A DNA stretch of 64,000 nt from Eledone cirrhosa. Lineage: Eukaryota. Both the position numbers and the translations under genes were made by a program. Of the stretch, positions 1 to 64,000 are shown one piece after another (the stretch's first letter is position 1; every line of letters begins with the position of its first letter). Below the pieces are notes generated by a model. It saw only the letters and a list, made by a program, of their open reading frames with translations. It was not told where the DNA came from and did not search any database. Where the stretch lies: the NCBI GenBank assembly GCA_964016885.1, contig OZ024742.1, positions 117,738,001 through 117,802,000 on the forward strand. Direction: 5' to 3'.

Positions 1-155
1 TGTCTGACCATATATGTATTTATGTCTGACCATGTATGTATTTATGTCTGACCATGTATGAATTTATGTCTGACCATGTATAATTTTATGTCTGACCATG
101 TATGTATTTATTTTTCACAATGTATGTATTTATGTCTGACCATGTATGCATTTAT
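1..155. repeat. Minisatellite with a ~22-bp unit (TGTCTGACCATGTATGTATTTA)
   Basis: About 6-7 tandem copies are visible directly; the array runs off the window start. Confidence 0.9.
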
Positions 156-570
156 CTCTTAATATTTAGTACTATTTGTTTATGTCCAGTAACCTAACAG
201 CTTGGTAAAATATAGGTTGGTAAAATATATACCAGACTTAAAGAAATATGTACTGGGGTTGAAATAAATACTTAGTCCTTTGAGACAGTGCTCCAGCATG
301 GGTACAATTCAATGAATGAAACTTGTGAAAGAGTAAAAGAGTGCCATAATTCTTCATAGGTGGCCATTTCCAATCCTTTTGTGGATACCTATAATTGTTT
401 TCTTCTGTTATATATTTTAACCTGCTTTTTGTTTTTTGTGTTTTATTTTTTGTCTCTTCTGTGTTTATTGTATATGTACACCTCAACATGTTTGTAATCA
501 TTTGGTATAAAATATTTTGATTGAGACCTTGCGGTCAATACAGAAAATGATATTATTATTATTGGGTCAA

Positions 571-764
571 GGGTGGTGGATTCGCAGTATCGGTAGAGTG
601 TCAGATGCCATGCTTTGCCACGTAGAGTTATGTCCCTTTACGTTCTGAGTTCAAATCCTGCCGAGGTTAACTTTGCCTTTCATTCTTACAGGGTCTATAA
701 AATAAAGTACCAGTAATGAACTGGGATAATTGCTGGCCTTGTGCCAATAGTAGAAACAATTATT
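571..764 (+). mobile_element. tRNA-derived SINE (family A)
   Basis: A-box-like head (GGTGGATTCGCAGTATCGGTAGAG), B-box GAGTTCAAATCC, conserved body TTAACTTTGCCTTTCAT...ATAAAATAAAGTACCAG and an (ATT)n tail. More than 10 related copies occur in the window. Confidence 0.85.
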
Positions 765-770
765 GGGTCA

Positions 771-975
771 AGGTCAGGTGTTGGCAGAATAGTTAGAGTA
801 TTGCTTTGTGGAATTTATTTTGGATCTTTACATTCTGAGTCCAAAGGTTAGCTTTGACTTATCCTTATAGGTTCAATAAAATAAAGTAACAGTAATGCAC
901 TGGGGTTGATTTAATTGACTTTTCTCTCACACCAAATTGTTGACCTTGTGCCTAGATCAGTTACTATTATTATTG
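771..975 (+). mobile_element. Degenerate family A SINE
   Basis: Same head, body and tail motifs as 571-764, but more diverged. Confidence 0.7.
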
Positions 976-984
976 TTATTATTG

Positions 985-1338
985 TTCTTTGAGTCTCAGT
1001 CATTGATGTTATTTAACTGGAAAGTTTGTTGAAATGAATATCAAGCCGCTACATGCAGCCTCAGATATTCAGGACGTATCGGAGGGTTCTTGCTGTTCCC
1101 AGCAAACATGCCTTTTGAAGTGTTCCAAAAAGCGGGGCTGGACTAATCTTCTTTAACCATCCTTGGAAACTCTTTGAGATAGTAACTAGTGCGCCTATGA
1201 CAATCGGGACGATCCTGACTTCATGGCAGTTCCAAATCCTTTTTACCTCCCACTTTAAGTCCTGGTATCGGTTAATTTTCTCCCTCTCCTTTTCTTGAAC
1301 ACTCGTGTCAAATGGGCAGGCTACATCTACAATCAGTA
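985..1338 (-). mobile_element. 5'-truncated R4/Dong-like non-LTR retrotransposon (restriction-like endonuclease C-terminus)
   Basis: The minus strand encodes LIVDVACPFDTSVQEKEREKINRYQDLKWEVKRIWNC...PIVIGAL...LQKACLLGTARTLRYVLNI, followed by a (TAA)n-type tail. Confidence 0.8.
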
Positions 1339-1370
1339 TTATTATTATTATTGTTGTTGTTATTATTAAT

Positions 1371-1560
1371 AGCGGTGGATTGGCAGTATCGGTAGAAGGT
1401 CAGACGCCATGCTTTGCAGCAAAGAGTTATGGCCCTTTATGGTCTGAGTTCAAATCCCACCGAAGTTAACTTCGCCTTTCATCCTTACGGGTCGATAAAA
1501 TAAAGTAATACACTGGGATAATTGCTGGCCTTGTGCCAAAAGTAGAAACAATTATTGTTA
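1371..1560 (+). mobile_element. tRNA-derived SINE (family A)
   Basis: Near full-length match to the copies at 571 and 17572. Confidence 0.85.
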
Positions 1561-1574
1561 TTATTATGAATTTG

Positions 1575-2340
1575 ATATCTCAGTCATTGATGTTATTTAA
1601 GTGGAAAATTTACCCTAATGAACATCAATCTGCTACCTGCAGCCTCAAATATTCAGGATGTATCGGAGGGTCCTTTCTGGTCCCAGTAAGCATGCCTTTT
1701 GGTGTGTTCCAAAACTGAGGGCTGGGCTAATGTTCTTTAACCAGCCTTGGAAACTGTTTGAGATAGTACCTAATGCTTTTATGACAATGGAGGCGACCTT
1801 GACCTCATGACAGTTCCAAATTCTTTTCAGTCTTCCCATTAATTTTCTCCTCTTTTTCTTGCACTCTTGTGTCAAAAGGGCAAGCTATATCTATAATCAA
1901 GCAAGATCTTTTTTCTTTGTCAAAACCCCCCAGGTCAAGCCTATTGAGTTCTAATTCTTTGTCCATTTGTATCTTGAAATCCCATAGCACCTTCACCTGA
2001 TCGTTTTCTATCACCGACTTCTGACTTATGCTCATACCATTTCTCTGAATGAGGTAGGTAATTTGTTCAGTTTGCATAAATGCCAGTGAATCACTTTTCC
2101 TATGATATCATGCCTCCATCATTTATAGTGAGCCACAGTTTCCTCTCTCTCCTGTGCAACTAGTAGCATTCCCGCTGTAGCTTTCTTAAGGTCCACTTTC
2201 CTTAACCAGTTCCATGTCTGGAAATCTCTGAATTATGTTTTCTTCAAAAAGATACTATGAAGGGCTTTTTTATTCAGGTTGTTCTTCCACTTTTTAGTTA
2301 CTTCTTTCTTGGACATCACTTGCCTTTTTATCCAGTTCTT
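1575..2340 (-). mobile_element. Second R4/Dong-like RLE retrotransposon fragment, frameshifted
   Basis: ORFs 1805-2077 and 1645-1875 give ENDQVKVLWDFKIQMDKELELNRLDL...CLIIDIACPFD and LKRIWNC...QKACLLG. The 3' end is shared with 985-1338. Confidence 0.8.
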
Positions 2341-3126
2341 TTTGTTTCTTTACATTCCATTTAAGAATTCCCGCACTGTACCTAATAGTCGACACATCTT
2401 GAGAATTTACTCTACTTATGGCATTTCTACTATTTAGATGTGATTTTAGTATGTTCCTCATTCTCCTTATGTTTTAGATCTTATCATCTTTATTTTATTG
2501 TTCTTGATATTATCCACCTCCAGAACACCCAATTACCTATATCCCTCTTTGGTGTCAATCTCCTTTATCATCTCAACTGTTGGTACCTCGATTCCTTTGC
2601 TTCTCTTCAATGTACCTCTCCTCATCACAAGCACACAGAAATACAAACACAACAACACCAATGAACCACACCTACACTAACTTTTTCTAGTAAGGTGGTC
2701 TAAAAAGAACAGATATCCTGTTAAAATGTTACCCCTCTGTGCCTTTTCTATAAATATTTTCATGGAAATTATTCTGATGAGCTTACTTCTTTGTTGCCTA
2801 ATCTTCATGAGTTTAAAGAGAGCACCAGATTTGTGGCTTTGTCTCATCCATTTACAACTGAAGTTCCTAATTATAATTACAAATTGTATTCTAATTGTAT
2901 ATGACATATGAAATTATCTTCTGGTATCTTTTCTGACCATTGCAATTTGCAAAAATTCAAAAGTAACATCAATCGTCAAACTCTCTCTTCTTGAATTATG
3001 TTCTCTTTGTCTTGTCCTTTCTCTTCTCAGTAACTCCTTGCATCCTAGTGGGTTTATTGCCATGCTTAGGGTAAGTAAATTAAATATATATATATATATA
3101 TATATATATACAAATATATATATATA

Positions 3127-3625
3127 TCATCATCATCATCATCATCATCGTTTAACGTCCATCTTCCACGCTTGCATGGGTTTGGACGGGAGTTTTCTCA
3201 CTTGAGGCAAGATTGGTTTTCCTGCTCGTATAGGACCGTCTGGCGGGTTTTCTACGGCTGGATGCCCTTCCTAACACTAACCACGTTTACAGTGTGGACT
3301 GGGAGGTTTTTACTGTGTTACCTACACGGCCACATTATAGTGTGGACTGTGTATTTTTAGTCGTGACACCTACACGACCTCATTTGTTTTGGACTGGATG
3401 TTGTGGTACCAACATATCTTCACATTGAAGGGGGGCGGGGTAGTGGGACAGGGGTGTATTTTGTTAGAGGTGCCTACTGACTGTAGGTTTCGCTTTGTAC
3501 TTAGGCAAGGCGGGTCTTCTGTATTACTGTGTAGCGCCAAAGATCTCGGTCCATGACATTGTCTTGGAGAGGTGTAAGTGTGTGAGGTCGGAATTTATCA
3601 AGTCGTCCCAGGTTTTTCTGGGTCT
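3127..3625 (-). mobile_element. RTE-clade LINE 3' end
   Basis: (ATG)n tail, a 3' UTR highly similar to 21583-22100, and an RT C-terminus (RPRKTWDDLINSDL). Confidence 0.85.
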
Positions 3626-3643
3626 GCATATATATATATATAT

Positions 3644-3696
<53 letters not shown>

Positions 3697-4280
3697 CACT
3701 ACCATCAATACTCTACATCCACTTACCGAGTTTGTATGGGCCTGACAATCTGCCACGCTCTAAGGCCAGTCATGCTATACGACTGCTCCACTCATACATT
3801 ACGGTTTTGACCTGGTTTCTACAGCTAAGTAAATAAATGAAATCTAAGGTGAAGGTAATGTAAATATTTGTCTTTCAATTAGTTTGTTTTCATTGTTAAA
3901 TATATTAAAATTTATTTCTATTGTAAAATGTATTTAAGAAGCATTAACTTTGAATTACATATAAATCCCAATCAGATTAATATTCCTCTCCTACTTTTAA
4001 TCTGTCCATTCTATCAGTAGCTGTTTCCTAGAAATAGTCAAGGTGTTATTGATATGAGAAGTAACCAAGTTTAAAGTATTGTGTTGATCTTCAGATAATG
4101 ACTTCACGACCATTGAACTATATAGTTTTGATTACAGTAAAGTGGGCACTAGTATACTAGCCAAGACATTTTGATTAATTAGAATTACATCCTTAGTGAA
4201 GAGGACAATTATTTTCTATATATCAAATTTGGGTTTAAAAAAATGTGAGATAAATCAAATATTATTTACTATATATATGA

Positions 4281-4507
4281 GGGCGGTGAATTGGTAGAAC
4301 CAGTAGATCATCAGACACCATTCTTTGCAGTATAGAGTTATGATCCTTTACATTCTGAGTTCAAATCCTGTCGAGGTTAGCTTTGCTTTTCATCCTTATG
4401 AGGTCGATAAAATAAAGTACCAGTAATGAACTGGTGTCAATTTAATCGACTTCCCCCCCACCCCATCTAGAATTGCTGGCCTTGTGTCTAAATAAGAAAC
4501 CATTATT
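4281..4507 (+). mobile_element. tRNA-derived SINE (family A)
   Basis: Same A/B boxes and conserved body as 571-764. Confidence 0.85.
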
Positions 4508-5587
4508 TACCATATATACACATTTACAATACTGATAGATAAGTCCCACCTACAGTTTACTTACTTTTACAAGGTACTGTATATTTTGAATTGAGGCTTG
4601 TAGGTTCAGTAGATAAGTAGTTTTCACCTTTTATTTTTGTGATAAAAGTTGCAACATACACACGTGTAATTATGGTAATTAAAATTAATTAAGTATGGAA
4701 TGCAGTAAGTGGGATGTGAGAGTTTGCTGTTGATATATTGAGTTAGACTGACAGAGTTGGTAGAGCTGAGCCAATGAGTGAGTCTCTTCATGACTGCTCA
4801 ACTTGCTAGAAATAGAAGCAAATTATCTCAAATTACTCCTTGTTGTTTTAAAAAAGAAAGGACATATTGGATAATTTATGGAAAAAAACAGAATGGCCAT
4901 AGCTGAAGCAACTTTGATCATAAACTTAAGAGTTAACTTGCTGTTAAGTAAAAATAACGATACAGATGAAAATATTAATTTAAGATGAAATTGATTTATT
5001 ACATCACTCATATGTTATAATTTTGGATCCACTAAATTCTGGGATTATAAGATTTTTTTTATGTCTACTCTTCCATTCTTCTTGCATGGGTTGGACAGGA
5101 TGTTTTTGAGAGACTATGTTTTACAGCTGAATGCCCTTCATAATATCAACCCTTTTAGTCTCCTCTTACAACATGCAGGGATATCATGTGTCTATTTTAA
5201 GAAGAGGGATACACACAAGATTTGTTTATTTACATTTATAAGAGATTTTTCTGGTAATTTCTTCCATCTTTTATTTTCTTACTATGCAAACCAATGTTCC
5301 ATAAATGGAACAGCAGAATTAGTTATCTCTCTCTGAAGTGAAACTGTTTTGTTTTGTTCTTTAGATATAGCTGAATGAAATCAATAAATCACATTCTCAT
5401 GGTTGAGGATCAGGAACCTGACACAACCACCTCTCTTCTTCTCCACACATTGAACCATTTGTTGTGTTTTCATGCCCTCTTCAGGATGAATAGGGTCGGT
5501 GAAACATGCATTATTTTCTGATCCAGTTTAACTGTTGGAGTTGACTCCCTAATTTTTCCTTTTACATAGGTGCTCTATTTTCCCTTT

Positions 5588-5810
5588 CCAAAGAGACAAT
5601 AGATAATATTATGTCCAGTATTTAAATAATGTTTCTTTAAGTCATTTCACTTTAACATCAAAGAGGCAGTAGATAATATTATGTCCAGTATTTAAATAAT
5701 GTTTTTTTAAGTCATTTCACTCTACCATCAAAGAGACAATAGATAATATTGTGTCCAATACTTAAATAATGTTTCTTTAAGTCATTCCATTCTACTATCA
5801 AAGAGACAGT
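5588..5810. repeat. Tandem repeat with a ~70-bp unit, about 3 copies
   Basis: CAAAGAGACAATAGATAATATTATGTCCAGTATTTAAATAATGTTTCTTTAAGTCATTTCAC recurs near 5589, 5659 and 5729. Confidence 0.9.
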
Positions 5811-6250
5811 AGGTTTTGAGATGATATTTTTATTTAAGTTATGCACTAATTCAGTACTATTATAACTCTCTTTCATAGTCAGTACATAGCTTTGAAAATT
5901 CCTCCCATAATGAATAAGTGTTGAGGAGTTTATTGAGATAATTAATAATGTGTTCATTTTTATAGAATTCTTTTAAAAAACTAAGAATATCATTTCATAA
6001 AGAAAAACATGTCTATTAAAGGATGGAATAAAAATTATTCTTTTTTTCTTTTCCTAGCTTGAAGTAGATGAGAGAGGCTGTATGAAAATTCCATGAACTA
6101 ATATGAACTAATATCTGGCAAGGAAGTTCTTTAAATATCTTACACTGAAGAGATGGTAAACCTAGCACTGAGTAATGGGAACGTGTTCATCATGGAATAC
6201 AACCTTAAAATATCAGTAATAACAGCTTGGAACTAATTTGTCTTACGGAA

Positions 6251-7183
6251 ATGGAAACACACAAAACCAATCTTGCATTTATAACAATCAACTTCACCTT
6301 CTCTTCTATTGGTACCACAATATGCTTTATTTCACTTGTGTATAAACTTTTCAAGGGAATACCTTTACCAAAATTGTGGAAATATTCCATTTGTTTAGTT
6401 GATACTTCAGCATTGTTCTTTGGAATTGGTTTGTTGATGCATCTTTGTATTTTAATACTCAATGGAACAACTCCAAAATTTCTCATGTTGGCATCATCAA
6501 GTTTAATGTTGTTTGGATATATGGATGGCTTGTGTTCTTTTATAACATTCCAGACAATTTTATTATTTGTACAGAATCCCAGAAAAATAACCAGTACTTC
6601 AAGCTATCAACTTGGTTCCTCTATTATAGTACTCACTGGGATAAAGCTTGCTTGTCTATTACTTTCTATCTTGCCGGTCATACCCAAACAAGAGCAACTA
6701 AAACCTTCAACAAATAACCTCTTCCCTCTTTATGATCCCCAGGAATCTGGAGGTACTTACACTTCTTTATTAGTAATCTGTTTCTGGATAGTCATTGTGA
6801 CCACATTGATTTTTAATATCATTGGTGTAATAAAATCCCAGAAAAACACCAATTTGGTACAAGACTCTAATGAAGACATGTGGCATGTTGCCACCATATC
6901 TCAAGGACAGATATTGCACAAAATACTCTTAGTTGAACAATGTGTTTACACTGTTGTGAGCATCATGATAACACGGCTACTTTTTCGGCAGTCTGTTTCC
7001 CAGACAACCCACAGCAATGACCATGATGCAGCAATTATCATGGTTAGTATCCATCTCACACTCCATGGAATTTTCACTAACCTTGGTAATGTTCTGTGGA
7101 TGAAGAAAGTATGTTGTGGAAAACAAAATGGCCTCTCAGAGGAATCTCGTCATCTGAAACGACTGGAGCTCTTACGAACTGAG
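6251..7183 (+). CDS. Coding exon 1 of a 7TM-pseudokinase gene: seven hydrophobic segments plus the start of kinase subdomain I
   Basis: First in-frame ATG at 6251 after an in-frame TAA at 6206. An acceptor TTTTCCTAG lies at 6057. Seven ~20-aa hydrophobic stretches are visible by eye. Donor GAG|GTAAGT at 7183/7184, phase 0. Confidence 0.85.
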
Positions 7184-7639
7184 GTAAGTGTTATATGTTG
7201 TTATGTTTTTTTCTATTTTGTTTATTAAATCCTATATTCTTTCCAATCATTTTTATATCTGATTTTCAGTACTTACATGGATTGGATTTTTGTTGCAGAG
7301 TTTCTACATTTACTGAACTGCTATGCTACAGAGTACATTGTATATAGGGGACATAAAAAACATCACTGTCCAATTCTCCTAACTTTACTCCTCCTGAAGA
7401 AGGACTAACATCCAATATGTTGAGACAACCTTTTTCCTTTTACAACATGTGTGAAACTAATATGACTTTGTGTGTGTATGTGTGTATGCATATATATTCC
7501 AGCGAAGTAAAATGGATGTAAAATGAGGTTCATGTTATATATATTATCATCATTCAACAACTATTTTCCCTAATATATATATATTATGCCCATCCTTTAC
7601 ATCTATGAAATCTACTTAGTAAACATAAGTTGAATTTGG

Positions 7640-8230
7640 GCTAGAGTGAACTTCTTAAGCCAGGGATTGGGTGGAGCAGAAAGATGGGTACACAATGTAA
7701 TTGATGTAGTTAGGGTGATAGAATTATTAAGTTTTGGCTAACCCGATATAAAACAACTATGACAATTATCTCTGCATATGCATCACAATCATCACTGACA
7801 AATGAACTGAAAGACAAAATAACAAGTGATGGTGATTTTATTATCATGGCTGTTGCTTTGAATGGACATGTTGGGCAATGTTGTTCAGTACAAGAAATTA
7901 GGAGATATCAAGGCTCCAGGAATTCTGAAATACCAATGATCTGACTATCTGCAACACTAACTTCAGAAACTTGGCCAGTTTAATCACCTATGAGTCAGGA
8001 GAGTACACTAGCCAGATAGATTTTATTTTCACTAGAAATCATGATAGACTAATTGTTGCAAACACAAAGTTCCTCCATGGTTAGAAGTATACTTCCCAAA
8101 AATTTAAGTGACTTTAGAATTAGAGCTAAATAAACCTAGAGACAAAAGTCAATTTGGGAGAAAGAACATGGAAGCTGAGAGAATGTTCAACTATTGACAA
8201 ATTCTTTCTCCAAAAGAATATATACTGACT
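7640..8230 (+). mobile_element. Degenerate RTE-type AP-endonuclease fragment
   Basis: ORF 7759 MTIISAYASQSSLTNELKD...FIIMAVALNGHVG resembles the xxISAYAPQ...GDFNGHVG motif. The rest is broken by stops. Confidence 0.6.
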
Positions 8231-8719
8231 TGCTTATGGAAACACTATTTCCATAATATGCTAATGCAGACATAGTCAAACTACATTGAGTCATCCAGAC
8301 TGTATCTAGATATGATATTCTATACATCAGTAGACAAAAATAGGATACAATTTAAAGTGGTCGACTATACAGACCACACATTTATGATCTATGGGTTTAG
8401 CTAGATAAGCTTTATAAGCAAAGATTGGTTACTGGAAGCTGAAAATATTATTCCCAACATGCAATGCTTATGGAGACTGGATTAATGAAATGGTTCAGAA
8501 AACATTGATGAAGGCAATAATCAACAACAAATAGTGGTTTACCCAGAGAAGGGCAATGGGCTTGGGTGGCTTAGGTATGACATGGAAACAAAGCCACAAT
8601 TCAGTTTTTTGGCAGACCATAAGTGCATTCTACTTCATTCCAAACATATGAACAGTTTTTCAGGAGCACTTTACTCAACTGCTTGGGATGAATGGCTGGT
8701 CTGATTGCAGGATGAACTT

Positions 8720-9440
8720 CAGTGACTAACTTGACAGCCTGCTGCAATGCTCAGCAATAGAGGTGGCGTACTGCAAAAGCCAATGAAATATGGGAGACAA
8801 TTGCTGTCAGTACGAGGGGGAAATTGCCTAGCTTAGATGGTCTGCCATATAAACATTTCACTTATATGCCAGACCTCTCAGCAATCTCTTCCTAGATGTC
8901 TAATACAACTGGCAGCAGAATAGGAGTATCCCCAATTGTGTCATTCAAGTGTGGTGGTGCTTCTGAGAAAGGACCTGAACAAGGGAGACCATATCAACAA
9001 TTTTTGGTCCATACTAAATGTAGAGTTCAATCATTTGGCTAGTCTTTTCCAGAGGACTTTTGATCCAACACATATGGGTAATTTCAAGAAATCCTTGGAT
9101 TAGTAGTGCTACAGAGGTGGGTTCATTGACAGTTCATTATAGACACTACTAATACAGAAGTGCCATTAGCAGGGCCTATTTGCGATGCAACAAAACTATC
9201 CTGCATGCACTCATTCAGTGTCTAAGAATTGTTGACTTGTAGAGTTATGTTTCACTGCTGCTATTGTACATAGGTCAGATCTGGCTCTCAGCTGAGTCCA
9301 TAGTGATGATTCCCACACTGCTTTCCTTTGGCCAGGAAAGGCAGGCACTTTTATCTGTCTGGTGGCCATGGTAAAAGAGTTATGTGTTGGACAGGATTAA
9401 AAAGGCTGAAGGCAGATACTTTCCTCTTTGGCACACATCT
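8720..9440 (+). mobile_element. Highly degenerate Tx1-like LINE remnant
   Basis: Nucleotide similarity to the antisense of 46733-49672, for example the GLDGLPY and LSAESIVMI...LVAMVKE segments. Confidence 0.55.
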
Positions 9441-10008
9441 AAACAAAATTTACACAACTTAAAGAAAGCCAATAACATGATAAAAACCAACCCACTATAT
9501 ATATAAGTCTCATTTTATATTTGACTGCATCTGTTCTTATTTACAAGGAGATTGTTTCTGTTTTTTAATCTACACATTCTGGATATCTCTACTTCCAGGT
9601 GCTTTATTTGGATAATTCCACTATTTTGTCAAAAAATACATTATTATATTATTCAATCTTTATGTCAATTTGGGGATACGTTTTACTCATGATTATTTTA
9701 ATAATAATTTCTGGGAAATTTTGTTAAAACTCTTTCTACCTTGGTGGCTCTATTTTATTATTCCCCTAAGCACTTTTATGACACTAATTCCCTAAGACCA
9801 GTAGAGTAGTGAAAATCAGTAGGTATATATACCATATCTGTACAAAAATTGCTCTAAGTTTATAAATAATAAAAATAAATGCATTGATATCATGTTGTAA
9901 ATTTTTAAGACCGTTTGTGGCCTGTTTTTGTACTCTCTAGTTTCTGTAGTTATTCCATAATGCTAGTTTATATTTTTCAGTATATAAAATATTGGATAGT
10001 AGACTTAA

Positions 10009-10229
10009 ACCTTTAACATTTACATTACTCTATATTTACTATTATATTTTCATGGTAAAGGATTTGCCTCAAATAATTATCTCACATAATATCGAATCTA
10101 TGATATTTTGATATTATTTATTTTGAGAACAATATCTTAACATCAGTATGGGGGGCTGGTTATGGCCGGTTTGAACAGAAAGCGGTGAGAGAATTCTGGT
10201 CAGATATGGCCGGTTTAAATGCTAAAGGG
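10009..10229. mobile_element. piggyBac-type MITE
   Basis: TTAA at 10005-10008 and 10230-10233 flank imperfect TIRs (ACCTTTAACATTTA / TAAATGCTAAAGGG). A second copy lies inverted at 11837-12057. Confidence 0.75.
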
Positions 10230-10959
10230 TTAATCATCACCTAATACCACCACCACTTGGCCTTTTGGGGCTTTTAACAGAATACATTCTGTAACAAGCA
10301 TTCAAGCTAGGTTTCTAGTAATAAAATAACTTCCTTTTAACAATGGCAGAGGTCATGAAAAAAGTAATGACTGTTGCCCATCTTCCTCTCTTTCAAATGG
10401 AAGTCCATCCACTTCCAGGGGCGAAATTATTTCTGATAAAGATTTTGGTGTTTTTGTAGTGACAGTTATTTCACAGAGAGGATTAAGCAGCCAGAAATAA
10501 TACAATTGATTGTTATTTCTCATCCTCCACATAATCTACAGTTACTTTTTATATTTTTCCTCTCTGTATATTTTTTAGTAGTTTCTAGTAAGAAATCTGG
10601 TCTTTTCAAAACATTTTCTTCATCCACTTTAGTTTTCAGTCTTGTTGAGTATTGGCCAAGTGGAGTATTTTCTTGGCAATGTCTTACTTAGCATGACATT
10701 TTGAAGTCTCATTTTTATTCCAGTTTTTATTTTTTAATACTTTCTGTAATTATTTTCCATCCTCATCTTAAGTGTCTGTTATCTCAGCCTCTGTTTTATA
10801 TCTACAGGGATGAAGCACTTTTTATTTGTTTTCTTCATGTTTTGTAGCTATTTTGTATTAATTTTTATTTATTATTTACTATAAATTTTTGTAGTCCTAT
10901 AGTAGATATTTTATAATAATTTTCTAGTTGCAGTCAACCTCTGCTTGGCTGCCTACTTT

Positions 10960-11150
10960 ATTCTCCTCTTCTCTTTCTCCTCCTCCTTCCTCTACTTCAT
11001 CTCCCTCCCTCTTTTTCTCTTCCTCTTTCTCTTCCTCTTCACCTTCTCTTCTGTCCTCTTTCCCCTTACTCCTCTTCCTCTTCTTTCTCTGCCCCTTCTC
11101 TCCCTCCTCCCATCTCTTCCTCTTTTTCATCATCATCATCATCATTATCA
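10960..11150. repeat. CT-rich low-complexity tract followed by (CAT)n
   Basis: Visible directly. It produces the spurious poly-Ser and poly-Glu ORFs at 10924-11302. Confidence 0.85.
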
Positions 11151-11836
11151 TCCACCCACTTTCCATGCTGGTACAGATTGGACAGTATTTATGCAGAGTT
11201 ATTGTCTTCCTAGATGGGTTTCAATTTTTGGCATGGTTTCTACGGCTGGAAGCCCATCCTTACACAAACCACTTTACAGCATGTAAAACAGCCACCAAAT
11301 AATTCATGTCTAATCAACAAAACCTGAAACTCATAACCAAACAATATATAAATTGAAAATGGAAAACCCCTCCATTATGGGTCCCACTGAAAGAAAGTAA
11401 ATATTAACATGAAAACATTGATAGAGTGAAATATATATTATTTTATTTGTGAGGTAATATTTATATCTGAATGAAACAGAATTCTACAAACTATTTAGAA
11501 TAAGTTATGATGAACTTACTATTTAAAAATATGAAAAGTTTTGGTCCAACGTTCCATAGCAGAAATTAGATATTCCCTTATATTTACAAAGTGGGAGAAT
11601 GTTGGATAGAATGCTTTAAAGTGTTTGTTCAGGCTCTCTGCTCTCTGAATTCAAATCTCACTGAAGTCACCTTTGCCTTTTATCCTTTTGAGATTGATAA
11701 AATAAGTATCAGCCAGTATGGGAGTCAATTCTTCCTCTATATCTCTTTCTCACTGCCTCTATTTAATCTCTTTCCTCCTCTGGAAGCAATTGATTGTGTT
11801 CAGACATGGAGAGAGAATGGGTTCCTCCAGGTTTAA

Positions 11837-12057
11837 CCCTTTAGCATTTAAACCGACCATATCCAGCCAGAGTTCTCTTACTTCTTTCTGTTCAAACTGG
11901 CTGTAACTGTCCACTTAGACTTATGTTAAGGTAATGTCCTTAAAATAAATAATATCAACATCTCATAGATTCGATATTATGTGAGATAATTATATGAAAT
12001 AAAGTGTTTACCATGAAAATATGATAGTAAATATAAAGTAATGTAAATGCTAAAGGA
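11837..12057. mobile_element. piggyBac-type MITE, inverted relative to 10009-10229
   Basis: TTAA|CCCTTTAGCATTTAAACC ... GTAAATGCTAAAGGA|CTAA. The interior is the reverse complement of the 10009 copy. Confidence 0.75.
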
Positions 12058-12982
12058 CTAATATGTCCAAGAAATACCATATGCCACTATGATGCTCCAC
12101 TAAGAGTGACAGGCCTACACATACCCACATACTGTGTCTATCTTATTTTTCCTTTTATTTGTGTTTATTTTCTGTGTAGCTCCTTCATTCCTAATTTTTT
12201 TGTAAGTTTGTATTTCATCTGGTTCTTCTTCTATCTCAAATTCTATATCTATAATGATATTATTGGTTATATCAATTTTCCAATCTTTAAAGCGACTTTT
12301 GTTAGCTCATTAATTCTTAAGTATTTGTAAGTTTGTATTTCAACTAGTTCTATATATGTTTTTGCATCTAACATGATATTACTAGTTACATTAATTTTCC
12401 ACCCTTTAAAATGACTTTGGTACATTTTCCAAACCAAATTTTGTGTCAATTTCCTACCAAATCTTTAAAAATATTTTAAAATATGTAGTCAGAAACTTGA
12501 GGTCATTCATACACAAGAGATTATTGATTGTTCTACTCCCCAATAATGTTTTTATTAATTTCTGGTTTGGTTTATCATATTGTTTAATGGGCATTAGTGT
12601 CAGACAGAAAAGCATTAGAGAGACAGAATTGACAGTTATTGGAGCATTGCAGTATTTGTTCTGGCTCACTGCACTCTGTGTTCAAATCTCACCAATATTA
12701 ACTTTACCTTTCATCATTTCAGGCTCGATAAATAAAATACCAGTGCTGAATGGTGGATTGGCAAACTTGTTAGAATATCAGATATATGTCATGCAGTATA
12801 TCTGTTCTGGTTTAGTGTATTCTGAGTTCAAATCCCACCTCCTATCACTGGAAAAATGGTGACATGGTAGAACTAGGGCTCCAATCATTAAAGTGTAATA
12901 TAACTAGTATTGCCAGACCTAAGCACTACTAAGAAATATATAGTTTTAAGGAACGAATACAGTGTTGTATGATAATTTAAAT

Positions 12983-13277
12983 CAGAAGTTCTCAAACGTT
13001 TTGGGCTACTGGCCACCTCATGGCCACATAATACCCTCAGCACCCCCAAACCCTATTTCCAGAGAGACCTGCCTACACACAAATTGTAAATAATATATGA
13101 TATATAATATAATATATACTATGTATAAATAAATATTATATATTCTTTTTATTTTACTATATTTATATATAATATGTATCATTTGATATTTAATATACTA
13201 TTATAACATCTTTACCACAGCCCCCTAGACCTTTTCAATGTCCCCCGGGGCAGTAGCGCCCACTTTGAGAACCTCTG
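12983..13277. mobile_element. hAT (Charlie-like) MITE
   Basis: TIRs CAGAAGTTCTCAAA / TTTGAGAACCTCTG and a perfect 8-bp TSD ATTTAAAT at 12975-12982 and 13278-13285. Confidence 0.9.
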
Positions 13278-13659
13278 ATTTAAATTAATGTCTGGGGAAA
13301 ATACTTTTCAGGAAAGAGTATCACCCAATATTCATCAGTAAGTGAGTTTGACACTGTTCAAGGTTTCTTAGGAAGCAAGATGGTCTTTTACTTAATGTCT
13401 ACTTAATCCATTTCTGCATTACAAAGTTTGAGACAATAATTTTGCTACTGCAGAATTTTGCTAACACACTTATAACAGATATCAAGCTATTTGACAAACT
13501 AAGAGAATCTATGTTATGATAAACATTTTGAATAAACATAGGTTCTCGAGTTTTAGGTGTTTATTTTCTCTAAGAATTAGGTTTTATACATTAATTATAT
13601 TTTTTAACACATTTTCTCAAAACAAAGTGACCTACTCGAAACTGCTCCTTTTGCACTGG

Positions 13660-15420
13660 GCATTGATGATATAACCAAGATGGGAGTTGACTTAGATTTG
13701 AATGTCTGGTATCTGGATGATGCTTGTTGGGGGATGGGGGATGGGGGAGGGGGTCCTCCAGAAAATGTCCTTGCAATCACGAAGAGAATGATTGAAGAAC
13801 TGGGTCATTGGGGCCTTCATGTCAGTAGTTCCAAATATGAGCTCTGGCTCCTTAATCACCCAGCTTCACATCAGCAGAATGTTGACCTGTTTACAGAGTC
13901 CTTCCCCTCCATCACGGTTTCTCCCTCATCAGCGTGGTACTTACTTGAAGCCCGAATTATTGACCAAACCTTCACATCCATCTTTTGATCTAAGTTAGTT
14001 AATATCGACCAACTTTTAAAAACCTTAAAGCCATTGAGCCACACCAAAGTTTTTTTATACTTAGGAATTATTTGTCAATTCCTAAGTTGTTGTATTTCCT
14101 CAGAGATAGTCCCTTTTAAAAATTCTCGTCAACTCTCCAATACTTTGATGACCTAATATTCAGTGTGCTCAAGGGTCTGGTCAATGTCTGTCTCTCTCCA
14201 GAGTCCCACAACCAGTCTGCCTTGCCCAAACGGTTTGGAGGTTTTGGTCTGCATAAATGCTTATCTTTGTCCCTACCTTGCTTTCTTTCTTCCATCTATG
14301 CTTGCTCCTCTTCAGTAGATTAGTTCCACCAGGGAAATGGTGAAGCTTTGCTACAGTGGAGACAGTTGTGTTTTTCAGCTCCCAATACTGATAAGGATAG
14401 ACAGAAGCAGAGAGTATGAAACAATCTTCATTCGAGCAAAAGTTTTAATTCTCTCTTTGATCATTCTGATCAATTTTCTAGGTGTTGCTTACTTTCTGCA
14501 AGTGCTAAGTTCTCGGGGGACTGGATTGATCCCCTGTCTGTGGCCAGCATTGGTGGTCTTCTCAGTCAGGAAGAACTCCACATCTCCATTGCACTCCAAA
14601 TAGGAGCCGATGTCTGTGGGGGACTGAGATATTACGTGTGGTAGCTCCGTTGACTCCACAGGCCTACATGGTTTGTCCTGCTGCCTGAATGCTGGTTGTT
14701 TTGCCTGCCACACCAAGCTAAACCTGATCATTAAATGGCCCTAGCTCGGGTAAATATCCCCTCAGTTCTGGAGCCAGCTGGATTATCCAGAAGTGATAGA
14801 ATAATCCCTGGGTAAGAGGTAGGTGTCTCATCTGGGATGCCACAGTCAGTGACTATTTTGCTCCTTCCCACAACATAAATGCTGCTGTAAATGTGGGTGG
14901 GTGGGGGGTCACTGCTTCCGTTGCCGAATAAAATAAAATCTGAAAATACCGGGATCTATCTAATAATTATTTTTTCCAGCCTGTGACGTTTGAGACATTT
15001 GATGGAGTTGGGCCTCTGACAGTGAATTTCTTGTCATCACTGGTGGCTTGCCTTACTCAGGTGTAAGGTGATGCCCATGAGGGTGCCTGTTTGTTTCAGT
15101 ACCTTAGCCTCGTCACCATGGCAATGCTGCGAGCCTATTGGCTTGTTTTAAAATATTCTGTTGACCCTTGTGATGTGTGAGTGATTATCACACTTGGTGG
15201 TGAATTGATAGTCACTTTTGTTTTTGTTTCCCTTTTTTTTTTCTTTTCTCTCACTTTGGTCATATATTTTGGTGCATTGTATTTGTGGGGTTCCTAGCAA
15301 TAGTAGATTTTATTTGTTATGCATGTTTTTATTTTCATTCTAAAAGAATTGTGAGCAATTTGTAATGTTATTTAAAATAAAACGTTGAATAAAATATGAT
15401 AAAGAAGTAAAAAAAAGAAA
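13660..15420 (+). mobile_element. Degenerate CRE-clade non-LTR retrotransposon (RT C-terminal half, Zn knuckle, RLE)
   Basis: LNVWYLDD RT motif (ORF 13680). Downstream broken frames give GLHGLSC...H, LEPAGLSRSD, IPWVRGRCLIWDATVSD and KYRDLSNNYFFQPVTFETF. An A-rich end lies near 15410. Confidence 0.75.
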
Positions 15421-16118
15421 GGAACCCGTCTCAATTTACCAAAACCTCAGCAATGTTTTCGTCAATTAATATTTATTGTTAGGTGCAATCATTGCTATGT
15501 GGTGAAGAAGTTTGGTTTGCAACCACATTACTTGAATTTAATCCTACTGTATGATATATTCAGCTTTACACTGAACAATGCCTTGCAAATGAATTTGGTA
15601 GGCAGAAATTAAGAGGAAAGCCATCATATATGTGTGTGTATTGGTTTCTCTTCATGTGCCTTTATATCAACAGGTGGGTAAAGATGAATGATATGTGTCG
15701 TTCATAGAAAAACATAACAGGTGGTTAGCATTAAGAAGGACACCTGACTATAGAAAAACATTAAAAATCTCAGCCAACCCATGCCAACATGAAAAAGTGG
15801 ACATAAAATCAATGATGACAATGATGACGGTTTAATTAGTACTGTTTTATTTCATGATGTATGTCAGTACGAGCACATGCTTCCAACTATTCTATTTTAT
15901 TTTTGTCAAGTTCATGGTAAAATATTTTTGAGTTGCAGTCTTTTTCAAAGAATCATTGGATTCTTTGCACTTTGGTGATAATTTCTTGTTTCATGCCTTC
16001 TTTGATTTCAGGTATTTCTGTTTTTGTTTTGTTGTATTTTGATAGTATTTGTATCTTTTTTTCTTGACTGATTGAGGGAACAGCTTATATTGAACTCTAT
16101 TTCATTAATATTTTACAG

Positions 16119-16360
16119 CATTCTGGTAAACATCATTTCCTAGCTTCATGGATTGATAATAAGAAATCTCTTCAAATGGGTCTAATGAAAACCTACAGTC
16201 AAAATTGGCAGAAACTGTGGGCACAGGAAATAATGGTTCTTGGAATGTTACGAAAGGTGAAACACCCAAATTTATTACAGTGTCTTTGGACAAGCAACGC
16301 TAATCCTTATTATGAAATTGTTTCTTTGCTCAGTCAAGATACAGTTTCTAGTGATTCAAG
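16119..16360 (+). CDS. Coding exon 2 of the 7TM-pseudokinase gene (kinase subdomains I-IV)
   Basis: Acceptor TTTTACAG at 16118, phase 0. Encodes HSGKHHFLASW...GLMKTYSQNWQKLWAQEIMVLGMLRKVKHPNLLQCLW (beta3 Lys, alphaC Glu, HPN loop). Donor AAG|GTAT at 16360, phase 2. Confidence 0.85.
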
Positions 16361-16489
16361 GTATTATTATTATTTTTTTTTAATTGAAACTTCCTTTGAA
16401 TTCTGCTTCTTTCCCAAATCATGCCGAGTGTCAGCCTGACACCTGGGAAAAATTATTATTGTTTAGCTTTTTATAGAGGTTTAGCGATT

Positions 16490-17330
16490 GGTAAAAATGA
16501 CAACATTCTTGAGGAGACTCTAGGGGTCAATGAAAATCAAACAGCCACTTTTCCAGAGGATTTTCAGTCCAAGGCCCATGGATAACTTTCAGAAATCCCT
16601 GGCATGGCAGCGCTACTGAGGAGCTTTGCCAGTTCAAGATACCCTCTACAGGCCTAGAAATGCCATTAGTTGGGCCTGTCAGAGATGTGCATAGGGCAAT
16701 GAAACTGTTCTGCACACACTCATTGAGTGTCCAAGTATTGCTGACCTGTGAGGTATATGTTGAACACCTGCTATTACATGTGGGGCAGATCCGACTATCA
16801 ACTGAATCCATCATGAAGATATCCCTGCCATCTTCCTTTACAGGGGAAGAACAGGCACTTTTTACCTTCCTGGTGGCCATGGTGAAAGAGATTGTGTGGT
16901 TGTGCACCTGAAATGTTTGAAGACAAGCACTTTCCTCTTTGGCAAAGCCCTAATTTATATTTTCAGGGTGGAGAGGGAAATACTGCCTTCCAACCAGTTT
17001 GTTGAAAGGTGGGTGAGAGAAGTGAACATGGTCTGAGTGAATGAGTTTGCTTTGAGTATGCATCTGTAAATTGGAAGAGAACATCTGAGAGACAGCACTT
17101 GCCCTAGCAGTGAAGGTTACCATATCTTTTTGTGGGATTTCTCCATGAGTGACCCTCAGAGATATTCCCAGTTTTGCGGAATTTGTTATGTTTTAGTTTT
17201 AAATATTTATTGTTTAGTCTTCTTAATAAAACTTTCTCTCTCATAAAAACCCATACTGTACACTCCTGTACCCTCTTTAAGTAAACCCTGTGTGGCTAAT
17301 AAAGAAACCATTATTATTATTATTATTATT
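16490..17330 (+). mobile_element. Tx1-like LINE 3' fragment, degenerate
   Basis: ORF 16660 (...YVEHLLLHVGQIRLSTESIMKI...EQALFTFLVAMVKEIVW) matches the Tx1 C-terminus at 47125-47445. It ends in the family tail TGTGGCTAATAAAGAAA. Confidence 0.75.
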
Positions 17331-17571
17331 ATTCGTAACGCTTTTGCTCTGACAGATGTTATACCGACACTATACCAAAAGAGTGAGCCATAACAAATGG
17401 TCAATTTTCTAACACTCTCCTTAGAATGTTTGCTGATCCTAACAAGGTTGTTTTCTGCAACAAGCTCTTTACATTCTGAGTTCAAATACTGGTGCCAATA
17501 TAATTGACTTTCTCCTCCCCACAAATTTTAGGCCTTGTGCCTAGGTTAGAAAGCATTATTGTTGTTGTTTT

Positions 17572-17767
17572 GGAGCAGTGGATTGGCAGTATCGGTAGAG
17601 GGTCAGACGCCAGGCTTTGCAGCAAAGTGTTATGGCCCTTTATGGTCTGAGTTCAAATCCCGCCGAGGTTAACTTTGCCTTTCATCCTTACGGGGTCGAT
17701 AAAATAAAGCACCAGTAATACACTGGATTAATTGCTGGCCTTGTGCCAAAAGTAGAAACAATTATTG
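17572..17767 (+). mobile_element. tRNA-derived SINE (family A)
   Basis: Full-length, consensus-like copy. Confidence 0.85.
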
Positions 17768-18164
17768 TTGTTGTTTTCTTCATTTTACTCAGCATTTCAC
17801 TGATCTGCTATTATTTGGATTGGCCTTGGGCCTAAATCAGAAACCATTATTCGGATTGTTAAATATCAAACTATCTCATGCAGCCGTAGGCATCATTTGT
17901 ATGGTTCCTGCTGTGCCAAACATACAAGCATAACTAGCCAAAACTATAAATCTGACAGACACAGAACCAGGAAATATTTAAGAGACATCTCAAAGGCTTG
18001 AAATTTTCATTGGGTTTTATAACTGGTTGTCTTGTGATCAAAACTTTCTAGAACATTTGAAAATAAAGACAGGGCTGAGCATAAAATGTTGACATGTTAG
18101 TTGACAGGTTAAGGTAGCCAAGGAATGGTGACAATCTAGGGTAAAAATATATGATTCATAGACA

Positions 18165-21100
18165 TAGTGTGTTGTATATGTTGGTAGTGAGTTGTATATA
18201 GTTGTAGTATTATATATGTTGGTAGTGTGTTATATATAGTGGTAGTGTGTTATATATGTTGGTAGTGTGTTGTATATAGTGGTAGTGTGTTATATATAGT
18301 GGTAGTGTGTTATATATAGTGGTAGTGTGTTATATATAGTGGTAGTGCGTAGTATATATGTTGATAGTGTGTTCTATAGAGTGGTAGTATTATATATGTT
18401 GGTAGTGTGTTATATATAGTGGTATTCTGTTATATATAGTGGTATTGTGTTGTATATGTTGGTAGTGTGTTGTATATAGTGGTAGTGTGTTATATATGGT
18501 GGTAGTGTGTTATATATAGTGGTAGTGTTTTATATATAGTGGTAGTGTCTTATGTATAGTGGTAGTGTGTAGTATATAGTGGTAGTGTGTTATATATAGT
18601 GGTAGTGTGTTATATATAGTGGTAGTGTGTTATATATAGTGGTAGTGTGTTATATATAGTGGTAGTGGTTATATATAGTGGTAGTATGTTGTATATAGTA
18701 GCAGTGTGTAGTATATATAGTGGTAGTGAGTTGTATATAGTGGTAGTGTGTAGTATATAGTGGTAGTGTTTTGTATATAGTGGTAGTGTGTTGTATATAG
18801 TTGTAGTATGTTGTATATAGTGGTAATGTGTATTATATAGTAGTAATGTATTATATATAGTGGTAGTGTGTTGTATATAGTGGTAGTGTGTTATATATAG
18901 TGGTAGTGTGTTGTATATAGTGGTAGTGTGTTATATATAGTGGTAGTGTGTTATATATAGTGGTAGTGTGTTATATATAGTGGTAGTATGTTGTATATAG
19001 TGGTAGTATGTAGTATATAGTGGTAGTGTGTAGTATATAGTGGTAGTGTGTTGTATATAGTGGTAGTGTGTTGTATATAGTGGTAGTGTGTTGTATATAG
19101 TGGTAATGTGTTATATATAGTGGTAGTGTGTTATATATAGTGGTAGTGTGTTATATATAGTTGTAGTGTGTTATATATAGTTGTAGTGTGTTATATATAG
19201 TTGTAGTGTGTTATATATAGTGGTAGTGTGTTATATATAGTGGTAGTGTGTTATATATAGTGGTAGTATGTAGTATATAGTGGTAGTGTGTAGTATATAG
19301 TGATAGTGTGTTGTATATAGTGGTAGTGTGTTGTATATAGTGGTAGTGTGTTGTATATAGTGGTAGTGTGTTATATATAGTGGTAGTGTATTATATATGG
19401 TGGTAGTGTGTTATATATAGTGTTAGTGTGTTATATATAGTGGTAGTGTGTTATATATAGTGGTGGTGTATTATATATGGTGGTAGTGTGTTGTATATAG
19501 TGGTAGTGTGTTGTATATAGTGGTAGTGCATTATATATAGTGGCAGTGTGTTGTATATAGTGGTAGTGTGTTATATGTAGTAGTAGTGTGTTATATATAG
19601 TGGTAGTGTGTTATATATAGTGGTAGTGTGTTATATATATAGTGGTAGTGTGTTATATATAGTGGTAGTATGTTGTATATAGTGGTAGTGTGTAGTATAT
19701 AGTGGTAGTGTGTAGTATATAGTGGTAGTGTGTTGTATATAGTGGTAGTGTGTTGCATATAGTGGTAGTGTGTTATATATAGTGGTAGTGTGTTATATAT
19801 AGTGGTAGTGTGTAGTATATAGTGGTAGTGTGTTATATATAGTGGTAGTGTGTTATATATAGTGGTAATGGGTTATATATAGTGGTAGTGTGTTGAATAT
19901 AGTGGTAGTGTGTTATATATAGTGGTAGTGTGTTATATATAGTGGTAGTGTGTTATATATAGTGGTAGTGGTTATATATAGTGGTAGTATGTTGTATATA
20001 GTAGCAGTGTGTTATATATAGTGGTAGTGTGTTGTATATAGTGGTAGTGTGTAGTATATAGTGGTAGTGTTTTGTATATAGTGGTAGTGTATTGTATATA
20101 GTTGTAGTATGTTATATAGTTGTAGTGTGTTGTATATAGTGGTAGTGTGTTGTATATAGTGGTAGTGTGTTGTATATAGTGGTAGTGTGTTATATATAGT
20201 GGTAGTGTGTTATATATAGTTGTAGTGTGTTGTATATAGTGGTAATGTGTATTATATAGTAGTAATGTATTATATATAGTGGTAGTGTGTTGTATATAGT
20301 GGTAGTGTGTTGTATATAGTTGTAGTATGTTGTATATAGTGGTAATGTGTATTATATAGTAGTAATGTATTATATATAGTGGTAGTGTGTTGTATATAGT
20401 GGTAGTGTGTTATATATAGTGGTAGTGTGTTATATATAGTGGTAGTGCATTATATATAGTGGCAGTGTGTTGTATATAGTGGTAGTGTGTTATATATAGT
20501 GGCAGTGTGTTGTATATAGTGGTAGTGTGTTATATAGTTGTAGTGTGTTGTATATAGTGGTAGTGTGTTATATATAGTGGTAGTGTGTTGTATATAGTGG
20601 TAGTGTGTTATATATAGTGGTAGTGTATTATATATGGTGGTAGTGTGTTATATATAGTGTTAGTGTGTTATATATAGTGGTAGTGCATTATATATAGTGG
20701 CAGTGTGTTGTATATAGTGGTAGTGTGTTATATGTAGTGGTAGTGTGTTATATATAGTGGTAGTGTGTTATATATAGTGGTAGTGTGTTATATATAGTGG
20801 TAGTATGTTGTATATAGTGGTAGTATGTAGTATATAGTGGTAGTGTGTAGTATATAGTGGTAGTGTGTTGTATATAGTGGTAGTGTGTTGTATATAGTGG
20901 TAGTGTGTTATATATAGTGGTAGTGTGTTATATATAGTTGTAGTGTGTTATATATAGTTGTAGTGTGTTATATATAGTGGTAGTGTGTTGTATATAGTGG
21001 AAGTGTGTTATATATAGTGGCAGTGTGTTGTATATAGTGGTAGTGTGTTGTATATGTTGGTAGTGTGTTATATGTAGTGGTATTGTGTTATATATAGTGG

Positions 21101-21582
21101 TAGTGTGTTATATAGTTGTAGTGTGTTATATATAGTGGTAGTGTGTTATATATAGTGGTAGTGTGTTATATATAGTGGTAGTGTGTTATATATAGTGGTA
21201 GTATGTAGTATATAGTGGTAGTGTGTAGTATATGGTGGTAGTGTGTTATATATAGTTGTAGTGTGTAGTATATAGTGGTAGTGTGTTATATATAGTGGTA
21301 GTGTGTAGTATATAGTAGTAATGTGTTGTATATAGTGGTAGTGTGTTATATATAGTGGTAGTGTGTTATATATAGTGGTCGTGTGTTGTATATAGTGGTA
21401 GTGTATTATATATAGTGGTAGTGTGTTATATATAATGGTAGTGTGTAGTATATAGTAGTAATGTTTTGTATATAGTGGTAGTGTGTTGTATATAGTAGTA
21501 ATGTGTTATATATAGTGGTAGTGTGTAGTATATAGTAGTAATGTGTTGTATATAGTGGTAGTGTGTTGTATATAGTAGTAAT
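18165..21582. repeat. 3.4-kb minisatellite with a 20-bp unit (AGTGGTAGTGTGTTATATAT), in intron 2
   Basis: Roughly 170 tandem units are visible directly, with recurring variant blocks. Confidence 0.98.
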
Positions 21583-22974
21583 CATCATCATCATCATCAT
21601 CATAATCGTTTAACGTCAATCTTCCACGCTTGCATGGGTTTGGACGGGAATTTTCCCACTTGAGGTAAGATTGGTTGTCTTGCTCGTAAAGGACTGTCTG
21701 GCAGGTTTTCTATGACTGGATGCCGTTCCTAACACCAACCACATTTACAGTGTGGACTGGGAGGTTTTTACCGTGTTACCTACACGGCCACATTACAGCG
21801 TGGACTGTGTTTTTTGTCATGACAGCTACACAACCTCATTTGTTTCGAACTGGATGTTGTGGTACCAACATAACTTTACATTGAAAGGGTGGTGTGGATG
21901 GGGTGGGGGTAGTGGGACAGGGGTGTATTTTTGTTAGAGGTGCCTACTGACTGTAGGTTTCGCTTTGTACTTAGGCAAGGCGGGTCTTCTGTATTACTGT
22001 GTAGTGCTAAAGATGTCGGTCCAGTGACATTGTCTTGGAGAGGTGTAAGTGTGTGAGGTCGGAATTTATCAAGTCGTCCCAGGTTTTTCTGGGTCTGCCT
22101 ACTCCGTGGCTACCGTCGATTTTTATCGCCCTGCACTTTTTTATACAACTGTCATCTTTCATGCACATCACGTGACCGTACCAACGTAGTCTTCTCTCGA
22201 GTAAACAACATCTCATCCCGCTTATTCCTAATTTCTCTCTTAGTTCGTTTATGCTTTGCCGTTCACGTATATTACTATTTCATATCCAGCGGAGCATGCA
22301 AGCTTCGTTCCTCTCCAGTCTCCATATATCCTCTGCACACAGTGCCCAAGTCTCACTGCCATGTAACATTGCTGTTCGTATGCAGGCATCATACAGCCTG
22401 CCTTTCATTTTTAGAGAGAACCCTTTAGCGGTCAATAGTGGTATAAGCTCTCTGAACTTTTTCCATAACATTTTGACTCTAGCTACTGTACTTTCAGAGC
22501 ACCCTCCACCACTGCTGATTTTGTCACCCAGGTAACGGAAGGTGTCCACTATTTGTATAGAACCATCTGTGCAATGGAATGAGCTAGTATTCCACAGGTG
22601 TCCACTATTTCTATAGAACCATCTGTGCAATGGAATGAGCTAGTATTCCACAGGTGCAATAAGCAGCACTTGCTGCTACTTATTGCACCTGAGCACCGGC
22701 AACATATAAAATCTATATTCTTAGTTAGCTTACCTGTGATCCCATTACATCTTTTATGCACCCATACTTTGCCTTTGGGACATAAAATGGAGTTTCTGCC
22801 TACTCCTTTTCTATACACTGAGCATGGCCATTTCCCAGATGGGACCGGTGCCCTATTTTCCTTCCTACAAACTAGTACTTTAGTCTTAGACAGGTTAATT
22901 TTAAGGCCTTTTGATTCTAGGCCTTGCTTCCATGTTTGGAATTTCTTCTCTAGTTCAGCCATTGATTCAGCTAT
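21583..22974 (-). mobile_element. 5'-truncated RTE-clade LINE
   Basis: ORFs 22549-23094, 22280-22630 and 22007-22216 give GLKINLSKTKVL, a PHD-like Cys cluster, FRYLGDKI, MLHGSETW and RRLRWYGHV...GRPRKTW. (ATG)n tail; ~56-bp tandem duplication near 22541-22656. Confidence 0.92.
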
Positions 22975-23592
22975 GTCACGTTCACGTGTTTTTGAGTGGT
23001 GCAAGAGGTTTAAAGAAGGACGCGAGGACGTGGAAGATGACCCCAAGAGCAGAAGGCCCTCAACAACCAGGACTGAGGTCAACATTGAGCGCATCAGGCA
23101 GATGGTGCATAGCGATCGTCGGCTGACTGTTCAACTGATGGAAAATGAGCTGGGCATGAATCAGGACAGCGTCTGGAAGATTCTCACTGAATATTTGGAC
23201 ATGCAGAAAGTCTGCGCGAAGATGGTGCCAAAACTGCTGAACGATGACCAGAAGGGTCGACGCATACAAGTGTGCCAGGACATCCTCAAGCATCTTAAAA
23301 CCGAACCAGACTTGCTAGGGACAGTCATCACCGGTGGTGAGTCATGGATCTTCGAGTACAACCCGGAGGGGACACGTTTTGAAGACATGGACGGCATCAA
23401 AAAGGCCGTGACGACGGAACTGCGGAAGATCCCGGAAGGATCCTTCCAGGAGTGCATGCAAGCATGGCAGAAAAGGATGGAAAAGTGCATTATACTCCAG
23501 GGGTTTACTTTGAAGGAGAAAACTCTTGTGTGAAGTTTGGGTTTGAAATAGATCCTTTGTGACATCAGTCCTGGAACTTTTCTGACTCATCT
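22964..23592 (+). mobile_element. Mariner transposase remnant (internally deleted, left end missing) with a right TIR-like end
   Basis: DSAMSRSRVFEWCKRFKEGREDVEDDPKSRRPST...KVCAKMVPKLL...VITGGESWIFEYNPE jumps straight to GTRFEDMDGIKKAV...WQKRMEKCI, so the central catalytic segment is deleted. Confidence 0.9.
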
Positions 23593-23596
23593 CATG

Positions 23597-25165
23597 ATCA
23601 TCACCGTTTTATGTCCGTTGTTCCATGCTAGCATGGGTTAGACGGGTTGTCCTGTTGTGGGCAGTGTCTGGTCGGCTGACCATGCTTTGCTCATACAGGA
23701 ACTGATTTTGGCTTGATTTCTACAGCTGGATGCCCTTCCTAACACCAACCTCATTTACAGTGAGTGCTGGGTGCTTTTTTCTGTGGTGCCTACACGTCCA
23801 CTTTACAGTGTGGGTGCTTTTTTGCCGTGGCACCTCCATGACCACTTTGCAGTGGGAGGGTGTGGGGGCATATTCTCTATATGCTTCAGCTTCGGCTTGT
23901 ACCCATGGGAGGTCGGGTACTCTGTATTACTGCGTGACGCCAGAGGTCACGGTCATGTGTCATCGCCTTTGAGGGGTGTAATTGGGTAAGGTCGGCTTTT
24001 ATCACCTCATCCCAGGTCTTCTTGGGTCTCCCCACTCCGCGGTTTCCATTGACTTCTAGTGCTCTACACCTTTTTATGCAGCTGTCATCCTTCATACGCA
24101 TCACATGTCCATACCAACGCAACCGCCTCTCCTGCACACAGCATTTGATTCCTTTATGCTCAGTCTCTCTCTCAATTCATTTATGCTTTGCCGTTCACGT
24201 ATATTACTATTACACATCCATCGGAGCATGCAGGCTTTGTTTCTTTCTAATCTATGTAAGTCTTCCACCTTCAGCGCCAGGTCTGACCTACACCTTTCCT
24301 ACATACTGAGCAAGGCCATTTCCCTGAGGGGATCTGGGTTCTGTTTTCTCATCTACTTACAAGGACCTTAGTCTTTGTCAGGTTGACTTTGAGACCCTTT
24401 CTTTCTAGTCCCTGTTTCCAAGTTTGGAATTTCTTCTCTAGTTCTACCATAGATTCAGCTATAAGTGCGAGGTCATCAGCATACAGGAGTTCCCATGGGC
24501 ATCCGGTCTTAAACTCCTCCGTTATTGCCTGCAGGACTATGATGAACAGGAGAGGGCTAAGAACAGAGGTCTGTTGGACACCGACCTGTACGCTAAATTC
24601 TTTGCTATACTCATTGCTAATCCTAACTTTGCTGACTGCTCCCCTATACATGGCTTGTACAGCTTTCACAAGCCATTCATCTACTCCTAGTTTTCTAAGA
24701 GCCCACCAGATTACAGCAAGTGGAACTCTGTCAAAGGCTTTCTCGAGATCGACGAATGCCAGGTAGAGTGGCTTACTTTTAGCTAGGTACTTTTCCTGTA
24801 ACTGCCTCACAAGGAAGAGGGCATCAGTGGTGCCTCTTTCTGGTACAAACTCAAATTGCATCTCATCTAGTTTCACCCGGTCCCTAATCAACTGTGCTAT
24901 AACTCTTTCTGTTACTTTCATGACCTGGTCCATCAGCTTTATACCTCTATAGTTTCCTCTATCTAGTGGATCACCTTTACCTTTGAAGCAGTTGACAATG
25001 ATGCTACTGCACTAATCTTTGGTATGACACCTTCTAGTATTACCTGGTTAACAATACGTGTGGTTATAGTGTGACCTACAGACCCAGATGCCTTCAGCAT
25101 CTTGGCAGCTATACCCAATGGACCGGTTGCCTTCCCCATCTTCATATCTTTGATGATTGCCTTAA
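23597..25165 (-). mobile_element. Second RTE-clade LINE fragment, internally deleted
   Basis: ORF 24349-24933 has RT motifs (AFVDLEKAFDRVP, GVQQTSVLSPLLF, LLYADDL). ORF 23886-24137 has RRLRWYGHVMRM. A 3' UTR and (ATG)n tail follow. Confidence 0.92.
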
Positions 25166-25349
25166 GCTATACCCGATGGCTCGTATAAATATATATATAT
25201 ATATACATATATCATTATGATCATCATCATTTAATGTCCGCTTTCCCTGTTGGATGGATCAGCAAAATTATATTATATATATATTGAATTAAAATATTTA
25301 TTGTATTTGCAAAACTGAAATATATTCAAAAGTGATTATTTTGTTTTAG

Positions 25350-25545
25350 GATAATCTGTATGGAATTTCCTGAATATGGATGTCTGCGAGAATATCTTAA
25401 GAATATGGAGACCCCATTGTCTGCAGCCACACAATGTATGATTATAAGGGATGTATCACAAGGTTTGAAACAGCTACACCAATTAGATATCCTCCACAAG
25501 CATCTCTCCTCCATCAGAGTGTACCTTAGATGCAACAATGGAAAT
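25350..25545 (+). CDS. Coding exon 3 of the 7TM-pseudokinase gene (subdomains V-VIb)
   Basis: Acceptor TTGTTTTAG at 25349; the first base completes the phase-2 Arg codon. Encodes IICMEFPEYGCLREYL...IRDVSQGLKQLHQLDILHKHLSSIRVYL. Donor AAT|GTAAGA at 25545, phase 0. Confidence 0.88.
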
Positions 25546-25796
25546 GTAAGACATACATTACTTTACAAATAATTCATTGCAAATAAATAACAATAAATTA
25601 GTTTTAAGTTTGTCAGAGATTGATCCAAGATTACAGAAATGGCTATATGGTAGGTTTGTTTATTATCATGTGGTTCTGAGTTTGATACCACTGTGCAATA
25701 CCCTGTTCAAGTGTCTTTTGGCTACTCAATATATTGCCAAAGCTACAAATGCTTTCGGCAAGCTCCATCATATATGATCATTGAATCTTAGTTGTC

Positions 25797-25989
25797 ATAA
25801 TTGTTTCTACGTTAGGCACAAGGCCAGCAATTATCCAGTGTATTACTGGTACTTTATTTTATCAACCCCGTAAGGATGAAAGGCAAAGTTAACCTTGGCG
25901 GGATTTGAACTCAGAATGGCAAGGGCTGTAACTCTATACGTCAAAGCATGGCATCCGACCCTCTACCAATACTGCCAATCCACCGCCCT
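25797..25989 (-). mobile_element. tRNA-derived SINE (family A)
   Basis: Reverse complement of the family A consensus. Confidence 0.85.
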
Positions 25990-26150
25990 CCTAGTTGTCA
26001 TAATGTGATTTAAATTTAGTTATGTTTTTCATTAACATTTTTTTAATATTAGTTTTAGAATATTAAATTTTATATCCTGATTGTGACTTCAATTCCAAAA
26101 TGAATATAACCATGTATATCCAATGGCAGCAAATTGTTAAGGTCATTAGA

Positions 26151-26425
26151 ATCATCATCATCATCATCATCATCACCGTTTTACATCCATCTTCCACTCT
26201 AGCATGGGTTAGATGGGTTGTCCTATTGTGGGTTGTCTTGCTCATATGGGAACTGATTCTGGCTTGATTTCTACAGCTGGATGCCCTTCCTAACCCCAAC
26301 CTCATTTACAGTGAGTGCTGGGTGTTTGTTTTGTTTTTTTTTCCTTTGGCTCTTACACGTCCACTTTACAGTGTGGGCTGGGTGCTTTTTTTGCCATGGT
26401 ACCTCCACAACCACTTTGCAGTGGA
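26151..26425 (-). mobile_element. RTE 3' UTR fragment
   Basis: Matches 23597-23855 and has an (ATG)n tail. Confidence 0.8.
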
Positions 26426-26444
26426 ATGATAGGGATCCCAGTCA

Positions 26445-26580
26445 TATCATCTAATTTCTACAGCTGAGTAAACTGGAGCAATCTGAAATAAAGTGTCTTG
26501 CTCAAGGAAACAACACATCACCCAGTCCAAGGATTGAACTCACAACCTTTCAATTGCAAGCCCAATGCTCTAACCACTAA
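26445..26580 (-). mobile_element. tRNA-headed SINE of a second family
   Basis: The minus strand reads TTAGTGGTTAGAGCATTGG...GAGTTCAATCCTTGG...CCTTGAGCAAGACACTTTATTT (A box, B box, CORE-like segment). Confidence 0.6.
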
Positions 26581-27197
26581 ATAGGACAAAACGCTTTGTG
26601 GTATTAGTTCCAGCTTTCAGTGTTCTTAGTTGAAATCCCACTAAGGTCAACTTTACTTCTTTGAGGTGGTGTGGGGGATAAAATAAAAAAAACAATCTAA
26701 TGGTGTGGACTGGTAGAATTGTTAGAGCACCAGATAAAATACTTTGTGGTATCTATTCTGAATTTAAATCCTGTTGTAGCCTACTGAAGTGGTAGACATA
26801 ATCCATCACCTGGTTCAATGCCTCTACCTAACCCTTAGTTGCTTTTAGCAGAACCCACTTTGTTGCAAGCATTTGAGGCTGGTCATTAGTTTGAGGATAT
26901 CTTCCTCTCTCTTTCCCACCAGTTTTGGTGACCCTGAAAATGTTGTATATTAATGGCACTAATCTAATCCAGGCCTTACCTGGATCCCTTATTCCTGGAT
27001 GAGGGCTTCCCTTAAGATAACATAGACATTGCTATGCTTCTTCACACTTATAAATAAAGAGTACAGTGGCATGCTTATTTTTCACATAAATGCCATCCTA
27101 TTTTATACAAAGAGATTAAGAATTGCTGTGTATAGACATAGTAGCCATAACTACGTGATGATGATAGATAAATATTCTATTATTTTTCTCATTTCAG

Positions 27198-29699
27198 AAT
27201 TCATTGTTTCGTGCTTACCTTGGGGATTTTGAATATGTAAGCATATTTGGTTCTCAACTGCAAGGAGCAGATAACCCAACATGTAAGAATCGTCAAACAT
27301 TCTTCCTTCCAGACATTCGATCTTTTGCTCTGATTACTCTGGAAATGATTTTGTCAGTATGTGACAAATTAGTTCAAACGGCAGAAAATAATCAACACCA
27401 TATAAAGACAATGGAATCTAATTCACAAAGTAGATCTGAGGTAATGTTGAACAAACCAAACTCAACTCACTGGCAGCCATTAGTTAAACCTGGAAATAAA
27501 ACAGTCATAAAGAATAAAATTGGTTTTTTTCCAACAGCAAGTGAAGAAAGTTTAAATCAAAACTGGAGTGAAATGAATCCCAACTCGTTAGATAAAAGTA
27601 AATTTCCTCAAGCTCAGTCAAAAATAAAAATAATTTCTGTAGCCCCAGCTAACACAGCTACTGTTCCATCAGACCATCCTAAAAAAATTTTACGGCATTC
27701 TTCTTTTTCAACTGAGAATGAAGATTCCATTAGTAGTAACATTTCTATGCTTGGAGAAGCTGAGAAAGACAGTGTGAGTGAACTCAGTCCAAATGAATTT
27801 AATGACTTTATTTCACCGTATGAAGATAGCAGACATGATAATTTCTTTTCAGAAAATAAGTTTATTCATCGGAAAACATCTGTAGATTCTGATCCTTATA
27901 ATTACCACTGGAGCTTCTTTACAAATAAGCATGAAAATATGAGCTTCGTTTCCGATGAACAACATCCTAACAGTTTTTCTGAGGTGAATAATTTAAACAC
28001 ACCAGTAAATAGTAGAGATGAACATTCAGGTCATGAAACAGCAGCTTTTCATGAGGGAACTCAGAGTCATGTGGGAAAAGAAGTTAATAATATGACTGAA
28101 CAAGATTATGTTTTAGATGAAAACTACTTGAGTAAAGTCCAGAGAAAAAATAAAGCAAGAATGAATTTACAGGAAACACTGACTTCACGAGGAATGGCTT
28201 TTAATCATATTTTACCCCCAAAACAAATTAAAGACCCTTTTAAAAAAAGAAAACAATTTAATGATACACTGTCTCAGAAACCATCTCTAATTGAATCTTC
28301 CAATAAAACCATTCTTTCCTATCCTAATAGCTATTGTAAACCATATAATAGTAAATTCAATAATGACTTTAGGAAAACTACAAACAATTATCAATTCAAC
28401 AATTTTTGCAGTTATCAAACTAGCAACAGTTCTGTTCTAGAATCATCTCAGAATTCTTCTAGTGATTACACCAAAGATATATCTTGTCTTTCTTCAGCAA
28501 CAAAAGCTTTAACTCAAAAAATTCTCAGTGAAGAAAATACATTATTCCGAAGGAGTCATTCAATTGAAGATATACACAGAAAAATTATTGACAGTGGTTT
28601 TGAAACAGAATCTACTCCTTCCAACAGTTCCAACCAAATTATATGCCACTACAACCTTGAAAAACATCAATGTTTGGGGAATTGCTTTAATGCAGAAGAG
28701 AAATTCTCACAAAGTTCGGATGATTATTTATATGTATCTGACAACAATTTCAGCATGCAGAAAAATACATGTTCAGTATCCAAACTAGAAAATAACATAC
28801 ACAGTCCTCCTTCACATCAGAACAGTTTTATTTATCCGAAGTATATAAATGGTAATAGTTGTTCAAGAAATGATGAAAGAGTTGAGGTATCTTCTTACAA
28901 AGCCTATGACAACAAGATAGTTAATCAAACTGAACTTCCATCAATGAAATCTGAATTACAAAATAACAACATAGCTTCAAAACGATATAGAGAACTTAAA
29001 TGGAGAGGTATGCCATTGAAAATATCAATTGTGCCATCGGATACTTCTTCCAATTTTAACCAATTCTCAAAACATTCTCCCAGTGTATCAGTGTGTTCAA
29101 AAGTCACTACACCAGAGATGGAATCAAAAACATTTTTTTTTCCTCAACAAAAGACGAAGAAGGAGAATTATGATCAAACATGTAATGAAAGAAAAAATAG
29201 TTCTAGTTTATATAAACAATCGATTGATGGTAGTCCAGTATTTACAACTAAAGTAATTGGTAGCCCCTGTCCTCCTACACCAACAACTATTATTCCTAAC
29301 TCACTATTTATGACATCAGAAAAACCTGTACTTGAATCTCGTATCAGTTGTAATGACATACCAGAAATTGGTGGGAATTGGAAGATCGGCTCAGAAAAGA
29401 ACAATATACACAACCAAGACACTTTCTCAGCTCCCAGTCGGCAATTGAGTAGACTTAACAGTGCAACTTTATCTCACTGCTCCTCTTTATCTAACCTCAG
29501 TTTACCTGGGAAAACCATTCAAAGTAAATATAAACTTTTACCTGGAGTAAATGAACATCATCTGGGTTATTGTATTGATTTAGTAGAAAAACAGCCCTTT
29601 CTCTCTATGGACGACTTACTACCTGCTTCACAAAGTGCATTTATTCATCTTAAAGATAAGCTCAGTGCAACATGTGAACTAACAAATGCAACCAAACAG
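27198..29699 (+). CDS. Coding exon 4 of the 7TM-pseudokinase gene (subdomains VII and IX, then a long S/N-rich insert)
   Basis: Acceptor ATTTCAG at 27197, phase 0. A 2502-nt open frame with AYLGDFEY (DFG position) and PDIRSFALITLEMI (subdomain IX). Donor CAG|GTAAGA at 29699, phase 0. Confidence 0.9.
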
Positions 29700-30567
29700 G
29701 TAAGACATTTTTTTAATCTTACAATTTCTTAGCATTTATCCCACTTTGTAGAGATTCCACCACTTGTTATACTGATGAAACTGAGATATTAATTCAATTG
29801 ATACATCATTCCGTCTGAGATTGGAAGCCTTCACCATTAGCTGAGTCACCAAAACACATTTCTCACAGTGGAATAGAACTCAGAATGCAAAGAGCCAGAA
29901 CAGGTACATCAAGACATCTCATTTGATACCCTAATAATTCTATTTCAACCACCATAAACAGCTCCTTTATCTATTGACTCCTAAGAGATGAAAAGTAAAT
30001 TTGACCATGGAAGAATTTGAACTCAGAACACAGAAAGCCAGAACAAATACTGCTAGGTATTCTAGTGACTACCTTGTGAATCTTACAGCTAATTTACATG
30101 AATTCAAAGTAAAGGTTGGGTAGTGGTGGTATTGGTAATACATATATCAGTGGTAATGTTGGTGGTAATATGGTGATACCAGCAGCATTAAAGGAGTTGT
30201 TGTTTGTAATGGTGGTGGTGGTGAGTTGTTTAGTCCCATGTCAGGCCTAATCAAAGGCAGACTTGTGGTTAAAGGATCTCCAACCTTGACCATACAGTCT
30301 TTCCTCAGGCACATAATTCAATATGTCTTTTTTCCAGGATGGTAAGGTATGAATTAAGAGAGATTTGGCTCCTCAAATTTCTTGTGTTCTTGACAGTTGG
30401 AGAAATAGTTGAGATAGTAATGGTGATAGTGGTGGTGGTAGTGGTCATTTTCTTCTTCACACTTAATATCTTTGATAGTATATTGATGTATTCTACATTT
30501 GATTGTGTTGTATTATAGATATGTTGATATATTTTGCATTTTATTTGTGTTGTTATCTTTTTTGCAG

Positions 30568-30669
30568 TTAATGGATATAGTGGTATCATGTTGGTATACT
30601 GACCCACCACAATCAGCAGCCAAACTATGTGAACAACTGAAGGATCCAGTTATGGAAACAGCTGTTTAA
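30568..30669 (+). CDS. Terminal coding exon 5 of the 7TM-pseudokinase gene (subdomain XI plus C-terminal ETAV)
   Basis: Strong acceptor TCTTTTTTGCAG at 30567, phase 0. Encodes LMDIVVSCWYTDPPQSAAKLCEQLKDPVMETAV-stop, matching the kinase LxxxCWxxDP motif. Too short to appear in the ORF track. Confidence 0.82.
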   Translation, partial: LMDIVVSCWYTDPPQSAAKLCEQLKDPVMETAV

Positions 30670-30770
30670 TAATCACACCTATTTAATATTATTCATATTG
30701 ATATTGATATGGATATTTCCTCCTCACTCTCTGAAAGAAGATCGATACATTTCAAAGGTCTTTGCAGCAT

Positions 30771-30776
30771 AATAAA
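30771..30776 (+). terminator. Candidate polyadenylation signal
   Basis: AATAAA about 100 nt after the stop codon. The context is AT-rich, so this is weak evidence. Confidence 0.35.
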
Positions 30777-31559
30777 TAGTCCTTGTAGTGGGCCTTATGA
30801 AATATTGTTCATCATAAATCAGATTAAAATAGTGTATGTAGTCAGTGATGAAAGTTGGTGAGAAGTATGCAGGTGGATAGCATTCTCCTACTTTTCAGTT
30901 TTCAGAGTTGGCGGTGGGTATAGAATCTCCCCCACCTCTTCGTAACTTCAGTCACATAGTCCATAGCATACCCCTAGTTCCTAAAACTGATTTCCATCCC
31001 TGCAGTACAATAGAGTACAACATATGACACTAAGCTAATCATAAAAAATATAAATGTCGAATGTATGTTAACCTAAAATTAACAACTTCAATGTAGATTT
31101 TTTACTACAAAAAATAATCGAATAAGTTGGGCGTATAAGCCCTAAGAGACAGGAAAGGGTAGATAGCATTGCCTGTTAATTTCAAACTAGCTTACACTCA
31201 AAATTCACATTTCACTCAATGCTCCTTAAAAATCTGATAGCTAATTTACATCCTGGAAAATTTGCCAGCCCACTTTGGTGGAATCAGTAATGCAGCCATC
31301 CAGCATATGACCAGTTGAATTCAGGTCCCACAGGCAATGCTGTCCACTTTTCCCATCTCTAGGAGCTTATATGCCCAGCTTACTTGACTATTTTTCATAG
31401 TTAAAATCTTGCATTGAAGCAACTAAGTTAACATACATTTTAAATTAATAATTCACTCCATAAAATATCTTAGAATCAGATCCAAAAATTATGTTACAAA
31501 ATTTGACTAAAACACTATTATATTTGCATAATTATGGCATTGGATCCATGCATAAGTTA

Positions 31560-31840
31560 AACTATTCTTCTTTTTTTCTTCTTCACCCATTTATTCCTGA
31601 AAGGGTCGTTGGAGCAGAGTCCTCAAACACTCCTTCCAGTGGGTTCTGTCAGAAGTAACTATTTCCAATTAATCTGGCTGGATCCCCAAGCGTGACCAGC
31701 CAAGCTCATGGATGTTATTCAACCATCTTGCTTGGGTCTACGCCTGGGTCTCCTACTGGCTGGTTTTGCCCATAAAAATCTGTCCAGTGATTCTTTCCTG
31801 AGACATTCTAAACATATGCCCATAGTATTGGAGCTGTAAG
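31560..31840 (-). mobile_element. Degenerate RTE-like LINE 3' fragment
   Basis: The minus strand encodes LQYYGHMFRMSQERI...RWLNNIHELGWSRLGI, resembling the RTE C-terminal motif. Confidence 0.6.
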
Positions 31841-32451
31841 TTAAACTCAAGTTTCTATAGATTTTATGAATTAAAGATTACAGACGGTTTTGAGAATTTA
31901 TTTTACATTACAATTTGATTGATGTATTTCTCTAGTTGTTTTCAGGTGCCATATTATATCAATTCATTGCCTTAATAATTACATCATGAACTTTAACATT
32001 TTTCATCTAATACATCGTCTCATAGTCTACAACTTAGTCATCATACACTTGAATATCACTGTTGCAATTTTCTATGGATTACCCACACAAATATCCATTA
32101 CATTAAATATCAAATTATTACATTCAAATTTTTCTTTAAAATGTCGAAAAATATTCATGTGTACCTGGTGGGAGAAAAAGAAGCTTATCCATAGACAGAA
32201 GACCTGTCTCAATTGCTAAAGTGTAGATCACTTATGCAACAATATAAATCTACTACCCAAGAACAGTTTTCAGGTCAACTTCCCTGCTAAAGAAGCCTGG
32301 CAGACCTCTTGACATTTTCCCCTACTATCTGCATCTCCACTCACTGACTCCAAGGCTTTTATTTCCTCTTCTATCATTTTTGGTCATGTGTTTTTTGTTC
32401 TACTTTCTTCCCCATTCACTTCCTCTCTTCTCCTTTATTTCACCTGCTGTT

Positions 32452-32517
<66 letters not shown>

Positions 32518-34387
32518 ACTACCACTCTGCCTCTCTTTTACCCCCCCCCTCTCTTACATCATCTTCTATTGTATTTTTAATGGGCTTCCACACAGTTTAT
32601 GTCAACTACATTTCAGTCCAAAAGCTTTTGTTTGTCAACCAAAGACTATGATAAAAGACAAGTATGGTAAAAGATCAAGATGCTGCTTGGTGGAATTGAA
32701 CCCTAGATGACATAGTTGTGAAGCAAACATCTTAACTGGACTGTGCCTTATGGAATAAAAGGTTCAACAGGACATGTAGTGATAACCATGATAAAACATA
32801 TAGAAGGGATTCTAAATGTAATTGGTTTTCAGAATCTAGAAATGATAAACTAAATAACTACACATTATAAATGTATATGTGTGTGTGTTTATGTATTTGT
32901 GAGTGAATGGATGTATGTATATATGTGTATGCATGTGTATGTATGAATGTATGTCTGTGTGTGTAGATCAGTCAGTACTCATGGGGTCCAACACAATCCT
33001 TTGCTCTACAGAATGTGTTTTATTAAAGCACCAACACTAGGAAAGTTTCCATGGTCTTGACACAACTAAAGGGTCCTCCTGATCTTTTGTTTGGCAGATT
33101 TTCTGTGACTGGATGCTCTTCCTATAACAACCAACTTCTTTACAGAGAGTATTGAGTGAATTTATTGTGTAGCTCACCAACACTAGAAAGGTTGTTGTGC
33201 CTTTGACACAACTGGAGAATCCTCACAACCCTTTTTGGCATGGTTTCTACAGCTTGATGCCCTTCCTGTCTGTCTCCAGCCACATTTTCGTGGCACCAGC
33301 ATTAGAGAGATTGTCAGTTATTTACTCAACTAAAGAGCCCTCTCTACTCAAGGAGGGAAACGGTAGGGCAGGCTAAGTAGAGGGATTTTGAGTATGGTGT
33401 CATGGGTATATAATAAGTGTGGTGAGGTAGTGGTAATTAATAGAGTAAGGAGTAGAAAGGGATGGCAGGATCATCAAATACTGTGGGAAGTATTGTGATA
33501 ATATCAGCTAGTAATGGGTTATGACTGGTATATTAGGATTTCAGTGAAGTGATCCTGGCCAGAGAGTGAGTGTTAATGTTTAAGAAGAGTGGGGAGGTGA
33601 TCCTAGAGGTAGCGTCATGGTGGAGTGTACAGTGACACTCAACCAATTCTGCCAATCCACACAATAGTGGCAATGAAGTACCTAATGATTCAATACTGGC
33701 AGCAACATACTAGATTCAGTTTGAATTGAAAATGAAAATTAAAACAGTTACTGAAAAGCAGATGATATGTTTCCTCTTTCAATGTGGTGTTGATGTGTGG
33801 TAAAACAAATGTGGTTATGATTTTTCCAAAGAATGTTGAAGAATGTTCGTTTAACTTTACTATGAAGTTGCTAGATTATATGAGAATAAAGAGTAACATA
33901 TCGGTGAGAAAACTGTCAGGTCTTGTGTTGGTTATTTGTTTGCAACATGAGTTTGCTTTGAGCACCATTGAGAAGATACTATTTCAACTGAACTATCCAC
34001 TGTAATCTAAATATAAAATACAAGAATTGTGGAACATGTCTAGCATTTGGGAAAGCGTGCTATCGATGTGAAAGAAAGGGTGATTTTAAAGCTTTTTTTG
34101 TTTGACCAGCAATGTTAACTTCATTAAATTTGGCGCATCATAAAACACATGTAAACTTGTTAAGAGATGTAACAGAAACAATTATGATGGCAAATTCATT
34201 AATTTTGGAGTTGATACTTGTAGGGCTTTAACTACCTTTGAGTGGTTTGAATTTGTTCATGTAGTCGTTAAATGTCATGGTGTAAACAATGCACATATAC
34301 TTGTTTTGTTGTTTTTGGTTGATACACTTTATGAATTTAGATTAATTTAAGTTGAGCAAAAAGTCAAAAGATTCTATTTATTTATAC

Positions 34388-35295
34388 CAGTGATTTCCCA
34401 ACTTTTTTGTGACAAACGATCTCCCTAAAACATTTGTATACTTACTACTGCCCCTTAACTTTTATTCTAATACAATAAAACTAGGGACTATAATTAAAAG
34501 TAGGCTTAACATTTTACATATAAATATTAATACGATTAAAATACGAATAATGAATATAGTAAACATTGTTTATTAATTGTTAAATAACATTTTCCTATCT
34601 TTGGCCGAATTGTCAAAAAAGATTTTTGATCAAATTTTTGAAAAACTAAAATTTTGATTAAATTTTCTAAAAATGTGTTTGGAAAAATTTTTGTCTAAAT
34701 TTACGATAAAAATATCTGACAAAATTTTTGAAAATTTTGAAATTCTCAAACCAAATATTTTAATTAAATTTTCAATAAATAACATTTCAAAAACTTTTCA
34801 AAAGCGTCTTGAAAAATGTAGAAAATTCTCAAATAATATTTTAAATTTCGAAAAAAACATTTAAAAAGAATGTTTCCGCAACATGACTTGGCCAGAAAAA
34901 TATTTGGGCAATTTTTTTTTTTTTTTTAATTTAAAAAATTCTCCTAAATACATTTCATTAATTTTTCTAAAAAAAAAACATCTTTGGCAAGATTTTTAGT
35001 CAAATTTTCGAAAACCAATTATTGTAAAAATTTTCGGAAGGTTTTTCAAAATATTGCAATTATCGAAATAAAAATTAAAAAAAAAAAAATTAAAATTAAT
35101 TAAATTTTCTAAAAAAAAACGTCTTTGGCAAAATGTTTTGCCAAATATTTGAAATTTTTTTTAAATACTCGAAAAAAAATTTTACGCCAAATTTTCCAGA
35201 TTTCGCCAAATTTATCTATCTTTTGATTAAATTTTTCAGGAAACGTTTTTTTTTTAAATTTTTGCATAGTTTTTTGCAAAATGTTCAATAAACGA
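34388..35295. repeat. hAT-like left end followed by degenerate A/T-rich short tandem repeats
   Basis: CAGTGATTTCCCAAC resembles a Charlie TIR. 34600-35290 consists of A-run/T-run repeats. I found no matching right TIR. Confidence 0.4.
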
Positions 35296-35382
35296 GCCAT
35301 CCATCTATCTACCTATCTGTCTGACTAACTCTCTGTTTGTCTGTCTGCCTGTCTGTCTATCTACTTATCTATCTATCTATAT

Positions 35383-35430
35383 TTGACCCCTTCTTTTGTG
35401 CCCCTGTGGCTAATAAAGAAATATATCTAT
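35383..35430 (+). mobile_element. Tx1 3' tail fragment in (TATC)n
   Basis: CCCCTTCTTTTGTGCCCCTGTGGCTAATAAAGAAATATATCTATC, the same tail as at 46733. Confidence 0.75.
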
Positions 35431-36117
35431 CTATCTATCTGCCTGTCTTTCTGTATGTCTGTCTGTCTATAGATAGATATGTGGGCCAGTAGTTGAAACT
35501 ACCAAAGTCCACCTCAATGGCCGATGACCATGGAGTTCTGTGTCCGTTTGTATTCTTATTTTTTTAAATAATTTTTTTAAGGTTTCCCTTAACAAAATGT
35601 TTTTCGTTCGTTGTCTCGTACTCTCTTTTTTTATTTTTCTTCAGTTTATTAATACTAAAACAATGGACGTTTTATCTGTTCTTCCCCCATTTATTGCAAT
35701 GGCTTGCGCATTTTTAACACGATATCTTACTTTCTTCATCTTGCTTTTATTCTTCCTTTCTTTTTTTCTTTCTTTTATTCATGACTCTCGTGCTATAAGA
35801 GGCCACACACTTTTTCCATGGCGTCACATAAAATTCTATGTGTACTTGTTGGAGCTTAATTGCTATAAATCAATGTGTTGTTTCACATCTCTTACTCCAC
35901 TGGACAGTGTCTGGCTTGTGTCAGACGCTGCGACTCCGAGTAGACCAGCAGTACTTTGGTAGGGGTCGAAACTGCCAAAGTCCTCAACGGCCGATGACCC
36001 CGAAGTTATGTCCTTCGTTTGTATTTTTATTTAAAAAAAACAATTTTTTCAGCTTCTCCCTCCCCATTGCTTTTTGTTCGTTGTCTTGTCTTCTCTTATT
36101 TTTCTTACGCTTATTAG

Positions 36118-36192
36118 ATAGATATGTTTCTTTATTAGCCACAGGGGCACAAAAGAAGGGGACAAATACAAAGGGGGAAGTTTACATACAAT
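36118..36192 (-). mobile_element. Tx1 3' tail fragment
   Basis: Nearly identical to 46733-46806. Confidence 0.75.
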
Positions 36193-36769
36193 AATATTAT
36201 TTATACTCCCAGGGTTAACCCACATCCAAATTGTAAGTTGAACTTTTTATTCTGTTCGAGTTTATTAATTATTTGCAATTTTTGTCTTTGCTTTCTACTT
36301 GAAAGCCCAGGTCGAGTGTTTCTTGGCGTACTTTTTTCTTTGTTCATTTTGAAAAATGTGTCAACGTGATCTTCGAGACAATGGCTGCCTGATACCTTCG
36401 CATCACTATCACATGACACTGAGTGTGAAGATTACTACTGTAATGGCGATCTCATACCAAGATAGGCAGGCACCAACTTGTTCCGAAGATGCTAATTTTC
36501 CTCGCTGATGAGGTTGCCCTTAGCCAGAATTACGTAAGGCTTAATAGTATTACTTAATTTTCTGTGAACCCCAGCTCCGTATGGACTGTCGACAGTAGAT
36601 AGAGTAGTGGAAACTAATTAATTAGTCCAGGAAGAGGGAATCTAATTCTCTACCCACACGATTTAACGTATTAGTGTGCACTCTGTTTTCATTTGGGTTG
36701 ATATCTTAAATATACTAGCTTAATTTAAACATCGAGTGACTTTGTTTCAGTATTATATATATATATAGT

Positions 36770-37470
36770 AATAATAATAAATTTGAAGACTAAAATCCAA
36801 AGAGGGCTCGATAAGGATAAATATATATCAAATATATAAGAACCGTAGAGCAAATATTTATTAAAATAACAGATTAAAGTTTAAGCAAAGAATCGCTGCT
36901 TTCACTCTTAACGGGATCTTCTGAAACTAACAAAGTCAATCTGTAAACGCAGAAGTGGATATTTCAAAAAACGTTGCAACCGGAGGTAGACAGGAAGACG
37001 ATACTTTGGTTCGTGGAGACGTTCCCTGGCAAAGAACGGGAAAAAACGAATATAATACGTCATTAATAGGAGCGGTGAAAAACAATTACACGCAAAGACA
37101 GAACCACGTTTATGGTATAAAAGAAGTCGTAGACTAATGTTCTCTTAGGTGGTTCATAGAGACGTTCTCTGGCAATGAATGGTAAAAACGAAGATAATAC
37201 GTCATATATGGAGCGTAGAGAACAATTGCACGCAAAGACAAAACCACGTAAATGGTATAGCTGAAGTCGTAGACTAAAATACTAACTAGGAAACCGAATG
37301 ATTCTCCACTTCAGAGTTAAGAATAAAGTAAATAAAATACAATACAGAGGTAATTGAAATTAAAACAACAACAGACGTTTTCGAATTCTTTACCTTATAC
37401 TTTCACCTGTGTAGGACATCTCGCTTTTTTCTTTTGTCTTTTTTTAGTAAAAAAAAACCCACATTTTCTT
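36770..37470. repeat. Unclassified (TA)n-flanked repeat with an internal ~140-bp tandem duplication
   Basis: About 37008-37137 is repeated at about 37150-37277. (TA)n lies on both sides. Confidence 0.55.
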
Positions 37471-37629
37471 ATATATATATATTTTCTTATATATATATAT
37501 ATATATGAGAAAAACGTGCTGCGGCGTTGCTAATGGGTTACATATGAATAAAGTTAGTCCTTCATCAGTGATCTTCCAACCATCATTGGTATTTCATCGC
37601 TTTAAAGACCATATACCTCTGGTTGGTGC

Positions 37630-37692
<63 letters not shown>

Positions 37693-37733
37693 CGAAACAT
37701 AAGTCAATTGCATGAACTCATAATCATTTATTT

Positions 37734-37789
37734 ACTGCTATATATATTTCGATGATAGCCATTGAATGGCTATGACCTCATCAGGCAGT
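37734..37789 (-). ncRNA. Minimal type I hammerhead ribozyme, canonical core
   Basis: Minus strand: ACTGC-CTGATGA-GGTCATAGCCAT(TCA)ATGGCTATCATC-GAAA-TATATA-TA-GCAGT. Stem I is 5 bp, stem II is long and stem III is palindromic, with an AUA cleavage triplet. It sits in a ~165-bp insert between (TA)n tracts. Confidence 0.85.
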
Positions 37790-37852
37790 TAGTCAGTTCT
37801 TAGATATGCCAGCTCTGTGTGCATAGTGTTGATGGTATCAGAGCCTTGGGAC

Positions 37853-37894
<42 letters not shown>

Positions 37895-38055
37895 TTAGTT
37901 ATACTATCTATGGTTATGTAAATACAAAACCTTATGCAGTTATAAGTATTTTACATACACCCTAAATAGTGGTAGGCAGTAATATATTACTACCTTATTA
38001 CCAGTAAGTTAAGTAGCTCAATGTAAAAACATCAGATGATTTACAGAGCAGTTAT

Positions 38056-39014
<959 letters not shown>

Positions 39015-39609
39015 GAGAGAGACAGAGAGAGAGATGCATAGATAGATAGATTTCTTTATTTGCCACATGGGCGTACAAAAATGGGACGTTACAAGACGCG
39101 ACGGCGGGGGTTTTACATAGACAGGTAAGTAGGTAGAGAGACAGATTAATTGCTTGACTGGTTGATGGCTGGTGATTGATAGATAATTAGATAGAAAGAT
39201 AGAGAGAGAGGAGAGAGATATAAAGAGAGTGGAGAGCTAGAGAGAATGAGTGAGAAACAGAGACAGACATTTGATAGATGGGCAGATAGTTAGATTGAAA
39301 GAGAAAGAGGGAGAGATTAAGAGAAAGTGAGAGGCAGAGAGCGCGAGAGACAGCGATACATAGATTGAACAATAGCCGGGGAAATAACTCATATTTAAAA
39401 ATAAATTTTTCTAAGGGGAGGGAACTCAGGGGTTAAATTTTCTAATCAAAACCTATTGAGGTGATAATTCATATATATAGATAAATGGATTGGCGATTAC
39501 ATAGATTGGTAGATAAATACATAAATATATTGAGAGGGAGACAGATAGAAAGATAGTAAGGTAGGGGGACAGATTGATAGAGAGATAGATGGAAAGATAG
39601 ATAAATAGA

Positions 39610-40572
39610 TATATTTCTTTATTTGCCACAGGGGCGTACAAAATGGGACATTACAAGACGTGACGGAGGGGGTTTTACATAAAAATCATATAACTTTAAC
39701 ATTAATAAATAACAATAAACTATATATTATGAAATAACAATTGAAATCCCCAATAGGAGGAAACGTTACTGCAGGGTTGTTTTACACCCCGTGGATAGAC
39801 AACCTCAACACCAGGAACACGTTTTGTAGGTGTTCCCGTCTTCCCTCTGTTCATCTTCCTCAACCTACAGGTTTATATACAGAGAAGGCTCATTCACTCG
39901 GGCTATTTGTGCCACATTCACCCACCTTTCAGCGAATTTGCTGGGGTGTAGCACCTCTCTCTCTCCACTCTCACATTCCTTCTGAAGTGGTACTTAAAGA
40001 AGGGGATAAGTTGTTGTCCGGAGAGAAAGGTGTTTGCCGTCAGTCCTTTTAACCTCGTCCACCATATTACCTCTTTTGCCACAGCCACCAGACAGAGGAA
40101 AACCGCCTCTCCTGCGTTCTTAAATGAAGGCGGCGGGGTGATCCTCACGATGGACTCGGCTGACAACTGGATGCGTCCCACACGTCACAGTAGCTGTTCG
40201 ACATAATTCCACAGGTCGGTCACCCCTGGGCACCGGACAATTTCATGCAGAACGGTTTCGATGTCCTGCTCGCATCTTGGACAGGTCCTTTTGGCAGGAT
40301 CTCTGCCAGGGCGTCCGTGCCTATAGATTTTGTCTCGAACTGGTAGAGCTCCTCGGTAGCACTGCCAGGCCAGAGACCTTTGGAAGTTATCCATAGGCCC
40401 TGGATGGAAAGTCCTCCCGAACAGACTTGTCAGTTCGTCCACCTCGATAACTAGAGTTTCCCCGAGAACGTCGTCGCACTTATCCTCCACTATACCTCTA
40501 TAGAATGTCGAAGTGGAGTATCCGCTGATTGCCGTTTCCGCTTGGTAGAGGGCTGTGAGCGCCTGAAGGCAC
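39610..40572 (-). mobile_element. 5'-truncated Tx1-like LINE
   Basis: ORFs 40185-40490 and 39918-40181 (DNFQRSLAWQCYRGALPVRDK...CPRC...ETVLH...CP zinc knuckle). The tail GGCAAATAAAGAAATATATCTAT runs into (TATC)n. Confidence 0.88.
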
Positions 40573-40660
40573 TCGAGAAGATAGATAAATAGATAACTAG
40601 ATGATTAGCTAGATAAATAGACAGATAGCTAGATCCGTAGGTATATAGGTAGATAGATAG

Positions 40661-40691
<31 letters not shown>

Positions 40692-40758
40692 TGTATGTAT
40701 GTATGTATGTATGTATGTATGTATGTATGTATATAGGCAGGTAGGTATAAAGGTAAGT

Positions 40759-40847
<89 letters not shown>

Positions 40848-41018
40848 AACAAACGAGGAAATAACTCATAAACAAAAATGATTGCCTCTAGGGGAGGAAA
40901 CTCATGGGTTAAATATTCTACTAAATATATAGTAGGTAAGATAACTGATATATATATATATTATATAGGCTTAACAATGGAATGAGAGTAAGAAGAAAGC
41001 AAGAACGGGGGTGTCTCG

Positions 41019-41051
<33 letters not shown>

Positions 41052-41190
41052 AATATATGGAAAGTTATATTTAAATTGTTGGGTTAACAACGAGTAAATA
41101 TTTATAACTGATATAAAAGCACTCAACAAGTATTTGGAGTATATTTACGATATTAAATAAATGGAAACTATATTTATAAAACCATATTTA

Positions 41191-41252
41191 TTTCATTATA
41201 TATATTTCAGGGATATCATATTAACAATATGTTATGCCTTCTTCAGACAAAA
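41191..41252 (-). ncRNA. Hammerhead ribozyme motif (left arm)
   Basis: Reverse complement of 41426-41487. Confidence 0.7.
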
Positions 41253-41425
41253 TACAATATAAACAGTCTTATAAATAAATAGATACGACATACCTTTCAA
41301 TCGACTTGCATTTGGGAAGTTGATTTGGCAGGTATGTCAAATCAACTTCCCAAATCAACTTCCCAAATGCAAGTCGATTGAAAGGTATGTCGTATCTATT
41401 TATTTATAAGACTGTTTATATTGTA

Positions 41426-41487
41426 TTTTGTCTGAAGAAGGCATAACATATTGTTAATATGATATCCCTGAAATATATATAATGAAA
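41426..41487 (+). ncRNA. Hammerhead ribozyme motif (right arm)
   Basis: TTTTGT-CTGAAGA-AGG...CCT-GAAA-TATATA-TA-ATGAAA. Stem I contains G-U pairs and stem III is palindromic. Confidence 0.7.
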
Positions 41488-41654
41488 TTTTATAAATATA
41501 GTTTCCATTTATTTAATATCATATATATAAATATATATATTCATTTTCCCTTCCCCGTCTCTGCCTATCCTTTGCACTCACTCCTTCGTTCACTCCACCT
41601 CGCTTCACACCCCTGCTTTCTCATCCCTCCCCCTGCTTTCACCCAACGCCCACC

Positions 41655-44398
41655 ATGCCCAGCCTGAGATCCTTTCTCCACCAACTACATAATCGCCTCA
41701 ACTTTTCCTCCCCCCTCCTCCCACCCTGCTATCTCCCCTCTGCCCTTCAACTCTCCTACCTTCTCTTCGCCAAAACCCGGCACTCCAGCCACATCCATTT
41801 CCTCAGCCACTGCCTCCGCCTCCACCTTATCCCCCTCGGCTTCCGTCTACACTTCCACCCTTCCCCCGCCACTTCCCCCTCCACGCAACGTATCCTCACC
41901 CGATCCTCACGCCTCCTGATGCGCAACTCCATCCGCGCCTCCCGTTCCACCCTCCGCTAACTTGACCACCAACTGACCCCCACCCTCCTCCGCCTTAACT
42001 CCACCTGCCACCCCCTCCTCGCCCAAGCCATCCTCTCCTTCATCCAAAACCTCAACCACAACCTCTTCTCCTTCCTCAGCTCCACCAAAGCCCGCAAGCT
42101 ACACTCACTCCTCCCAACCACCCCCATCCACCACCACCCGCCCATCCCCATACGCCCACCACTCTCCACTTCTCCCTCGACCCCCCCCCTACCCAATCTC
42201 CCCCACACCCAAACCCCACCACTTGTTGTCACCATACCTCCTGACCTCCCCCTCTCCGCACCTGAGCGCTCACTCCTTAGTAGAGGCCTTCGCTTCATAC
42301 CCCACACTCCGCACAGCGACGAGTTCCGCACCCGAACAGAAGTCGAGCGATTCGTGCGATGCACGAAGCTACAGGCACATTTCGGCCGAACGCCACCGGC
42401 TCCGGACGCCCCAGACCCGTTTCTCGCCCTGGGCCGACGACCATCTTCTTGGACGCCGGCCCCAGGGCAATTTAGCACCCTGGACGCGTTCGTCGATGCC
42501 AGCCGTAGCGCAGTAAATCGTTTCGACTTCCGCCACCGTTCCAAACGGTACAATATCTCACGGGGCGAACTCCTCGCTCTCCGCTCCCTCCGTAGCCGAG
42601 ATGACATCGTCATCAAACCGGCGGACAAGGGAGGCGCCGTGGTGGTGTGGCGCGCGGACCTCTACACGGCCGAAGCCCTCAGGCAGCTCTGTAACCCCCT
42701 CTTCTACCGCCCTCTACCCTCCGATCCCACCCCCCCTCTACCAACAACAAGTCTCCTCCACCATCCAAGACCTTATCGCCTCCTCCCTCCTCCCCCCCAC
42801 CGCTTCCCACCTCATCGTCCGCACCCCCCGCACCCCCACCATCTACTTCCTCCCCAAACTCCACAAACCCGACAACCCCGGCCGCCCCATCGTCTCCGCT
42901 TGCAACTGCCCCACCGAACTCATCTCCGCCTTTCTCGACTCCATCCTCGCCCCCCTTGTCACCACCCTCCCCTCCCACATCTCCGACACCAACCACGCCC
43001 TGCGCCTTTTCGACTCCTTCACCTACCCACCCGGCCTACAGCCCTTCCTCTTCACCCTAGACATCAAGTCCCTCTATACCGTCATCCCATACGCCGACGG
43101 CCTACGCGCCCTCAAACACTACCTCGACCTTCGCCTCTCCCCCATTCCCTCCACCCCCACCCTCCTTCGCCTCGCCGAGCTGGTCCTCACCCTCAATTGT
43201 TTCTCCTTCTTGGGTGAGTTTTACCAACAGGTCACGGGGGTAGCCATGGGTACAAGAATGGGCCCGAACTATGCCAACCTTTTTGTTGGCCATGTTGAGA
43301 CCCAAATCTTTGCCCAGTACACCGGCCCCACGCCCAAACTGTACGGTCGGATACATTGACGACTGTATCGGAGCCACGACCCTCACCCGAGAACAGCTCG
43401 ACTCCTTTCTCTCCTTCTTCTGCTCCTTCCACCCCTCCCTCCACTTCACCACCTCTATCTCCACCACCCACGTCCACTTCTTAGACATCTCCGTCGCCTT
43501 CGATCCCTCCCACCACTCCCTCGTCACCTCCGCCTTCTTCAAACCCACCGACTCCCACTCTTACCTCGACTTCACCTCTTCCCACCCCACCCACACTAAA
43601 CACTCCATTCCCTACTCCCAACTCTTCAGGATCCGCCGCCTCTGTAGCCGAGATGCCGACTTCGAGTCCAAGGCCCTTTCCCTAGTCAGCCATTTCATCC
43701 GCAGAGGTTACCCGCCCCTCTCTCGTCCACACCGCTCTCACCCGCGCCCGTGCTGTCCACCGCTCCACCACCCTCACCCCACGCCACCGCACACCCAATT
43801 ACCGTCTCCCCTTCCCCATCACCTACCACCCCTCCACCTTACCCCTCCACCGCACCATCCGCCGCCTCTTCCGACGCCTCCAGTCCGACCCCTCCACCTC
43901 CCACATCTTCCCAACCTCACCACTCCCCTCCTTCAAACGCGCACGCAATCTCCGCACCCTCCTCGTCCACAGCTCCCTACCCGCCAACCCACGCTCTGTC
44001 CCCCCCCCGGTTCCTTTCCCTGTTCTAGGCCCCTGCAACACCTGTCCCCACATCACCAACACCACCACCTTCCAGGATCCCAACGGCCACTCTCTCTCTG
44101 TCCGGCATGCCTTCCGCTGCACCTCCTCCAACCTAGTCTACGGACTTATGTCGGACAGACGGGACGTCGCCTGGCGGACCGATTCACTGAGCACCTCCGG
44201 GATATTCGTCTCGGTGGTAGTTCCCCCATCGCCCGCCACTTTGGTGGCCCTGGACATTCCGCACGCCATCTCACAGTCTGTGGCCTACTCCAATGCCACG
44301 GAAGACCCGCCAATCTCCTTAGAGTCGAACAAAGAACTATCTTCATCTTACAGACCCACACTCCCCCCAGCCTGAACTCCCCACCCTTATTCCTTTAG
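41655..44398 (+). pseudogene. Penelope RT/GIY-YIG ORF with one stop, several frameshifts and a small deletion
   Basis: HIHFLSHCLRLHLIPLGFR; DIVIKPADKGGAVVVW; YFLPKLHK...GRPIVS; LDIKSLYT; GVAMGTRMGPNYANLF; YIDD; FLDI; KPTDSHSYL; CNTCPH; NLVY...YVGQTGRRLADRFTEH. Confidence 0.93.
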
Positions 44399-45883
44399 CC
44401 TTCAACCGCCCCCCTCCACCCACACATATCCCCCACTAACACCACTAACACACCCCTCCTTTTCACCGCCCACCCCACAACTAACAATACTAACACCTCC
44501 ACTCCACCCCTCATCCGACCACCCTTCCCCAACTAACATACTAACATCCCTCCCTTCTTCTCCTCCCTCCCTCCTTATCACACGCACACACCCACCGGCA
44601 CATATATACACGCGCTCACACTAAACACACACCCTACTACCACCACTAACCCTCACCCCCACACCTCCATCCCACCACCCCGCAACTAACCTCACTAACA
44701 CCCCCTGACCCCAAGCACACGAACACACGCACCCACTTACACCACCCACCCCACACGCAACTAACATCACTAACACCCCCAATCCCACGCACACGTACCC
44801 ACACACCCTCGTACACCACCAACTCTACACACCCTACCACCACTAACCCCCACTCACACCTGCATTCAACCCTTTCTCCACCTCCCGTATACTAACACCC
44901 ACTAACACCCCTTCACCAAACTACACACACACACCAGTACACCACACTCCCTCCATAGAACTACACACACCCTTCTCTCCCCGCTCCACCCACACCCTCG
45001 CTCCACACTCACTCATCCCACTAACACCTCTAGTAATACACACACACACCCACCTCACTCCAACTTTCACACCTACCCATCCTCGCCCCTTTACCATTCC
45101 ACCCGACTGCTGCTATGCCCTCTGACCACCTCCCAGCACAAACAGACACACAGCACTCCCACCGCTTGACCACTTCCTGTTGCACGCGCACCCCACATCT
45201 CTCCTCTTCCGACCATCTCTTCATGGAATACTCGTATGTGGAACTTGACCACCACGGATTCTACTAAACATCATAGGAATTTACCAACATTTCAACCATC
45301 CTCTTACGGAATCACCTATATAACTCACCCACACACACACCCAAAAAATTCTTTTTCTCCCACACGCTACCTACACCCACAACACGCTTAAACCCCACAC
45401 ACACGTGCTTTCCACCACATATTTACACCCTCAGCCTCCTGATTTCTCTCCCCCCACTCCTCTATCCACACACGCACAGACACTCCGACCTACACCCCCC
45501 ACACACACACCTCTTCCTGAACATGCAACCCCGTTCTTCCCCCAACCCTTACTTTCACATATACACACACACACACACATGTACACCTACACACACACAC
45601 ACACCACCTTCAGCCCTCCCCGCTCGGACACCCCGTCTCCCTCTCCCCACTCCACCCGCCACCACCCCTACACACCCCACACCCGTCCACCACCTGTTTT
45701 ACCCCTTTTTAATTTCAGTTTATTTTGATCATGCTTTTATATTTATTTTTATTACATTCCTTTTATTTTGACCATGCTTTATTTTTATTTTTATTTTTAA
45801 TTTCATTCGCACCGTTTCCTTTCGCTATATGTCTCTCCACCACTCCCCTACACACCCTTTGAACTCTGTTCCCACACACTTCT

Positions 45884-45917
45884 CACCCGAGGAAGGGCTT
45901 ATGCCTGAAACGTCGTT
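45884..45917 (+). ncRNA. Degenerate minimal hammerhead motif in the Penelope 3' end
   Basis: CCGAGGA-AGGGCTTATGCCT-GAAA-CGTC. The core is U4C and stem I is weak. Its position just upstream of AATAAA is typical for PLE hammerheads. Confidence 0.55.
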
Positions 45918-46004
45918 CCCCACCACCACCCCACTCTCCAGAGCGTGAAATTAATAAACATTCGTTGTACTGCCTCTCTGTTTTGTTCCTGTTCAAATTT
46001 TTCC

Positions 46005-46053
<49 letters not shown>

Positions 46054-46091
46054 GTAGGCAGATAGGTAGGGAGGTAATTAAGTAGGTAGAT

Positions 46092-46715
46092 AGATATATT
46101 TCTTTATTTGCCTCAAGGGCGCACAAGAAAAGGGGACAATACTAAGACACATGTCGGGGATTTTACATACAGTCGTGTAAAAATATTGCAACAAACAATT
46201 ATAACAATCGAAATCCCCAATAGGGGTGAGGCGCCACAAATGGGTTGTTTAATACCCCGTCGATAGAACAACCCTCAACTTCAGGAGCGTGTTGTGCAAG
46301 TGCTCCTTTCTTCCTTTTTGCTCTCTTCTTTAACCTACAGGCTTATAAACAGAGAAGGCCAATCACTCGGGCCATTTTCGCTTCATTCACCCACCTTTCA
46401 GTAAATTTACTGGGGTGCAGTGCCTCTCTCTCCACTCTGATTCTCCTAAAGTGATAATTAAAGAAGGGAATCAATTGTTGTCCGGAGAGAAAGACATCTG
46501 TCCTCAGTCCTCTCAATCCCGTCCACTATATAACCTCTTTCATCATAGCCACTGTACAGAGGGAAACCGCCTCTCTTTCGTTTTTGAAAGAGGCTGGCGG
46601 TTTGATCCTTACTATGGACTCGGCAGTCAACTGGATTTGTTCCATACGCGACAGCAGTTGTTTTGCATAGTTCCACAGGTCGCTTACGCCCGGGCAGTGT
46701 ACAATTGCGTGCAAG
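46092..46715 (-). mobile_element. 5'-truncated Tx1-like LINE
   Basis: ORF 46526-46714 (HAIVHCPGVSDLWNYAKQLL...) with the family tail running into (TATC)n. Confidence 0.85.
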
Positions 46716-46732
46716 TAGGTAGATAGATAGAT

Positions 46733-49672
46733 AGATATGTTTCTTTATTAGCCACAGGGGCACAAAAGAAGGGGACAAATACAAAGGGGGAAGATTACAT
46801 ACAATAAAAACGTGTAAAATATTATCACAAATGTAATTTTAAAATTAGTCGATTTTCCCCAATAGGAGGAGACATTTCATATGGGTAACACATACCCCCG
46901 AAAAAAATGTGCAACCCTCATCTCCAGGAGTACGAAGAGTTTGTACTCCTTTCCTCTCCTCCTCTTTTTCCTCAACCTACAGGCTCGGGCCATTCTCGCC
47001 ACTTTCACCCACCTTTCATAAAACTTGCTGGGGTACAGCACCCCTCTCTCCATCCTGATTCTTCTTTCAAAGTGGTATTTGAAAAAAAGAATCAGTTGTT
47101 GGCCGGAGAGAAAGGTGTCTGACCTCAGATTTTCAACCTTGTCCACCATACAACCTCTTTCGCCATAGCTATCACACAAAGGAAAACCGCCTCGCCTTCG
47201 TTTTTGAAGGAGGGTGGCGGTTTGATCATGACAATGGACTTGGTGGTCAACCGGATTGGTCCCACCCGCGACAATAGTCGTTCTACACAGCCCCACAGGT
47301 CGGTGACGCCCGGGTAGTGTATGAATGCGTGCGCGACGGTTTCTTCGTCTCGCACGCACCTCGGACAGATCTTTTTTGCAGGGTCCCTGCCCGGGCGCCC
47401 ATGTCTGTAGAGCTTGTCCGAACTGGTAGAGCTCCTCGGTAGCACTGCCAGGCCAGGGACTTTTGGAAGTTGTCCATCGGTCTCAGGCGGAAGGTCCTAC
47501 CGAACAGACTGGCCAGTTCGTCTTCCTCTACGCCCAGAGTTTCACCGAGCACGTCGTCGCACTTGCTGCGGTTCAACCCTCTATAGAATGACGAAGTGGA
47601 GTCTCCACTGATCGTCGGGTCCGCCTGCCAGAGGGCTGTGAGCGCCTGAGCACATTCGATGTGCCAGTCGCCCATTTTCCTCGGTCTTTGCTTGACCCAG
47701 GACTGCAGCTCGGTCAGCGAGACGAGTCGTGGGAAGGCTCGCCTCACGAACGGGGCCCACACCGGTTGTCCGGTGAGGAATACGTAGAGATGCCGCAGCC
47801 TGAGCGCGTGTTTGCGCATCGCCAGCCACGGTATCCCCAGCCCTCCGTTGGAAGGGCGTTGGCAGCAGATGGATCTTCTCACCAAAGGAGCCCGCCTCTT
47901 CCAAAGGAATTGGAAGAGCGCGCGCTCCATTTTGGCGAGCGTTTTGGCTGGACAAGGCACGACGGTCAAGCGGTAGTAGATGGCGGACGCTATAAAAGTG
48001 TTCGCCACCTCCGCTCGACCTTTCAAGGATAGTTTGCACTCAGCCCACTTCTGGGTGAGTCAAACACCTCATTCCAGTTCTTCTCCACCTGGAGGTCCGG
48101 ACCAAACCAGACCCCGAGCAGCTTTACTGGTCCTTCCGTCTAGCGTCCGACGACGCCATCGGAAGGCATCGGTTTGCCTCTCCACGATCCGAGTTGCAAA
48201 CCGATGGACTTGTCCTGGTTCAGCTTCGCTCCTGTGAACCTTTCGTATTCCTTCAGTAAGGTGCCGACTTCCTCGATTTGCGAGGCGCTCGACACCATTA
48301 CTTACACGTCGTCGGCGTAGGCCGACGCCGCTTTCCGCAGTCCCGGTTCCAGAGGGATGCCCTGCAATAGCTCCAACTTCCGCAGTAGTGGCTCGAGAGT
48401 CAATACGTACAGAAGGGAGGAGAGAGGGCATCCCTGTCGAATGGATCGCGTGATATGGAACCGCTCCGAGAGGTAGCCGTTCACCTTAACCCTTGAGCAG
48501 ATATTGCTGTTATGCATTGCAGCAATCCAGCCCCTGAACACGGGTCCGAAGCCTGCCGCCTCGAGCACGGCATCCAGGTAACGATGGTCAACCCTATCGA
48601 AAGCCTTAGACTGATCCAAGTTGATCAGGGCCCCACCGAAGCCGGGTTTACACCCTACCCTCTCTATGATGTATCGCATGAGGTGGAGGTTGTCGTGTAT
48701 GGACCTGGTCGGGATTGCGCATGTCTGCGCTTCTCCCACCAGGTTCTCGACGACAAGCGCCAGCCTCTTTGCCAATATCTTGGCCAAAATCTGTAACTCT
48801 GTGTTTAGCAGAGTTATGGGCCGGAAGTTGCCTATGTCATCCTCCTTATTCTCGTCCTTCCTGACTAGTGTGACTACGCCCCGGTCACAGAACTGGGAAT
48901 TCTCCCGTTCTGTTGCCAGTTGCAGTAGACCGCTTCCAGGAGACCGGAGTATAAGTCCGGCATTGCTACGTAAAATTCGTAGGGTAGACCGTCGAGACCT
49001 GGAGATTTGCGTTTGCCGCATTGACTCAGCGCGTCCCCTATCTCAGCGGCTGAAATCGGCTTTTCGCAGAACTTTGCCTCGCTGTCCGAGAGTCGCGGTA
49101 GGCCGTCGAGGTATGGACCGAAATCCATAGCCCCTCCTGGCGCGCCGCCCTGCCCGAACAGCCGAGGAAAGTGCCGCTGAAAGGCCACACACATCTGCTT
49201 CGGCTCACGTATCACGCGTCCGTTTTGGTCCTTCAAAGACCGAATCGTGGACTTGTTGTCACTTTTTGCCTCCGTCACTCGGGTCCAGCTAACAGCTTTG
49301 GCTCCCTCGTTTCCCAGAGCACATATTTTGCTTCTGACAACGCACCCTCATGCTTTGCGTCGAAGAACTGGTCCAAGGCCGTTCTCGTTGCTAGCACGTT
49401 GGCTACGTTGCCACTTCTAATTGCCTCTTCTACTTTATCTACCAGTTCTTACTCGGTTCTATTTCTATCTAACGCTAATTCTTTACTAAAAACTAACGAG
49501 TCTAATCTAACTGCCCTCTTGAGAGAGTACCACCATCTGTTGTTGACAATGGCCCCTGTCAAGTGCTGTTTAACTAAAGTGCTAATCCGTCTACTGTAAG
49601 CTTTACATGTCAGTAACGACAAGTTCAGCTTACGGTAGCCGGGTCCTTGTCTATAGTTTCTATCAAGATAGT
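46733..49672 (-). mobile_element. Tx1-like (L1 clade) LINE, 5'-truncated ORF2 with frameshifts
   Basis: KSPGLDGLPYEFY, NFRPITLLNTE, LDQSKAFDRVDH, IRQGCPLS, AYADDV, GGLGIP and a CPRC...H..P knuckle. Both ends lie in GATA-rich tracts. Confidence 0.93.
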
Positions 49673-50065
49673 CAGAGAGTGTGAGAGAGAAAGTAAGGGG
49701 GAGAGAATCAGAGATAGACATTAGATAGGTAAATATATTGACGGAAAGAAGGTTGAGACAGAGAGGAAAAGAGAGAAAGAGAGAGTGAGGTAAAGAGAAA
49801 AAAAATGATACATATATAGGACAACAGACGGGGAAATAACTTATAGGTAAAACTTATTGTCTCTAGGTAATACTGACGGGTGTAGTAGGTGAGATAACTT
49901 ATATATATATAAGCATCCTCCTGCATATATATCTAAGCAGTCCTCCTTTTCGGGTAGTGTTATCGATGCTCAGAGAGTGGGATTAGTCGAGTGCAAGGCC
50001 TTTCCCCACTTAAAAAACCTTCAAAGCACAAGCATTGCTTGTTCAGGATATGTTACAGGTTCGTA

Positions 50066-52041
50066 AGAAGGGAGGGATGTTAGTATGTTAGTTGGGGAAG
50101 GGTGGTCGGATGAGGGGTGGAGTGGAGGTGTTAGTATTGTTAGTTGTGGGGTGGGCGGTGAAAAGGAGGGGTGTGTTAGTGGTGTTAGTGGGGGATATGT
50201 GTGGGTGGAGGGGGGCGGTTGAAGGCTAAAGGAATAAGGGTGGGGAGTTCAGGCTGGGGGGAGTGTGGGTCTGTAAGATGAAGATAGTTCTTTGTTCGAC
50301 TCTAAGGAGATTGGCGGGTCTTCCGTGGCATTGGAGTAGGCCACAGACTGTGAGATGGCGTGCGGAATGTCCAGGGCCACCAAAGTGGCGGGCGATGGGG
50401 GAACTACCACCGAGACGAATATCCCGGAGGTGCTCAGTGAATCGGTCCGCCAGGCGACGTCCCGTCTGTCCGACATAAGTCCGTAGACTAGGTTGGAGGA
50501 GGTGCAGCGGAAGGCATGCCGGACAGAGAGAGAGTGGCCGTTGGGATCCTGGAAGGTGGTGGTGTTGGTGATGTGGGGACAGGTGTTGCAGGGGCCTAGA
50601 ACAGGGAAAGGAACCGGGGGGGGGGGGACAGAGCGTGGGTTGGCGGGTAGGGAGCTGTGGACGAGGAGGGTGCGGAGATTGCGTGCGCGTTTGAAGGAGG
50701 GGAGTGGTGGGTTGGGAAGATGTGGGAGGTGGAGGGGTCGGACTGGAGGCGTCGGAAGAGGCGGCGGATGGTGCGGTGGAGGGGTAAGGTGGAGGGGTGG
50801 TAGGTGATGGGGAAGGGGAGACGGTAATTGGGTGTGCGGTGGCGTGGGGTGAGGGTGGTGGAGCGGTGGACAGCACGGGCGCGGGTGAGAGCGGTGTGGA
50901 CGAGAGAGGGGCGGGTAACCTCTGCGGATGAAATGGCTGACTAGGGAAAGGGCCTTGGACTCGAAGTCGGCATCTCGGCTACAGAGGCGGCGGATCCTGA
51001 AGAGTTGGGAGTAGGGAATGGAGTGTTTAGTGTGGGTGGGGTGGGAAGAGGTGAAGTCGAGGTAAGAGTGGGAGTCGGTGGGTTTGAAGAAGGCGGAGGT
51101 GACGAGGGAGTGGTGGGAGGGATCGAAGGCGACGGAGATGTCTAAGAAGTGGACGTGGGTGGTGGAGATAGAGGTGGTGAAGTGGAGGGAGGGGTGGAAG
51201 GAGCAGAAGAAGGAGAGAAAGGAGTCGAGCTGTTCTCGGGTGAGGGTCGTGGCTCCGATACAGTCGTCAATGTATCCGACCGTACAGTTTGGGCGTGGGG
51301 CCGGTGTACTGGGCAAAGATTTGGGTCTCAACATGGCCAACAAAAAGGTTGGCATAGTTCGGGCCCATTCTTGTACCCATGGCTACCCCCGTGACCTGTT
51401 GGTAAAACTCACCCAAGAAGGAGAAACAATTGAGGGTGAGGACCAGCTCGGCGAGGCGAAGGAGGGTGGGGGTGGAGGGGATGGCGAGGGGGAGGGGAGA
51501 AGGTCGAGGTAGTGCCGGAGGGGCGCGTAGGTCGTCGGCGTGGGGCATAACGGTGTAGAGCGACTTAATGTCTAGGGTGAAGAGGAGAGGGTGTGGGCCG
51601 GGTGGGAAAGTGAGGGAGTCGACCAGGCGAAGGGAGTGGTTGGTGTCGGAGATGTGGAAGGGGAGGGCGGTGACGAAGGGTGCGAGGATGGAGTCAAGAA
51701 AGGCGGAGATGAGTTCTGTGAGGCAGTTGCAGGCGGAGACGATGGGGCGGCCTGGGTTGTCGGGTTTGTGGATCTTGGGGAGGAAGTAGATAGTGGGGGT
51801 GCTGGGGGTGCTGACGATGGGGGTGCTGACCGTGGGAAGCGGTGGGAGGGAGGAGGGAGGAGGAGACGAGGTGTTGGATGGTGTAGAAAACTTGTTGTTG
51901 GTAGAGGGGTGGGGTCGGAAGGTACAGGGCGGTAGAAGAGGGCTTCGGCCGTGTAGAGGTCAGCGCCCCACACTACCACCGCGCCTTCCTGGTCCGCCGG
52001 TTTGATGACGATGTCGTTGCGGCTACGGAAGGACTGGAGAG

Positions 52042-52043
<2 letters not shown>
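50066..52043 (-). mobile_element. Second, partial copy of the Neptune-type Penelope element
   Basis: Reverse complement of about 42575-44559. Almost identical over 50066-51480 and more diverged over 51480-52043. Confidence 0.92.
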
Positions 52044-52070
<27 letters not shown>

Positions 52071-52076
<6 letters not shown>

Positions 52077-52723
52077 TAAAGTTAGTCCTTCATCAGTGAT
52101 CTTCCAACCATCATTGGTATTTCATCGCTTTAAAGACCATATACCTCCGAGCAACGGCTAAAAAAAGTCGTTGGGACACGTAAATAAAGGGGACACGAGA
52201 GTGTAAACAAACAAAGATGTTGAAGTAACGAAAAGTGAGGAAGAACCAGTCAAGTCCCAAATTTCCATGAATATAAGTTCGGTGAAATCGTGAACGAGAG
52301 AGAATAAAGACCATCAAACCTGGTTGGAATGTGAGCAAGGAAGGAATTCCGTACAGGTCTAACGGGAGGAAGAAGGAATCTAGTCTGTGAATTCGGTGAA
52401 CATAAGTTCTGTGAAATCGTAGACGAGAGAGAAAAAAGGCGAACCAGCCTGACCAAGCGTGCGAAAGAAAAGAATTACGCACAGGTCAAACGGGAAGAAG
52501 GAGGAGGAGAGGTAGTGACAGAGGGGGAGTGAGTGAAGGGTGAGGAAGAGGCTAACAGAGAGAGTGACTGTTAGAGAGGGTAAAGATACAGAGAAAGAGG
52601 AAGCAGTAAGAACGAAATAGACGGGTCATAGCGGGGGAAAAATATGTGTAAATGTGAGAATAAACGTGCTGCGTGGTTGCAATTGGGTTACATATGAATA
52701 AAGTTAGTCCTTCATCAGTGATC
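52071..52723 (-). mobile_element. Probable Penelope pLTR unit with a short terminal direct repeat
   Basis: TATGAATAAAGTTAGTCCTTCATCAGTGATC occurs at both ends, with (TA)n on both sides and CTGATGA on the minus strand. A related fragment lies at 37506-37620. Confidence 0.55.
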
Positions 52724-52738
52724 TATATATATATATGC

Positions 52739-52773
<35 letters not shown>

Positions 52774-53509
52774 TATATATGCATGTTTCCATGCATGAAT
52801 GAATATACGAAGCTTTATATTTAGTAGAATGTACATCCACTGAATCCAGCTATTTGCACTATCATATATTTTGGTTTCTATTAATTCCCTGGTGAATTTG
52901 GTTGACCAAATGCTTTACTTAATTGTTTTATTTATTTATTATTTTAAATTATTCTTTCTCTTAGACTTGGCCCCTAAATTAATATGCATAATGCCAATGA
53001 GAGATGTGTGTGTGTGATGTGTGTGGAAATAAGAGTGGAACGAAAGCAATAACTATTAACATGTGTGCGTATGTATGTACGTGCGCGTATGTTTGTGTGT
53101 GTGCGTGCGTGCAGCGTTCCACAGAAAGTAAAAACTATCAACATGTGTAGTGTGTACCTGTGTGTAAGTTCACGGGTGCGTGTGTAAGTTTGCGTGCGTG
53201 TGTGCGTTTCCATGCGTGTATGTGTGTGTACGTGGCGTTCCACAATCGCCACGCAGTTTATCTGTCTGTGTGCCTGTCTGTCAGTCTAACATACACAGAG
53301 TTGTGAAGGGAGTAAATAGGGATTTTTTTTACATTGACGGACATCTTTTATATTTATTTTTGTGTCATATAATTTGCTGTTTTATTATTATAGCTGACCA
53401 CTTATAGATAAGCATGTTATCCATATCCATATTAATTTGGCATTTGTATAAACCATTTCAAGTAAATAGGGACCTTTTTTACATTGACGGACATCTTTTA
53501 TATTAATTA

Positions 53510-53856
53510 TCTATATCTACATATAATATAAAAGATTGGAACTTCCATCATCCTTTTGAGAAACATGGAACAATCACGTCTATGCAATGATACACGTTTT
53601 ACAGTCAGGCAGAAAATGAAGCATCTCTTAGAGGTCACTATTCTAGAGCACCTAGAATTGTTCATAAACTATGCACGAACGGTACAACGAAGAATCTGGT
53701 ATATCTGGAAGATTTCTTTTACTGTTTTTGTAATTACACAGGCACCACGGACTCGCCTCATACTGTAACCAGACAAACATCCAATACAGTCATTTTCTCT
53801 TTTACCTGTCTTCTCTTATCATCTGTTTACCCGGGCGAAGCTGGGTACGTCAGCTA

Positions 53857-53857
<1 letters not shown>
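53510..53857 (+). mobile_element. Non-autonomous Helitron
   Basis: Starts A|TCTATATC. Ends with the hairpin ACCCGGGCGAAGCTGGGT, a 7-nt spacer and CTAG|T. Confidence 0.7.
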
Positions 53858-53900
<43 letters not shown>

Positions 53901-53991
53901 CGAAGGAAATATGGCAAGGAACCAGGTGGACCATAACGCACCAAAGTACTCAATACTAAGGGTAGTAGAGTGGGTAATAGGAACAAGTAAG

Positions 53992-54086
53992 ACCCCGACG
54001 GCTGAGCTCAAGCCGTTTCGACGGCTAATTCTGTACTGAATGAAAAATTAATTCTGGTATTTAAATAGCCGAACTTATCAAGGGGT
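53992..54086 (-). ncRNA. Type I hammerhead ribozyme, U3-A8 core variant
   Basis: Reverse complement of 56996-57090. Confidence 0.8.
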
Positions 54087-54486
54087 AATTCCATATATGG
54101 TCAAGGAGATAATCACCAGGATTGGTCACATCACAAGTTAGTAGTAAATCTGTGATGGCAAGTTGGTGGGGGAAGGGGTAGCTAAACCTGCCAGTAGGAG
54201 AAAAGGGGGTGAGGGGGTGGAGTAGACCCATTCATGCGTTGGTAGTGCCAGCTACAGCTGGGTGTGAGGTCAAAGAGGATACTGGGGAGGGGGAGGGGGA
54301 GGGGGAGGAGGTCGAAACGGTAAGTAGAACAATGAAAGGTAAAACTGTAAAAGGTACTGAGAGAGAAAAAAAAATATAAGCAAAATCTGGTTACTAAGAC
54401 TTAAGTCTCTCGCTATTGCTAGGCTGAAGAAATACATAAATAAATAAATAAACAACTAAGTGAATAAAAGAATAGATAAATAAATT

Positions 54487-54517
<31 letters not shown>

Positions 54518-54865
54518 ATGTAGAAAAAAAAAATAAATGATAATAATAGAAAAAAACTAGGTGGGACGGAAATAAAGGGACCCTTATACGAGGTATAAGT
54601 GCGTGTATCGTACGGTGACGGGTCAACAAAAGGGGGGCCAGAATACTAAAGAGACTACCACGAAAATAATAAAGGTTTCTACCCCAAACACAGGGCCAGC
54701 AACCACCCAGTGCAAGAAAGTAAACTAGTACGAGAATATAATTCAGGGTCCCGCAAAAAAATACTGGTGCTAACTCTAAGGGTACCGCCACGAAACAAAA
54801 GGTCTTATACAAGCTACATGAAAGATCGTACGAAGTAAAAGTAAAGAACGGAAAATTAATACAGG

Positions 54866-54897
<32 letters not shown>

Positions 54898-55290
54898 AAA
54901 ACGGGAAAAAGAAAAAAGAGATACTGGATAAACGAGAAATTAAAGCAAAGATGCTACTAAGAAATATAGAAGGCACGGAAAAAGGGGACAGCGGTCGGAG
55001 AAGGGGGCGAGTATCCGAAGTCTAACACCTCTGCTATAAAAAGCGGAGTCAGCCACATCTATCATAGACTAGGGGAGGGGGTGGGGGTGCTGAAGCTACA
55101 AGGGACCGATGGGCTACCTCGGGTGGGCGAGAAAGAGACGACGACAAAGAAAGGGAACTGGGGTGGAAGGACTAGGGAGGGAAGGGGGAAAGGAGGAAAT
55201 ATAGAGGAAGCGATAAAAGAATGTAAAAGAAGATCTTAAGTCTCCATAGGCAAGCAGGGGTTACCCATTACAAAATAGGCAAGTGGGGTA

Positions 55291-56310
55291 TTATAGCCCT
55301 AGTCTACCCCCCGGGTCATTATGGGGTTTGAGGGCGAGGTAAGTCCTACGTAATCGGTGTTTACATGCAGTAACCAGTTCATCTTTCTTGTTTCGGAGTT
55401 GGTCCGTCGAAAACAGCATTTGTAATGTTTCCTCCGAGCATAAATTGCACGGACGGCGTCCTCCCGTGTAAGAGTTGGCTCTGGACAGTAATTTCCAAGT
55501 GAGATCATAGTTGATGTTATTGTCCTTGAGGTCCCATATGTGGCCCGAAAGTGTAGTGGCGTGACGCCGGGCCGGGTTTCGGAAGGTATGTCTGTGTTGA
55601 TATAGCCGGGTCTTGAAGTCGCATGCGGTTAATCCTATATAAGCTTTGTTGGAGGTGTCCGTGCTCACGTTGCACTGGTGGATCACATTACGGTCTCTGC
55701 ATCTGTTGTCGAGGGGGCAACTGGATCTATCAGGGTAGTTGCACCTCCTGGTCGGCTCTCCACTGCTATTTAGGTTGTTTCTTCCATCGGGGTTGAGTTT
55801 TTTGTTGTTGGAGGAGACGATGTTTTGTGCGAAGTTAGGTGTATTGCTGTAAGAGAGTTTGATGGTATTTTTGTTAATTATGTTGTGGTAGCGGTGTTGT
55901 GGTGGGAAGTGTTTTTCAATGAGCCTAAAGAAAATTTTCCCGATGGGAGTTGTCACCTCAGCGTTGTGGGGAGGATTGAACCATGTTACATTGCGTGAGC
56001 GGCGGTGTCGCCTGCTGGTTCCGCTAATGGGAGCTGGACAGTAGGATATTTCCTCCCGGAAACCACTCCGCTTGAGGGCCTGGTTGTAGTAAAGCGCATG
56101 TTCATCGAATATCTTCTCATTAGCTGACAAACGGGATATACGGAGGGAGATGTTTTTGACCAGGTTGTTGGTGATGTTCCTGGGATGGTTAGATCGGCGG
56201 TGGATGCAGGGCAGGTTGTCATTGGGTTTCCTGTATGCGTAGTACAGGTCATTATTGAGATCGAGGGTAACGTCCAGGAAATTAACTCGGGTCAGGGACG
56301 TTTGTAGGGT
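55291..56310 (-). pseudogene. PLE RT C-terminus plus GIY-YIG endonuclease
   Basis: VNFLDVTLDL...Y.KPN...SNHP; RNVTWFNPP; IKLSYSNTPN; CNY....CPL...C; VIHQC...YIGLTACDFKTRLYQH...TLSGHIWDLK...CNLC.EE...KKDELVTACKH. Confidence 0.9.
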
Positions 56311-56995
56311 TATAGAGTTAGCACCAGTATTTTTTTGCGGGACCCTGAATTATATTCTCGTACTAGTTTACTTTCTTGCACTGGGTGGTTGCTGGCCCCG
56401 TGTTTGGGGTAGAAACCTTTATTATTTTCGTGGTAGTCTCTTTAGTATTCTGGCCCCCCTTTTGTTGACCCGTCACCGTACGATACACGCACTTATACCT
56501 CGTATAAGGGTCCCTTTATTTCCGTCCCACCTAGTTTTTTTCTATTATTATCATTTATTTTTTTATTCTACATTATATATATATATATATATATATTTTT
56601 TAAATTTATTTATCTATTCTTTTATTCACTTAGTTGTTTATTTATTTATTTATGTATTTCTTCAGCCTAGCAATAGCGAGAGACTTAAGTCTTAGTAACC
56701 AGATTTTGCTTATATTTTTTTTTCTCTCTCAGTACCTTTTACAGTTTTACCTTTCATTGTTCTACTTACCGTTTCGACCTCCTCCCCCTCCCCCTCCCCA
56801 GTATTCTCTTTGACCTCACACCCAGCTGTAGCTGGCACCACCAACGCATGAATGGGTCTACTCCACCCCCTCTCCCCTTTTCTCCTACTGGCAGGTTTAG
56901 CTACCCCTTCCCCCACCAACTTGCCATCACAGATTTACTACTAACTTGTGATGTGACCAATCCTGGTGATTATCTCCTTGACCATATATGGAATT

Positions 56996-57090
56996 ACCCC
57001 TTGATAAGTTCGGCTATTTAAATACCAGAATTAATTTTTCATTCAGTACAGAATTAGCCGTCGAAACGGCTTGAGCTCAGCCGTCGGGGT
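56996..57090 (+). ncRNA. Type I hammerhead ribozyme, U3-A8 core variant
   Basis: ACCCC-TTGATAA-GTTCGGCTA...TAGCCGTC-GAAA-CGGCT(TGAGCTC)AGCCG-TC-GGGGT. Stems I, II and III all pair. Predicted cleavage after GUC at 57085. Confidence 0.8.
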
Positions 57091-57273
57091 CTTACTTGTT
57101 CCTATATATATATATATATATATATATAAGGATTAGAATACTGGAACGTGTTGGAGTTAAACACCCTCTTCGTATTATAGAAATGACAGTAAAAGGTATA
57201 GCTCAATGCAGTTAAACAGAGCCAAAAATTAAGAGAGTAAAACAAAGAATCTTTTAATACATCAAAAGTTTTT

Positions 57274-57318
57274 ATTAGCCGACAATGTTTCGTCCTATTA
57301 AGGACTCATCAGGGCAAT
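57274..57318 (-). ncRNA. Minimal type I hammerhead ribozyme, canonical core
   Basis: Reverse complement of 60024-60068. Confidence 0.88.
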
Positions 57319-59146
57319 CAAAACAACAAGAAGTAATATCGGCAGATACAAGCCGGAAGCTCCGAAGAATATGGAGTGTACATACACTAAAGTCTTGCAA
57401 AAATATATAATAATAAAAATAAAAATAAAAATAATAAAAATATATAATAAGAATAACTAAGGATGTATATAACATTAAGAACCATATTACAAATATAGTC
57501 CAAAGCAACTAACCTAAATCTAAACAAATGTGGTTATATAGAGCAGGAATTATATGTAACACAATGTAATATAACATAATACATTATAATAATATACCTT
57601 TACCAACATTAAAATTACAATTAAAAATCAAAAGGTACAATATATACATGTATATATGTGCGCACACACACACACACACACACATATACAACAATACGCA
57701 CATCTATGTTCAACTACACAAATTAAGCCTTATTAGAAGTTTGAATATAAAAATAAGCATGATAAGAGTGAAAATAATACAAATACATCTACCCAATATA
57801 CATGAGGCAATAATATGATATAATTACAAGAGACACATATAATAAATAATAAACAATAAAATTATATAATTCAATATAATATAATAGATAATCCCCAGTT
57901 AATTTACAGAAACAATATAGATGTCACAATAAAATATGATGATAATATGTTAACAATGTACTAACATTTACAATAAACAATATATACAAATCGATTCATA
58001 CTGGGTTACAGAGTAAATGAGGAAAAATAAATTATATAATACTCAAAAAAACACTATGATGGTACAGAAAAAATTATGATGGTAGAGAAAAAAATATACA
58101 GACATCTTACATGATATGTAAAGTCTAAATATCATAATGTTATATATAATGAACAGTAAGTAATAAGGATCAATATTACAATACAATATAATATAATATA
58201 TTATAAATTGACATAAAATAATATATAAATACTTATAATTACAAGGTTAGTAGACAGACATATGTGGATGTGTAAGTAAAGCCAGACAGTGAATAGTAAA
58301 TAGAATATAGAATAAAATAAATAAATATAATCAACCGGAAATTACAAAACAAAAACAAATATAAACACATATATATATATATATATACATATTTAGGCCT
58401 CACATGCTGTTAAGAAGTTAGGTAAACACTAAGGAAAACAATCACTTTAATTGACTCAAAACCCTATTTGATAAATTAATATTAAAAATATCAAAACTAT
58501 CCAATAAGGTAGTATAATATTAGCTGTAGTTTAAGTCATTAAAGTTTATAAACATTAATGTTTCGTTACAAATGTTTACAAAAAGGAATGAAATTTTTTA
58601 CTATCATATACATAACGATATCTAAAAAACTGACTTAAGTAGAATTAAGGTAGGCTAATGGGGACAGAATTGATGAAATATATGGAGGGTGCAAAGGGGC
58701 ATAAAATATAGTCGATATACTATAATAAATAATAGAACGGAGCGTAAAAGAGGGGGGGGGGGGTTAAATATAATCATAGTCAATCTGGAGGGGTGTACAA
58801 TAAGTTTATGTGCGCATGGGGAGGGGGAGGGGAGGGGGGGGGTTATCAAAAGATGAATCTGAATAAAATTAAAAATAAAAATAGAATTAAAATTAAAAAT
58901 AAAATTAAAATTAATAATAAAAATAAAAATAAAGATAATAATAGAATAAAGTAAATGGCGTAAAGTGTGTAATCTTATATATATTAACAAGGTGTAATAG
59001 TGAAAACATAGATATGGTACAGTAGCCAAATGATTATGAGAGCTAGAATGAAGAGTCATCAAAAACCAATGGTAATAATGATGATAACAATAATGTTGGC
59101 AAACAAAAGAACCTAAACTAAAAAAATAAGTAATGGAATATATCTG

Positions 59147-59524
59147 CTAATGGGTACAATTTGTACTACTAGAACGTTTGGGTTTATAATAAAAGAAAGA
59201 ATTAGAAATGGCGTGGGGGCAAGAAGAGAATATCTCAGACTTTCTATTAAGTAAGGATACGCTAGAGAAAATTATAGAGTGTGTCTCAAGTATACAGAGA
59301 TTACAAAACTTAGAATGTGTAGAAAGGTGGTTAGAGCGTGCTACCAAACGCCAGTTAAGGCTATATGGTATATAAGCTCCCTTAAGATCCCAGATATAAT
59401 GCGCTAAAGAAGTAGAGTTCTTAAACCTAACATGTTTGAAGTTAGAGATATGAGAGTTAAACCTAGTCTTAAAAGTGTTTGAAGTAGATCCTATATAAGT
59501 TCTATTAGAGGAATGTGCGCACAT
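59147..59524 (-). pseudogene. PLE GIY-YIG endonuclease C-terminal fragment
   Basis: TYIGSTSNTFKTRFNSH...STSLAHYIWDLK...CNLCILE...LLNRKSEIFSSCPH, homologous to 55291-55700. Confidence 0.88.
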
Positions 59525-59616
59525 ATATACATTTATATATTGTACCTTTTGATTTTTAATTGTAATTTTAATGTTGGTAAAGGTATATTATTATAATGTA
59601 TTATGTTATATTACAT

Positions 59617-59761
59617 GCTTTCCAGCATAGTTACGTCCCTTAACGATCTGAGTTCAAATCCCGCTGAGGTTGACTTTGCCTTTCATCCTTACGGGGTCGA
59701 TAAAATAAAGTACCAGTAATGCACTGGGTAATTGTTGGCCTTGTGCCAAAAAGTAGAAACA
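59617..59761 (+). mobile_element. 5'-truncated family A SINE inserted in one PLE arm
   Basis: 17-bp TSD ATTATGTTATATTACAT at 59600-59616 and 59762-59778. The SINE is absent from the other arm. Confidence 0.92.
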
Positions 59762-60023
59762 ATTATGTTATATTACATTGTGTTACATATAATTCCTGCT
59801 CTATATAACCACATTTGTTTAGATTTAGGTTAGTTGCTTTGGAATATATTTGTAATATGGTTCTTAATGTTATATACATCCTTAGTTATTCTTATTATAT
59901 ATTTTTATTATTTTTATTTTTATTTTTATTATTATATATTTTTGCAAGACTTTAGTGTATGTACACTCCATATTCTTCGGAGCTTCCGGCTTGTATCTGC
60001 CGATATTACTTCTTGTTGTTTTG

Positions 60024-60068
60024 ATTGCCCTGATGAGTCCTTAATAGGACGAAACATTGTCGGCTAAT
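60024..60068 (+). ncRNA. Minimal type I hammerhead ribozyme, canonical core
   Basis: ATTGCC-CTGATGA-GTCCT(TAAT)AGGAC-GAAA-CATTG-TC-GGCTAAT. Predicted cleavage after GUC at 60061, with AATAAA immediately downstream. Confidence 0.88.
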
Positions 60069-60286
60069 AAAAACTTTTGATGTATTAAAGGATTCTTTGT
60101 TTTACTCTCTTAATATATATATATAGTTAAAAGAATAGAGGTGTAACACACAAGTTATTATATATTGGTAAACGGAATAGAAAATGCTGACAAATTGTTC
60201 ACAGTTGAAAAATGGTTTAATTAGGAATAAAAGAGTATTAGTGATTGTATGGGTTAGTATTCAGTTGTGGTTTTAAGTTTTTAAGT

Positions 60287-60323
60287 TTTTACCGGTTGCG
60301 CATTTCTAAATGCTTTTCAAAAA
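60287..60323 (-). ncRNA. Hammerhead-like motif with UUGAAAA and GCAA core (left arm)
   Basis: Reverse complement of 60398-60434. Confidence 0.5.
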
Positions 60324-60397
60324 TAATTTTGAGATAGAGTGTCCGTGCTGTTTGCTCTGATCTGAGCAAACAGCACAGACACTCTATCTCAAAATTA

Positions 60398-60434
60398 TTT
60401 TTGAAAAGCATTTAGAAATGCGCAACCGGTAAAA
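60398..60434 (+). ncRNA. Hammerhead-like motif with UUGAAAA and GCAA core (right arm)
   Basis: TTT-TTGAAAA-GCATT(TAGA)AATGC-GCAA-CCGG-TA-AAA. Stem II is a perfect 5 bp, stem III is the palindrome ACCGGT and the triplet is GUA. Confidence 0.5.
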
Positions 60435-60555
60435 ACTTAAAAACTTAAAACCACAACTGAATACTAACCCATACAATCACTAATACTCTTTTATTCCTAA
60501 TTAAACCATTTTTCAACTGTGAACAATTTGTCAGCATTTTCTATTCCGTTTACCA

Positions 60556-60638
<83 letters not shown>

Positions 60639-61074
60639 TGTGTGTAAATCAAATTAAATTCATTCAATAGTTAAACACACATAGGAATAATAAGATTGTT
60701 ACCAAATGGCCAGAAGATTGACAAGTCGACCCTAAATATGACTAATAGCTCTAGGAAAGCCACGAACGACACCACATATTTTAAACTTTGATTTTGAAAG
60801 TAAGTTTATAATTATCAATTTTCATTATACCTTTGTAACTGTCGCGGCGGCCTAGTTGGAAGAGTCATAGTCGGTGGTGATCCTGGTCGGGAGTAGGGTT
60901 CTCAGTAAACCTTTTCAGTTTTTTTTTCTATGGAATGTAAAATAAAAACTGAAAAAGACTACATGTACCTCTCGATCAGGATTGAACCTAAGACCAGGCT
61001 CTTCACCGTCTCTAGTACCTACTACTAGTCCAGTGAGTCAGCTACGAAAAATCAACTGAAAATTCATACTTATA

Positions 61075-61146
61075 AACCTACTTCGGGAATCGAATCCTGA
61101 CCGCCAGGATGAAAGTCAAGAATCCTAACCGCTAGACCACATGGAA
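61075..61146 (-). pseudogene. tRNA-Glu(TTC) pseudogene
   Basis: TTCCATGTGGTCTAGCGGTTAGGATTCTTGACTTTCATCCTGGCGGTCAGGATTCGATTCCCGAAGTAGGT has a tRNA-Glu D-arm, but the acceptor, anticodon and T stems are mispaired. Confidence 0.8.
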
Positions 61147-61304
61147 AGCTATTGCTCCTTCGTGCAAATAGCTTACTTTTACTGTAGAAATGTATATATA
61201 CATATTTACACTAGGAGGCGTAACATCACCCGTACAGCATTATATATAAATATCGCTAGTCATTTTTTCAATACGTTGCTTCACTAAAGGTCAGCTGCTG
61301 TACA

Positions 61305-61376
61305 TCCTCGGTAGTATAGTGGTAAGTATCCCCGCCTGTCACGCGGGAGACCGGGGTTCGATTCCCCGCCGGGGAG
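61305..61376 (+). tRNA. trnD-GTC: tRNA-Asp(GTC)
   Basis: 72-nt canonical cloverleaf with acceptor TCCTCGG/CCGGGGA, anticodon GTC at 61338-61340 and a GGTTCGATTCC T-loop. An oligo-T terminator follows. Confidence 0.96.
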
Positions 61377-61576
61377 GTTTAAGTTATTTTTACCTTGGAA
61401 ACATTTTTTTTCTGTTATATTTTTACGGACTCTCTGTCTTAGATGCCCAGCATATATTTCCAGAATCTAACAGTTATGACTACTTCCAGCAACTGACATT
61501 TCCTCCTGGCACTCTAGCAATTTTTATTTTTTTCCACTTTATCATTCAACTCAACAATCACTGAAATTCTCAAATA

Positions 61577-62467
61577 CAATGATACCTCGCAATCCGAGTT
61601 TAATTCGTTCCACGACCGAGCTCGTTGTACGATTTACTCGTTTTACAAATCAATTTTCCCCATTGAAATTAATTAAAGTATAGTTAATCCGTTCCAGCCC
61701 CTACCAAAACCATCCCAAAATCATTTTTATGGGTTTTAAAACAGAAAAGATGCAGTTACAAGAAAAATGACAATTCTAAAAACAAAATAAAAGAGAATGA
61801 AAAAGAAATATGTAAACTGGTTTTATTAATTTAATTACCTTAAAAATGGGACGATTTGTGTGCGAGGAACATGATGGAACGGGGAGGAGGAGAGTCTCCT
61901 TTCATTAAGACTTCAGGAAGAACAATTTCTAGCGTTTTCTCTTTCACTTAGAAACATATCAAGAGAAGTCTGCTTTTTCCTGCCTTTCAAAATGTTATGA
62001 AAATGCGCCAGAGCAGTGTCATTAAATACACCAGCTGCACGACCTCTAGATACTTTTTCAGGATGATTTTTTCTACAAATTCAGAAACATCCTGCCACTT
62101 TGCAAACACTGCCTTTATGTCACCCGTAGAGATAGCAGTCTCCGCTAAAATGTCCTTCACGGGGGAACAAATCTCTTCCACTATTTACTATAAAATAATA
62201 GCAAAAAACACCCAAAATAAAAAAAAATCACTGGGAAAAACCCATTAGTGATGCTGCCACAACGAGATAAACACGTGAACTGAGTGAGCGGAGGCTGCGC
62301 TTATTTGAAGAGCGTGTGCGAACTCAGCGTCGACTTACGGTCGCTTGAATGAAAGTCGCTCGTACTGCCGATTTCCACTCGTATTACAAGACAAAAATTC
62401 GCACGAGTCTCGACTCGTGCAGCAACTTACTCGTACAAGGGGGCACTCGAACTGCGAGGTTCTACTG
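61577..62467 (-). mobile_element. Tigger/pogo-like DNA transposon, internally deleted
   Basis: TA on both sides and imperfect TIRs CAATGATACCTCGCAATCCGAGT / ACTCGAACTGCGAGGTTCTACTG. Transposase C-terminal remnant ISTGDIKAVFAKWQDVSEFVEK(NHP)...FND...HF.NILKGRKKQTSLD. Confidence 0.85.
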
Positions 62468-62825
62468 TACTTGATTCATATTCGCACTAAACGGAACTCA
62501 TAGCTTAGTTTCCACCTTACAGTTCTCTAGTGCTGCCCACATATTTGAGAGAAATATATTACGGAAGATTTTAGTGTATTCAAAAGCCAAATATGATTGT
62601 TGATTTCATATAAACGATCATCATGATATAAGAGAAGAATGCATTGCAAAAGATTGATTGATCGTAAAAAAAAATCGCCATAGGATACGCAGACTTATTG
62701 TATGCATATAAAAGTGAAATATTGCACAAGTTACTGATGATTAAAACATTTTTCGATTATGACATCACCACTATCTCACTTTTGAAAAGTACGCCTGGAA
62801 ATTGTTACAAAAAATAATGTTTTCT

Positions 62826-62980
62826 TATATAGGCACAAGGCCAGTAAGTTTGGGGAGGGGAAAGCCCATTGAATCGACCCCAGTACGAGACTGGTACTTT
62901 ATTTTATCGATCCCGTAAGGATGAAAGGCAAAGTTAACCTCGGCGGGATTTGAACTCAGATCATAAAGGGCCGTAACTCT
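62826..62980 (-). mobile_element. 5'-truncated family A SINE
   Basis: Reverse complement of the SINE body from the B box to the tail. Confidence 0.85.
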
Positions 62981-63009
62981 AAAAGATGAATTGAGTAAAA
63001 CTATCAGAG

Positions 63010-63081
63010 TTCCCACGCCGGGAATCGAATTCGGGACGGCTGGCTGAAAGCCGGGAACCCTAACCACTAGACCACATGGGA
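63010..63081 (-). pseudogene. tRNA-Glu(TTC), probably a pseudogene
   Basis: TCCCATGTGGTCTAGTGGTTAGGGTTCCCGGCTTTCAGCCAGCCGTCCCGAATTCGATTCCCGGCGTGGGAA. The acceptor stem pairs, but the anticodon and T stems each have two mismatches. Confidence 0.8.
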
Positions 63082-64000
63082 AGCTATTGCTCTATTTTGC
63101 AGATAGTTCACTTTTAAATGTCACAATATATTAATAAACTGTAGCAAATGTATTTGCACAAGCAGGCATAACATCACATGCACAGCATTAATTTATGTAT
63201 AAGTATCGCTAGCAATTTCTTCAATACGTTGCTTTACTAAAGGTCCCGGGTCATTCTGCTAGTATTAAATATATTACATATGTTTGTGCGACATCATATA
63301 CGATCGATTACTATTGTATTGAAAAAAGGATTGATAATTTCGCATATCACTATGATATGGATCAGGATCTCTACTGGTTGTTTGATGAATTTCAATCTTT
63401 ATAGAACATACTTAGCAGTTTTGTCCGAGGGCGCAGCCCAAACACCACCATCCTTAGGCCCAGAGCTCACCACTCTCTCCCTTACTTCTGTGGCCCAAGA
63501 GTCCTTGCTTTTTTCTTCCTTTTCCTCTCAATAATAGTCTATAACAAAATACTGGTGTGTATGAATATAACAAAAGACTCAGTTGTGTATATAAAGTTTA
63601 ATTAACAAGTTGAAGTTATGTAGTATAGAATTGTTGACATGTCAAGATAAGATGAAATATGAAGTAAAGTTATTTGTTACCGTTTTGAAGTTAGCTCGCA
63701 AGAGACCATGTTAGGGTTGCCAGAGAGTAGAGACTCGGCGAACGCGCCTGGCCGAAAGGGCAAATGAGAGAGAGATCGCTCTGAGTATCCCTTTTATAGG
63801 GTCTCAAGACGGAAGTGACAAAAAGGGTTCTGCCACCCCAACGGGAAGTAACTCCAGCTACTTCCTGTCTAGAGAGCGTTAATCTATTGGTGATGTGATC
63901 GTCACAACAAGGGAGGCAACTCTTGCTACAAGTCCTTTCCTCTACTTCCCCATACAGCCAGATCAGCCTTTCTTTACCCCTTACCCTTTTTCTCATTACT

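Follow-up and report, generated by a model that had tools for sequence, protein, structure and literature searches.

Textbook accounts of animal signalling keep seven-pass GPCRs and kinase-linked receptors apart. A locus of Eledone cirrhosa, contained in the window (the whole 64,000-nucleotide stretch of DNA that was analysed), raises the question of whether an animal gene has joined the two and, if so, what kind of receptor it encodes. Re-joining five exons gave 1324 codons followed by one terminal stop (Table 1), and the four introns are all GT-AG with phases 0, 2, 0 and 0, as a sequence-only reading of this DNA had proposed. The closest named proteins are from Octopus (identity 85-86% in the seven-helix domain, 7TM, and 94-95% in the kinase). 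Searches with exons 1 and 2 each matched only the exon itself in the 3.0 Gb genome.

Table 1. Features of the Eledone cirrhosa gene, in window coordinates.
Feature	Position	Strand	Evidence
In-frame TAA before ATG	6206..6208	+	sequence
Exon 1: aa 1-311; class A GPCR seven-helix fold, LGR lineage (aa 8-289), then first kinase strand	6251..7183	+	frame, PDB sequence match, AlphaFold2, fold search
ECL2 L-F-P-L (aa 157-160), counterpart of RXFP1 C-Phi-P-Phi tethered-agonist motif	6719..6730	+	RXFP1 alignment, family rows
Cys-Cys following TM7	7112..7117	+	family alignment
Exon 2: aa 312-391; kinase N-lobe	16119..16360	+	frame, family alignment
Exon 3: aa 392-457; hinge to catalytic loop	25350..25545	+	Pfam PF07714 E 1.2e-7, family alignment
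Exon 4: aa 458-1291; DFE, helix F, insert, beginning of C-lobe end (29532-29699)	27198..29699	+	frame, family alignment
Ser/Asn-rich insert of ~720 aa in kinase C-lobe; predicted disordered except two short basic helices	27372..29531	+	composition; pLDDT
D-S-G-F-E-T (aa 922-927), beta-TrCP-type phosphodegron-like	28590..28607	+	conservation across rows
Conserved basic helix and short hydrophobic strand (aa 1052-1069)	28980..29033	+	family alignment, orthologue model
Exon 5: aa 1292-1324; kinase helices H-I, PDZ-binding end, stop	30568..30669	+	frame, profile, fold comparison
Class I PDZ-binding end E-T-A-V	30655-30666	+	C-terminal alignment

The frame could be an annotation artefact, a 7TM gene lying next to a kinase pseudogene. 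The first intron is long (8.9 kb), the only sequencing run with a contig at this locus continues through the intron, as DNA would, and splicing is demonstrated only indirectly, through relatives. This explanation is nevertheless scarcely credible and already largely refuted. Exon 1 stops at a GT donor partway through the first kinase strand, and assemblies made independently for seven bilaterian phyla show the fusion again. Full-length frames also occur on relatives' contigs of 4.3-6.8 kb, and other cluster members show read-through at precisely the same intron positions. In the P0003 cluster (15 of 20 members listed) at least four members encode all 1393 aa in one frame on contigs of 4.7-5.4 kb, which leave no space for introns, and the frame is lost precisely where exon 1 ends in at least three members and where exon 4 ends in at least five. 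The P0004 cluster has eight members, each 1309 aa long (contigs of 4.3-5.9 kb), a scallop relative has an 1828-aa frame on a 6.8 kb contig, and the fragments nearest the bivalve members are interrupted at the same four intron positions. The intron-free contigs presumably derive from mRNA.

The seven helices claimed for the N-terminal part are borne out by seven Kyte-Doolittle hydrophobic peaks within aa 9-278 and by an AlphaFold2 model with seven long helices, H8-34 through H255-289. The model has the rhodopsin fold (N out, C in), and its 50 best fold matches listed are all class A GPCRs, the class that had been expected. LGRs are the best of them, with LGR4 on top. The best PDB sequence match is RXFP1 (E 5.6e-14), so the loose resemblance to relaxin and GRL101 receptors noted earlier was well founded: judged by sequence match and modelled fold, the 7TM belongs to the relaxin/GRL101 (type C LGR) lineage. 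The head of such receptors is missing. With the upstream TAA and a likely 5'-UTR acceptor (AG at 6056-6057), exon 1 has no space for an ectodomain, and TM1 is reached within about 70 residues of the N-terminus in complete bilaterian relatives too. An LDLa/LRR ectodomain is absent from the Eledone gene and the bilaterian rows, and only the Nematostella member (P0106) has one. The Cys-Cys pair following TM7 is, we presume, a palmitoylation site.

The absence of DRY and NPxxY was confirmed by alignment. Neither these nor CWxP are found in the window or in any of the 18 mollusc rows; in the deuterostome rows the activation switches are partial, CWxP and NPxxY being partly retained, and in Nematostella they are intact. 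The ECL2 motif has lost its Cys in the window and retains Phi-P-Phi. One reading of the headless 7TM is a self-activated GPCR: without an inhibitory LRR head, ECL2 would be a built-in agonist giving a constitutive G-protein signal, with the pseudokinase as a brake. In the available text of 10.1101/2022.01.22.477343, an ectodomain-less RXFP1 7TM gives 70% of maximum via ECL2 Phe564, and Phe158-Pro-Leu160 lie at matching places in the window. Here the TM3 basic residue, TM6 Trp-Pro and TM7 Asn-Pro-Tyr are all substituted, however, and the hinge residues that RXFP1 requires are not evident. This reading is unlikely as a whole and more likely in deuterostomes.

A protein-kinase fold lies behind the 7TM. 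Its parts are not continuous, as the sequence-only reading had it with subdomains I-XI following directly: subdomains I-IX occupy aa ~301-515 and the C-lobe end aa ~1236-1318, with ~720 low-complexity residues between. The two-lobed fold is complete, since the model of the O. vulgaris orthologue aligns 254 residues over the whole TGFBR2 domain; of 28 weak matches to a profile of the C-terminus, 27 cover helices H-I in ordinary kinases. TGF-beta receptor kinases are the top fold match, in keeping with the resemblance first noticed; other TKLs lie within about 1 Z, no sequence search ranked TGF-beta receptor kinases first and none is among the tree rows. The kinase is the most conserved portion of the protein.

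The loss of catalytic residues had gone unlisted in the earlier reading. The exon 2 N-lobe has no GxGxxG loop and carries a family-specific insert following beta4. The window retains beta3 Lys335 (16188-16190) and alphaC Glu348 (16227-16229); HRD is replaced by H-K-H (25495-25503), the metal-binding Asn position is Arg448, and DFG is replaced by DFE (27225-27233). Of the residue set of active kinases (GxGxxG, HRD Asp, metal-binding Asn, DFG, APE), only the Lys, the alphaC Glu and the DF Asp persist. An atypical active receptor kinase, with catalysis by other residues, could explain the retention of Lys335, Glu348 and Asp467 (26, 27 and 24 of the 27 family rows), and the Saccoglossus row retains both catalytic Asp and Asn. 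It is very improbable: the glycine loop is absent in 27/27 rows and the catalytic Asp in 26, its position drifting freely (H, N, R, S, A), and neither an APE motif nor the corresponding subdomain XI Arg appeared in the family alignment or the C-terminal profile. From its residues the domain is likely a split, catalytically dead pseudokinase.

In the O. vulgaris orthologue model the C-lobe insert has pLDDT below 50 over most of its length, and in complete rows (truncated Solemya left out) helix F and the final conserved Cys-Trp lie 400 to 1314 residues apart. Its conserved basic helix and strand form a putative, and likely, docking site. The protein ends in E-T-A-V, which we take to match the class I PDZ-binding consensus; such an end is present in 31 of 35 family proteins examined, besides that of the window. 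Within the poorly alignable insert, the motif D-S-G-hydrophobic-x-S/T occurs in 24/28 full-length rows (20/20 molluscs and 4/8 others) against 0.43 expected from shuffles. Since the rows are kin, the DSG and PDZ counts are not independent, and their weight lies in the spread across phyla. The beta-TrCP degron is DSGxxS, according to the available text of PMC3641602.

The data show the fusion and its frame, both folds, the loss of catalytic and G-protein motifs, and conserved degron-like and PDZ motifs. What they may add up to, with about an even chance of being right, is one protein in which an ectodomain-less relaxin/GRL101-type receptor and a likely dead split kinase work as a G-protein-independent membrane scaffold. 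The 7TM would hold the kinase fold just beneath the membrane, where the dead kinase, possibly still holding nucleotide via the Lys-Glu pair and the DF Asp, would bind and regulate a partner, which could plausibly be an active receptor kinase of the TKL or TGF-beta type. The PDZ tail would anchor the membrane complex. Once another kinase had phosphorylated the DSG motif, SCF-beta-TrCP would be recruited and would remove the receptor, perhaps with its partner, and so end the signal by regulated turnover.

Alternatively, the receptor may be ligand-gated: the open pocket of the headless 7TM would bind a small molecule or peptide and move the pseudokinase, an allosteric relay like that of the kinase-homology domain in receptor guanylyl cyclases. 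All seven helices are retained family-wide, the TM3-ECL2 Cys pair is present in 20/21 non-cephalopod rows (the remaining row is truncated), and ECL2 Phi-P-Phi is mostly retained. In molluscs the kinase begins about 12 residues past the post-TM7 cysteines, so tight coupling is possible. Such gating is rather doubtful, as change has been much faster in the 7TM than in the kinase, both cysteines of the disulfide are missing in 6/6 cephalopod rows, the deuterostome linker is long and variable, and there is no known ligand.

The range of the family was traced in steps. Two word-based searches (7 matches among 2146 candidates and 21 among 7998) placed the fusion in cephalopods, bivalves and Aplysia, and a profile search across 1.84 billion representatives extended it to Biomphalaria, Plakobranchus, Patella, Lingula, Owenia, Watersipora, Ptychodera, Saccoglossus, Diadema, Antedon, Branchiostoma and Nematostella. 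Members thus occur in cephalopods, bivalves, gastropods, Lingula, Owenia, a bryozoan, hemichordates, echinoderms and amphioxus, plus Nematostella; a second cnidarian case was searched for and not found. A little-studied invertebrate receptor class with a GPCR-like sensor and a kinase-fold scaffold, as first suggested, is supported, with these changes: the range is not limited to molluscs but takes in deuterostomes and a cnidarian, the ectodomain is lost and the kinase is a split pseudokinase. Database names such as "LRRK2" and "RXFP2" on family members are mislabels, which the finding corrects.

Nematostella P0106 (LOC5517652, 3282 aa) combines a full GRL101-like head (MAM, lectin, LDLa, CUB and LRR domains) and a normal 7tm_1 (E 1.4e-33) with the same type of dead kinase, in a compact kinase-like tail without insert. 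A bilaterian profile built without Nematostella gave this tail 89 bits versus 65 for the best ordinary kinase, and the best 38 non-self matches of the tail are all family members. A quick kinase tree of 38 rows, with Nematostella on a long branch, unites the 16 family rows (SH-aLRT 96) and places P0159 and P0180 as their sister (100). Both are single-pass receptor kinases with intact motifs, scoring 116 and 109 bits; P0159 has a Frizzled-like Pfam match below cut-off. In the 7TM tree (31 rows, 10 of 27 family rows omitted as near-copies or truncated), 25 headless rows split at 100/100 from Nematostella, two ordinary LGRs of the Eledone cirrhosa genome and three outgroups, no one of which stands out as their sister.

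The members line up in a graded series: Nematostella has a complete LGR, deuterostomes have headless receptors with partial switches, and molluscs have headless ones with none. A kinase domain of a single-pass receptor-kinase lineage may have joined a type C LGR before the cnidarian-bilaterian split; in bilaterians the head would later have disappeared and the insert arisen, and further losses would have been those of the G-protein switches in spiralians and of the TM3-ECL2 disulfide in cephalopods. Taken further, an ancient animal receptor class would have shed head and switches until the seven-helix sensor signalled directly into its built-in pseudokinase, from octopus to amphioxus. This is a tentative proposal, less probable than the scaffold; if true, a GPCR was converted into an enzyme-linked-type receptor. 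Through conservation and the graded series, the function of the fusion and the loss of G proteins by a GPCR become testable in Nematostella, amphioxus, sea urchin, Biomphalaria, Aplysia and oyster.

7TM-kinase fusions are known from oomycetes, amoebozoans, Dictyostelium, choanoflagellates and sponges, none functionally characterised (PMC12716839); the sequence-only reading rightly named oomycetes and Dictyostelium, but its list was too short. Dictyostelium 7TMK1/2 are described in the available part of PMC1420674. The architecture as such is therefore of a known kind. In the available texts of two surveys, animal GPCRs with a catalytic C-terminal domain are rare, absent or sponge-only, PMC5784254 calling them rare or nonexistent in metazoans, and none is reported from bilaterians or cnidarians (PMC12716839, PMC5784254), against seven bilaterian phyla and a cnidarian here. 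A literature search, which included locus identifiers and covered few subscription papers, found no description of the family in bilaterians or cnidarians. A term search found no "kinase" in PMC2246102, the available part of an ambulacrarian LGR paper (10.1101/2021.04.15.440029) mentions no such fusion, and a cnidarian LGR survey, as far as available, put tails aside as poorly conserved (PMC4079206). The family is real, conserved, ancient and apparently undescribed.

Compared with GPCR-TKL of oomycetes and amoebozoans, Dictyostelium 7TMK1/2, choanoflagellate GPCR-TKL/K and sponge and choanoflagellate GPCR-TK, the family shares a 7TM with a C-terminal protein-kinase domain, but its 7TM is an LGR, its kinase is degenerate and split, and its range is bilaterian and cnidarian. 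As LGRs were not detected outside animals (PMC4079206, available part), the fusion is probably independent of the protist ones, and LGR identity would argue against common descent with choanoflagellate and sponge fusions too. The family is a new, likely independent GPCR-kinase variant in animals thought to lack such fusions. With type C LGRs (RXFP1/2, GRL101) it shares the 7TM lineage, the ECL2 C-Phi-P-Phi and, in Nematostella, LDLa, LRR and 7tm_1; unlike them, it has a kinase fold as tail, its bilaterian members have no LDLa/LRR head and its mollusc members no DRY, CWxP or NPxxY. TGF-beta/activin receptor kinases (TKL) are only 15-19% identical to the family kinase and single-pass rather than seven-pass, with the glycine loop and catalytic Asp that the family lacks. 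Receptor-linked pseudokinases (guanylyl-cyclase KHD, JAK JH2, MLKL) show a similar loss of the Asp-to-Asn type in their catalytic loop while retaining the beta3 Lys, and MLKL and TYK2 appear among the weak sequence matches of the kinase; unlike them, the family has no following cyclase, second kinase or four-helix domain and carries an insert of 400-1300 residues in its C-lobe. Finally, LGR4/5/6 signal not through G proteins but by scaffolding together with ZNRF3, a ubiquitin ligase; LGR4 is the top fold match of the 7TM and LGR4-ZNRF3 complexes are among the listed structures, but these receptors are of the type B lineage, with a big LRR head and no kinase fold.

Two proteins found in the searches for the fusion family, P0159 and P0180 (from Logan and ENA), are single-pass receptor kinases in which HRD, DFG and APE are all intact. 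Their ectodomain is cysteine-rich and Frizzled-like (the Pfam match in P0159 is below the cut-off), and both share the odd N-lobe of the fusion-family kinase fold. They are the closest active relatives, and possibly represent an undescribed receptor family. Within the fusion family itself, the Saccoglossus protein P0208 retains the catalytic Asp, the metal-binding Asn, the Lys, the Glu and the DF Asp, and is the best candidate for residual activity. TM6-7 are missing from its gene model.

Many family frames contain only the 7TM part (P0071, P0087, P0091, P0099, P0101, P0105, P0110, P0112-P0114, P0117, P0118, P0122, P0123, P0149, P0150, P0155 and P0187). In the tree these fall outside the mollusc group, and the majority stop close to the same intron position. 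Each is probably exon 1 of a gene that belongs either to a second group of paralogues or to the family in other spiralians.

Other features of the window are tabulated. The arms of the inverted pair of retroelements, which we take to be Penelope-like, are 775 and 560 nt long and 100% complementary. The nested inverted repeats enclose GIY-YIG-type remnants.

Mobile elements, repeats and the tRNA gene in the window
Feature	Position	Strand	Remarks
G-skewed tandem sequence	within 18000-25011		strongly skewed, ~3.5 kb; intron 2
Mariner-like and reverse-transcriptase remnants	within 18000-25011		intron 2, after the G-skewed stretch
Penelope-like retroelement copies (presumed class), n=2	42574-44559 and 50065-52044		mutually inverted
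LINE reverse transcriptase	48305-49042		enclosed by the inverted Penelope-like copies
Nested inverted repeats	53977-57105 and 57342-60000		230-290 nt, 95-100% complementary
GIY-YIG domain	59150-59587		Pfam
tRNA-Asp(GTC) gene	61305-61376	+	

The Eledone cirrhosa genome (G000) also contains two ordinary LGR genes, one labelled C5 (L006/L016) and one labelled C4 (L007, L008, L010, L032). A kinase-like exon was looked for downstream of each and none was found. NPxxY is intact in both, and the first inner loop of the C5 gene is closely similar to that of the full-headed Nematostella receptor.
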